Part shown: positions 1-42,664 of the stretch, in pieces
How the letters are laid out: each line of letters opens with the position of its first letter
How positions within the stretch are numbered: the stretch's first letter is position 1
Virus record (IMG/VR): IMGVR_UViG_3300028832_000111
Length of the DNA: 42,664 nucleotides
Source of the DNA: a virus
Lineage: Duplodnaviria; Heunggongvirae; Uroviricota; Caudoviricetes
Reading direction: 5' to 3' (one strand)
Notes under the pieces: model-generated
What the model was told of the DNA's origin: nothing
What the model saw: the letters and a program-made list of their open reading frames with translations, nothing else
Database searches by the model: none
Program-made: the position numbers and the translations under genes

Positions 1-153
1 CCTCATCTTGCCTTTGATGACCATTTCCGGGTCAATCTGCTTCTGTGTGAAAGCCTCCTCCTGCGCTTGGCGCGAGCTCATGGAAGAGTAACGTGCTGTC
101 CTCTCCTCACTGCGCAGATGCGCATCTCTGTAAGAATAACTACCGCCACCCAT
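1..153 (-). CDS. 5' part of a probable vWA-domain protein (runs off the left window edge)
   Basis: Hand translation from ATG at 153: MGGGSYSYRDAHLRSEERTARYSSMSSRQAQEEAFTQKQIDPEMVIKGKMR, open to base 1. It starts 1 nt after the stop of 155..562. The MGGGSYS...F....I.P.M N-terminus resembles, from memory, phage/bacterial vWA-domain proteins; the vWA core would lie outside the window. Confidence 0.45.
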   Translation of the reverse strand, partial: MGGGSYSYRDAHLRSEERTARYSSMSSRQAQEEAFTQKQIDPEMVIKGKMR

Positions 154-154
154 A

Positions 155-562
155 TCACTCTGCTTTTACGTTAGACCTCCACTCGGAAGGCAGATACGGC
201 TTAACTTTCGCCAGGTCAGCATATTCACCGAACAGGGTCTCATAGTCATTGACCAGAATACCCAGACGGATTGAATGCTCGCGACGTGCGATGAGCGTTT
301 CAACACGGGTCTGCATCAGCTTGGTCGCATCAAACTGATTCGGGTTGATGCCCTGTCCGGCATTAGAAGGCAGGATGTCGAGGATGGCATCCTCCATGTC
401 ACGGTCACACTGACGAACCTTGGCGCACATGTCCTCAATCTGACGGCGGTACTTCAGTTCGGAGTCTTCAAGCATCGCGTCAATGCGCGAGTCCTTGATC
501 TGTTTGAATGTCTGTTTGAGGGTAGTTCCTAATATACCCTGCTGTTTCTTTGCTTCTTCCAT
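155..562 (-). CDS. hypothetical protein, 135 aa, coiled-coil-like
   Basis: ORF track; AT-rich 5' context; fits the co-directional minus-strand run. Confidence 0.75.
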   Translation of the reverse strand: MEEAKKQQGILGTTLKQTFKQIKDSRIDAMLEDSELKYRRQIEDMCAKVRQCDRDMEDAILDILPSNAGQGINPNQFDATKLMQTRVETLIARREHSIRLGILVNDYETLFGEYADLAKVKPYLPSEWRSNVKAE

Positions 563-581
563 GTTTCTATATATTTAGTTG

Positions 582-864
582 TTAATGATGTAGTCCTGCG
601 AACAATTTCGCGAGTCCCATGCATACGTGAAGTTTGATGAAATCGTCAATATCCTTCTTGGTGTTCACGATGATGAAATTCTCAACGATACGGTTAATCA
701 ACTCCTTCTGTCCAATCTCTTCAAGTCTGCGAGGAGTACACTGCGCGAGTACCATTGTAAGAGAGTCAATCTGAGCGGCGCTAATCTCAACTCCGTCAAG
801 CGATTTTACCCCCCCCTAAATCTGCGTTCTGAGGCTTCTGAGCCCGATTTTCTTGTTCTTCCAT
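582..864 (-). pseudogene. small gene frameshifted at a G8 homopolymer (93 aa if G7)
   Basis: ATG at 864 reads MEEQENRAQKPQNADLGGGKIA-stop. The +1 frame is open from the G run (plus-strand C8 at 809-816) to TAA at 582-584. Removing one G gives a 93-aa ORF that exactly fills the gap between its neighbours. Confidence 0.5.
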
Positions 865-902
865 TTCTGTAATTTTATGTTGTTAATAATGAATCTCTGC
901 TA

Positions 903-1361
903 TTAAACCTTCTCCATCATCTCATGGATCAAGGTGAGACAGTCAAATTTTATCTTGTCGGTATCCACTTCTTTATCCAGAGGTTCAGTCCTCTTATGAA
1001 GGAAGAAATGTGTCTCTCCAAAAGACAAATCCTTAATCAGTAAGAATCTGCCGGGTTTATGGAATGATACCTTCGGTTCAACATCCTGTTTCCACCATCC
1101 ATAGGTCATAAGTGCTTGTGACAGGGGGATATCATCGGCTACCGCCTGGAAGAGATACATCAATGACAAGAGCCTGTTTTCGCGTATCATCTGCTTGTCT
1201 ATGTCTTGTGCAATCAAATCCCCCATTCTCTTGGCTATCTCATCCTTGAGAGGGTCATGCTTGGCAAGTTCCTTCAACTCCTCGATACGGTGTTCCTCTT
1301 CCTCTATGTTTATGGCGGAGTCCTTTCGTGGGATACGCCCGAATGTATCTTTGTTATCCAT
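903..1361 (-). CDS. hypothetical protein, 152 aa
   Basis: ORF track; co-directional and tightly packed. Confidence 0.7.
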   Translation of the reverse strand: MDNKDTFGRIPRKDSAINIEEEEHRIEELKELAKHDPLKDEIAKRMGDLIAQDIDKQMIRENRLLSLMYLFQAVADDIPLSQALMTYGWWKQDVEPKVSFHKPGRFLLIKDLSFGETHFFLHKRTEPLDKEVDTDKIKFDCLTLIHEMMEKV

Positions 1362-1376
1362 ATTCCCCGATGCCTC

Positions 1377-2066
1377 TTACTTCTCTGTTCCTGGATTACC
1401 TGAGTTGATTTCAATGAGATGACTCATGGTGACATTTCTGATTTTATCACCCAGTTCCTTCTCCATCTCATCGTACCGTTGGGCGCACATCTTGATGATG
1501 TTCTTGACGATGGGATAGCGTATCATGGCGAACATGAGCTGTGCCGCGATGTTAGTCGGGTTTCCGCTCAGCGTGAAGTGATTACCTTCATCGCCTATGA
1601 AGAGGAAGGTAGCATCTGAACCCTGGAGTGAATCCAGTAGTTGCTGAACCTGATCATGCACACCCTTGATTCTCTCCTTCTCCTGCTCGGCTTCGGATTT
1701 GGGAAGATGCTCGTCTTCAAGTACGAGACCGCCATCCAAAACATGCTCCTGCATACCAGCACTGAGTTGCTGCAGCTGCTCGAAGGTGGGACGAATCCAG
1801 TTATGGACTTTGAAACCCATGACATTGGCTATTCTCTCTGGAATGGTGTCATCGTGAGTCATCGTTGCCTTACATTTCCTGCAGGTGAGGGAGAACGGTG
1901 TCACTCCTTTATCCTTGTAGCGGGTGTAGAAGCGCTCACCGCATTTCTTGCAGATATACACATCCACACCTTTGTTCCTTCCGTCGTACATCTGAGCTCG
2001 CTCTATCCCAGAGACCAGCTTGTCGTACCGTTTCTTAAGTTCTGTCTTATCCATACGTTTTACCAA
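1377..2066 (-). CDS. hypothetical protein with N-terminal Zn ribbon, 229 aa
   Basis: CxxC pairs YICKKCG ... CRKC in the N-terminal third. Confidence 0.7.
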   Translation of the reverse strand: MVKRMDKTELKKRYDKLVSGIERAQMYDGRNKGVDVYICKKCGERFYTRYKDKGVTPFSLTCRKCKATMTHDDTIPERIANVMGFKVHNWIRPTFEQLQQLSAGMQEHVLDGGLVLEDEHLPKSEAEQEKERIKGVHDQVQQLLDSLQGSDATFLFIGDEGNHFTLSGNPTNIAAQLMFAMIRYPIVKNIIKMCAQRYDEMEKELGDKIRNVTMSHLIEINSGNPGTEK

Positions 2067-2073
2067 TTTGTTG

Positions 2074-2325
2074 TTATTCCTTGCCTATCTGACTCTCTAT
2101 GTTCTTTCCGCATGACTCGCAGAAGATTCGATTCTTTCCTCTGTTCATAATCCCCAGGTATATTGTTTCCTCATCCTTAAGATGGTGATTGCAGTTGAAA
2201 CAGACCTTGGGCGTATTCCTCATGTTCTTTCTGGCGTTCACGAAGAAGGAGTATTTCATAAAAGCCGCTATAAACCGGACCTCAAAATACTGCTTCGGCT
2301 GCTCTTTGATGATTGTAAAACCCAT
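2074..2325 (-). CDS. small Zn-finger protein, 83 aa
   Basis: CFNC ... FCESC motifs. Confidence 0.7.
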   Translation of the reverse strand: MGFTIIKEQPKQYFEVRFIAAFMKYSFFVNARKNMRNTPKVCFNCNHHLKDEETIYLGIMNRGKNRIFCESCGKNIESQIGKE

Positions 2326-2328
2326 AGC

Positions 2329-2505
2329 TCACGCTTCTTCAAGGCTGTCTATATCCACACAGCCGGTAATGATGTCTATAAAGCAGCAGTCTGTGCCGCA
2401 GATATTCCTCACTTCATCGCTTATGATGACCGCAGGCTTACCTTCTGCGCCAACATACGAGTGATAAATCACCCTTTTGCCTTTTGCAACGTCTTTCGCT
2501 TTCAT
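2329..2505 (-). CDS. small hypothetical protein, 58 aa (below the ORF-track cutoff)
   Basis: Hand translation MKAKDVAKGKRVIYHSYVGAEGKPAVIISDEVRNICGTDCCFIDIITGCVDIDSLEEA; fills the gap between 2074..2325 and 2511..2828. Confidence 0.55.
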   Translation of the reverse strand: MKAKDVAKGKRVIYHSYVGAEGKPAVIISDEVRNICGTDCCFIDIITGCVDIDSLEEA

Positions 2506-2510
2506 AATGG

Positions 2511-2828
2511 TTATTTATTTGTTATTGTTATCTGTGTCTCAATCTTAAGGCGCACCTCACGCGGTGAGAGGTTATAGACATGCGGGAACTTGCGGCACAG
2601 CCTCTTCTGATGCTGAACATGATCCAACGTCCAGACCTTGACACAGGTGGAGGGAATATGGCCTGTCTTCGCCTCCGGATGAGTGAAGCGTCCTAAGAGG
2701 GCGTGACCGATAACCTCCAATACCTCCTTCTCGGTAGCCTCCACCACCTCCAGCTTCTGCGTGTCCTTGCCGCGCTCACAGATGATGAGGTAGGATTTGT
2801 CGAATGTCGGACGGATAATCATGGTCAC
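2511..2828 (-). CDS. hypothetical protein, 105 aa
   Basis: ORF track; 4-nt overlap with the upstream gene suggests translational coupling. Confidence 0.65.
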   Translation of the reverse strand: MTMIIRPTFDKSYLIICERGKDTQKLEVVEATEKEVLEVIGHALLGRFTHPEAKTGHIPSTCVKVWTLDHVQHQKRLCRKFPHVYNLSPREVRLKIETQITITNK

Positions 2829-3160
2829 TTCCTTTTGATATTACCACTCATGGAAGACACGCTGCCTTTGACGTCACCGCAGTCTATGCTGCCGCTCATC
2901 GTCTTGACGTCACCAATCACGTCACCATGTATGTCAACGTTACCGCTCATGGTCTTAATGGAGTGTACGTTGCCGGTGACAGCGATAGAGCGGCATCCGT
3001 CAATATCAATCATCTCCACCTCACCGTTTATGGTGATGTTGATTTCTTTCTGCTCAATGGTGTCCAGGTCTTCGATGCGCTTGCCGTTTACAAGCACCTT
3101 TCCGTTGATAATGGAAACCGACCCGTCGATGTCATACTTCTTTCCGTTTATTACCACCAT
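2825..3160 (-). CDS. beta-repeat protein (DUF4097/putative-adhesin-like repeats)
   Basis: Repeats SIKTMSGNV / DVKTMSGSI / SVSSMSGNI. ATG at 3160 preferred over the TTG at 3175. Confidence 0.65.
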   Translation of the reverse strand: MVVINGKKYDIDGSVSIINGKVLVNGKRIEDLDTIEQKEINITINGEVEMIDIDGCRSIAVTGNVHSIKTMSGNVDIHGDVIGDVKTMSGSIDCGDVKGSVSSMSGNIKRK

Positions 3161-3174
3161 AACTCTCAAAAGCA

Positions 3175-3290
3175 AAGGGCAGAGGAATCGGTCTCTTTGG
3201 TGTGGTGTTCAGAGACGTCATCCAGTGCCCTTGTAATTTGTTCGCATTCTCGCAGGAACACCACTAACTGCGTGCTTTCGCCGACAAAGA
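3175..3290. ncRNA. candidate structured RNA: two hairpins with complementary loops
   Basis: Stem 3191-3196/3211-3216 (outer stem 3175-3181/3226-3232) and stem 3251-3255/3268-3272. The loops contain GTGGTGTTC (3202-3210) and GAACACCAC (3256-3264), which are perfectly complementary. Folded by eye only. Confidence 0.3.
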
Positions 3291-3316
3291 AAAGACGGAA
3301 AAACAGGGTTTGCAAA
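3285..3316 (-). promoter_or_regulatory. candidate Bacteroidetes sigma-A promoter for the accessory gene run
   Basis: Minus strand TTTG (3313-3316), 20-nt spacer, then TTTCTTTG (3285-3292; one mismatch to TAnnTTTG). Confidence 0.35.
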
Positions 3317-3348
3317 TGCGTGTGTTAAAGGGAGTTAGGATGCTGGGC

Positions 3349-3393
3349 TTGCAATCTTTTGCAACTTTTGCAAACATTTGCAAGGTTTTGCAA
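3349..3393. repeat. five palindromic TTGCAA hexamers at ~10-bp period
   Basis: TTGCAA at 3349, 3359, 3368, 3378 and 3388; a sixth copy (TTTGCAAA) at 3309-3316. Confidence 0.85.
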
Positions 3394-3448
3394 GGCTGTA
3401 AACGAACATTAACTTATGATGCATGATTATTAGGTTTTATAATGTATT

Positions 3449-3484
3449 GAAAGGGGGCACAGCCGACCATGACCGCACCCCCTT
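3449..3484 (-). terminator. intrinsic terminator at the end of the tail/holin operon
   Basis: Minus-strand 14-bp stem AAGGGGGTGCGGTC/GGCTGTGCCCCCTT with four G-U pairs that form only on the minus strand; the stem ends in a short U run; 33 nt past the stop at 3517. Confidence 0.6.
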
Positions 3485-3516
3485 CCCGCGAAAGAAGAAA
3501 GAAACAGAAGATATGC

Positions 3517-4029
3517 CTATTCGTTGTCTTTTTCCTTGCCGAGCTCCTTACGTGCAAGCTCCAGAAGATTCTTCGCGATAACCTTGATATCACCAATCTT
3601 GTCGGTGCCGTTCTGCAGATTCGTACATATAGACTCCACAGCCTTCATAAAGTCACCGTCCTGTGATGGCTCAATCTTGTTGTACCACTTCTCGCCGTTG
3701 ATCCAAGAGAAAATCCAGTCGTATATTTTCTTGACCACGGTTGCGTCATAGGCTTTGGTAGATACCGCACCCACGATGACACCCTCAATCAGCACCCAGA
3801 GCCAGTCGGGTTGGCTCACAACCGGCATATAGCCGATGAACCAGGCTGCATAGGTGAGTGCGATGGGTATTATCCAGGCGATAGCCAGGTTGACCCATTT
3901 GTTACTTGTGTTGATAACTCTCTTGATGGCTTCTGTGGCCATCGTTGCAATGGCTGCTATCGCCATTGTCAGTGTAATAAACATTGCTTCCATAATAATA
4001 TTGAAGTTAAAAAGGTTGTTATTATTCAA
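3517..4029 (-). CDS. membrane protein, probable holin
   Basis: About three hydrophobic segments followed by a charged C-terminal tail; last gene of the tail operon. True start may be 3993 (MEAMF). No endolysin is visible in the window. Confidence 0.55.
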   Translation of the reverse strand: MNNNNLFNFNIIMEAMFITLTMAIAAIATMATEAIKRVINTSNKWVNLAIAWIIPIALTYAAWFIGYMPVVSQPDWLWVLIEGVIVGAVSTKAYDATVVKKIYDWIFSWINGEKWYNKIEPSQDGDFMKAVESICTNLQNGTDKIGDIKVIAKNLLELARKELGKEKDNE

Positions 4030-7000
4030 ACCTGCTGATAGTTCGAGCAGTATATTTCATATCATTGTTGTTATAAGTATCTGTTCTGTCGGGGTCATAT
4101 ACCAAAAGAACTTCTACAGAATCACAGGGGTCCATCTCAACAGCATCGCCGCTTAAAATACCATCTTGATCAAACCAAAGAGGGTAATCATTGGATTTAA
4201 TAGCAGTAATAACTGTACTTCGTCCGTATAGTTTCCACTTGTAGGGAGAAAGAGGGTCGGTTTGAATAAAAAGACGAAGGCAGAATGGCTTATCTGTACC
4301 TATGAACAGTTTATCTGCAATGTCTTGACGAGTAGGCAATACTGCACTACAGCCATTAACGGTTGCTGTAACGAAAAGTCTGTTGGCTTTGCGTAGATGT
4401 GTATGCAACTGCATATACATGGAAGTAGAGGTTATCTGGACCTTGGAATAAGCGTATCCATCAATCAAACCGTTCAATACACCATGTCCAGAACCGACAA
4501 AGGCAAAATTTCGAGGTGCATTTTCTGCGCGTAGCCAGAAACATATATTTGTATCGGCATTATAACCTTGCTCCAACGAATAAATCTTACCCATGTATTT
4601 AAAACCGGAGAGATAATCTAATGAGTCCGGTCTCATACCAATACGAATATATTTCTTCGTATTGGATACACTGTCCAATAAGACTAATGATGCATCTGGA
4701 TAGTTGACATTATTACCTTGGTAGTTTTTGATTACGCCATCTTCTATGTACACACATTCACCCACCTCGCAAGCATCAGAGAACATCTTGCCTTCCATGT
4801 TCACCTTGAATTTTTGCCTTGATACGGGGCCAACTCGCAACGGGTAATCAGTATCAGGATCCATTAAAAGACCCTTGGTGTTATTTTCGTCTAATATCTT
4901 GGCTCTTCTGGCTGTGATTCTTTCTGTGTAGATATCCTCAGCAAACATGGCATCGGTAATGAACCACTTAAGACGCTGTGACTGTTCCCAGTGCTCAGCA
5001 TCATCACGCGGCTGCGGCAGCGGGTTCTGTGCAGTACCCTTCAGTCCCTCGTAGTTGGTCTTCTTCTTAAGCCTGTACCAACGCATGTCAGTACCCTCAG
5101 AGAGTGAGTTCGCCAGCACACAGTCACGCACACCGTCATAATAGAAGTATGTACCCTGCGGGTCAAACGTACCGGCTGGCTGCAGTGTGAACTCCATCGG
5201 CTCGTCCTTCTCGTTCGGGACCCAAGGAGAAGGTATGCTGCATTGCTCCAGCTTGGGCTGACATATCTCCAGCCAGGTGGCGAACTGACGTATCAGGAAC
5301 TGCTTGTATTCATTGGCGTTGAAACTGTCCGCCATCAGGAACGAAGCGGAGTGGAACACCCAACCCTGTGAGTCCTCCTTACCTTCCTCCATGTCCCTGT
5401 CGGGGTAGAACACGACATCACAGTTGGCAGGCGGGTTGGTACGTACCTTTCCGTCCACGTAGAACTTGACGTTAGAACCGGTCTTCGCCATACCGGGATA
5501 GAGATGAGCGGAGAAGTAAGAGTCATAACCGTTAAGTCCTCCACGCGGGTTGGGGAATCCCGTTACCGCGAGAATCCTGTACCAGTTGAGTGTGACGTTC
5601 TGAGTGACCTCAGCCCATGTGCCACCGTTATAAGCATACGGATAGACAAAGTAATATCCTTCCTGCGCAGCTGAGATGGTAATCAGGCTATTATCTTCTG
5701 CTGATGAAATCTTGGTGGTGTCCTTCAGTTCCGTAATCTCCGGTGCCATGAACGCGGACTGCCAGCTCAAATCGACGCTCACGAAATAGAGTCTCAGCGA
5801 CACACCCGCATTGGAGGCTTCCTGCGAGATTCGTCCATTTATCTGCACGCGGTACTTGCCTTGTGTCAACCATATCTTCTCCATGTTGAAGCCGTTGATA
5901 TTGAAGGTCTTGTTGACATACTTACGGGTGCGTGCATAGAAAGAGAAGGTGTACCACTTGCCGGGTTCAATCTTCTGAATACCCTGCGGCTTACATACGA
6001 CCTGCATCATCATGTTACGGTACTCCTGACTGTTGTTTGTGTTAATCACAGGCCAGTTGCCCCATGAGTTGGCGTCACCACGCGCTTCCGGAACCATGTG
6101 ACCGACGGTATGATTCAAGTCAAACGGGTCCTTTAGGTTATCGGATACGAACGGCGTCTGCTCAAGGAGGTTCGGACAAGTACCCGCACCTTTCTGTGAC
6201 AGCGAGAGGGTCTTGCTGATGGTAGGATTACCCGACGCATCCGACTTGTAAACGTCACACTTCCAGAGGAACGGCATATCCTGTGTAGTGGCAGTGGGAC
6301 AGCCTGCGGTATCCTGCTTATACCATCCGTTGGCGGTGGTCAGCTCTTCATACGACGGCTCTTCCATCGTAGCCGTGAGCTTGAAGTAACTCTCTACCAC
6401 CTCCACGGAATCACCCTGCGGACCTGGTACATTGCTGTTAGAGCCGTTATGTACCTTGCTGATAGGTATGTTCTCGAAATCCTCAACAGTATAGGTGCTG
6501 GCATTATCCTTGTTGTAAACCATGTTTGCCTTGACCTTACGCAACTCTATACGTATGGTGTCGTTGGCAAGTGCTATGGCTTGGGTGATATTGAAGGAGC
6601 TACCTTGATGTGCCTCACTTGAATAGATGGCAGCGCAGTAGATGCCGGATGTGGCGGAGTTGAGAGATACCGTTTCCGACACACCGTTCGCCTTAAGCCT
6701 GGTGGCGGTGACGGTGATGGTCTGCGTGGACATCGTGCTGCTGGTGTTCAACGTGATGGCATTGGGAGAGACCACCATGCTGTATTTATCCTGACCGATA
6801 AGACGTTTGATAGTCAGGATAGCCTGATAGACCTTACCGTTATAGGTCGCCTTGACCGTATATTTGCCGGAATCTGCTGTGACACCACGGATGGTGACAA
6901 CACCATTGAAAATACTACCGTTCACACTGCTCGCTACGCCTTCCCATGATGTAACCTCACTGGTCTTATCTTCACCACCTACATACAGCTTGGCGTTGGA

Positions 7001-8686
7001 TGTGACATTACCCGACAGGAGATTTCCCTTCTGGTCATAGAGCATGGTGTCATTCTCATTGTCCAGATCCAGGATGACAGCATTATCACCCTTGGCGCCA
7101 TCCTTCACCTTCGGTATGGATACCGTCTCGAAATCCTCCTGCTCTGCAGTACCGCTGACGGTGCGGAACAGAACGATAGCGAAGTCACCCCATGCCGCCG
7201 CCTGCTGTTTGGTTATCTCCACAGTACCGACATTGGTGGAGTTGTTGAACGTGACATCGATAGCACCCGAGTTGATGCCGTTCGGCCATATCTTGGCTGA
7301 CAGGTTCAGTGCCGAGATGGAGTCATTGTCATCACCGACCCTCTTACGTACTCCAGTCTTACCGTCGGTGCGATAGACATTGACGGTGAGACTTGACGGT
7401 GTGAGGTCAGTCGTATCGGTGTTATAGGTCATAGCCTGATGGCTCAGCACCAGCTCGTACTTGTCACGGTTCGTCACACGTTTGATGGTGAGTATCGCAT
7501 AGTAATACTGCGGGTTGACAGCGGGGTAAGCCGCCTTGACCTTGATGGTGGCTTTCTGAGCACCGGAATCAAGACCGGGGACAGTAACAACACCACTGGA
7601 GTCGATAGTGGCGTTAGCTGCTCCTGTCTTGGAATCCAGACTCCATGTGATGGGGTTGTTAGCCAATGCAGCACCGTTGCTGTACAGACGAGCCTGTGAC
7701 GTTACAGAGCCAGACATGAGATCACCCTTGCCGTTGTATATCATCGTATCATTCTCATTGTCAAGGTCGGCAAAGATGGCACCCTTACCGGCTACAGCGC
7801 AAATATGATACGACACTTTCTCGTCACCATCATTATAGGTGGTGACGGTTTTATTCCACATATAAGGCTTCTCGCTCGTCGGTGCTACCTGATGCGCTTC
7901 ATCTGTCCAGTCGTTATCAGATATACCTGCTGGCTTTTCCGTAGAGGGGTCTATGGTACTGTAAGCGCTTGTAGCATAAGTCTGAACGATACTCGCGATA
8001 CCTTTGGCAAAGTTTCCTATACATATCGCATTGGTCACATAGGCGTTGCCTCGTGAGTCATAACTAATCTCGAAGTTCCACAGGTAAGGCTCATCCTCAT
8101 CAAGATCCGGTCTGCTCTGACCCCACGTTGTAGTCGGAAGGTTGCCTGGCGTATAAGTTCCTGCAGTAATGGCGCCTTGTGGACAAACAGTATCACTCGA
8201 CCCTTTCTCATAATGTTCCTCGCAACCCAGGTAATATGCACCGACACCAACCTGTGATACAGAGTAAGAGTCGGATGTGGTTGCGGGTGTGCCGCTGTAC
8301 ACAATATGTGTCTTGGTGTACAGCCATTTCCCTTCCTCCAGTTGGCTGGGGAACGGTCCCCAGTTGCTGATTGTAGCGGGGTCAACAGGTGTGGACTGCT
8401 GGCTGTATGTGATAACACTTTCCTGTATTCCCTTGCCGTCAATACCCATACGAGCCACAGAGTAGGAATCTGTCTGCGTGCTGTCTGAATACTCTATATG
8501 CGTCCAAGTCCACAGAAAATTACCATTAGTCACTTGCGGAACAGTCGTTCCCCATCCTGACGTCGGACGTACTGTGCCTGATGTACTCTCGGCGTACTTG
8601 ATAGACGTGGTACGGATAGTGACACCCGTACCGTTACGTCCATCCTGAGCGGCCCAACGTACCGTGAAACCTCCCTTTACAATCAT
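4022..8686 (-). CDS. large modular tail fibre / receptor-binding protein, 1554 aa
   Basis: N-terminal Y..S...P..W..P....LW repeats, a 233-aa tandem duplication (DLDNENDTM x2), a CBM-like PNLL...PKLE..PSPW domain and a distinct C-terminal module; located at the end of the tail genes. Confidence 0.8.
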   Translation of the reverse strand: MIVKGGFTVRWAAQDGRNGTGVTIRTTSIKYAESTSGTVRPTSGWGTTVPQVTNGNFLWTWTHIEYSDSTQTDSYSVARMGIDGKGIQESVITYSQQSTPVDPATISNWGPFPSQLEEGKWLYTKTHIVYSGTPATTSDSYSVSQVGVGAYYLGCEEHYEKGSSDTVCPQGAITAGTYTPGNLPTTTWGQSRPDLDEDEPYLWNFEISYDSRGNAYVTNAICIGNFAKGIASIVQTYATSAYSTIDPSTEKPAGISDNDWTDEAHQVAPTSEKPYMWNKTVTTYNDGDEKVSYHICAVAGKGAIFADLDNENDTMIYNGKGDLMSGSVTSQARLYSNGAALANNPITWSLDSKTGAANATIDSSGVVTVPGLDSGAQKATIKVKAAYPAVNPQYYYAILTIKRVTNRDKYELVLSHQAMTYNTDTTDLTPSSLTVNVYRTDGKTGVRKRVGDDNDSISALNLSAKIWPNGINSGAIDVTFNNSTNVGTVEITKQQAAAWGDFAIVLFRTVSGTAEQEDFETVSIPKVKDGAKGDNAVILDLDNENDTMLYDQKGNLLSGNVTSNAKLYVGGEDKTSEVTSWEGVASSVNGSIFNGVVTIRGVTADSGKYTVKATYNGKVYQAILTIKRLIGQDKYSMVVSPNAITLNTSSTMSTQTITVTATRLKANGVSETVSLNSATSGIYCAAIYSSEAHQGSSFNITQAIALANDTIRIELRKVKANMVYNKDNASTYTVEDFENIPISKVHNGSNSNVPGPQGDSVEVVESYFKLTATMEEPSYEELTTANGWYKQDTAGCPTATTQDMPFLWKCDVYKSDASGNPTISKTLSLSQKGAGTCPNLLEQTPFVSDNLKDPFDLNHTVGHMVPEARGDANSWGNWPVINTNNSQEYRNMMMQVVCKPQGIQKIEPGKWYTFSFYARTRKYVNKTFNINGFNMEKIWLTQGKYRVQINGRISQEASNAGVSLRLYFVSVDLSWQSAFMAPEITELKDTTKISSAEDNSLITISAAQEGYYFVYPYAYNGGTWAEVTQNVTLNWYRILAVTGFPNPRGGLNGYDSYFSAHLYPGMAKTGSNVKFYVDGKVRTNPPANCDVVFYPDRDMEEGKEDSQGWVFHSASFLMADSFNANEYKQFLIRQFATWLEICQPKLEQCSIPSPWVPNEKDEPMEFTLQPAGTFDPQGTYFYYDGVRDCVLANSLSEGTDMRWYRLKKKTNYEGLKGTAQNPLPQPRDDAEHWEQSQRLKWFITDAMFAEDIYTERITARRAKILDENNTKGLLMDPDTDYPLRVGPVSRQKFKVNMEGKMFSDACEVGECVYIEDGVIKNYQGNNVNYPDASLVLLDSVSNTKKYIRIGMRPDSLDYLSGFKYMGKIYSLEQGYNADTNICFWLRAENAPRNFAFVGSGHGVLNGLIDGYAYSKVQITSTSMYMQLHTHLRKANRLFVTATVNGCSAVLPTRQDIADKLFIGTDKPFCLRLFIQTDPLSPYKWKLYGRSTVITAIKSNDYPLWFDQDGILSGDAVEMDPCDSVEVLLVYDPDRTDTYNNNDMKYTARTISRFE

Positions 8687-8700
8687 AACCGGATAAAGAT

Positions 8701-9099
8701 TTAATAGTTAGCCATAATAGCGTCTGCTGTCTCGGCGCACATGCGACGGAACTGACAGAACTCCCTGAAAGTCTGTATGTGACTCTCGTCCAGACTCTCC
8801 TTGAACTTAGCCCATGAGGTTGCATCTGCAGCCCCCTCGATGATGGCATCGACAGCGTTCATCAGCAGACCGAACTCATCCTTTTGGGCGTAACCAGCCT
8901 CAATGAGTTGGCTCTTGATATGACCGTAGTCGATGAGATCGTCTATCTGGGTCTGAATGAAGGAGTAACCCTGAATCTCGTTACCCTCCTCGTCCAACCA
9001 TACATCTTCACGGATGTCCATACATACGATACGGGTGTTCTTGTCATACACCGCCGGACGCTCTGTGCTGAAACGTCTCTGATAGTTACCTACTTTCAT
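8701..9099 (-). CDS. acidic 132-aa protein, possible tail-fibre assembly factor
   Basis: ORF track; lies between the RT and the fibre; function inferred from position only. Confidence 0.6.
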   Translation of the reverse strand: MKVGNYQRRFSTERPAVYDKNTRIVCMDIREDVWLDEEGNEIQGYSFIQTQIDDLIDYGHIKSQLIEAGYAQKDEFGLLMNAVDAIIEGAADATSWAKFKESLDESHIQTFREFCQFRRMCAETADAIMANY

Positions 9100-9111
9100 A
9101 ATCTAAAATGT

Positions 9112-10551
9112 TTAATCGTTATTACCGAAATTCACTAATGTGCCGTCCTCGAACACCGTCTCGTTGTTGCCGTTCAGACTCACCTGACGACCGTCAACCT
9201 CCAGTATCTCGGTACGCTTCTCATCTATGCCGTAACGCAACGAGCCCCTGTCCACAAACACCGTCCTGAACTTCGTCACATGGTTACGTGTCATGTCCTC
9301 CAGGAAGGTCTTTATCTCCTTGGCGTTGACAATGAGCTTGTACGAGTCACCCATGAACAAAACCCTGACAGCGAAACGACCGGGACCCTGCGCGGTGGTG
9401 ATATTGGGTATCCATCTGGTTATCTCGACGGACTTGTCGAGCAGCATACCCATACTTATCTTCTTGTCTTCGAGGAAAGGTTGCCCGTTGGCATCCACAC
9501 TCTCAGTGCGCTTGATGCCGCTCTTACTGTAAGGAACCATTTTCTTGTCTTTCTTCTTGATCTCCCTCCCGGTCTTCATCTCCCACAGACGATGACAGTC
9601 CTTGTTACCCCATTTGAGCATACCCCATGCCGCATCATCCAACTCACGCAAACGCTTGGGATTGGTGACACGCGCACGATGTCTGAGCCAGCGTCTCTTG
9701 TTGGCCTTACGCCACCACATACCGTTACGGGTGCTATCAAAGACGAAACCCATCATGTTGATGCCTTCGCTGATACGGTGTATCTTAGGAACATGAAGCT
9801 CGAAGCCGATGGAGTTGAGGAAAGCCTCCGCCTCCCTGAACTTCTTCTTAACCTCACCCTTCGTGGCACCGGTAAACATGAAGTCATCAAGGTAACGGAC
9901 ATAATCCTCTGCCTTGACCTTCTCCAGCATGTGGTGGTCGAAGTCATACAACGCCAGGTTGCCTGCCGTCTGACTCGGACGGATACCCAACGGGATTCCT
10001 ACGCCATCTTCTGCGAATTTCTCGAACGGCTCCATAAAAGCATCAACCAGCTTCTTGTCCTTGAACAGCGCGTCAAGCTGCTTGCGGAGAAGAGCGTGAG
10101 GAATATGCTCGTAGTACTTCACGATATCACACTGACAGTACCAGCGCGTCTCGTTTTTGTACTTACGGCATATATCCCTGATGTGTAATGCACAGGCGAT
10201 TTGTCCGTACCCCTGCCGACTGGCATAGGTATGACGAATCAGAGCCCTGTCCACCCTCCTGTTGACTGCCAGTGTCAGCAGCTGATGCTCGATGTGCGAG
10301 GGGTGAAAATCCAGCTTCGCGATATCACGCATCTTATCCTGACCGCTTATGCGTTGCTCGTGCTTGTATTTGCCCGTACACATACGCTCCTCAAGAACCA
10401 TGTTCTGTATTTCTATGAGGTTCTGCCAGCGATGCTCGATATGAAGGACAACACCACGGTTTTCCTTCTTACGCTTGGTGGATATAGCCTCAGCCTCGAC
10501 GATGAGCATCCAATCACCCATCTGCTGATATAAACAACCAACTCTTTTCAT
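9112..10551 (-). CDS. DGR reverse transcriptase with ~142-aa C-terminal extension, 479 aa
   Basis: MKR.G.LY N-terminus, CDIVKYY, GIPLGIRPSQ (DGR-type SQ motif), YVRYLDDF (YLDD at 9883-9894), GINMMGF; 213 nt downstream of the TR. Confidence 0.95.
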   Translation of the reverse strand: MKRVGCLYQQMGDWMLIVEAEAISTKRKKENRGVVLHIEHRWQNLIEIQNMVLEERMCTGKYKHEQRISGQDKMRDIAKLDFHPSHIEHQLLTLAVNRRVDRALIRHTYASRQGYGQIACALHIRDICRKYKNETRWYCQCDIVKYYEHIPHALLRKQLDALFKDKKLVDAFMEPFEKFAEDGVGIPLGIRPSQTAGNLALYDFDHHMLEKVKAEDYVRYLDDFMFTGATKGEVKKKFREAEAFLNSIGFELHVPKIHRISEGINMMGFVFDSTRNGMWWRKANKRRWLRHRARVTNPKRLRELDDAAWGMLKWGNKDCHRLWEMKTGREIKKKDKKMVPYSKSGIKRTESVDANGQPFLEDKKISMGMLLDKSVEITRWIPNITTAQGPGRFAVRVLFMGDSYKLIVNAKEIKTFLEDMTRNHVTKFRTVFVDRGSLRYGIDEKRTEILEVDGRQVSLNGNNETVFEDGTLVNFGNND

Positions 10552-10764
10552 CCGTCACTTGCTTTCATTTCTACGTGAAGCGTTCAAATCCCTTTCAGGC
10601 TTACTAACACCACAGTCGGCAGGGCTGACCCAAATCCGCGCAAGAGGATGTTGTTTTGACCACACGTGCCTCTCTGGACACGCTGCCAAGGCTCGCAGAA
10701 CCCGGATGCTTTCCCATGACGCAGTACTAACACCCTAATAAAATTCAAGTCTATAAATGAAGTT
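10552..10764 (-). ncRNA. DGR RNA spacer between TR and RT
   Basis: Non-coding interval in the position of the DGR spacer (Sp) required for priming in BPP-1-type systems. It contains CCTTGGCAG, GGTCAAAA and GTGTTAGTA segments that resemble, from memory, DGR spacer motifs. Confidence 0.55.
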
Positions 10765-10873
10765 AGACGAGCCGAGATGTTCGAGTTCGAGTTCGACCAG
10801 ACGTTGTTCGAGTTCGCATACGCGAGACCGCAATTCGCACCGTTGTTCGAGTTGCCGCCGAACAGCCACAGCT
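10765..10873 (-). repeat. DGR template repeat (TR)
   Basis: 109 bp, reads LWLFGGNSNNGANCGLAYANSNNVWSNSNSNISARL with 10 AAY codons; 96/109 identical to VR. Confidence 0.97.
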
Positions 10874-10946
10874 TAAGTACCGTTATGCCTACCATCGGAG
10901 TGAATGGATTTTTCACGCTTTTATGGAACCCTCCTTTGAAGAGGGA

Positions 10947-11011
10947 TGTAGAGATCGTTAATGTTTCAGTTTATTCTCACTATTGTTTGTTTCCAGAATT
11001 TTGGTAATCCG
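10947..11011 (-). promoter_or_regulatory. copy 3 of the bipartite late-type motif, upstream of TR
   Basis: GATTACCAAAAT (10998-11009; 12-bp exact match to 35120-35131), 45-nt spacer, ATCTCTACA (10947-10955; 8/9 match to ATCTTTACA). Confidence 0.55.
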
Positions 11012-11028
11012 CGCCCTTAGAGGGCGCG
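11010..11028. promoter_or_regulatory. GC-rich hairpin/cruciform downstream of the DGR target gene
   Basis: CGCGCCCT-TAG-AGGGCGCG: 8-bp stem, 3-nt loop, 8 nt past the target stop codon. Such hairpins are established DGR homing elements. Confidence 0.8.
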
Positions 11029-11036
11029 TTTCCCAA

Positions 11037-12395
11037 TCACGATGCTAATTCTCTGAACCTCTGTGCGGTTACACGGTTGATAGGTCCATAATAAGCAAGA
11101 CGAGCCGAGATGTACGAGGCCGAGGCCGACCAGACGGCGTTCGAGTTCGCACACGCGAGACCGCAATCCGCACCGTAGTGCGAGGAGCCGCCGAACAGCC
11201 ACAGCTGTCCTGATGCATCGTAGGAGAAGTAGTCATTGTAGGTGACGCCTGAGAGAGTCTGCTTGGGTATCATATATGTGCCCTGTCCGTTGACAGATGA
11301 CACTATATTCATGCCTGTAGCGCTCGTTGAGGTGGCACGCTGCAACAACACATGCTCGACGTGTGCGAACGTTTCCGCCGTAGGAGTGCCGGTAGGCATG
11401 AAGTTATGACGCCAGCAATAGACATCGGTGGCACCGACAGAGCAGAGACCCTGAACCATCTCCCAATACTGACCCCAAGGGTTCTCGAAGCCAGCGACAT
11501 TCACTGAGTGGCAGTCACCGTTCTCGGAATCCTTGACAGTGACCTTACCGTCATTCCTTCCGAGTGACAGTGTGGCACCGGTCTTGATGTTCTTCTGACG
11601 GGTGAATCCGTCACTGGCTGAACTGGTTGTGTTCTCTGAGCCGTCAAGACCCACACCCCAAACGAGTGTGCCGTCACCGTTCTTACAACCCTGTGAGTCA
11701 CGCCATCCATACTTGCTCATCATGTGATAGAGCAGGTAGTTGCGGAAATCAAGATTGGCAAGACCATGATTGAGGGACCGGGCCTGAGCCTGATTCCAGA
11801 AGGTGTTGATGGTCTTGTTATTATCCGGCACCATACCCGGCAGAGAGCGCATCTTACCGCTCACCACGGATGCCTTGAACTTACCGACCACCAGACGAGG
11901 CAGGATATGAGCCAACGGAAGCTCGCTGAGGGATTCCCAGGTACGCTGTATGGTGGTAGCACCGACAGTGACATCCTGGATACGCTCGTATGACTGCGGA
12001 CGTATATGCATGAAGTCACCGTGAGCATACTCACTCTTGACAGTACCGTCCGCATTAAGGACATAATCGCCCTCAACGGTATAACGGCAGTCATCGGGAT
12101 TGAGAAGGCAGTAGTTACCCTTGTCATCCATGAGGACATCCAGACCGGCATCCTCCCAGAGCTGACGCATGTGCTCGTTACCACCCACATCAACACGTGC
12201 GCTACCCAGAGCGCTCGCTTTGTTGATATCCATGTAGAACGCAAGGTCGTGAAGGACCTGCTCATCGTTGTCGTTAAGGTGTTCGCTGAACTCCTTAACA
12301 GTCATTTGTCCCGCCTCATTACCGAAGATACCCATGATGGTATCGGTGTCACTGAGCTGATGTACGTAAGGGACATCTGAGATTTGTACATTCAT
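11037..12395 (-). CDS. DGR target: C-type-lectin-fold adhesin / tail fibre tip (Mtd-like), 452 aa
   Basis: GFENPWGQYWEM and C-terminal WLFGG...SARL motifs; VR at the 3' end. Confidence 0.92.
   Translation of the reverse strand: MNVQISDVPYVHQLSDTDTIMGIFGNEAGQMTVKEFSEHLNDNDEQVLHDLAFYMDINKASALGSARVDVGGNEHMRQLWEDAGLDVLMDDKGNYCLLNPDDCRYTVEGDYVLNADGTVKSEYAHGDFMHIRPQSYERIQDVTVGATTIQRTWESLSELPLAHILPRLVVGKFKASVVSGKMRSLPGMVPDNNKTINTFWNQAQARSLNHGLANLDFRNYLLYHMMSKYGWRDSQGCKNGDGTLVWGVGLDGSENTTSSASDGFTRQKNIKTGATLSLGRNDGKVTVKDSENGDCHSVNVAGFENPWGQYWEMVQGLCSVGATDVYCWRHNFMPTGTPTAETFAHVEHVLLQRATSTSATGMNIVSSVNGQGTYMIPKQTLSGVTYNDYFSYDASGQLWLFGGSSHYGADCGLACANSNAVWSASASYISARLAYYGPINRVTAQRFRELAS
11098..11206 (-). 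repeat. DGR variable repeat (VR)
   Basis: Reads LWLFGGSSHYGADCGLACANSNAVWSASASYISARL; all 13 differences from TR fall on TR adenines. Confidence 0.97.
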
Positions 12396-12426
12396 AATCT
12401 ATAATTGTTTAATTAAGGTGTTGTAA

Positions 12427-13521
12427 TCAGAAAGTCGCTGTGACGTCCACATCGACGTCACCATAGTAAGCACCCTGTCCCTGACCGCATACCGCATAAG
12501 CAGGAACCAGCGTTACGACAGCACCGGTGCCGGTGTGTGTAATGACACCCTCTGCGTTGATGACATCCCATGAATATGTCACCGCACCCGTATAGACTAC
12601 GTTGTTGCGCAGGAGTGAGAGGTTATAGACAGCGTTATGTGTCGGTGAGAGGTATGCAGCGTTACCGGTGATAGTCTCGTCGAGCGTCTGCATGATCTGG
12701 TACTCGTCGGCGGTGTCATGTATGGTGACGCTATCCACTGCCACCACATTACCGTTCTTGTACAGCTTGGCAATGAAGACGTTACTGCCGGTGACATCAG
12801 ACCTCGACACGGTGATGGAAGCAGTGGTCAGACCGGTATCGGTAGTACCCTTGAACCACTTGATGGTATAACCATTCTGTCCTATAGTGACCGGATTGCC
12901 ACCATAGTAACAGTGAGCGGTGAGGGTAGCCTGTGTGGTGGTCTTATCCAACTCCACGGTGTTGGCTGTGACCTGCATAGCATGGTTGCTCGCGCCACTG
13001 GACATGATGATGACATCGACGCTACCTTCAACGGTGTCGGTCATCTGGTTGCTGGCATAGCTCACCTCATAGCTGATCTGTGTGTTGGCGATGTGATTCG
13101 GGTCAGCGAGGTTGCCGATGATACGCAGCTGCCAGTAGGTGACAGGATTGGCACCGGAAGTGGTGTATATCCTTGCCTGGAACTTAGCGTTGTTGGTAGC
13201 TGTAGTCCATGAAGAGCCGATGCTGGAGAACTGCAGCGCCGTGCCGTCGTATTTCCATGTGACACCGGTTATCTCAGCGGGATAACCCGATGCGGAACGG
13301 ACACGTAACTGTATGATAGGCTGAGCCGCTATGATAGCAGCCTGCTCATCTCCTGACGTGCCGGTGGCATCCCAGTTCGGTGTGATAGCATGGGATACGG
13401 AATCAACACTCTGGAAGAGTGGCACGCCGTCACCCGCGTCATTGATGACATCACGCAGGACAATAATCTGGTCTCCGTTTCTGAGGAAGCGGACGGAGAA
13501 AGCCGCACCTGTCGTACTCAT
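12427..13521 (-). CDS. tail/baseplate-associated protein with Ig-like beta domains, 364 aa
   Basis: Thr/Val-rich beta-strand patterns (TLTA.C.Y, IKWFKG, YSWDV); located within the tail module. Confidence 0.7.
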   Translation of the reverse strand: MSTTGAAFSVRFLRNGDQIIVLRDVINDAGDGVPLFQSVDSVSHAITPNWDATGTSGDEQAAIIAAQPIIQLRVRSASGYPAEITGVTWKYDGTALQFSSIGSSWTTATNNAKFQARIYTTSGANPVTYWQLRIIGNLADPNHIANTQISYEVSYASNQMTDTVEGSVDVIIMSSGASNHAMQVTANTVELDKTTTQATLTAHCYYGGNPVTIGQNGYTIKWFKGTTDTGLTTASITVSRSDVTGSNVFIAKLYKNGNVVAVDSVTIHDTADEYQIMQTLDETITGNAAYLSPTHNAVYNLSLLRNNVVYTGAVTYSWDVINAEGVITHTGTGAVVTLVPAYAVCGQGQGAYYGDVDVDVTATF

Positions 13522-13526
13522 TTCGT

Positions 13527-13736
13527 TTATTTCTTGTTGGTTAATTCGTTAAACACCTCTGCTTCGGTCATCACCCTGCCACCGAGCAACGTTGCCGCGA
13601 CATGAATGTCAGAGTCCACGACCTTCAGTTCCTTCTCGTTTACCACCATCTGTCTGCAGTCCTGCGTCAAGCGGTGGAAGGCGGGGACAAATCCGTAATC
13701 CTCGCCTTTCTTCGTGTCAATGATTGAATAGAGCAT
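13527..13736 (-). CDS. small hypothetical tail-module protein, 69 aa
   Basis: ORF track; fills the gap exactly. Confidence 0.7.
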   Translation of the reverse strand: MLYSIIDTKKGEDYGFVPAFHRLTQDCRQMVVNEKELKVVDSDIHVAATLLGGRVMTEAEVFNELTNKK

Positions 13737-13740
13737 ATTA

Positions 13741-15078
13741 TCAGCCGATTAGAATGTTACCATGTGTGTCGGTGAGGATGTCATTACCTATCGCCAGAGG
13801 CTCATAAGCGCCGTTGTCGTTGTAGTCCCATACAGGTTCGCCGTTGGCATCTCTCTGCACCTCATGTGTCGATGGGTCGATGACCGGACGCAGACGTCCG
13901 TGAGGAATGATGTCAAGCCAATACTCGAAGAAGCTGTCGTTCTTCGTGACTCCGATGCCGAGCTTGGATATCTCAGCATTCAGGTAGGGACCCCTCTGCC
14001 ATGTCTTGACAGCACCATAGCTCCATGTGCCGCTGCTCAGCACCTTAGCCTGTGTGAACCACTGGATGAGGTAATAGAGGTCGGCATATTCGACCGAGCG
14101 GTCGTTGAGCAACACTACTGCGGTGTTGCTGTACATCACCTGTGAGGGGTTGATGTCAGCAGCACGCAGACCCTGCGCCCAACGCGGCATGGTGCATTGC
14201 GTGGTGAGACCGATAGTGGCACGTGCGATTATCTCCGAGTTCTGGAGGAACTGCACCTCATACTCACCCTTGGAGATGAGCCTCATGTCGAAGGTGATGA
14301 GAGGGAACGTAGCCGCCAGCAGCTCCGGTGATGTGTTGGATGCCGGTGAGAGCGGAGTTGATGTGCCGAGCTTCACCACACGCATGGTGACGCCGGTCGG
14401 TAACGTCTGCAGGCTGGTGTCGCCTTTCATCAGCAGTACCGTAACCGTCTGCTCGAACGCCTGGCTGTTGATATGTGACGCACGTGTGCCGGTGACGGTG
14501 ATGCCACGAGCCACCTTGTAGTCGTATAGCAGCAGGTCATCGAAGAGCGGGTCATAGGTGATGATAGGCTTATCGACAGAACAGGTGATGCTGTCCTCGC
14601 CTTTGTCGGTGGTGGTGAGAGCAAGGTCATTACTCTCCACACCGTAGATCATACCTGTACGCCAGTCCTCAAACTGACCCTTGAAACGCAGCACCACCTT
14701 CTCATTGGCGGGTATGTTCACATAGATGGTCAATGCGCCGCGCACATCCGTAGCGGTGGTGTTGATGACGTAATCCACGCCTGCAGTCCACACTTCGGCG
14801 ATAGGCTCTTCATTGACTAACCACTCCAGCGTACCCAGGTACTCGTTCGCCGGTCCGTGATGGAAGATGTTATCCGGATCAACGGCGCGGACATCAGGGA
14901 AGATGACCGTTGGCGTCAGCGCTCTGTTAGGGTTATAGACAGGAGATGCACCCGTAGAATCCACCGACTGAGCGGCAGGTGACGCGGGTGTCTGACAGAC
15001 CAGTTCACAGCTCACTGTCAGCGGCTGGAACTTAACCCTTGTATGGGTTCTTGGTGATGTAAATCTGTTCTCGTTCAT
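13741..15078 (-). CDS. tail/baseplate-associated protein, 445 aa
   Basis: The ORF track starts at 15138, overlapping the hub gene; ATG at 15078 (MNENRF) removes the overlap. Confidence 0.75.
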   Translation of the reverse strand: MNENRFTSPRTHTRVKFQPLTVSCELVCQTPASPAAQSVDSTGASPVYNPNRALTPTVIFPDVRAVDPDNIFHHGPANEYLGTLEWLVNEEPIAEVWTAGVDYVINTTATDVRGALTIYVNIPANEKVVLRFKGQFEDWRTGMIYGVESNDLALTTTDKGEDSITCSVDKPIITYDPLFDDLLLYDYKVARGITVTGTRASHINSQAFEQTVTVLLMKGDTSLQTLPTGVTMRVVKLGTSTPLSPASNTSPELLAATFPLITFDMRLISKGEYEVQFLQNSEIIARATIGLTTQCTMPRWAQGLRAADINPSQVMYSNTAVVLLNDRSVEYADLYYLIQWFTQAKVLSSGTWSYGAVKTWQRGPYLNAEISKLGIGVTKNDSFFEYWLDIIPHGRLRPVIDPSTHEVQRDANGEPVWDYNDNGAYEPLAIGNDILTDTHGNILIG

Positions 15079-15085
15079 ATCGTTG

Positions 15086-18000
15086 TTATGCGTAATAATT
15101 TGCTTCTGCAGATGCAGCTGATACACCTGAGACCTCATCGGTTGCCGTCACCGTAAACACCGCGAGGAGCTTACGGATACCGTCGATACCGAGGTCATTG
15201 AATGAAATCTGGAAGGGATTGGTGACAGACGTATGCTGTGCGTTCCATACGGCGTCAGAGGCGGCATCGCCCGTGTTCCTGACCACAGAGTAGTGTGTGA
15301 ACTGTGAGGTCTTATCGGCGTTATAGCCGTCTTTCACCGTGACGGTGACGGTCTCTGTCTCACCGGGGGCGAGCGAGCCGTTGAGTGACTGGTCAATCTC
15401 ACAGTGATAACCCAGACGCTCGAACTGGTCTATCTCTCCGAAGATGTAGGCGTTACCCATGACAACACCGACACCGGAGAAAGTCTTCAGGTAAGGCTGA
15501 CCCTGTTCATCGATAGCAGGCATGGAGAAGCCGTCAAGATGACCACGTATGTAGTAATAGTTGGAAGGCTGGAACTCCCATGTGTTGACACCGGTCAGTG
15601 CCACCGAGTAACGGGTAGTGCTGTAGATGAACGCCTGACGGTCGGTGTTACTTACGTTACCGCGTCCTGCGAAATGCATACCCTCGAAGGGATGTATGCC
15701 GTTACCACCCTCGTTCTGTCCGCGCAGCACGTATGTGAAGGTCTCGTTCCTGTCACCGCTGACGCTGGTGATGAGGAAATAGACGGTCTTGAATCCCGCG
15801 AAGAGGAAGTTACCCCTGTTGTCATCAGAGGTGGTCTGTGCGTTACCCGACTGATCATGCCAGATACCCATACACAAGTCACCGACAGCGATTGCACCGA
15901 CCTCACCATCTTCGAGATGCAAGGTGCAGGTGCCGGTCTCTGAACCGTCATTGGGTTCCACGGTGTCGATGATACCACCGCCGAAGGTGTCCCACCGGAT
16001 TCCGGTATAGATGCTGACACGGTTATACCGCAGTTCCGGAACCTCCAGCCATTCCCATAGCTTAAGACCACGCATCTCACCGTAGCCGTTTTCGTCGATA
16101 GCTGCACCCGCACCCATGAGACCGGGCTGGTAGTTTTCACCAATACGTATGCCTCTGTTGAACCCTATACGTCCCTTGGCCGTGTCATCGAACCGCTTGG
16201 ACAGGAAGTCCTGACGTGCGGGGCTGTCCGGGTCAAGGTCATGTGCCGTATCTGCACGTTCGGCGTGCTTGACATTGGCTTTCTCCAGACGGTTGAACAT
16301 CGTCTCGTTGGCGATACGGTCAACGGTACGTGTTATCTTCTTCAGCGTGGATTGCTGTATGTCATCATTGAGTTTGAGCTCGACCTTCGGAGTCAAGCCC
16401 TCACCCATGCTTATCTGAACGCTCTCAATGGTGATATCAACCTCGGGTAGTGTCTGCTGTCCTTCAATCGGTATGCCGAAGAAGGAGAACTTCATACCTG
16501 CATAGAGACGCCAGAAGATGCTGTCCTCCTCCTGTCCTGCCGCTACCATACGGTCATAGTTACGCTGCAGGAAGATGTCATCAAGGACAGGCTGATAGAT
16601 GAAACGTGTCACGCTGTTCAGTGACAGCCATTCGGTAGCGGCATCGAGCAGTCTCACCTCGGCGGCTTCGATATAAGCGTCCGGCAGGTTGATACCTGTC
16701 AGCACGAAACGGTCGCCCGCCTGTATGGTGTCGTTGGAACTCGGATAGTATGTACCCAGACCGTCATCCTTGGCTCGTGCCAGACGCAGCATGTAACCTT
16801 TCTTACCATCGTATGTCACCTCCTCGACGCCACTCAGGATCTCAAACTCACGTCCCATACATGAACCGCTCTTCATGGACAGCTTGGGTGTGTCGGTGCC
16901 GAACTGAGCCTCTATGTTGAAGCCCATATCCTTGACGAAGAGATGGAAGTCCTCGCTGGCGGTGGCATCGCTGACACCCTTCCAGATGTAGATAGGTTCG
17001 TATTTGTCATTTTCGGGATTATAGTTGACCCGAGCTGTGAAGTTGATATGTGTCGAACCTGTCTCACTCAGCTGCAAGACAGGTATGAAATTCACCGTGA
17101 TATCCGAATAGGCAGTGACCTGTATGAGAGAGGACGGTACGGTCTGTCCGTCAAGAGGGACGGGGAATGCCGTCATCTCCATCATGCCGGTACAGTTCTC
17201 ATAGATGGATGCAAAGGCTTCAGTGGTATAACTGAATATCGTTGTCTCTACACCTGTGTTCTTGTTGGTCTGTACCACCTCGATACGGTACTTGACCTTC
17301 ACCATACCCTGCCATGACTCGGTACGTTGCACCCTGAAGATGAAATACGGGACCTGGTTGGCTTGCGGGGTGAAGAAGTAATTACCGGGTGACACATCCT
17401 GTACGGAGAACAGCTTACGAGAAGGTCCTCTCCATTCCTTGGTGGTGTTACCGCTCCAGTGGAAATCGTTATAACCGGTGCCGGTGGTGAAGGTGAGTAC
17501 CCGAGCGGCGACAACAGCCTTCTTTGCATTGGCGTTATCCTCACTCTCGGTCAGGACACCATCACCGACGTTAGCGTCATCCGTAAGCGTGCCGTCAACA
17601 TAATGACCTATCGCCAGTAGCTCGTCAATACGCTCGTTACCGTTATAGTTGGGATAAGCGGACTGTCCGGTCTGCTCATCCTGGTCAGGCACACCGGCAT
17701 CACGCAGCTCGCTTATCTTGACACCCTCGATGGTGGGGTATATCTCAGGTACGTCACCCGAGCCGTCAAATACCACGCTGCCTTCACGCACACCCTCATC
17801 CGAGGCAGCGGCGTTATTGCCTTTCTCTATGTAGGAGTCGTTGGCGGGACCCAGCACGGCATTGAGGGCGCTGCTTCTCGCGTTGTTACGAGCCCATTTG
17901 GTATAACCCTGTGCGTCGGGTGTGTCGGTAGGATCACCTTCGGGAAGGAATGTACCGGGGAGCTGCAGGTTGGCAGGGAACAGAGCCTGTGACACCAGAC

Positions 18001-18874
18001 CGTAACGCTTGTAGTAGTAGTGGAACGGTATGTTCTTGGTGGAACCCATCGCACGCATACGTGTCACTATCTGCTGGCTGCTGTCGGAGGTCTTGACAAT
18101 CTCAAAGAGCGAATGTCCCTGATGGTCTATATCGGAATAACCCTTGCCATAACCCATACGGTACACCTCTGCATCGTCATCATTGACAAGGTTCTTCAGC
18201 GCGAATCCGATATACACATGTCTGCCCTGTATCGAATAGTTGAGGTCAAACACGTCATGTACCATAGCCAGTGCTTCAGCTACGGTGTTGTTGTTGAATG
18301 ACAGCAGCTGATCGTCGGTATGTGTAGTAAGCAAGTCCTGGTGCGGTGCAGGCTGATAGGTGTCGGTATCCACCTCGAACGTCCATACGCCCACGCCATA
18401 CATAGCATCCATACACACCTGCATCTTGGCGGCGAGCACGGATACGGCCGGACGTACCTTGGTCACACCGCCTATAGAGACCTGTGTCTCACCGCAGTAA
18501 AGCTGGAAGACGGTACTTCCGGTGTGGTTGGAGCCAAGGATAGCGTCATAGGTCGATGACGTGATGTCACGCATCGTACAGCGTGCCGTCTCATCGTCAC
18601 CGGGTGAGTTGAACTTGATATCCTCATAGACGAATGCTTCAAGGCTCGTCCCGATACTGGCTTTCTGACGTACAGAAGGGATGTAATTGAGGGTGTAGGT
18701 CTTACCGCGAAAGACGCAGTAATCACCGACGGCGAATGATATGGGTTTCTCGGAGCGTACCGTACACATCACGTACTGCTCCTGCATCATACCGTCAAAG
18801 AAACGCCATTTCTCAACTACGGCACGGGTAGCCCCGTTCTTGGTTTTTATGACCAACGCATACTGGCTACTCAT
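15086..18874 (-). CDS. baseplate hub / Tal-like tail protein, 1262 aa
   Basis: Follows the distal tail gene; TRMRAMGSTKNIP...LQLPG segment and C-terminal LKLWEWLEVPELRYNR...GGG are typical of Bacteroidales phage hub proteins (from memory). Confidence 0.75.
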   Translation of the reverse strand: MSSQYALVIKTKNGATRAVVEKWRFFDGMMQEQYVMCTVRSEKPISFAVGDYCVFRGKTYTLNYIPSVRQKASIGTSLEAFVYEDIKFNSPGDDETARCTMRDITSSTYDAILGSNHTGSTVFQLYCGETQVSIGGVTKVRPAVSVLAAKMQVCMDAMYGVGVWTFEVDTDTYQPAPHQDLLTTHTDDQLLSFNNNTVAEALAMVHDVFDLNYSIQGRHVYIGFALKNLVNDDDAEVYRMGYGKGYSDIDHQGHSLFEIVKTSDSSQQIVTRMRAMGSTKNIPFHYYYKRYGLVSQALFPANLQLPGTFLPEGDPTDTPDAQGYTKWARNNARSSALNAVLGPANDSYIEKGNNAAASDEGVREGSVVFDGSGDVPEIYPTIEGVKISELRDAGVPDQDEQTGQSAYPNYNGNERIDELLAIGHYVDGTLTDDANVGDGVLTESEDNANAKKAVVAARVLTFTTGTGYNDFHWSGNTTKEWRGPSRKLFSVQDVSPGNYFFTPQANQVPYFIFRVQRTESWQGMVKVKYRIEVVQTNKNTGVETTIFSYTTEAFASIYENCTGMMEMTAFPVPLDGQTVPSSLIQVTAYSDITVNFIPVLQLSETGSTHINFTARVNYNPENDKYEPIYIWKGVSDATASEDFHLFVKDMGFNIEAQFGTDTPKLSMKSGSCMGREFEILSGVEEVTYDGKKGYMLRLARAKDDGLGTYYPSSNDTIQAGDRFVLTGINLPDAYIEAAEVRLLDAATEWLSLNSVTRFIYQPVLDDIFLQRNYDRMVAAGQEEDSIFWRLYAGMKFSFFGIPIEGQQTLPEVDITIESVQISMGEGLTPKVELKLNDDIQQSTLKKITRTVDRIANETMFNRLEKANVKHAERADTAHDLDPDSPARQDFLSKRFDDTAKGRIGFNRGIRIGENYQPGLMGAGAAIDENGYGEMRGLKLWEWLEVPELRYNRVSIYTGIRWDTFGGGIIDTVEPNDGSETGTCTLHLEDGEVGAIAVGDLCMGIWHDQSGNAQTTSDDNRGNFLFAGFKTVYFLITSVSGDRNETFTYVLRGQNEGGNGIHPFEGMHFAGRGNVSNTDRQAFIYSTTRYSVALTGVNTWEFQPSNYYYIRGHLDGFSMPAIDEQGQPYLKTFSGVGVVMGNAYIFGEIDQFERLGYHCEIDQSLNGSLAPGETETVTVTVKDGYNADKTSQFTHYSVVRNTGDAASDAVWNAQHTSVTNPFQISFNDLGIDGIRKLLAVFTVTATDEVSGVSAASAEANYYA

Positions 18875-18878
18875 CGTC

Positions 18879-19457
18879 TCACCATGTTAAGTAGTTCAAC
18901 ACATCGACACCGCCCACTGTCACGTAGCTCGGTGTCACATCGGTGACGGGATCCATCACGGTGAACTTCACCTCGAAGTCAGCCACCACGTCATCATCGT
19001 AGTCAGTATGGAAGAATATCTTGTTTCCGACCTTGGATATGACCACATCCTTACGTCCGATACCGGTATCCTCGCTGTAAATCGCGAGCCTGGGATTCAT
19101 CACGGTATCACCTGTCACGCCACTGCCGACACGACCATAGAGGAACTTGATGAAGTTCTTGATTTCAGTACGCACGGTATCATCGGTGACGCTGCTTCCG
19201 TTACGGGTTCTTTTGTAAAGGAATTTCACATCAAGGTCATACTCCTTGATAGGGAGTACCGAGGGGATATAGGCATCCAGACCATGCTGGTCAGCCCAGT
19301 CGCGTGTAGGCAAATCCTTGCGCTCCGGGAAAAGCACAAAGGGACATTCCTCACACACAACATTGAATTTCTCCAACGTGTCAATCGGCTTACCTTTGGT
19401 ATAGGTTGAGCCGTCAAATTCTATCTGCTGAATGTATAACTTGTACGGATTTGCCAT
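18879..19457 (-). CDS. distal tail (Dit)-like protein, 192 aa
   Basis: First co-directional gene after the tape measure; RKDLPTRDWADQHGLDAY segment. Confidence 0.65.
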   Translation of the reverse strand: MANPYKLYIQQIEFDGSTYTKGKPIDTLEKFNVVCEECPFVLFPERKDLPTRDWADQHGLDAYIPSVLPIKEYDLDVKFLYKRTRNGSSVTDDTVRTEIKNFIKFLYGRVGSGVTGDTVMNPRLAIYSEDTGIGRKDVVISKVGNKIFFHTDYDDDVVADFEVKFTVMDPVTDVTPSYVTVGGVDVLNYLTW

Positions 19458-19528
19458 TTGTAAAGATTTTTCATCGCTAATATAGTAAGCAAACCCTCTT
19501 ACGCTTGGGCGTTGTTATTGGTAATCTT
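19456..19528 (-). promoter_or_regulatory. copy 2 of the bipartite late-type motif, upstream of the distal-tail operon
   Basis: AAGATTACCAA (19518-19528), ACTATATT, then GAAAAATCTTTACAAAT (19456-19472; 17-bp exact match to 35065-35081). Confidence 0.75.
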
Positions 19529-19559
19529 GCAGATAAGACAGGTAAATCATGCGAGTGCG

Positions 19560-19592
19560 TTGTAAGCTATGTCATCATGCCATTATTTTTGC
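19560..19592 (+). promoter_or_regulatory. Bacteroidetes sigma-A promoter
   Basis: TTG (19560-19562), 21-nt spacer, TATTTTTGC (19584-19592), 21 nt upstream of ATG 19614. Confidence 0.6.
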
Positions 19593-19613
19593 GGTGGTAA
19601 ACGTTACGACACT

Positions 19614-20114
19614 ATGAATAAACTGAACAAAGAACTTAAGGAACAAGCCATCGGACTTGGCTTGTGCGGACAATGGGCTGAGGAGTGGAATAAGAGCTGG
19701 AACGCGGATGAACTTGCCAAACGGATGTTCTCAGGTATCACGTTCTGTATGCGTAATAACTATCCGGGAAAAGACTTTCTCCTGCAGCATTTTGATTCTA
19801 AGACGTTAATCAAAAACAACGTCATCATTGACTGCCGACACAGCCTCCTCAATCCGAAGAACTCACTGCTTATGGGAGATGCGGAATCCACCATCCGTTT
19901 CAACGGTCTTTCTTTTGGAAGGGTGTATCTACGTGATGGTAGCAAAGCGACACTAACTGCAAAAGGACGGTCTTTCGTTATAGTACATCTTTATGACAAC
20001 GCATCAATAAACGTTGCGCAGTCAGATATCGCCAAGGTGAGCATTGTCGTTCACAGCAGCACCACCCAAGTTGAAATCAGCGGAAGGGTCAAAGTCGTAA
20101 ACCGCATGAAATGA
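19614..20114 (+). CDS. hypothetical protein with C-terminal beta-solenoid-like repeats, 166 aa
   Basis: ATG at 19614 (MNKLNKELK) lies downstream of the promoter; LCGQW motif; V.L.D.S..-type repeats. Confidence 0.75.
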   Translation: MNKLNKELKEQAIGLGLCGQWAEEWNKSWNADELAKRMFSGITFCMRNNYPGKDFLLQHFDSKTLIKNNVIIDCRHSLLNPKNSLLMGDAESTIRFNGLSFGRVYLRDGSKATLTAKGRSFVIVHLYDNASINVAQSDIAKVSIVVHSSTTQVEISGRVKVVNRMK

Positions 20115-20137
20115 CATGCGGAATAGGAGAAAATCAT

Positions 20138-20146
20138 TATATTTGC
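20138..20146 (+). promoter_or_regulatory. Bacteroidetes -7 promoter element
   Basis: TATATTTGC preceded by AAAA, 25 nt upstream of the lipoprotein ATG. Confidence 0.65.
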
Positions 20147-20171
20147 TCCCGTAACAGACAACCAATAGCTT

Positions 20172-20642
20172 ATGAGGAAGATAGTATTACTCCTTGCGGC
20201 GGTCTTGCCGCTTATCGTCATATCCTGTTCAAAAGAGGAGGAAGAGAAGAAACCCCATTGTGAAGTTGTTATATACAACGATATGGATCTCAGCCGGACG
20301 CAGGTAAGCAACGGCAATCTCTATAACGTCACCCTTGGCACCACCAAAGGAGAGATACTGGAGGTGGGGAATATCAACAACGGCAAAAGCGTGAGTTACA
20401 CCATGCCGGAAGGATATACATCGGATGACAGCTTTATCTTCTTCCTCAAGTTGTCACCCAACGGCAATGATTTGTCAACGCAGGGTTATATTCTCCTATA
20501 CTCCGGAAACAATCCTGTCCTTTTTCCTCTGAAGGAAGACAAGCCGGTTGAGATTCATATCACGGAGAATACGGTCGCAAGAAAAAGCAACTACACCAAG
20601 AAAGGAGATTTGATAACGATACTGCAATCTGCAGGGTTATAA
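20172..20642 (+). CDS. lipoprotein (moron-like; possible superinfection exclusion), 156 aa
   Basis: Signal peptide II MRKIVLLLAAVLPLIVIS-C followed by SKEEEE (Bacteroidetes lipoprotein-export-signal-like); has its own promoter and terminator. Confidence 0.8.
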   Translation: MRKIVLLLAAVLPLIVISCSKEEEEKKPHCEVVIYNDMDLSRTQVSNGNLYNVTLGTTKGEILEVGNINNGKSVSYTMPEGYTSDDSFIFFLKLSPNGNDLSTQGYILLYSGNNPVLFPLKEDKPVEIHITENTVARKSNYTKKGDLITILQSAGL

Positions 20643-20644
20643 GA

Positions 20645-20670
20645 AAAGGCGGGATGACCCGCCTTTCTTT
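20645..20670. terminator. bidirectional intrinsic terminator
   Basis: AAAGGCGGG-ATGA-CCCGCCTTT-CTTT between the convergent lipoprotein and tape-measure genes. Confidence 0.85.
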
Positions 20671-23600
20671 ATTGAACTGATACCTTGTCTGTTCCGTTGG
20701 TGATATTCCGGAACCGCGAGTCGATACTCTCTATCTTCTCATACATCGCGCCTCGCCCGTACTGCATCATCTCCATTATCAGCAGCACATTCTGGTCTAT
20801 ACGGTTCAGTGACGTCACTTGCTGTGCGAACTCCTCAACAAAATCCGGCCACATCACACTGATGAACTGCGCCTCCTGCAACCGTACCGCAGCCAGATCC
20901 TGACGAGCGGCGTTGACATATCCCGCTATCAGTCCGGATGTCTCTTCGGTCGTGCCTTGCATACTTGAGGACAAGGTATTTCCTTCGTTCTTATTGGTCA
21001 GGATACCACCCAGAGCACCGTTCAAACCTGTATAGAACTCATTCGCAGCAGTGATGAGCATAGTACCCTTCTCATCGAAGTATTTCTTCGTTTCCTTGAC
21101 CAATTGGGTAGCTGCAGCCTTGGGATTCTCCAGCAGCTCCTGTGTGGAAACAGCACCACCTTGCCAGTTACCGTTCTTATCCTTGGAACCGAACAGTCTC
21201 TGCTGCAGCTCTTCCATCATAGGCTGGATGATACCTATCTTCAGGATGTTGTTTGCCACGCTCTGCATGATGGAACGTACAGCATCCTCAAATGCCTCCG
21301 CAGCATTCTCACCGTTTTCAAAGGCATTCATCAGAGCATCGCTTATCTGGTCAGCCCAACCCTTGACATCGATACCCCACAACTCCTTCGCCATATTCTT
21401 GGCAAACTGGGATATCTGATAGTTGAGCTCGTCTATCTTCTCTTGATACTCTGCGATATCATCATCATCACTGTTGGATTTGCCTTTCTCATCCTCCAGG
21501 TTACTCATCTGACGGTCACGCTCCATCAGCAACGAAGCATACTCGGCTGCATAAGCAGAATTACTCTTGAGTGCAGACTCCATAGCCTGTGCTGTATCCT
21601 CATTGTATTTCCTGGAGTCTTTATATGTGCCATATTGGACAACACGCGGGTCCGCCCCCTGCTTAACCGCCAGTTGCTGCTGAGCGAGCTGTTCCTGTGC
21701 CGCACGGAGAGCTGACACCTCAGACCTCATTATCTCATTGGTCTTGTCATCGGTCTGTGCATAACCAAGGCTATCTTCCTTTATCTGGTCAAGACGTTCT
21801 CTTACGCTTTCGAGAGTCTTGATCATACGTTTGTTGGTCTCAATCTCTTCCTGACGCGACTTGTCACCTTCCATGATGGCACCGGTAATCAGACCGAGAG
21901 CACCGCCAATCACAGCACCCCAAGGTCCGCCGATAGAAAAGCCGGTAGCCGCTCCGGAAAGGGTCTGACCGAACACACCGTCTGAACTGAACTTCTCCGA
22001 TACCTCATCGTTACCGATAGCCTCAAAGAAGTTACCGATAAGACCCATGCCTTGCTGGAACTTCTCCAGGTTCTCGATAGTCTTTGCGATAGCCTGATTG
22101 AACTCCTCCATATTGTCGGCATGTTCCTTATCTTGCTTAGCCCGGTTGGAAGCCTGAATCTCCTCCGGACTGCCTTTCTTATAACGTGCCGCCTCTTCTG
22201 TGTTCTTACGTGAACGAGTACGGTAGTATTCAATAAGACCTTCATAACCTCCACCCAGGAACTGTCCTACGGCAGTATGATTCCCGAGGAATCCGTTTTG
22301 TATGCGGTTACTGTTAGCAGTATTCAGACGTTCTATCTCCGATGCATATTCCTCGGGTGTTATAGCACCAACTTCACGCAGCTGCTCCAGCAGACGTTTG
22401 ATAGCCTTGGTAGCGTTATCAAACTCATCCTGTGACATCGCGATGGCGTTGTTATAGAGGTTGGCATATTCAGCCGACAGCTTCATCTTCTGCCAGTCCG
22501 CCTGTGTGTTGGCACGTTTGCGCATAGCAACCATCTGGGTGACATCAATCGCACCAGAACCGAGCAGACGCCACAGAGACTCATGCTGACGTTTGAGGTC
22601 TGTATCAATGCGTCTCACCTGGTCATCATACGACACAGCTGCAGCAGTGAGATCGGTGAAGTTCTTGACATCCTCCTTGAACAGTTCCTTGTGAGCCTTC
22701 TGCCAGCGTTCATAGAGTTCAACCAGACCTTCTATCTGACTCTTATTCTCTTCAGGAACCGCATTCTTGAACATCTCAAGAACACCTCTCTTGTCAAGAT
22801 AAGGATTTATCTCAACCTCCACACCTCCTGCGGCGGCAAGACGCTCACTGATTTCACGACGGAGAGCGTCAGTGGATGTGCGCAGGTCTTCGTTTGCACC
22901 CAGTCCTGCAAGTCTCAGAGCCAGGTCCTCATCACCGGTAGCCTGACGTACACTACTGAAGATGTCCCACTGACGTTCGAGATTGTCTATTGACTCGTCA
23001 ATGACAGACTTGAACTCCTCGGCGGCACGAGTGAAGTTGTCGAAGCGGGCATCGTTGATGATGGCTACCGCCTGACGATAAACGCGCAGAGCTTCCTGAC
23101 CGTTGTTCTTGCTCTCATCATTCTTCTGTTGCTTATATAGTGCAAGAGCCTCGTCACGTATCTGCTCAACATAAGAGAGGTAATCCTTGATGTTGGTGGC
23201 GTCAAAGTCAAAAGGCAGCTTGGAGTCTGTGCGCCACTCTTCAAACACATCTGCATACTTGGAGTTGACTTCCTCGAAAGCGGATGTGTCACCGACCTGT
23301 TTCTGCCACTTCTCATACCAGTCATAAGCCTCTTTCATTATACGGATACGCTCATCCCAACGTTTCTCGAAGTCGGCCTTATATCCGGTCTGCGTTTTAT
23401 CCTCACCATACTTGAAGCCGAGCTCATTACCTGTCTCAATGGTGATTATCTCAGCATTGAGGTTCTTGAGAGCGGTTGTCAAAGCCTCTCTCTGTGCGGG
23501 ATCAGCGACATACTCAGGTAATGAGTTAAGCCTCTCGGCTATCTTGTCCCTCATCGCTTTAAGCTGATTGAGATTGGAAGACTTTATTTCGATGTCCGGG

Positions 23601-26600
23601 TCAATGTCAAGCTGCCATTTCACCTTCAGTGGTTTGAGGTCATTCGACAACTCCTTTGCGGTCTCATCAAACTCCTTCTTCATAGTCTCGCCCATGAAGC
23701 TGCCGAGGCTGTCGGTAACACTTGCCTGCTGGATCCTGGCGCGGAACTGATTATAGAAGTCCGAATAGCCCCAATCGCCGTTATCCTTCTTCGTTGCTCC
23801 CTGTAACAGTTGCTGCCACGGTGAACGTATCTCAACCATCTCACGAGCGGAGTTCTGCAGACCCTCCTTGAAACCTTGCGTATAGAAGGTAGAAATATCC
23901 TTACCAGCCTTTTTCCATTCGGAAGCCTGGTCCTCGACTATCTTTTTGGCAGCATCAAAGGCTTCATCCGCAGTCCAGTTCTTGTTGTTGGAGGCAGCTT
24001 CCTGCATCGCCTTACTGAACTGGTCTGTGAAGTCCTTGGCCATTTGCTTTATCTTCATGCTTGCCTCATCGGAATCTCCGAACAGGCTGATGAAGTAATC
24101 CAACAGAGGCTTAGCCTGCTGTTCGGTGAGTGAGGCTTCTGAGCGGAAACGGTTGAACGCCTGCATGATGATACTCATACGGGCGTCATCGTTATCACCG
24201 ACACTCTCAACAAAACCTCTGTATTTATCAGCCATACGGTCGAGGTTCTTCAGGATGTCAGCATAGGATGAGATAGCGCTTTTCTTACCAAGATTGATGA
24301 CACCTCTGCCTTGTATCTCGTTCGATGCGTCAGGTGCTAACGCGAAGTCTATGTCCTTATACAGATTCAACGCCTCGACATAGAACTTCTGCAGTTCCTC
24401 TGACCAAGACTTATACAATGTACGTCTGTCTTCATCGGTCATCGACAGGGTTGAGATAAGGTAGTTCTTCAAGGACTCCATCTTCATACCCATCGTATTG
24501 CCTGTGATGACACCTCCGAGTTCTTTATTGAAGTCCTTTATCGTATCCTCAGAAAGCACACCTTTGCTACGTAGCTGCTCCATGCGGTCGCTGATACCAT
24601 CCAGCGCATCTGCGTAATCATTGAGGTTGGTGAGGAAAGACTCACGGAACGGAGAGCCGCCACGAGCACCACGAGCAATAGTCTTCTCGTTGGCTTCCAG
24701 TATGTCATTGGCAAGACGGTAACTCTCCATCTTGCGAATGATAGCCTCAAACTGCTCCTCCTGGGTTTCCAGCTTATATATATCAACCAGGTCGCCGTCA
24801 TAGAAGGGTGACATAGACTGGAGCTTACGTTTCAGTTCATCCAGCTCATAACTGAGGTTGAGCATCTTCATCTGCTCACGGTCGAACTGAATATCATTGA
24901 AGACAACCTCGTGACCGTTGATATACTGCTTGTTTGCTGTCGTGGTAAAGGCGTTACCGTTATACTTGGACATGACACGCGCTATCTCCGACGAATCACG
25001 TTCGGCCTCTTCCGCGAGGCTGTGGGCTACACGTTTGGCTTCACGTGCCATAGACACGTAATGTGTGACGAGAGCTGTGATAGCAGCTATGGCGGCGGTG
25101 ATCCATGTACCGGCTGAAGTAACCAAACCTTTCAAGGAACTACCTATACTCTTCGCTGCAGAGGTCATACCCTGACCGTACTGTCTAAGGGTAGTGTTGG
25201 TGAAGGTGGTCAGCGTGACGTTCTGCTGTGTCTGCATGGCGTTGACAGCCATCAGAGCCAGCTTAAACATACCGAGCGGAACAAGCAGTGACGTAATGAC
25301 CTTGGAGTATTTCTGCCAGTTGCCAGTCAACTCATTGAGAAGGTTGACTCCGGTCATCAGAACACCCTTGTTCTGTTCACCCATCTCTGACATCATAATG
25401 TTGTAGTTGTTACGCAGGTTACGTAACTTACCACCCAGGGTCTCATACTGCTTCTCCTGCATGTTGTAGAACTTACCTCCCTCCTGGTCAAGTTCCATGA
25501 TGACAGCATTGACATCCTCGAAGGAAATATCCCTCTTGGACATTTTCTTGAAGATGTCCTTACGTGTCACATGCTCAGCGGCACGACCGGCACGCTCCTC
25601 TGCATCAGCCAGTCTGTTGTAACGGTCAGCCAGACCACCAATCATATCAATACCGGCCGTCTCGAACTGACGGTTCTGAATACCGGACAGATAACCGTAG
25701 GACCTGGTATGACCATAAGCGAGTATCAGTCGCTGCACGTCAACGGAAAGACCGGCACCGATATCGGACAGAGCCTTCATCGTGCTGTACAGATCCTTCG
25801 TCTCGATACCGAAGGCAGAGAGCTGACGTGTGGATTTCATCAAATCCTGGAAGGTGTACGGTGACATCTGTGACATGTCACGTATCTCGCCATACAGGTC
25901 ATTGGCTGTGGATGCATTACCCACGATGACTTCAAGAGAGCGCTTCTGCAGTTCCAGCTCACCGGTTATGTTCGCCATCTCGGTAGCGAAACGTGAGGCT
26001 GCATAGACAGACAGGTAACGACCCATCATGTTCTTAAGACCACTGAGCGCACCCGACTGCTTCTGTGCCGACTGCGTGGTCTTGTCCATCTGGTCGCCGA
26101 GTTTCTTCTCCGCTTCACGGGCTTGGTTGTCGGCTTTTTCCTTGTCTTTGACAGCCTGCTCGGATGCTTTGATAGCTTGGGATTGTGATGCGGTGGCTTC
26201 CTTGATGTCAGGTTTCAAATCCTTGAACATCCTGCCATCGGCTGTCATACCCTGCTTCTTGTCACCTTCCTGCTTGCTTATCTCATCAAGCAGGTCACGA
26301 ATCTTCTCCAGCTTGGTCTTCGCCTCATCGAGACCGGAGGTGTCAAGACCCAGAGCCTTGGCTTTGCTCGTCTGGTCATCAATCTCCTTGAGCAGAGCCT
26401 GTATATCCTTATACTTGGCTGCAGCATCCTGAACGCTCTTGTTGAGCTGGTTCTGTTCAGTCAGAGCCTTACGGTCTGCACGGTACTTATTCAGGTTCTC
26501 GGCTTTCTGAACCTGAATCTCAGACTGCAGCTTGTTGATGGTCTGAGCGGTGATATTGTTGGAGTCGAACGACTTCAAGAACTCCGAGAGTTCCTTACCG

Positions 26601-27937
26601 GAATACTTCAGAGCCTCTATCTTCTCCTTGGCCTCTTCGAGAATACGTATGATACCCTTCGCGTGTTCGATAGATTGAGGGTTGAAGTTCTCGACCGTGC
26701 CAGCCAAATCAATCTTACCCTGTATCCTGCCTATCTTGGTATCCAGGTCGTTCTGTGCCTTGACAGCTTGCTTGGCGCTCTCGGCTATGTCCTTCTGCTC
26801 CTTGGCAATGGCAGACACACGCTTCTCGTAATTTCTTACGTTATCCTGATAGGACTTGTTGAAGAGGGATGCAGCCTCGGTCTGTGACGAGGATTTGATA
26901 CGGTCAAGGACAGCATCTATCTGCTTGATCATACCCAGCACCTCCTGCGCATGGTCGGGGTTGTTTACACCTTGTGACAGGCTGGTCATCTGCTGACGCA
27001 GTGTCTGCAGACGCTCGGTCTCGGTGATGACCTTCTTGATGGCGTCAACCTCCTGGTCATAGAGCTTGACATTACCGGCGTAGTCACCATGCCACTTGAC
27101 CTGATTGGTATCCACAACACCATGACCCTCCACGACAGCAAGACCCTGACCCTCACGTATCATCTTGAGGTATCCGGCAATCTTCTCGTAATAATCAAGG
27201 AACTGCTGCAGGCGACCGGTGTCGAAACCGTTGTTGAGGTCCTGACCTGCAGCCATCGTTGACTTGATGTCAGTGATACGCTTCTCTATGTCAGCGAGCA
27301 TAGAGCCAGCATCATGCCAGCTCTTGATGTTACGTAAGACGAAGCCACCTTCACCGCCGCCACCTCCACCGGGACCGCCACCGTTGAGTATGTTCAGTGC
27401 AGAAGACAGGGACTTGGCTTTCTGCTCGGTGGTAGCCAGGGCGTTGGACAGCACACTCTCGTCACGTGCCAGCTGCTGTGCGGCTTCGCTGGCATCCTTA
27501 GCCTCTTTCTTGAGTTCCTTGCCGAGCGAACGCCCCATAGCAGTACCCATCGCTTTGGCGAACTTGCCATCGATACGTTCAAGCTCGGTGGTGAGCTTGG
27601 TCATAACATCAAGAGCGGACTGCATGGATGTAGCCAGCGTATCACCAAACTTACCGATACCGCCTGTGCTGATGCTGTTCAGAGCCTTCTCTATCCGTTC
27701 AAGGACAGCAAGGAGGTCGGTATAGTCCTTGGTGCTGCTCTTGGCTCCGGAAGAGTCGGACATCGCCTTCTGCAGACTGTCGAGTTTGGTTGTCAACGCC
27801 TCTATCTTGGCCAGCTGTGAAGAGTCGAGCTTGACCTCGATAGAATAGTCCTTAAGTGATTTGAGAGATTCCTTGATTTCGGTAATCTTACTCGTCACCT
27901 TGTCTTTTATCTGTATCTCAAAGGATAAGGGGTCCAT
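20669..27937 (-). CDS. tail tape measure protein, 2422 aa
   Basis: Very long helical Ala/Glu/Lys-rich ORF; tape-measure domain text (FGIETKDL...LILAYGHTRSYGYLSGIQNRQF); downstream of the chaperone pair. Confidence 0.92.
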   Translation of the reverse strand: MDPLSFEIQIKDKVTSKITEIKESLKSLKDYSIEVKLDSSQLAKIEALTTKLDSLQKAMSDSSGAKSSTKDYTDLLAVLERIEKALNSISTGGIGKFGDTLATSMQSALDVMTKLTTELERIDGKFAKAMGTAMGRSLGKELKKEAKDASEAAQQLARDESVLSNALATTEQKAKSLSSALNILNGGGPGGGGGGEGGFVLRNIKSWHDAGSMLADIEKRITDIKSTMAAGQDLNNGFDTGRLQQFLDYYEKIAGYLKMIREGQGLAVVEGHGVVDTNQVKWHGDYAGNVKLYDQEVDAIKKVITETERLQTLRQQMTSLSQGVNNPDHAQEVLGMIKQIDAVLDRIKSSSQTEAASLFNKSYQDNVRNYEKRVSAIAKEQKDIAESAKQAVKAQNDLDTKIGRIQGKIDLAGTVENFNPQSIEHAKGIIRILEEAKEKIEALKYSGKELSEFLKSFDSNNITAQTINKLQSEIQVQKAENLNKYRADRKALTEQNQLNKSVQDAAAKYKDIQALLKEIDDQTSKAKALGLDTSGLDEAKTKLEKIRDLLDEISKQEGDKKQGMTADGRMFKDLKPDIKEATASQSQAIKASEQAVKDKEKADNQAREAEKKLGDQMDKTTQSAQKQSGALSGLKNMMGRYLSVYAASRFATEMANITGELELQKRSLEVIVGNASTANDLYGEIRDMSQMSPYTFQDLMKSTRQLSAFGIETKDLYSTMKALSDIGAGLSVDVQRLILAYGHTRSYGYLSGIQNRQFETAGIDMIGGLADRYNRLADAEERAGRAAEHVTRKDIFKKMSKRDISFEDVNAVIMELDQEGGKFYNMQEKQYETLGGKLRNLRNNYNIMMSEMGEQNKGVLMTGVNLLNELTGNWQKYSKVITSLLVPLGMFKLALMAVNAMQTQQNVTLTTFTNTTLRQYGQGMTSAAKSIGSSLKGLVTSAGTWITAAIAAITALVTHYVSMAREAKRVAHSLAEEAERDSSEIARVMSKYNGNAFTTTANKQYINGHEVVFNDIQFDREQMKMLNLSYELDELKRKLQSMSPFYDGDLVDIYKLETQEEQFEAIIRKMESYRLANDILEANEKTIARGARGGSPFRESFLTNLNDYADALDGISDRMEQLRSKGVLSEDTIKDFNKELGGVITGNTMGMKMESLKNYLISTLSMTDEDRRTLYKSWSEELQKFYVEALNLYKDIDFALAPDASNEIQGRGVINLGKKSAISSYADILKNLDRMADKYRGFVESVGDNDDARMSIIMQAFNRFRSEASLTEQQAKPLLDYFISLFGDSDEASMKIKQMAKDFTDQFSKAMQEAASNNKNWTADEAFDAAKKIVEDQASEWKKAGKDISTFYTQGFKEGLQNSAREMVEIRSPWQQLLQGATKKDNGDWGYSDFYNQFRARIQQASVTDSLGSFMGETMKKEFDETAKELSNDLKPLKVKWQLDIDPDIEIKSSNLNQLKAMRDKIAERLNSLPEYVADPAQREALTTALKNLNAEIITIETGNELGFKYGEDKTQTGYKADFEKRWDERIRIMKEAYDWYEKWQKQVGDTSAFEEVNSKYADVFEEWRTDSKLPFDFDATNIKDYLSYVEQIRDEALALYKQQKNDESKNNGQEALRVYRQAVAIINDARFDNFTRAAEEFKSVIDESIDNLERQWDIFSSVRQATGDEDLALRLAGLGANEDLRTSTDALRREISERLAAAGGVEVEINPYLDKRGVLEMFKNAVPEENKSQIEGLVELYERWQKAHKELFKEDVKNFTDLTAAAVSYDDQVRRIDTDLKRQHESLWRLLGSGAIDVTQMVAMRKRANTQADWQKMKLSAEYANLYNNAIAMSQDEFDNATKAIKRLLEQLREVGAITPEEYASEIERLNTANSNRIQNGFLGNHTAVGQFLGGGYEGLIEYYRTRSRKNTEEAARYKKGSPEEIQASNRAKQDKEHADNMEEFNQAIAKTIENLEKFQQGMGLIGNFFEAIGNDEVSEKFSSDGVFGQTLSGAATGFSIGGPWGAVIGGALGLITGAIMEGDKSRQEEIETNKRMIKTLESVRERLDQIKEDSLGYAQTDDKTNEIMRSEVSALRAAQEQLAQQQLAVKQGADPRVVQYGTYKDSRKYNEDTAQAMESALKSNSAYAAEYASLLMERDRQMSNLEDEKGKSNSDDDDIAEYQEKIDELNYQISQFAKNMAKELWGIDVKGWADQISDALMNAFENGENAAEAFEDAVRSIMQSVANNILKIGIIQPMMEELQQRLFGSKDKNGNWQGGAVSTQELLENPKAAATQLVKETKKYFDEKGTMLITAANEFYTGLNGALGGILTNKNEGNTLSSSMQGTTEETSGLIAGYVNAARQDLAAVRLQEAQFISVMWPDFVEEFAQQVTSLNRIDQNVLLIMEMMQYGRGAMYEKIESIDSRFRNITNGTDKVSVQ

Positions 27938-27949
27938 AGTCGAAGTGTT

Positions 27950-28399
27950 TTACTTGTTGTCGTTATCAATCGGGATCTTAGCTCCCGTCTGCAGGAATTG
28001 GTCAAGTCTGAATCCGCGTTTCTCCCTCTCCGCCTTACGTTTCTTCCATCTCTGGACAGCCTCATCAAGTTTCTTGGCGTCGGGTACGTAACCCTTCTCA
28101 CCCGGCTTGGGCTTACCCGAATCATCATGCTTAAACACCGTGATGGGCTGGTCTATGTCAATAAGTTCTATCTGTGCCACGGTATGCCCCCAGTCGTATT
28201 CATACATCGGGATACGCACCAGACCGAAGAACATGAAACGTGGCATCACGAGCCACTGTCTTTGTTTTCGGTCTGCGAAGGCTGCGCCGTACTTTGTGCG
28301 AGAAGGGTAGCTTCTGCTTCCTCCTTTCTCATCCTCATCAGCGAATCCTTGGCCTCTGTCAAGGATGTGATAGTCATGTAGAACTGCATCAGCGGAACT
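27950..28399 (-). CDS. -1 frameshift extension of the tail assembly chaperone (gpGT-like, ~280 aa total)
   Basis: The -1 frame opens right after a TAA overlapping the A9 run and stays open to the stop at 27950; it includes the 99-aa ORF of the track. Confidence 0.75.
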   Translation of the reverse strand, partial: SSADAVLHDYHILDRGQGFADEDEKGGSRSYPSRTKYGAAFADRKQRQWLVMPRFMFFGLVRIPMYEYDWGHTVAQIELIDIDQPITVFKHDDSGKPKPGEKGYVPDAKKLDEAVQRWKKRKAEREKRGFRLDQFLQTGAKIPIDNDNK

Positions 28400-28791
28400 T
28401 TTTTTTTACCTGTTTCCAACAGGGGTTGCAGCTGAATGTCATCATACTGCTTGATGTAGTAGAACCAACGCCACAGAAACCAGTATCTGAACTTCAGCTT
28501 CCAGTAACCGTCGAGGATGATGATTGCAGCCGCCTTACAAGCGAGCTTGCGGTCCTCCATGATGACAGACATGATGTCATCGTCAGACGGTCTCTCCTTC
28601 TTTCCGTCTTTACGGAGAAGCAGACTGGTCAGTTTATCCAGCTGTCCGTTTTTCAGCCAGCGTATCTGATAGGTCTTGTTGGTGCGCAGTATCTTCACCT
28701 CGTCCGCTTCGTTGTTCTTCATCGACATGTAAAGCAGCTGAGCGTTGATGTTCGGCTGCTCCACTTTCGGTTCTTCTTTCGTCTTTGCCAT
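28246..28791 (-). CDS. tail assembly chaperone (gpG-like), 181 aa
   Basis: Lies between tail tube and tape measure; contains a slippery G-K-K-K site. Confidence 0.75.
   Translation of the reverse strand: MAKTKEEPKVEQPNINAQLLYMSMKNNEADEVKILRTNKTYQIRWLKNGQLDKLTSLLLRKDGKKERPSDDDIMSVIMEDRKLACKAAAIIILDGYWKLKFRYWFLWRWFYYIKQYDDIQLQPLLETGKKKVPLMQFYMTITSLTEAKDSLMRMRKEEAEATLLAQSTAQPSQTENKDSGS
28399..28408 (-). other. programmed -1 frameshift slippery site (T AAA AAA AAA G)
   Basis: Nine consecutive A on the minus strand give an A AAA AAA heptamer in the correct codon phase. Confidence 0.75.
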
Positions 28792-28806
28792 AAAAAGTGT
28801 CTCTTC

Positions 28807-29706
28807 TTATTCTTGATTGATTCTCATATCCAACTCCTCACGTACCCTGGCGGCGTAAGACTCCCATACGGTGTTGGCCACCTCATCGTCATTGACACAC
28901 ACCACGCTGATGCTCCTGTCACGCAAGGCGGCACGGATACCTTTCATCTCATCCCATACGCTGACCAGCTTATGTGTCGGCGTATGGTCCACATACCTGC
29001 CGTTCAGATGCTGGTAGAAGGTGTAGATGTACTGATTCATGCTGTGCTCGGTACGTTTGGGTGATATGTTACGTGCTATCTCCTCACCATGACGCTGCCA
29101 TACAGCCTTGCATGTCCTGCGAAGGATGGGGTTGAGGCTGTGACCTCCGACGAGATAAGTATTGGTGAACTGTCTGTCGAAGCCGGATGCAATCATGTTG
29201 AGCTCATTGAAGCATGAGAGCTTATAGATGTTCTTGAGATACCACTCTTCCTCATAAGGGATTTCATCGAGATGCTGACAGGGCTTGCCGTCACGGAAGA
29301 AATCCGTAGGCTCCAAGGGTGACAACGGATACATGTCATCATTGCCGTATATAAACTGCGCAGCCAGTCCCGGGATGGAACCAAGGAACATCTCCACTGT
29401 GCGTGACACGAAGCACGGACGGTACTCCTCGGGAATAAAATCCTTATGGAACACCACGTTGACCTTCTCGTAATCCTTCATCCACGGCTGCACCTGGCTC
29501 TCACCGGACAGCAGGATATGGATACGACGTATCCACGGCATGAACTTGAGGATTGCCTTCACCAGCAGCTCCTCCGTACCCCAGCTACGCCAACGCGGTG
29601 ACTCATTCAGTGACTCCACCGGACGTCCCATAGCTTCTGCACACTGCGCCTGCCATACAGGGTCATCAGTGAACACCATCGGTACTACGTAATCTATCTG
29701 TTGCAT
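28807..29706 (-). CDS. Stealth-family (CpsY/SacB-like) hexose-1-phosphate phosphotransferase, 299 aa
   Basis: CR1-like IDYVVPMVFTDDPVW; CR2-like RWRSWG...KFMPWIRRIHIL...VVFHKDFIP...FIYGNDDMY; CR3-like H..NPIL; CR4-like VCVNDD. Confidence 0.88.
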   Translation of the reverse strand: MQQIDYVVPMVFTDDPVWQAQCAEAMGRPVESLNESPRWRSWGTEELLVKAILKFMPWIRRIHILLSGESQVQPWMKDYEKVNVVFHKDFIPEEYRPCFVSRTVEMFLGSIPGLAAQFIYGNDDMYPLSPLEPTDFFRDGKPCQHLDEIPYEEEWYLKNIYKLSCFNELNMIASGFDRQFTNTYLVGGHSLNPILRRTCKAVWQRHGEEIARNISPKRTEHSMNQYIYTFYQHLNGRYVDHTPTHKLVSVWDEMKGIRAALRDRSISVVCVNDDEVANTVWESYAARVREELDMRINQE

Positions 29707-29724
29707 ATCGTCTCGTTTGAAATT

Positions 29725-29765
29725 TTAAAGGGCAGCGGTGGTTGTACGCCGCCACTACCCTTTAA
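29725..29765 (-). terminator. long hairpin after the tail tube gene (terminator/attenuator)
   Basis: 17-bp stem TTAAAGGGTAGTGGCGG/CCACCGCTGCCCTTTAA on the minus strand (two G-U pairs, one mismatch); weak U tract. Confidence 0.55.
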
Positions 29766-29785
29766 GGAATCGGTCCCGACAGCAC

Positions 29786-30403
29786 TTAGGCTGCAACCAC
29801 CTTGGTCAGCACACCGAATGAGGTGGGATCGGCAGCTGCGCTGAGATTGCCGGTCAGCACCACGCACAGAGGCTTGTTGCTGCCGTCGAAGATGGCCTGA
29901 GCCATGAACTTCGCCTTCTTGATGAAGAGCAGCTTGTCCTCGGCGTCGTTCAAGATGAGCATACCGAAGTAAACAGCCTTCTGAGGAGCTGCAAAGGCTG
30001 CGCCCTTGAAGCTGACAGCGCTGTTACCCAGGATACCGCTCTTGAGCTCGATGGTGGCTTCAACAGGAGCGCTGCCGAAGCAAGCCTCCATGATGTTGGT
30101 CTCATTGCAGGGGATCTCCAGTGTGATGGAGCCATCACCAGGAGTGAATGTGCTCACCCAAGCTGCTCCAAGACCCTTGATCTTGAAGTTGTCAACAGTA
30201 GGAGCACCGGTGTCGAAGTTGAAACCTGACTCGTCAGAGACGGGGAACTCGAACAGGTTGCTGTCGTTGCTGTTGATGCTTGCGGAAGCCTTACCTGCAC
30301 CTGAACCAGAAGTGGGGATGGTGAAATCGAAACCACCCTTCACGGCGAATACTGAGGATATGCCCTCAAATACCTCGTCTTGCAGTTGAATCTTCTTTTT
30401 CAT
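29786..30403 (-). CDS. major tail (tube) protein, 205 aa
   Basis: Position after the tail terminator and before the chaperone; size; beta-rich; followed by a hairpin as expected for a highly expressed gene. Confidence 0.75.
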   Translation of the reverse strand: MKKKIQLQDEVFEGISSVFAVKGGFDFTIPTSGSGAGKASASINSNDSNLFEFPVSDESGFNFDTGAPTVDNFKIKGLGAAWVSTFTPGDGSITLEIPCNETNIMEACFGSAPVEATIELKSGILGNSAVSFKGAAFAAPQKAVYFGMLILNDAEDKLLFIKKAKFMAQAIFDGSNKPLCVVLTGNLSAAADPTSFGVLTKVVAA

Positions 30404-30425
30404 TGTCGTATAGTTTTTGGATTGA

Positions 30426-30842
30426 TTACTCTATAGTTCTCGCATTGAACTTGGTTCTCAGCTTGAACGTTATCTGTGTGACCTGATAACCCGTGTCATC
30501 ATTGCCGCGCATGAGTATCCTCGGCTTCTTGGCTACGATATGCTTCCCGTTGATGGGAAACAGGTCGAGAACCTTCTGAATGAGGTTACTCTGTGCCCCT
30601 ATGTTGAGAGTGCCGTTGCTCTTGGCATTCACATAGACAGAGATGAGAGGGTAACAGTCCGACCGCACATCGGCGTTTCCGGCAATCATACCCAGCAGCT
30701 CCGTCGGAATCTCAAAGACCAGGAACTCCGAGAGATTGGAGTCGGTGGTCTTGGGACGTCCTAAGTACACCTTCGACGTGACGGTCAGAAGGGCTGCACT
30801 CATATCCTCATAGATGCGGTATATCAGCGGTTTGCTTGCCAT
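30426..30842 (-). CDS. tail terminator-like protein, 138 aa
   Basis: Synteny; ISVYV..K motif and C-terminal I.F.L strand pattern. Confidence 0.6.
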   Translation of the reverse strand: MASKPLIYRIYEDMSAALLTVTSKVYLGRPKTTDSNLSEFLVFEIPTELLGMIAGNADVRSDCYPLISVYVNAKSNGTLNIGAQSNLIQKVLDLFPINGKHIVAKKPRILMRGNDDTGYQVTQITFKLRTKFNARTIE

Positions 30843-30854
30843 AGTCGTAATGTG

Positions 30855-31400
30855 TTAAGCGGCTCGTGGTAATCCGAGGAAGGTAGTACCCACGCGCTCG
30901 GCGTAGGCATAGGTCTGCAGGATACCGGTGGTGCTGCGTTGCTTCTCCACCCATGAAGCATACTCAACAGGGTATGCCACAACGATGTCGAACAGGTTCT
31001 TGCCCTCCGGTCTGTACGACTGGAAGAACTTGACCGCATCATCCGGTCCCCAACCCTCATCGGTCTTCACTGAAGGTGTGTAATGACTCTCAGCACCCTC
31101 ATAGTCAACCTTGAAGTGATATTTCTTGGGAGCGGTCATCTTGACCTGGATGGGATAAGAGAGACTGTCACCCGCGTAACAAGCATATACCGGTCTGCCG
31201 TTGCGATACAGACAGACCACGATAGATGTCAGCAAGTTACCGGTGAAGTCATGCTTACCCGGTGCGGACTTACGGAACTCGATAGCCCTGAGACAGAGGT
31301 CATCGCAGAAAGACTTACAGCGCTTCTCAACCTCGTTGAAAATCGCCTTCTTGTAATCCTTACAAGCCTTGTCTATGATACTGTCGTTAGTTCCTGCCAT
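30855..31400 (-). CDS. neck / HK97-gp10-like tail completion protein, 181 aa
   Basis: DFTGNLLTSI and YASWVE motifs; synteny. Confidence 0.65.
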   Translation of the reverse strand: MAGTNDSIIDKACKDYKKAIFNEVEKRCKSFCDDLCLRAIEFRKSAPGKHDFTGNLLTSIVVCLYRNGRPVYACYAGDSLSYPIQVKMTAPKKYHFKVDYEGAESHYTPSVKTDEGWGPDDAVKFFQSYRPEGKNLFDIVVAYPVEYASWVEKQRSTTGILQTYAYAERVGTTFLGLPRAA

Positions 31401-31857
31401 ATTTCCAAATCAGATGTGTCCCTCCGAAATTCGCTGGGTTGGCATCCAGCACAAAACCATATTCGGTATAACCGCCACGGTCAACAACGATGATGTCACC
31501 TGCTCTCGGCACCACACCCAGCTTCTGCCAGTCGTCCCGTGTGAGAGGCAAGGCGAGAGCACGGTATGACGTGATAACCTCTCCCTTGTCTGACGTCGTA
31601 TGCTTGTCGTAGGCGCGGCATTTGCCCTCATAGATGACCGAATCTCCCTCCTTGACCTCTTCGCCCTCCTGCGTGGGTTCTTCCTGCGCGGGATCCTGCG
31701 TCGCGTCACCGCCAGTGCCGGACGTCGGTTCGCTGTCTGCCATAGGGTCTTCGTCAAGCATGGGATTGCTGACTACCGACTCGTCTGACATGGGACCTTC
31801 GTCAGTGTTGCGCGTGATGCGGCAGGTATGGGGAAATCGCGGATTGTTGACTCTCAT
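31387..31857 (-). CDS. head closure (stopper)-like protein with an acidic insertion, 156 aa
   Basis: PRFPHTCRI...VIYEGKCRA...GDIIVV pattern; synteny. Confidence 0.6.
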   Translation of the reverse strand: MRVNNPRFPHTCRITRNTDEGPMSDESVVSNPMLDEDPMADSEPTSGTGGDATQDPAQEEPTQEGEEVKEGDSVIYEGKCRAYDKHTTSDKGEVITSYRALALPLTRDDWQKLGVVPRAGDIIVVDRGGYTEYGFVLDANPANFGGTHLIWKYGRN

Positions 31858-31861
31858 AGCT

Positions 31862-32275
31862 TTACCGTATAGGTCTGCGTATCTTGTGGAAACCGTTACC
31901 TTTCATGCCCCACTTGGGAGCAAGAGACTCGACACGCTGATCAGTGATACCCCACTTCTTCAAAAGGTCACGTGCCAGCAACAGGAACTGCTGCATCTGC
32001 GAACGTGACCACTGCTCGCTACCTTCCGAATGTTCCCAGTCACCATCCTTGTCAGACACTCTCTGTGACTGAATGGGATTGCTTGCGAAACGAATGAAAA
32101 GATAGGCTTGAGCCAGGTCCTTCTGTTTCTCAGTAAGGGTCTCGAAGGCGGTGTCAGCCTTAATGCCCGCATCAGCGAGAACACCGGACATGGTGCTCTC
32201 ACTGACGTTGGCATTGGGTGACAGGCTCTGGATATACTCCTCAGCTGTGTAGATATGTACCTCGGGTTCGGACAT
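31862..32275 (-). CDS. head-tail adaptor, 137 aa
   Basis: Small helical protein directly after the major capsid gene. Confidence 0.65.
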   Translation of the reverse strand: MSEPEVHIYTAEEYIQSLSPNANVSESTMSGVLADAGIKADTAFETLTEKQKDLAQAYLFIRFASNPIQSQRVSDKDGDWEHSEGSEQWSRSQMQQFLLLARDLLKKWGITDQRVESLAPKWGMKGNGFHKIRRPIR

Positions 32276-32297
32276 GTCAAATCACATTGTCAAAGTA

Positions 32298-33461
32298 TTA
32301 CCCGGCGTAGTCGTACCATACGGTAGCGATGCCGTAGTCATTCACGTTGTTGAACACAGGACCGGCGAAGAGCTCGCAGTCCACGATGTTCTTGATAGGA
32401 CGCTCCTGCCATGTATTGAGCACGGCGATACGTCCCTCAACGAATGAATAGCGGTCCGAAGCGCTCAGACCACCCAGCTTCACGCGGTCAACATAGACGC
32501 TGTTCATGCACTTCATCTCAAAGAGACGGTAAGCGCGTGAGGCAGCTACCATGTTGTGCTCATCGAAGGCGGGAGCATCGGCAACGGGCTTGCCGTCCTC
32601 CTCGTGACGTGACTTGAAGTCGATGACCTGGAACGGCCATATCTTCATGTCATTGTGCATCCATGCCAGCACATCGGTGCGAACCACCTTCACGTTGGTC
32701 GGTGAGAAGTAGTTCTTGCTGGCGATGTAAGCCTTCACGACACTCGGATGGAGCACGATCTTGTCGAGCAGGTTCTTCGACAGCTTCCAGTGGTCAACAC
32801 CAAGGTTGCGGACGTTGGTGTAGTAATCCTGGAAGGTCAAGATGTCCTCGATGACATCGGCGTTCTCGTTGGCGACGAGCTTGGGAGTGCCACTGGTGGT
32901 ATCCCATACATACCACTCCTTGCCAGAGTCGGGAGCTACGAAGTTCTCCTCGGGGATCTGGAACTTGAAGTCGTACTTGTAGCCGTCAACGGCGACATCG
33001 TGAATCTCACCTGTTGACATGGCCTGGAGGGTCATGTAGGAGAGTTCGTTGTGTACACCTCCGAGCATGTTGCTGGAGTTCTGTATGAAGCTGTCGGTAA
33101 TGGCCTCACCGAAGGTGATGTCATTGACCTTGCTGTAACGACGGAGCTCAATCAGGTCATCCTGGTCGATGCTGAATCCGTGACCTACCTTGGGCAGTGT
33201 GCCTCCGTAGAGTTCCCAACCCTGGGTTGAGCGCTGCGGCTTCTCGGAATGAGTACCGAGCACGCTGGCACGTACCAGGATAGGAGTCTTCTTCAGACCC
33301 TGCTTCCACTCTCTCTCGTTTGACGGCTGTCCCCACGAAGCAAACTGACGCCAAATCGCATTGTTGTACTTTGCGTTGACGTTATCGAGGATCAGACCGA
33401 AGCTCTCAGCGTCCACATACTGATGCAGACCGTTGATTCCATAAAGATTTTGGTCTCTCAT
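32298..33461 (-). CDS. major capsid protein, 387 aa
   Basis: Size, position after scaffold/decoration genes, strong codon bias (many C-ending codons), lambda-gpE-like layout (ALSTG-type motif AMSTGEI, ...F.IP..N). Confidence 0.8.
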   Translation of the reverse strand: MRDQNLYGINGLHQYVDAESFGLILDNVNAKYNNAIWRQFASWGQPSNEREWKQGLKKTPILVRASVLGTHSEKPQRSTQGWELYGGTLPKVGHGFSIDQDDLIELRRYSKVNDITFGEAITDSFIQNSSNMLGGVHNELSYMTLQAMSTGEIHDVAVDGYKYDFKFQIPEENFVAPDSGKEWYVWDTTSGTPKLVANENADVIEDILTFQDYYTNVRNLGVDHWKLSKNLLDKIVLHPSVVKAYIASKNYFSPTNVKVVRTDVLAWMHNDMKIWPFQVIDFKSRHEEDGKPVADAPAFDEHNMVAASRAYRLFEMKCMNSVYVDRVKLGGLSASDRYSFVEGRIAVLNTWQERPIKNIVDCELFAGPVFNNVNDYGIATVWYDYAG

Positions 33462-33478
33462 AATCTAATCTCCTTTGT

Positions 33479-34141
33479 TTACTTGCGGTTTGAGAAATTG
33501 AAGTAGCAACCGTTCTCGATGAGGGCCTTCTTCAGACTGGCGGTCAGAGGAGGCATACGACGCTCAAGGACGGGGCGCACGCTGAAATAGATGGGATCTA
33601 CGTCAATGGCGTAGGCATCGTTGTCAAGCACGTTGTCGCAATAGGTGAGACCGTTAGGTATGACCTTAACTTTCTTCACCACTGCAGACATGGCTTCTGC
33701 GAGGATGTCACCGACCTGGACATTGGCTGAGCTGCCACCGGTGAGACCGGTAACGGTCAGGATGTCATAGTCTGATGCTGACTTGTCGATATCGGTGATG
33801 GTCAGGACGGCTGCAGCGGCGGCGGTCAGGTCATCACCCACGACGATGAGGTTCATGCCGACCTTGGCGATACTACCGGTCTCGAACTTCTCCACCTTGA
33901 TGGTGTTCTCTTCGGTGTCAACATCCAGGACACGGAAGGTGTAGAGAGGAACGAGGGTGCGGAGCTGCTCGTCATAGAGCACGGGGGTTCCAGCAGCCAT
34001 TGCAGCGCCGTCAAGCGGCATCAATGACTTGTCGCAGGAGAAACCGCCTACTACGATCTCGGGCTTGCCCTCGTAGCACTTGCGGACACCACCGAAGCTC
34101 TTGCTGAACTTCACATAGTTGTTGATAGTTCCTGTTCTCAT
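33479..34141 (-). CDS. capsid decoration / cement protein, 220 aa
   Basis: Between scaffold and capsid; AAGTPV motif typical of head decoration proteins. Confidence 0.6.
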   Translation of the reverse strand: MRTGTINNYVKFSKSFGGVRKCYEGKPEIVVGGFSCDKSLMPLDGAAMAAGTPVLYDEQLRTLVPLYTFRVLDVDTEENTIKVEKFETGSIAKVGMNLIVVGDDLTAAAAAVLTITDIDKSASDYDILTVTGLTGGSSANVQVGDILAEAMSAVVKKVKVIPNGLTYCDNVLDNDAYAIDVDPIYFSVRPVLERRMPPLTASLKKALIENGCYFNFSNRK

Positions 34142-34187
34142 TTTTCTGTGAGTTTTTGTTTAACAAACCTTTTGTTTGCCCCCTGGA

Positions 34188-35051
34188 TTAGCAGAAGGTC
34201 TTCTCCTGTTCGGTGGCGTAGTCCGCGCTTTCCTTGGCCTCCTTCTTCAGCTGCTCGATCTTCTCCTTGACGAAGGTGTTCGTCTCTCCGCCGCCACCGC
34301 CGGTGCTTGAACCGCCGAAGGGTTGTCCTCCGTTGGGGTAGCGACGCTTGTACTCCTTCTCGTAGAAAGCCTTGATGCTGGGCTTGAGAGCGTCAGTCTT
34401 CGGGTCTTCTCCGTAATCGAGGTAAGTAGCGGCATCTTCGATGAGAGCTTGAATCTCGGCCGGGATATCTCCACCCTTGCGGGCTTCCTTCTCCAGACCG
34501 GTGAGGTAGCTGATGAGCTCGGTCTTCACGCGGTTCTTGTTGTCGGTTTTTTCCCGTGCAGCCTGTGAAGCCGTAAATGCGTTTATTGATTTCAGTGCCT
34601 TTGAAAGTTCGCTCTCGTCACCGGTCAGTCCCTTCATAGCCTCGGCTACGGCGTTACTTACCATTGTTTTGAGATCGTCCTTTCCACCTTCGCCGCCGTT
34701 ACCGCCGTCGCCACCTTCTCCACCGGGCTTATCCGGGTGAGCTTTCTTGTACTCCTCGACAGCCTTGCCAGCTGCGTCCTTGATACGCTTGGCAACATCT
34801 TGCTCATGCTGTGTGGCGTACTCGGTTTGATACTTCTTGGCGAACTCGGCTTCATCGTGACGCTTCTGCCCTGCATACTGAGTCAGCATGGCGATAGGGA
34901 GCTTCCACGTCTCTTCGGTGATTTTCGAGTCATCCGCGAAGAGAGGTAATACTGTATCGGCGATACCGTCGAAAGTTTTGTCACTGATGACCTTGGCGTT
35001 GTCTTCTCCAAGCCTGGTCCTAAATTCCTGAATTAGTGCTGTTTTTTCCAT
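34188..35051 (-). CDS. capsid scaffolding protein, 287 aa
   Basis: Charged helical protein with Gly-rich linkers; first gene of the head operon; no protease motif seen. Confidence 0.65.
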   Translation of the reverse strand: MEKTALIQEFRTRLGEDNAKVISDKTFDGIADTVLPLFADDSKITEETWKLPIAMLTQYAGQKRHDEAEFAKKYQTEYATQHEQDVAKRIKDAAGKAVEEYKKAHPDKPGGEGGDGGNGGEGGKDDLKTMVSNAVAEAMKGLTGDESELSKALKSINAFTASQAAREKTDNKNRVKTELISYLTGLEKEARKGGDIPAEIQALIEDAATYLDYGEDPKTDALKPSIKAFYEKEYKRRYPNGGQPFGGSSTGGGGGETNTFVKEKIEQLKKEAKESADYATEQEKTFC

Positions 35052-35101
35052 ACCAATTGCTATAATTTGTAAAGATTTTTCGCCAAATTATAGTGATTGG
35101 T
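35052..35101. repeat. 18-bp inverted repeat abutting the scaffold start codon
   Basis: ACCAATTGCTATAATTTG (35052-35069) / CAAATTATAGTGATTGGT (35084-35101): 16/18 Watson-Crick pairs. Confidence 0.75.
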
Positions 35102-35133
35102 GTTTTCCTAAGCGCTTTTATTTTGGTAATCTT
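35065..35133 (-). promoter_or_regulatory. copy 1 of the bipartite late-type motif, upstream of the head operon
   Basis: AAGATTACCAA (35123-35133), ACTATAATT, GAAAAATCTTTACAAAT (35065-35081). Confidence 0.75.
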
Positions 35134-35178
35134 TCATTTTACCAATGAAATACACCGTATGTGACACTTGTTCTGAAA

Positions 35179-35186
35179 TATCTTTG
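35179..35186 (+). promoter_or_regulatory. Bacteroidetes -7 element for the terminase-portal cassette
   Basis: TATCTTTG, 19 nt upstream of ATG 35206; no clear -33 element. Confidence 0.5.
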
Positions 35187-35205
35187 TCAAAAATGTATAA
35201 GAAAT

Positions 35206-37953
35206 ATGCAGGATTCAACATGCTTGACAGCGTTACGTACTAAGGATGGAAAGAACATCTTTAGTCACGATTTTTTACCGCATATTCGGACGATAGCCGA
35301 AACGGACAAGAAAAACAAATATTTCATCGTCCAGGATGGCGCTCAGGAGTTCGGACTCGGTAATGTCGCGGACATCACGGTGTTCGGCGGCAACAGGGGC
35401 GGCGGCAAAGCCAACCCCTACAGCACTATGGTAGCCACACCCTCGGGATTCCGCAGGATGGGCGACCTGGAGGTGGGCGACCTTATATGTACGCCCTACA
35501 ACGGCGTTCAGAAGGTCAGTGAGATATTCGAGCAGGGTGAGCAGACGATATACACGCTACACTTCGATGACGGCACGACACTCAAATGCATGAACAACCA
35601 CCGGTTCTGGGCTCGCGTGGGTGCAGGTGACATATACCATGAGATGACCGCACGTGAGATATTCGACAACTACGTCATAGACCGTCCGTTCCCTATGTCA
35701 CTGCGTAGGGGTAAGACACAGTATGTGGAGATACCGCTCTGTGGCAAGGTGGAGATGAACGAGCAGAAGACCGCCATCGATATGCCTATACATCCGTATC
35801 TGCTCGGCGTTCTTAGCAGCAAGGGGACATGGGAGTTCGGCAAGAAGGGAATCCGCCTCGATGATGACAAGTTCATGCGTGTCAGATACCGCGCTTGGGG
35901 TTATAAGGTCAACCTCAACGCAGAAGACGGCTTCTTCTATATTCGCGGCATCAGCGACGAAAACAGACGCAGGATAACATGCTGCAGACAGGAAGAGCCC
36001 TGTCGCATACCGCATGAGTATAAGACTGCAGCGGTGTCCGTGAGATGGTCATACCTGCTTGGCATCATGGCACGCTCCGGACGTACAAGACATAACTGTC
36101 CGATAATCACACTCCCGAACAAGGATTTCATAGATGATATAGCTGAACTCGCACGCTCGCTGGGTATATGGGCGCGTGTGCATCAGGTAGAGGATGAACC
36201 CAATTACCTCGGATGGTGGCGCGTCACCATGAAGGCGCCGAACGACAAGGAACTGTTCAGGAAAGGCAGCGGAGCGGACCGGACTGTCAGGGTCAACGCC
36301 GAATGTCCGACCAACCCGCAATGCACCAACATGCTGTCCAAGAAAATCCAGTACATAACGAAGGATCATACCAAGCAGCAGTGCCGTTGCATCACCGTCA
36401 CCGGACGTGACCACCTGTATCTGACCGATGCATACACCATCAACCACAATACCGTGACAATGCTCATGGAACCGATGTATGACATCAAGAACAAGCACTT
36501 TAATGGTTACATCTTCAGAAGGAACAAGGATGACTTCGATAATATCATCAACGAAAGCCAGCGTTGGTTCTCCGGACTCGGACGATACAACAAGTCCAAG
36601 GATGATATGACCTGGAACTTCCGTTCCGGAGCCAAGCTGGGACTGACCATTTACGACATGCCGATGGCGGACTTCGACAGAAAGTTCCGTGGACAGCAGT
36701 TCGCGTATATCGGTATCGACGAGCTGCCGCAGATGCCGTTCGAGATGTTCAAGTTCCTGATGACCTGTAACCGTAACACCGTCGGTGTCCATTCTCGTAT
36801 CCTCGGCACCTGCAACCCCGACCCTCTGTCATGGCTGCGTAAGTTCGTGGACTGGTGGATAGGCAAGGAGGATACCGTCTATCTCGACGGTAAGAAACAC
36901 CCGGAACGCAAAGGGTTCGCCATACCGGAGCGTGACGGCGTGCTGCGTTACTGCTACATGCCGGATGATAGCGTGGATAACATCATCTGGGGTGACACAC
37001 CCGAAGAGGTATATGAGCAGTGTAAGGAGATGATTGATGACGCATGGGACCCCGAGTGGGAGCAGTACGGCTACACCAAGACCTCCTTCTTCGTCAAATC
37101 GGTCACTTTCGTCAAGGCTAACCTCAAGGACAACAAGGCGCTGCTCAAGAACGACCCGGGTTATATAGCATCACTGCTCAACCAACCTCCTGAAATCAGG
37201 GCCCGTGAGTTCGACGGTAACTGGGACATCATCAAGATGGGTGATGACATGATACAGCCGTTCCATCTCGATTCCTGCTTCAAGAACTCACAGATGGTAG
37301 GTGACAAGATACGTCGCGCCACCTGTGACGTAGCAGGTGACGGCGGTGACAACTGCGTCACATGGCTGTGGATAGGATGGCATGTCGCCGATGTCTTCGT
37401 ATGCCGTCGTGACCCCTTCACCACCGCATCCATGCTGAAAGAGAAACTGCGTGAGTGGGGTGTGCTGGAGGAGAACTTCGCCTATGACCTCAACGGAATG
37501 GGACAGGTGCTCAAAGGTGCGTTCCCGCGTGCCGTACCGTTCAACAACCAGGAGGCTGTGTCCGTCAAGGACAAGCATCTCTATGACAACAAGAAGTCAC
37601 AGTGCGCTTACAAGTTCGCGGAGCGCACACAGCAGTCCGGATGGAGCATCGAGCCGACACTGCTGCAGCGCAAATACAAGATAGGAAAGGAGATCAAGAC
37701 ATTATATGCCATCCTGCAGCTTGAACGTAAATGCGTCAAGCAGGATATGTCAAAAGCCGATAAGGGATGGTGTCTTATTCACAAGGAACAGATGAAGAAC
37801 AAAGCCGTCGTAGGTCACTCACCGGACTTCTTCGAGGCTCTGTTTATGCGTGAGATTTTCGACATCAAGCATACGCAGGCTACCGTACCCAACTGGCTCC
37901 AGAAAGGAAACCGGGTAAGGACAGTGCGTAAGCTGTCACCACACTATAATTAA
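35206..37953 (+). CDS. terL: terminase large subunit with intein (915-aa precursor, ~568 aa spliced)
   Basis: Walker A GGNRGGGK|T, Walker B YIGIDE, TCNP coupling motif, nuclease CDVA...D and SPD motifs. ATG at 35206 preferred over GTG at 35161. Confidence 0.95.
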   Translation: MQDSTCLTALRTKDGKNIFSHDFLPHIRTIAETDKKNKYFIVQDGAQEFGLGNVADITVFGGNRGGGKANPYSTMVATPSGFRRMGDLEVGDLICTPYNGVQKVSEIFEQGEQTIYTLHFDDGTTLKCMNNHRFWARVGAGDIYHEMTAREIFDNYVIDRPFPMSLRRGKTQYVEIPLCGKVEMNEQKTAIDMPIHPYLLGVLSSKGTWEFGKKGIRLDDDKFMRVRYRAWGYKVNLNAEDGFFYIRGISDENRRRITCCRQEEPCRIPHEYKTAAVSVRWSYLLGIMARSGRTRHNCPIITLPNKDFIDDIAELARSLGIWARVHQVEDEPNYLGWWRVTMKAPNDKELFRKGSGADRTVRVNAECPTNPQCTNMLSKKIQYITKDHTKQQCRCITVTGRDHLYLTDAYTINHNTVTMLMEPMYDIKNKHFNGYIFRRNKDDFDNIINESQRWFSGLGRYNKSKDDMTWNFRSGAKLGLTIYDMPMADFDRKFRGQQFAYIGIDELPQMPFEMFKFLMTCNRNTVGVHSRILGTCNPDPLSWLRKFVDWWIGKEDTVYLDGKKHPERKGFAIPERDGVLRYCYMPDDSVDNIIWGDTPEEVYEQCKEMIDDAWDPEWEQYGYTKTSFFVKSVTFVKANLKDNKALLKNDPGYIASLLNQPPEIRAREFDGNWDIIKMGDDMIQPFHLDSCFKNSQMVGDKIRRATCDVAGDGGDNCVTWLWIGWHVADVFVCRRDPFTTASMLKEKLREWGVLEENFAYDLNGMGQVLKGAFPRAVPFNNQEAVSVKDKHLYDNKKSQCAYKFAERTQQSGWSIEPTLLQRKYKIGKEIKTLYAILQLERKCVKQDMSKADKGWCLIHKEQMKNKAVVGHSPDFFEALFMREIFDIKHTQATVPNWLQKGNRVRTVRKLSPHYN
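35410..36450 (+). mobile_element. 347-aa intein (Ala1, class-3-like) with degenerate LAGLIDADG endonuclease
   Basis: Begins ANPYST after the Walker A Lys; block B CMNNHRFW; block F CRCITV; ends INHN followed by Thr+1. Removal restores GGGKT. Confidence 0.93.
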
Positions 37954-37964
37954 CATCAACAGAT

Positions 37965-39722
37965 ATGGCAGACAACATCATCGAGACCAAGAAACAACTG
38001 AGAGACCTTCTGACAAAGAAGCCTTTCACTCGTATCCTTCCCGACGGTCATTATGACCACGGGTATGTTTGGAACGAAGCGTCGGAGATTCCGCTGACAC
38101 ATGACATCCTCAGACGTAAGATTATCACACAGGAGGATTTCTTGCGTGAGCTGGATCCTGCAGGACACATCATCAACGACAGGGAGCTCTACCCTGACGT
38201 ATGGCAGCAGAACGAGGAGGACGGACGCTGGTATATCCAGGAGATACCACGTTACGCCTTCGCATACCAGCAGATCATACTCGTCAAGCACCTCACACAC
38301 CTGTGCGGTAATGACGTGCAGTTCGAGCTGTCGGATACCACCGTGACCGAAGAGAGCCGTAACGTCTTCAACGCCTTCCGTAACGGATGGGCGAACAAGA
38401 ACATGGAGGTGGCATGGTATCAGCTGGCCAAGTCCGTCAAGGCGACCGGTGACGGCGCGTTCGTGGGCTTCATGGATAACGGTAAGTTCGGATGGAAGGT
38501 GCTGAGCTTCCTCAACGGCGACCGTCTGTTTCCGCATTATGACATGCGTACCGGCAAAATCAACACCCTGGCACGTACCTACTGCAACTACTCGGAAGAC
38601 GGCAGCGTCACCAAGCGTTACATCGACGTATGGGACAACACCTACTACTACCGGTTCGTGGCTGACGGCGACCCTTCCAATATCTTCGATAAGGCGAAGC
38701 AACTCATACTGAAGATATTCTCCACCGACGGCTATAAGCTGGAGTACATAGAACCGCATGGTTTCAACGGTATCCCGGTCGCTTACAAGCGTGATGACAA
38801 CGGTCCGTGCTGGACATTCTCAGAGGAGTCCATCGAGAACTATGAGGTAGCCTTCTCCAACCTCGCCCACAGCAACCATGACTTCGGTCTGCCTATCATG
38901 TATGTCAAGGGCGAGGGTTCGGAGGAGATCACCACCAAGGATATGTCATACGCATCGAAGATAATGCTGCTTCCTGAAGACGGTGAGATTGGATTCCTCA
39001 ACCGCCAGGATGCCTCCAACGCCTACAAAGCCGAGCTGGATAAGGTGGAGGATGCCATATACAAGCAGTCCTTCGCCGTCAAGACTCCTGAGCTCAAGTC
39101 CGGTGACACTCCGGGTGTGGCATTGAAGATCATGTACTCCGACGCCTATGAGAAGGCTATGAATGACGCACAGGAGTATGACGGCGTGGTGGATGACATG
39201 GTTCAGATATTCACATGGGGTTACGGCATCGAGGCTGAGATGAGGCTGTCGTTTATGAAAACCAACATACGTCATTACCTTGAGCCTTACATCCATGTCA
39301 ACAACACCGAGCTGACCAATAACCTCAACACATCCGTGGTAGGTAAGTTCCTGTCACGACAGACGGCATCCGAGAAGAGCCCGTATGCTACACCGAACGA
39401 ATGGGAGCGTATCTGCAACGAGGAGCATGAGGCTATGATGAACCAGCTGCTCCTTGAAGAGCAACGTCTGGAGATTCAGAACGACGCTAACATAGACATG
39501 CAGCGTGAGCTCAGTGAGATTGAGACCAACCAGCAAATTGAGGTCGCCAAAGCTGAGAACAGGATTGAGCAGGGACAGGAGGAGAAAGGTAAGGTCTCAA
39601 AGAAGACCAAAGGCTCGGTAGCCACAGGTCGCGGACAGGGAAGACCCAACCGTCTGAATACCGACAAGTGGGGTAATCGTCCGAACGAGAACAACTGGAA
39701 CCGGTGGAACGCAACACACTAA
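37965..39722 (+). CDS. portal protein, 585 aa
   Basis: Directly after terL; size; helical with coiled-coil C-terminus; SGDTPGVALK segment like SPP1-type portals. Confidence 0.85.
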   Translation: MADNIIETKKQLRDLLTKKPFTRILPDGHYDHGYVWNEASEIPLTHDILRRKIITQEDFLRELDPAGHIINDRELYPDVWQQNEEDGRWYIQEIPRYAFAYQQIILVKHLTHLCGNDVQFELSDTTVTEESRNVFNAFRNGWANKNMEVAWYQLAKSVKATGDGAFVGFMDNGKFGWKVLSFLNGDRLFPHYDMRTGKINTLARTYCNYSEDGSVTKRYIDVWDNTYYYRFVADGDPSNIFDKAKQLILKIFSTDGYKLEYIEPHGFNGIPVAYKRDDNGPCWTFSEESIENYEVAFSNLAHSNHDFGLPIMYVKGEGSEEITTKDMSYASKIMLLPEDGEIGFLNRQDASNAYKAELDKVEDAIYKQSFAVKTPELKSGDTPGVALKIMYSDAYEKAMNDAQEYDGVVDDMVQIFTWGYGIEAEMRLSFMKTNIRHYLEPYIHVNNTELTNNLNTSVVGKFLSRQTASEKSPYATPNEWERICNEEHEAMMNQLLLEEQRLEIQNDANIDMQRELSEIETNQQIEVAKAENRIEQGQEEKGKVSKKTKGSVATGRGQGRPNRLNTDKWGNRPNENNWNRWNATH

Positions 39723-39725
39723 TTC

Positions 39726-40610
39726 ATGGCCAGCACCATCAGGATAAAGATTGACGGCACACGCTACCGTTTACCGAAGGAGGATGACATCCGTTCTGCC
39801 AAGGATTTCATACTCCGTCGTAACGAGATGGCGCGTGCCCTCGCGTCACGTGTTGACGATATCCTCGATGACATGGCTGAACGTATCGTCACCATCTGTT
39901 ACCGTTATGACGTGGACCCCGAGACCTTCACCATCAGCTACCAGTACAACGAGGACATGATGAGTGAGATATCGGAGGTCATGGATGATGTCGAAGAGAG
40001 GATACTGAATCTCATCAACGAGTATTCGACACGTGTGACCGATGACAAGGACCGTATAGCACGGCTGCTCGCATGGATGGCTGTACTCGGACGTGGTAAC
40101 AAGAACCTGCGTGACACCCTCGACGGCTACCTGTATAAGACGATGAAGGACTTTGAAGCCGCTATCGCCGCGCTCCGGGCCGTGAAGGTCACGATGGCAC
40201 AGGCGGTCATCAGACTCAAGATGTACAAACATGCCATATATGTCATGCCGGAGGTGCTGGCGGCGTTCAAGCATAACCGTGACTTCGCCGCTCAGTATAT
40301 ACAGAGCCTCGGCGTGCAGCACGGCGCGGTCGGCATATCCAACAACGGCTCGACCAACGTCACCAACATGGCGAAGACAACGCTGCAGATGGCATGGATG
40401 AAGTCTCTCGGCATGGATTACGAGAAAGACGGTGCAGTGGGCTATTACGTGCTGCGCGGCTCGACCTATCCGTGTGCGAAATGTGACTCGATGGTGGGCT
40501 TCCATGACATCAAGGACAAGGAGGGATTCCCCATGTATCATGCCAACTGCTGCTGTTACGCAATCCCAATCTTCCTTCTCGATGAGAATACAATAGATAA
40601 TCCGCAATAG
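39726..40610 (+). CDS. MuF / SPP1-gp7-like minor head protein, 294 aa
   Basis: C-terminal CAKC...PMYHANCCC matches the C..C...P.HPNCRC pattern; follows the portal gene. Confidence 0.8.
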   Translation: MASTIRIKIDGTRYRLPKEDDIRSAKDFILRRNEMARALASRVDDILDDMAERIVTICYRYDVDPETFTISYQYNEDMMSEISEVMDDVEERILNLINEYSTRVTDDKDRIARLLAWMAVLGRGNKNLRDTLDGYLYKTMKDFEAAIAALRAVKVTMAQAVIRLKMYKHAIYVMPEVLAAFKHNRDFAAQYIQSLGVQHGAVGISNNGSTNVTNMAKTTLQMAWMKSLGMDYEKDGAVGYYVLRGSTYPCAKCDSMVGFHDIKDKEGFPMYHANCCCYAIPIFLLDENTIDNPQ

Positions 40611-40636
40611 CATCATAGTAATGAAATTAAAAATCA

Positions 40637-40668
40637 GAAAGGCGGTCTCTGTGAAGAGATCGCCTTTC
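40637..40668. terminator. hairpin terminator between convergent genes
   Basis: GAAAGGCGGTCTCT-GTGA-AGAGATCGCCTTTC: 14-bp stem with a GNRA loop. Confidence 0.75.
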
Positions 40669-40688
40669 GCCTTCTTATGAGCCGTCGG

Positions 40689-41282
40689 TTACAGCGTATG
40701 TGCCTTACGTGCCGCATCGACAACGACATGTGCGTTACGCATCACATGCATCATCTCATCCGGTCTGAGCTCTTTCTTACCCTCCTGTTTCAAGAAGTCG
40801 TTATAAGCCGACAGGAGCGGACACTGGTTGCATTTGAGGGGAAGGACGAAGTTGATGTAATCGGTCTCGTCCTCCGACCCCTGCTCGTTCTTGGTCTTTA
40901 TCTCGTGATAGCGTGCGAACAGGTCTGCGCGTTCCTTGGAGCCGACCGGCTGCTGCTTGGCTGAGCGCAGCACCTCCTTCAGCACCTCCTCTGTGTCTGC
41001 CAGCTCCACCTCGTCAAGCAGTATGGGAGCGGCCGTACCGTCCTTGATACGTGCGCGGCGGGTGTCAAGCAGCTTGCGGAACTTGGCGGTCTCGATGATA
41101 CCGGTGATGACCGTCTTCTTCTTCTGTTCGGACAGCAAGGCGTTCTCCGGATAGGCGAGGGTATGCGCGTCATCCTCGGTATAACCCAGAGCCATCAGAT
41201 CCGCCATGATGAGATACTGCAATGGCACACCCAATTTATTCGCTTCGTTCTGCTTGGTCTTCGAGAGTTCCATAGCTATCAC
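40689..41282 (-). CDS. possible terminase small subunit, 197 aa
   Basis: N-terminal HTH-like G.T..DA...AY and an EEVLKEVL helix resemble TerS; C-terminal CNQCP. Confidence 0.45.
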   Translation of the reverse strand: MIAMELSKTKQNEANKLGVPLQYLIMADLMALGYTEDDAHTLAYPENALLSEQKKKTVITGIIETAKFRKLLDTRRARIKDGTAAPILLDEVELADTEEVLKEVLRSAKQQPVGSKERADLFARYHEIKTKNEQGSEDETDYINFVLPLKCNQCPLLSAYNDFLKQEGKKELRPDEMMHVMRNAHVVVDAARKAHTL

Positions 41283-41896
41283 TCGCTTTTCTCACCCTCC
41301 TCGGCTTTTGCCAGCTCCTCACGCATGGCATCGGCCTTGGCGTCACGCTCCAGTTCCTTATCGCTGAGCTCCTTCTCCTTGAGATGACGCTCATACTCCA
41401 CACGCCAGTCAAGGAACCGTTTGATGAGGTCTTTGGCTTCCTTATCGAAATCCTTACGCTGCTTCTTGTCGGACAGCAGTGACGGATGGGCGTAGGCGGT
41501 GGCTATCATCTTAAGAGCCTGGTGGTAGAATCCGTTGCAAATCGTCGAGCAGAATATCATGTTCGACAAAGCGGTGGAGAGAAAACTCACACCACGCTCA
41601 CGGTCCTCGGGGTTGTGGCTCTGACTCCACTGATAGCAGCAGGTGATCATGCCGAACATCTCATAGGTCTGCGGTATGCGTACCATCCATGTGCCGTCAA
41701 GGTTACTGATATTGATAGCCTCGATGTCCCCTTTCAGCTTCTTGGGTCGCGCCTTGCCTTCCTTTATCATCTCCTTCTGCTCGTCGGAGAGCTGAGGCAT
41801 GAACTGCTGCTCCACACGTGAACGCCATATCTTGAAGTTACCGATACGTGCGGCCTTGCCGAACGGTATCTTAATTGTCAACTCTTCTTTCTCCAT
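41279..41896 (-). CDS. hypothetical protein, 205 aa
   Basis: ORF track; 4-nt overlap with the next gene. Confidence 0.7.
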   Translation of the reverse strand: MEKEELTIKIPFGKAARIGNFKIWRSRVEQQFMPQLSDEQKEMIKEGKARPKKLKGDIEAINISNLDGTWMVRIPQTYEMFGMITCCYQWSQSHNPEDRERGVSFLSTALSNMIFCSTICNGFYHQALKMIATAYAHPSLLSDKKQRKDFDKEAKDLIKRFLDWRVEYERHLKEKELSDKELERDAKADAMREELAKAEEGEKSE

Positions 41897-41908
41897 ATCA
41901 CATTGTTA

Positions 41909-42664
41909 TTAGTCTTTCCATAAATCAGAATGTTCATCCAGCCACTCGTCGGGGCTCTTGTCAAGCCAGCTCCCGTGGTCGAAGTGCAGGATATAGTCGT
42001 TGATCTGCAGGTCGTGGACCGGCAGACCGTGGTTGTTGCAGTCCTCATAGAACCAGGCACCGGTATCATAGGCTTTATTCGGTTCACGGTCGGTGAGGGC
42101 GTACATCTTGTCACCGTTGAAGTAACGTATGCCGTTCTTACGTATCATCGGCACGTTGAGGTAGCAGATGTAAGGCAGCACACGCGGCACGGTGATACCC
42201 CAGCGGCTCGTATGATTACCCACCAGACCCGTCCAGACACATGAGGCGTCGAAGAACGGCGTTATGTCCTTCTTCACCAGGACGTCACTGTCCATGAGAA
42301 GAAATCCCTCGGGGAAGAGGTCAAGACAAATGTCCACCGTCCTGCAGTGCTTCGCAGAACCGTAGTTACTGCCGACCCACGTCTCAACCACACGGTCCGG
42401 ATACTCCTGCAGCATCTTCTCGAAGTCTATATGCTGACACTTGGTGTTGTCAATCACCTCGACGTTACCGAAGGTGTTGACGAACGGCTCTTTGTTGCTG
42501 TTGTCGAACACATACACCTTACATCCCGGAGTATGCCTGTTGAGAGACATTATCGTCGCATCCGTGAGCTTCTGCGTGTTGTAGTTGACGATAACGACGT
42601 TACGGTTCTTAGCTGCCTTGAACGGCGGCATACCGCTTATACGGCCGAAGATGTCCTCCTTCTC
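41909..42664 (-). CDS. GT-A/GT2-like glycosyltransferase domain (5' end outside the window)
   Basis: VVIVNYNT, VFDNS and LMDSDV (DxD) motifs. The frame stays open to base 42664 (EKEDIFGRISG-MPPF), so the track's Met at 42631 is probably internal. Confidence 0.8.
   Translation of the reverse strand, partial: EKEDIFGRISGMPPFKAAKNRNVVIVNYNTQKLTDATIMSLNRHTPGCKVYVFDNSNKEPFVNTFGNVEVIDNTKCQHIDFEKMLQEYPDRVVETWVGSNYGSAKHCRTVDICLDLFPEGFLLMDSDVLVKKDITPFFDASCVWTGLVGNHTSRWGITVPRVLPYICYLNVPMIRKNGIRYFNGDKMYALTDREPNKAYDTGAWFYEDCNNHGLPVHDLQINDYILHFDHGSWLDKSPDEWLDEHSDLWKD

Follow-up and report, generated by a model that had tools for sequence, protein, structure and literature searches.

The DNA analyzed here (42,664 nucleotides, referred to below as the window) corresponds to the structural-gene portion of a ~100-kb Bacteroidales (Prevotella-type) phage and covers ~40% of its genome. 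MAG titles and one protein name point to Bacteroidales hosts. Zero matches were obtained when 11 kb of the window (positions 9000 to 20000) was compared with deposited phages by megablast and when the entire window was compared with Rfam. The head (scaffold/capsid) operon and the distal-tail operon are read from the minus strand, the terminase-portal operon diverges from the head operon on the plus strand, and a DGR is located within the tail operon. The presence of the DGR, recognized in the preliminary description, was corroborated: every mismatch between the template repeat (TR) and the variable repeat (VR) falls on a TR adenine, and the reverse transcriptase (RT) gene is adjacent. The features considered here are as follows, with the -7 boxes scored against the Bacteroidota consensus TAnnTTTG.

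9112 to 10551, minus strand: DGR RT.
~10757 to 10873, minus strand: DGR TR.
10929 to 10945, minus strand: second hairpin of the VR-TR spacer, CCCTC-TTCAAAG-GAGGG; several DGR relatives devoid of Box B have a version of different sequence.
10947 to 10955, minus strand: Box B-like sequence ATCTCTACA (8/9), 45 nt after the Box A copy of the spacer, one nt before the second hairpin and ~74 nt upstream of the TR.
11001 to 11009, minus strand: Box A copy of the VR-TR spacer (the TR copy), separated from the VR hairpin upstream by one base (G, 11010).
11011 to 11027, minus strand: GC-rich hairpin GCGCCCT-CTA-AGGGCGC downstream of the VR, the DGR target-site hairpin, identical in the relative L437.
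11093 to 11206, minus strand: DGR VR, at the 3' end of the gene for a 452-aa tail protein (11037 to 12395).
19459 to 19467, minus strand: Box B of the tail promoter, at predicted positions +6 to +14; it abuts the ATG at 19457 (leader of ~15 to 16 nt).
19477 to 19484, minus strand: -7 box of the tail promoter, TATATTAG (5/6); predicted start, ~19472.
19518 to 19526, minus strand: Box A (GATTACCAA) in the promoter of the distal-tail operon, lying 33 bp upstream of the -7 box.
35068 to 35076, minus strand: Box B of the head promoter, ATCTTTACA, at predicted positions +3 to +11 of the transcript; the ATG of the first head-operon gene is at 35051.
35083 to 35090, minus strand: -7 box of the head promoter, TAATTTGG (5/6); predicted start, ~35078 (numbering from PMC6847099).
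35123 to 35131, minus strand: Box A of the head promoter, GATTACCAA, at predicted positions -53 to -45, 32 bp upstream of the -7 box.
35137 to 35145, plus strand: mirrored Box A' of the divergent terminase-portal promoter, TTTTACCAA.
35179 to 35186, plus strand: -7 box of the terminase-portal promoter, TATCTTTG (canonical, 6/6), 33 bp downstream of Box A'; predicted start, 35191.

The preliminary description reported a two-box motif in front of the head operon, the distal-tail operon, and the TR, and its coordinates, spacings, and exact matches were all found to be correct on recount. The first box, Box A (GATTACCAA), occurs three times in the window, where 0.23 occurrences are expected, and none of 100 shuffled sequences reached three. 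All three copies are on the minus strand (35131 to 35123, 19526 to 19518, and 11009 to 11001). The second box, Box B (ATCTYTACA), also occurs three times and at no other place (35076 to 35068, 19467 to 19459, and 10955 to 10947), and each Box A is paired with one Box B across a gap of 46 (head), 50 (tail), or 45 nt (TR copy). The head and tail copies have AAGATTACCAA (11 nt) and GAAAAATCTTTACAAAT (17 nt) in common, and GATTACCAAAAT (12 nt) is found in both the head and the TR copy.

Searches of viral contigs for the loci with single proteins (the first tail protein and the RT) returned no loci, and relatives were instead recovered by an alignment-based search. An exact scan of viral contigs for the bipartite motif gave 96 matches; all but four, which were known relatives, look like unrelated single chance matches, and no contig had multiple copies. 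Additional GATTACCAA sites in two relatives (G001 and G002) lie within coding sequence and also look like chance matches. The related set comprised ~25 promoters from ~100-kb Bacteroidales phages, and 18 head and 6 tail promoters were aligned by anchoring on the -7 box. Only three blocks are kept in this alignment: (i) xATTwCCAA at -53 to -45; (ii) TAnnTTTG; and (iii) C(G/A)GAAAAtt.TTTACAA at -4 to +12. The distance from Box A to the -7 box is 31 to 33 bp in every aligned promoter. The -7 box is an exact TAnnTTTG in the head, tail, and terL promoters of all relatives, with C-purine-A-rich start sequences after it. In Bacteroidota, the start is placed 5 nt after G-5 of the -7 box, and the -33 element is weak (PMC6847099); no TTTG ~20 bp upstream of the -7 box was conserved in the anchored alignment.

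The head and tail -7 boxes of the window have a mismatch at the nearly invariant T-6. To say that no copy of the motif has an exact TAnnTTTG is literally true but misleading, since the head and tail copies have 5/6 versions at the very position of the canonical box of the relatives. The further view that the promoters are specific to the phage and lack a host element was not upheld: the middle box ACTATA(A)TT is the sigma-A -7 box of the host, which is canonical in all relatives. Box B had been regarded as an upstream promoter box, and its predicted position is instead at the start of the transcript in both promoters. What gained support is the reading of the head and tail copies as paralogous promoters with a common regulator site, as suggested by the fixed position of Box A in the 24 aligned promoters and by the concerted sequence change within each genome described below.

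In every relative, terL is preceded by a canonical -7 box on the strand opposite to the head promoter, and members of the Box A clade also have a mirrored Box A 31 to 33 bp upstream of this -7 box. In the window, Box A' and the head Box A (35123 to 35131) form the inverted repeat TTGGTAA-N9-TTACCAA; tail promoters have no inverted Box A partner. The head inverted repeat was also considered as an RNA hairpin or terminator and rejected, as it sits upstream of both predicted starts and has a T-run after it on neither strand. Altogether, the window and at least 16 relatives have Box A at -53 to -45 in their head, tail, and terL promoters. More distant clades have other repeated elements at the same position, namely, TAGATTTTACG, ATTACCAC, TTAGCCA, and TTCGCCGT, each seen twice. 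Because the relatives align only from residue 15 to 22 of the ORF, the true start of terL is probably the ATG at 35206 and not the GTG at 35161; two gene starts were corrected in this analysis.

Two Box A alleles, ATTACCA and ATTTCCA, were recognized. ATTACCA is used by the window and by the head/tail pairs L012/L179, L016/L182, and L019/L174, while CATTTCCA is used by L001/L180 and GATTTCCA by L017/L181. The head and tail promoters of one genome have the same allele in all six pairs, and the two arms of the inverted repeat are concordant in all 16 genomes examined. In the TerL tree the alleles are interspersed, and the well-supported sisters L014 (T) and L015 (A), as well as L016 (A) and L017 (T), differ. 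Because sister phages on this tree carry opposite alleles, the allele has switched repeatedly, and each time all sites of the genome changed together. Such joint switching points to a trans-acting regulator that reads Box A, although the concordance could in part come from block recombination and not from co-evolution with a protein. The two natural alleles provide a ready specificity swap, and comparison of sister phages offers a route to the regulator. With regard to a phage sigma factor or activator, the existence of which had been proposed, no regulator gene was identified in the window, that is, in ~40% of the genome. The only Ogr-like candidate in the window, an 83-aa CX2C-X23-CX2C zinc-ribbon ORF (2074 to 2325), was discarded as an Ogr analogue, having no homologue in five related records, including that of a complete ~106-kb relative.

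The core of Box B, TTTACA, is present in 13 of 38 promoters with Box A, all 13 of them head or tail promoters. Among promoters without Box A, it was found in 1 of the 10 with an A-rich start and, when all -7-like sites without Box A are counted, in 5 of 176. Box B is placed relative to the transcription start and not to the ATG. It goes with this class of promoter but does not vary with the Box A allele, suggesting that the reader of Box A is probably not what recognizes Box B. The terL leaders carry Box B in reversed form (TGTAAA), a reversal which the promoter model leaves unexplained.

On these grounds, we consider it probable that the head, distal-tail, and terminase-portal operons form an activator-type late regulon based on the -7 box of the host and that the TR copy does not act as an independent promoter within it. 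Each of the three operons would be transcribed by the host RNA polymerase with the Bacteroidota housekeeping sigma factor from promoters of one common build: a -7 box of the TAnnTTTG type, no usable -33 element, and the 9-bp Box A (xATT[A/T]CCAA) 31 to 33 bp upstream of the -7 box. Box A would be bound by a sequence-specific regulator, most likely a late activator encoded by the phage, which would recruit or stabilize the polymerase in the manner of Ogr at the four P2 late promoters. Two such sites facing each other would account for the inverted repeat between the divergent terminase and head promoters. Box B (AAAAATCTTTACAAA) would make up the first ~12 transcribed bases and be read by the polymerase or by a second factor, or it may act as the 5' end of the RNA. 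The TR and RT would be reached by read-through from the tail promoter, and the DGR would thus be expressed alongside the late genes. A literature search on the timing of late genes in temperate Bacteroidales phages returned nothing on the subject. The arrangement of Box A at -49, a host -7 box, and Box B at the transcript start amounts to a testable promoter grammar for widespread ~100-kb phages of the gut and rumen.

Because the TR and RT are located inside the tail operon and no convincing minus-strand terminator was found from 19472 to 9112, the DGR is probably expressed late through read-through from the tail promoter and would need no promoter of its own. Exact -7 boxes were also seen in the window at a moron gene (20138) and at a gene with a called ORF start of 19569. 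The TR copy lacks a -7 box and is therefore most likely not an independent promoter; it may be a relic or orphan site or else serve the regulator in some other way. The sequence at the expected -7 position (TGAAACAT, 10968 to 10961) agrees with the consensus at 1 of 6 specified positions, and the best box nearby does so at 3. When the opposite strand at the TR copy was searched for a promoter, only 5/6 matches without the Box A geometry were obtained.

The DGR copy of the motif is also poorly conserved. Homologues of the DGR target gene numbered ~780. Eight of nine spacers of same-lineage DGRs have neither box and no -7 box. The ninth, that of L437, has GGATTTACCAAAAC, a Box A-like sequence with an extra T, at the same spot beside the VR hairpin; the backbone of L437 belongs to a different phage type, in which no Box A regulon was seen. 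Other ATTTACCAA-like sites in L437 were not more common than a control pattern, and none of the four inspected was promoter-like. In two phages of the Box A type with a DGR of a different RT lineage, Box A is absent within ~1.5 kb of the RT. The relative L316 was not used as evidence for conservation of the TR copy, being 98 to 99% identical and thus uninformative on selection. The likeness of the tail and TR copies in "ATTA(G/A)CGAT" was likewise rejected as a sign of paralogy, since the same stretch of the TR spacer aligns about equally well, as judged by eye, to the DGR relatives. A scan with a 14-mer from the TR flank gave mostly chance matches and two true DGRs, and there was no true DGR among the matches listed in a metagenome scan that combined the Box A core with the TR flank, an uninformative outcome.

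These results weaken the earlier proposal that the TR has a late promoter of its own. That all three copies are functional late promoters or activator sites, so that a separate late promoter for TR-RT couples diversification to virion production, now seems unlikely. The TR copy agrees with the head copy at 12 of 12 positions around Box A and at 8 of 9 in Box B, with spacings of 45 versus 46, and by a rough estimate the probability of such a chance co-occurrence is ~1e-4 or less; it also lies on the coding strand of a 480-bp intergenic spacer. In L437, the Box A-like sequence by the VR hairpin has been kept, with a target protein 66% identical and the remaining spacer diverged, which hints at constraint. 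Set against this resemblance are the missing -7 box at the required 31 to 33 bp, the lack of the A-rich start seen ahead of Box B in real promoters, the eight same-lineage DGRs without the boxes, the different phage type of L437, and the two Box A-type phages in which the RT has no Box A nearby. An orphan Box A 9-mer is, moreover, expected by chance once per ~100 kb, and the complete relative G005 has one. If functional, the TR-proximal site would be a rare case of regulated DGR activity.

In a related and rather doubtful scenario, Box A by the VR hairpin would bind the late regulator, and binding, not promoter activity, would gate the DGR by shaping or delimiting the TR RNA or by acting on the target hairpin. 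Retrohoming would then take place only in late lytic growth, which, if true, would be the first case of regulatory input described for a phage DGR.

The sign of the regulation at the head, tail, and terL promoters is a separate matter. The canonical -7 boxes of the relatives might fire unaided, leaving Box A a negative or other role. Box A would then be bound by a repressor or a host factor, the -7 promoters would be intrinsically active, and timing would be negative or tied to host physiology. An activator is not strictly required, given the perfect -7 boxes of the relatives and Bacteroidota promoters that often have no clear -33 element (PMC6847099). The inverted repeat that separates the divergent promoters looks like a classical operator, and the Box A-like sequence in L437, an unrelated phage from the same environment, could be explained by a shared host factor. 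We nevertheless regard this explanation as quite improbable: the site is centered near -49, upstream of the polymerase core footprint, a position typical for activators and poor for repressors; the head and tail -7 boxes of the window are defective at T-6, which fits a need for help; and the difference in allele between sister phages is easier to understand with a phage-borne reader.

Also very unlikely is a Q-like antiterminator that loads through the two boxes, binding DNA upstream at Box A and engaging polymerase held at Box B in the initial transcribed region, to allow read-through of the 15- to 19-kb late operons: the DNA site is indeed paired with a conserved element at ~+3 to +14 that is positioned by the start and not by the ATG, the operons are very long with many internal hairpins, and Box B shows no co-variation with Box A, in line with its recognition by the polymerase or sigma, but Box B is not closely similar to a -7 box (AAtcTTTA, 4/6), known Q binding elements lie within the promoter and not at -49, one copy per operon is more typical of activators, and a Q-like gene was not seen in the window.

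The activator-type late regulon that we favor belongs to an already known kind of system, whereas the wiring of the DGR into it is unproven. P2 has four late promoters, including a divergent pair for terminase-portal and scaffold-capsid, and phage Smp131 has one palindrome for both members of the pair (PMC3931495). The P2-like promoters P_P, P_O, P_V, and P_F, which depend on the Ogr/B/Delta type of regulator (PMC3931495), resemble those of the window in having (i) one upstream site ~50 bp before the start of several late structural operons, (ii) host sigma promoters with a poor upstream hexamer, (iii) sites that vary between related phages, and (iv) a divergent terminase-portal/scaffold-capsid pair under one symmetric site. 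However, the P2 site is the dyad TGT-N12-ACA, whereas Box A of the window is an asymmetric 9-mer that becomes symmetric only where promoters face each other. The core in the window is also a Bacteroidota -7 box and not a -10/-35 pair, there is an extra initial-transcribed box, and no Ogr-like zinc-finger gene shared with the relatives was found. Bacteroidota sigma-ABfr promoters (-33 TTTG/-7 TAnnTTTG; PMC6847099) share the exact TAnnTTTG core of the relatives but differ from the window promoters, which have the T-6 mismatch (head and tail), no -33 TTTG, and the added Box A and Box B. The Mu C/Mor and RinA/ArpU activators (PMC3152322) are similar in being phage-encoded factors for one or more late operons with a site just upstream of the core, but the RinA type usually serves one late promoter upstream of terS, and a homologue was not detected in the window.

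The DGR itself resembles that of Bordetella phage BPP-1 (mtd-avd-TR-brt) in its adenine-specific TR/VR relationship, the GC-rich hairpin after the VR, the RT downstream of the TR, and a tail-fiber-like target. It differs in that the window has no avd between the VR and the TR, in that the VR-TR spacer contains look-alikes of Box A and Box B, which are not general in this DGR lineage, and in that a conserved 132-aa ORF follows the RT.

Three copies of the 9-bp Box A word GATTACCAA are present in the window (0.23 would be expected), each on the minus strand; the three instances of ATCT[C/T]TACA (Box B) in the whole window all lie 45 to 50 nt downstream of one. The exact matches reported in the preliminary description were found again (the head copy shares 11 and 17 nt with the tail copy and 12 nt with the TR copy), and its observation of three copies stands as not due to chance. 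The window gene map was built from PHROG and Pfam scans (DGR, diversity-generating retroelement; TR, its template repeat; VR, its variable repeat):

35161-37953 (+), terminase large subunit, with an intein inside
37965-39722 (+), portal
35051 down to 20669 (-), head-to-tape-measure operon
32298-33461 (-), major head protein
19569-20642 (+), two genes
from 19457 (-), distal-tail operon
11037-12395 (-), DGR target gene
about 10873-10757 (-), TR
9112-10551 (-), reverse transcriptase (RT)

The map places the head and distal-tail copies in divergent intergenic regions and the third copy in the VR-TR spacer. TR adenines are the sole positions at which TR and VR differ. The terminase intein gave Hom_end and Hint matches at 35400-36450 (+). 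Relatives of the RT were found in MAGs of Rikenellaceae, Proteiniphilum, Bacteroidaceae, and other Bacteroidales, and one target-protein homologue takes its name from a Prevotella MAG. The full genome should be near 100 kb, going by the CheckV estimates for viral contigs that are related.

With the terminase as the query, 77 related loci were retrieved, and their head-operon upstream regions were aligned with the -7-like box nearest upstream of the ATG as the anchor. An exact TAnnTTTG, the Bacteroidota sigma-A -7 box, is present in every relative at the position of the window's 'ACTATAATTTGG'. In the window and its closest relatives here (L005 to L007) the box reads TAATTTGG, in which G replaces the nearly invariant T at -6 (T is -12 and G is -5, with the start 5 nt later, as numbered from Flavobacterium ribosome profiling [PMC6847099]).

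Five viral contigs yielded homologues of the first tail gene, a terminase locus being present in four of the five, and one more tail promoter was located by pattern in the related viral genome G001. When 18 head and 6 tail promoters were aligned on the -7 box, only three blocks proved to be conserved: Box A (xATT[A/T]CCAA at -53 to -45), the -7 box, and a start block (C(G/A)GAAAAtt.TTTACAA at -4 to +12). Box A and the -7 box are 31 to 33 bp apart in all aligned promoters (32 bp at the window head promoter and 33 bp at the tail promoter). Because of this geometry, Box B is predicted to be the beginning of the transcript, at +3 to +11 in the head copy and +6 to +14 in the tail copy. Its placement tracks the promoter rather than the ATG; it adjoins the ATG in tail promoters and is separated from it by a hairpin and 40 to 60 nt more in the head promoters of most relatives. 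The Box B-like TTTACA was enriched in Box A promoters (13 of 38); among promoters that have an A-rich start but lack Box A the figure was 1 of 10, and among -7-like sites lacking Box A it was 5 of 176. Box B is constant across Box A alleles, and its reversed form (AAAAATGTAAA) is present in leaders of the terminase large subunit gene (terL).

The head-operon leaders of most relatives (e.g., L010, L012, and L015) consist of Box B, a GC hairpin with a GAGAAA-type loop, CAACCAACACAAAAACTAAAC, and the ATG; the hairpin and CAACCAACACAAAAACTAAAC segment is lost in the window and L005 to L007. The word GATTTACC at 19541-19548 (-) is almost a copy of the Box A core; its start is 22 bp upstream of that of the tail Box A, and it may be an auxiliary half-site. 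In locus L181, GATTTGC is found 10 bp upstream of the tail Box A.

Between the head and terminase genes, Box A makes up the right arm of an inverted repeat, TTGGTAA-N9-TTACCAA, and the two arms covary in the relatives (e.g., TTGGAAA/TTTCCAA). On the plus strand, a canonical -7 box precedes terL in every relative, and in the Box A clade a mirrored Box A lies 31 to 33 bp upstream of it. The window equivalents are as follows:

35137-35145 (+), mirrored Box A TTTTACCAA
35179-35186 (+), canonical terL -7 box TATCTTTG

The inverted repeat therefore consists of two Box A sites facing each other, each belonging to one of two divergent predicted late promoters; a matching arrangement has been described for the divergent promoter pair of a P2-like phage (PMC3931495). 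The terminase ORF as called starts at GTG 35161 and includes the -7 box. The first in-frame ATG (35206) is the probable true terL start and would leave a leader of about 15 nt, in agreement with the alignment of the relatives to the called ORF only from residue 15 to 22. The terL leaders of most relatives (e.g., L004, 9980-10010, and L012, 10003-10030) contain CGACAAAAATGTAAA(A/G), which includes a two-codon ATG-TAA start-stop right before the real start, and those of some relatives hold TGTAAAGAT, the exact reverse complement of Box B. Likewise, the ORF of the phrog_10156 gene as called from 19569 (+) contains a canonical -7 box (TATTTTTG, 19584-19591), and translation probably begins at the ATG near 19614. 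This promoter lacks Box A, and the corresponding promoters of four relatives are also canonical.

Two Box A alleles, ATTACCA and ATTTCCA, were identified. The head and tail promoters carry the same allele in all six genomes compared, including the flanking G or C, and the inverted-repeat arms are concordant in 16 of 16. The alleles are interspersed on the TerL tree, with well-supported sisters of opposite allele (L014(T)/L015(A) and L016(A)/L017(T)), and have therefore changed several times, sites up to 16 kb apart changing together. More distant clades keep the position and have other repeated words (TAGATTTTACG, ATTACCAC, TTAGCCA, and TTCGCCGT). Such concerted change is what co-evolution between a sequence-specific protein and its sites would be expected to produce. 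We favor an activator as the candidate reader, since Box A lies near -49, the -33 element is missing, and the -7 boxes are weakened in the window. Binding by a repressor, binding by a host factor, and a Q-like loading site are kept as rivals.

An activator-read system would resemble other late regulons under activator control, among them the late promoters of P2-like phages that depend on Ogr. It differs from the Ogr family in its asymmetric site, its Bacteroidota promoter core, its extra transcribed box, and the lack of a conserved Ogr-like gene, and judged by sequence it falls outside that family. An 83-aa ORF (2074-2325, -) encodes a zinc ribbon whose spacing, CX2C-X23-CX2C, nearly matches that of P2 Ogr; the ORF also occurs in the near-identical locus L316, and its absence from five related viral records makes it an unlikely Ogr counterpart. 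A literature search found no description of late promoters of Bacteroidales phages.

The TR copy matches the head copy at 12 of 12 Box A positions and 8 of 9 Box B positions, with the right spacing. It has no -7 box at the required distance, where TGAAACAT matches at 1 of 6 positions (3 of 6 for the best nearby box), and no A-rich start. Nine DGRs of the same lineage (L185, L186, L292, L201, L317, L437, L438, L446, and L447), with RT or target 60 to 68% identical, were fetched; L316 was not counted as evidence on conservation of this copy. Most of the nine share a spacer layout of VR hairpin, A-rich spacer, and often a second hairpin. The spacers of all nine lack a -7 box, and eight lack both Box A and Box B. 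In L437, a phage of different organization, the VR hairpin is identical and precedes GGATTTACCAAAAC, a form of Box A that carries one additional T, as a small conserved island in an otherwise diverged spacer. In the L437 record the exact word is single-copy, one-mismatch words do not exceed the control pattern frequency, and none of four near-matches inspected is promoter-like. In G001 and G004, Box-A-type genomes with DGRs of another RT lineage, no Box A was found within about 1.5 kb of the RT.

The missing -7 box and the absence of both boxes from eight of nine related DGRs speak against the proposal that the TR copy is a late promoter of its own, and we assign a low probability to the DGR being wired into the late regulon. 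Two nonpromoter readings fit the data at least as well as an active promoter: the copy could be a relic or orphan regulator site travelling with a mobile DGR-tail module, or a regulator site with a nonpromoter role. Pure chance is an unlikely origin of the TR copy. An orphan GATTTCCAA (L017, 22340-22380, +; complete relative G005) lies within the loop of a perfect 7-bp hairpin, GTGTAGG...CCTACAC, and has no -7 box at 32 bp; chance alone would give about one such orphan per 100 kb.

Independently of the TR copy question, TR and RT should be transcribed late through read-through, as no convincing terminator was found on the minus strand from the tail promoter to the RT and the VR hairpin has no T-run. 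A 132-aa ORF (8701-9099, -) lies directly downstream of the RT, as in all related DGR loci fetched (32 to 98% identity, mostly 50 to 61%). It has no sequence match in Pfam or PDB and may be an accessory protein of this DGR family, though not recognizably Avd. The DGR distal-tail module is mosaic and moves among Bacteroidales phages. Its order is an about 420-aa protein, 70-aa and 355-aa proteins, target, TR, RT, the 132-aa protein, and a giant fiber, and it is found in clearly different backbones (L185, L186, L317, L437, L438, L446, and L447). In L437, it directly follows the portal and a 1500-aa protein.
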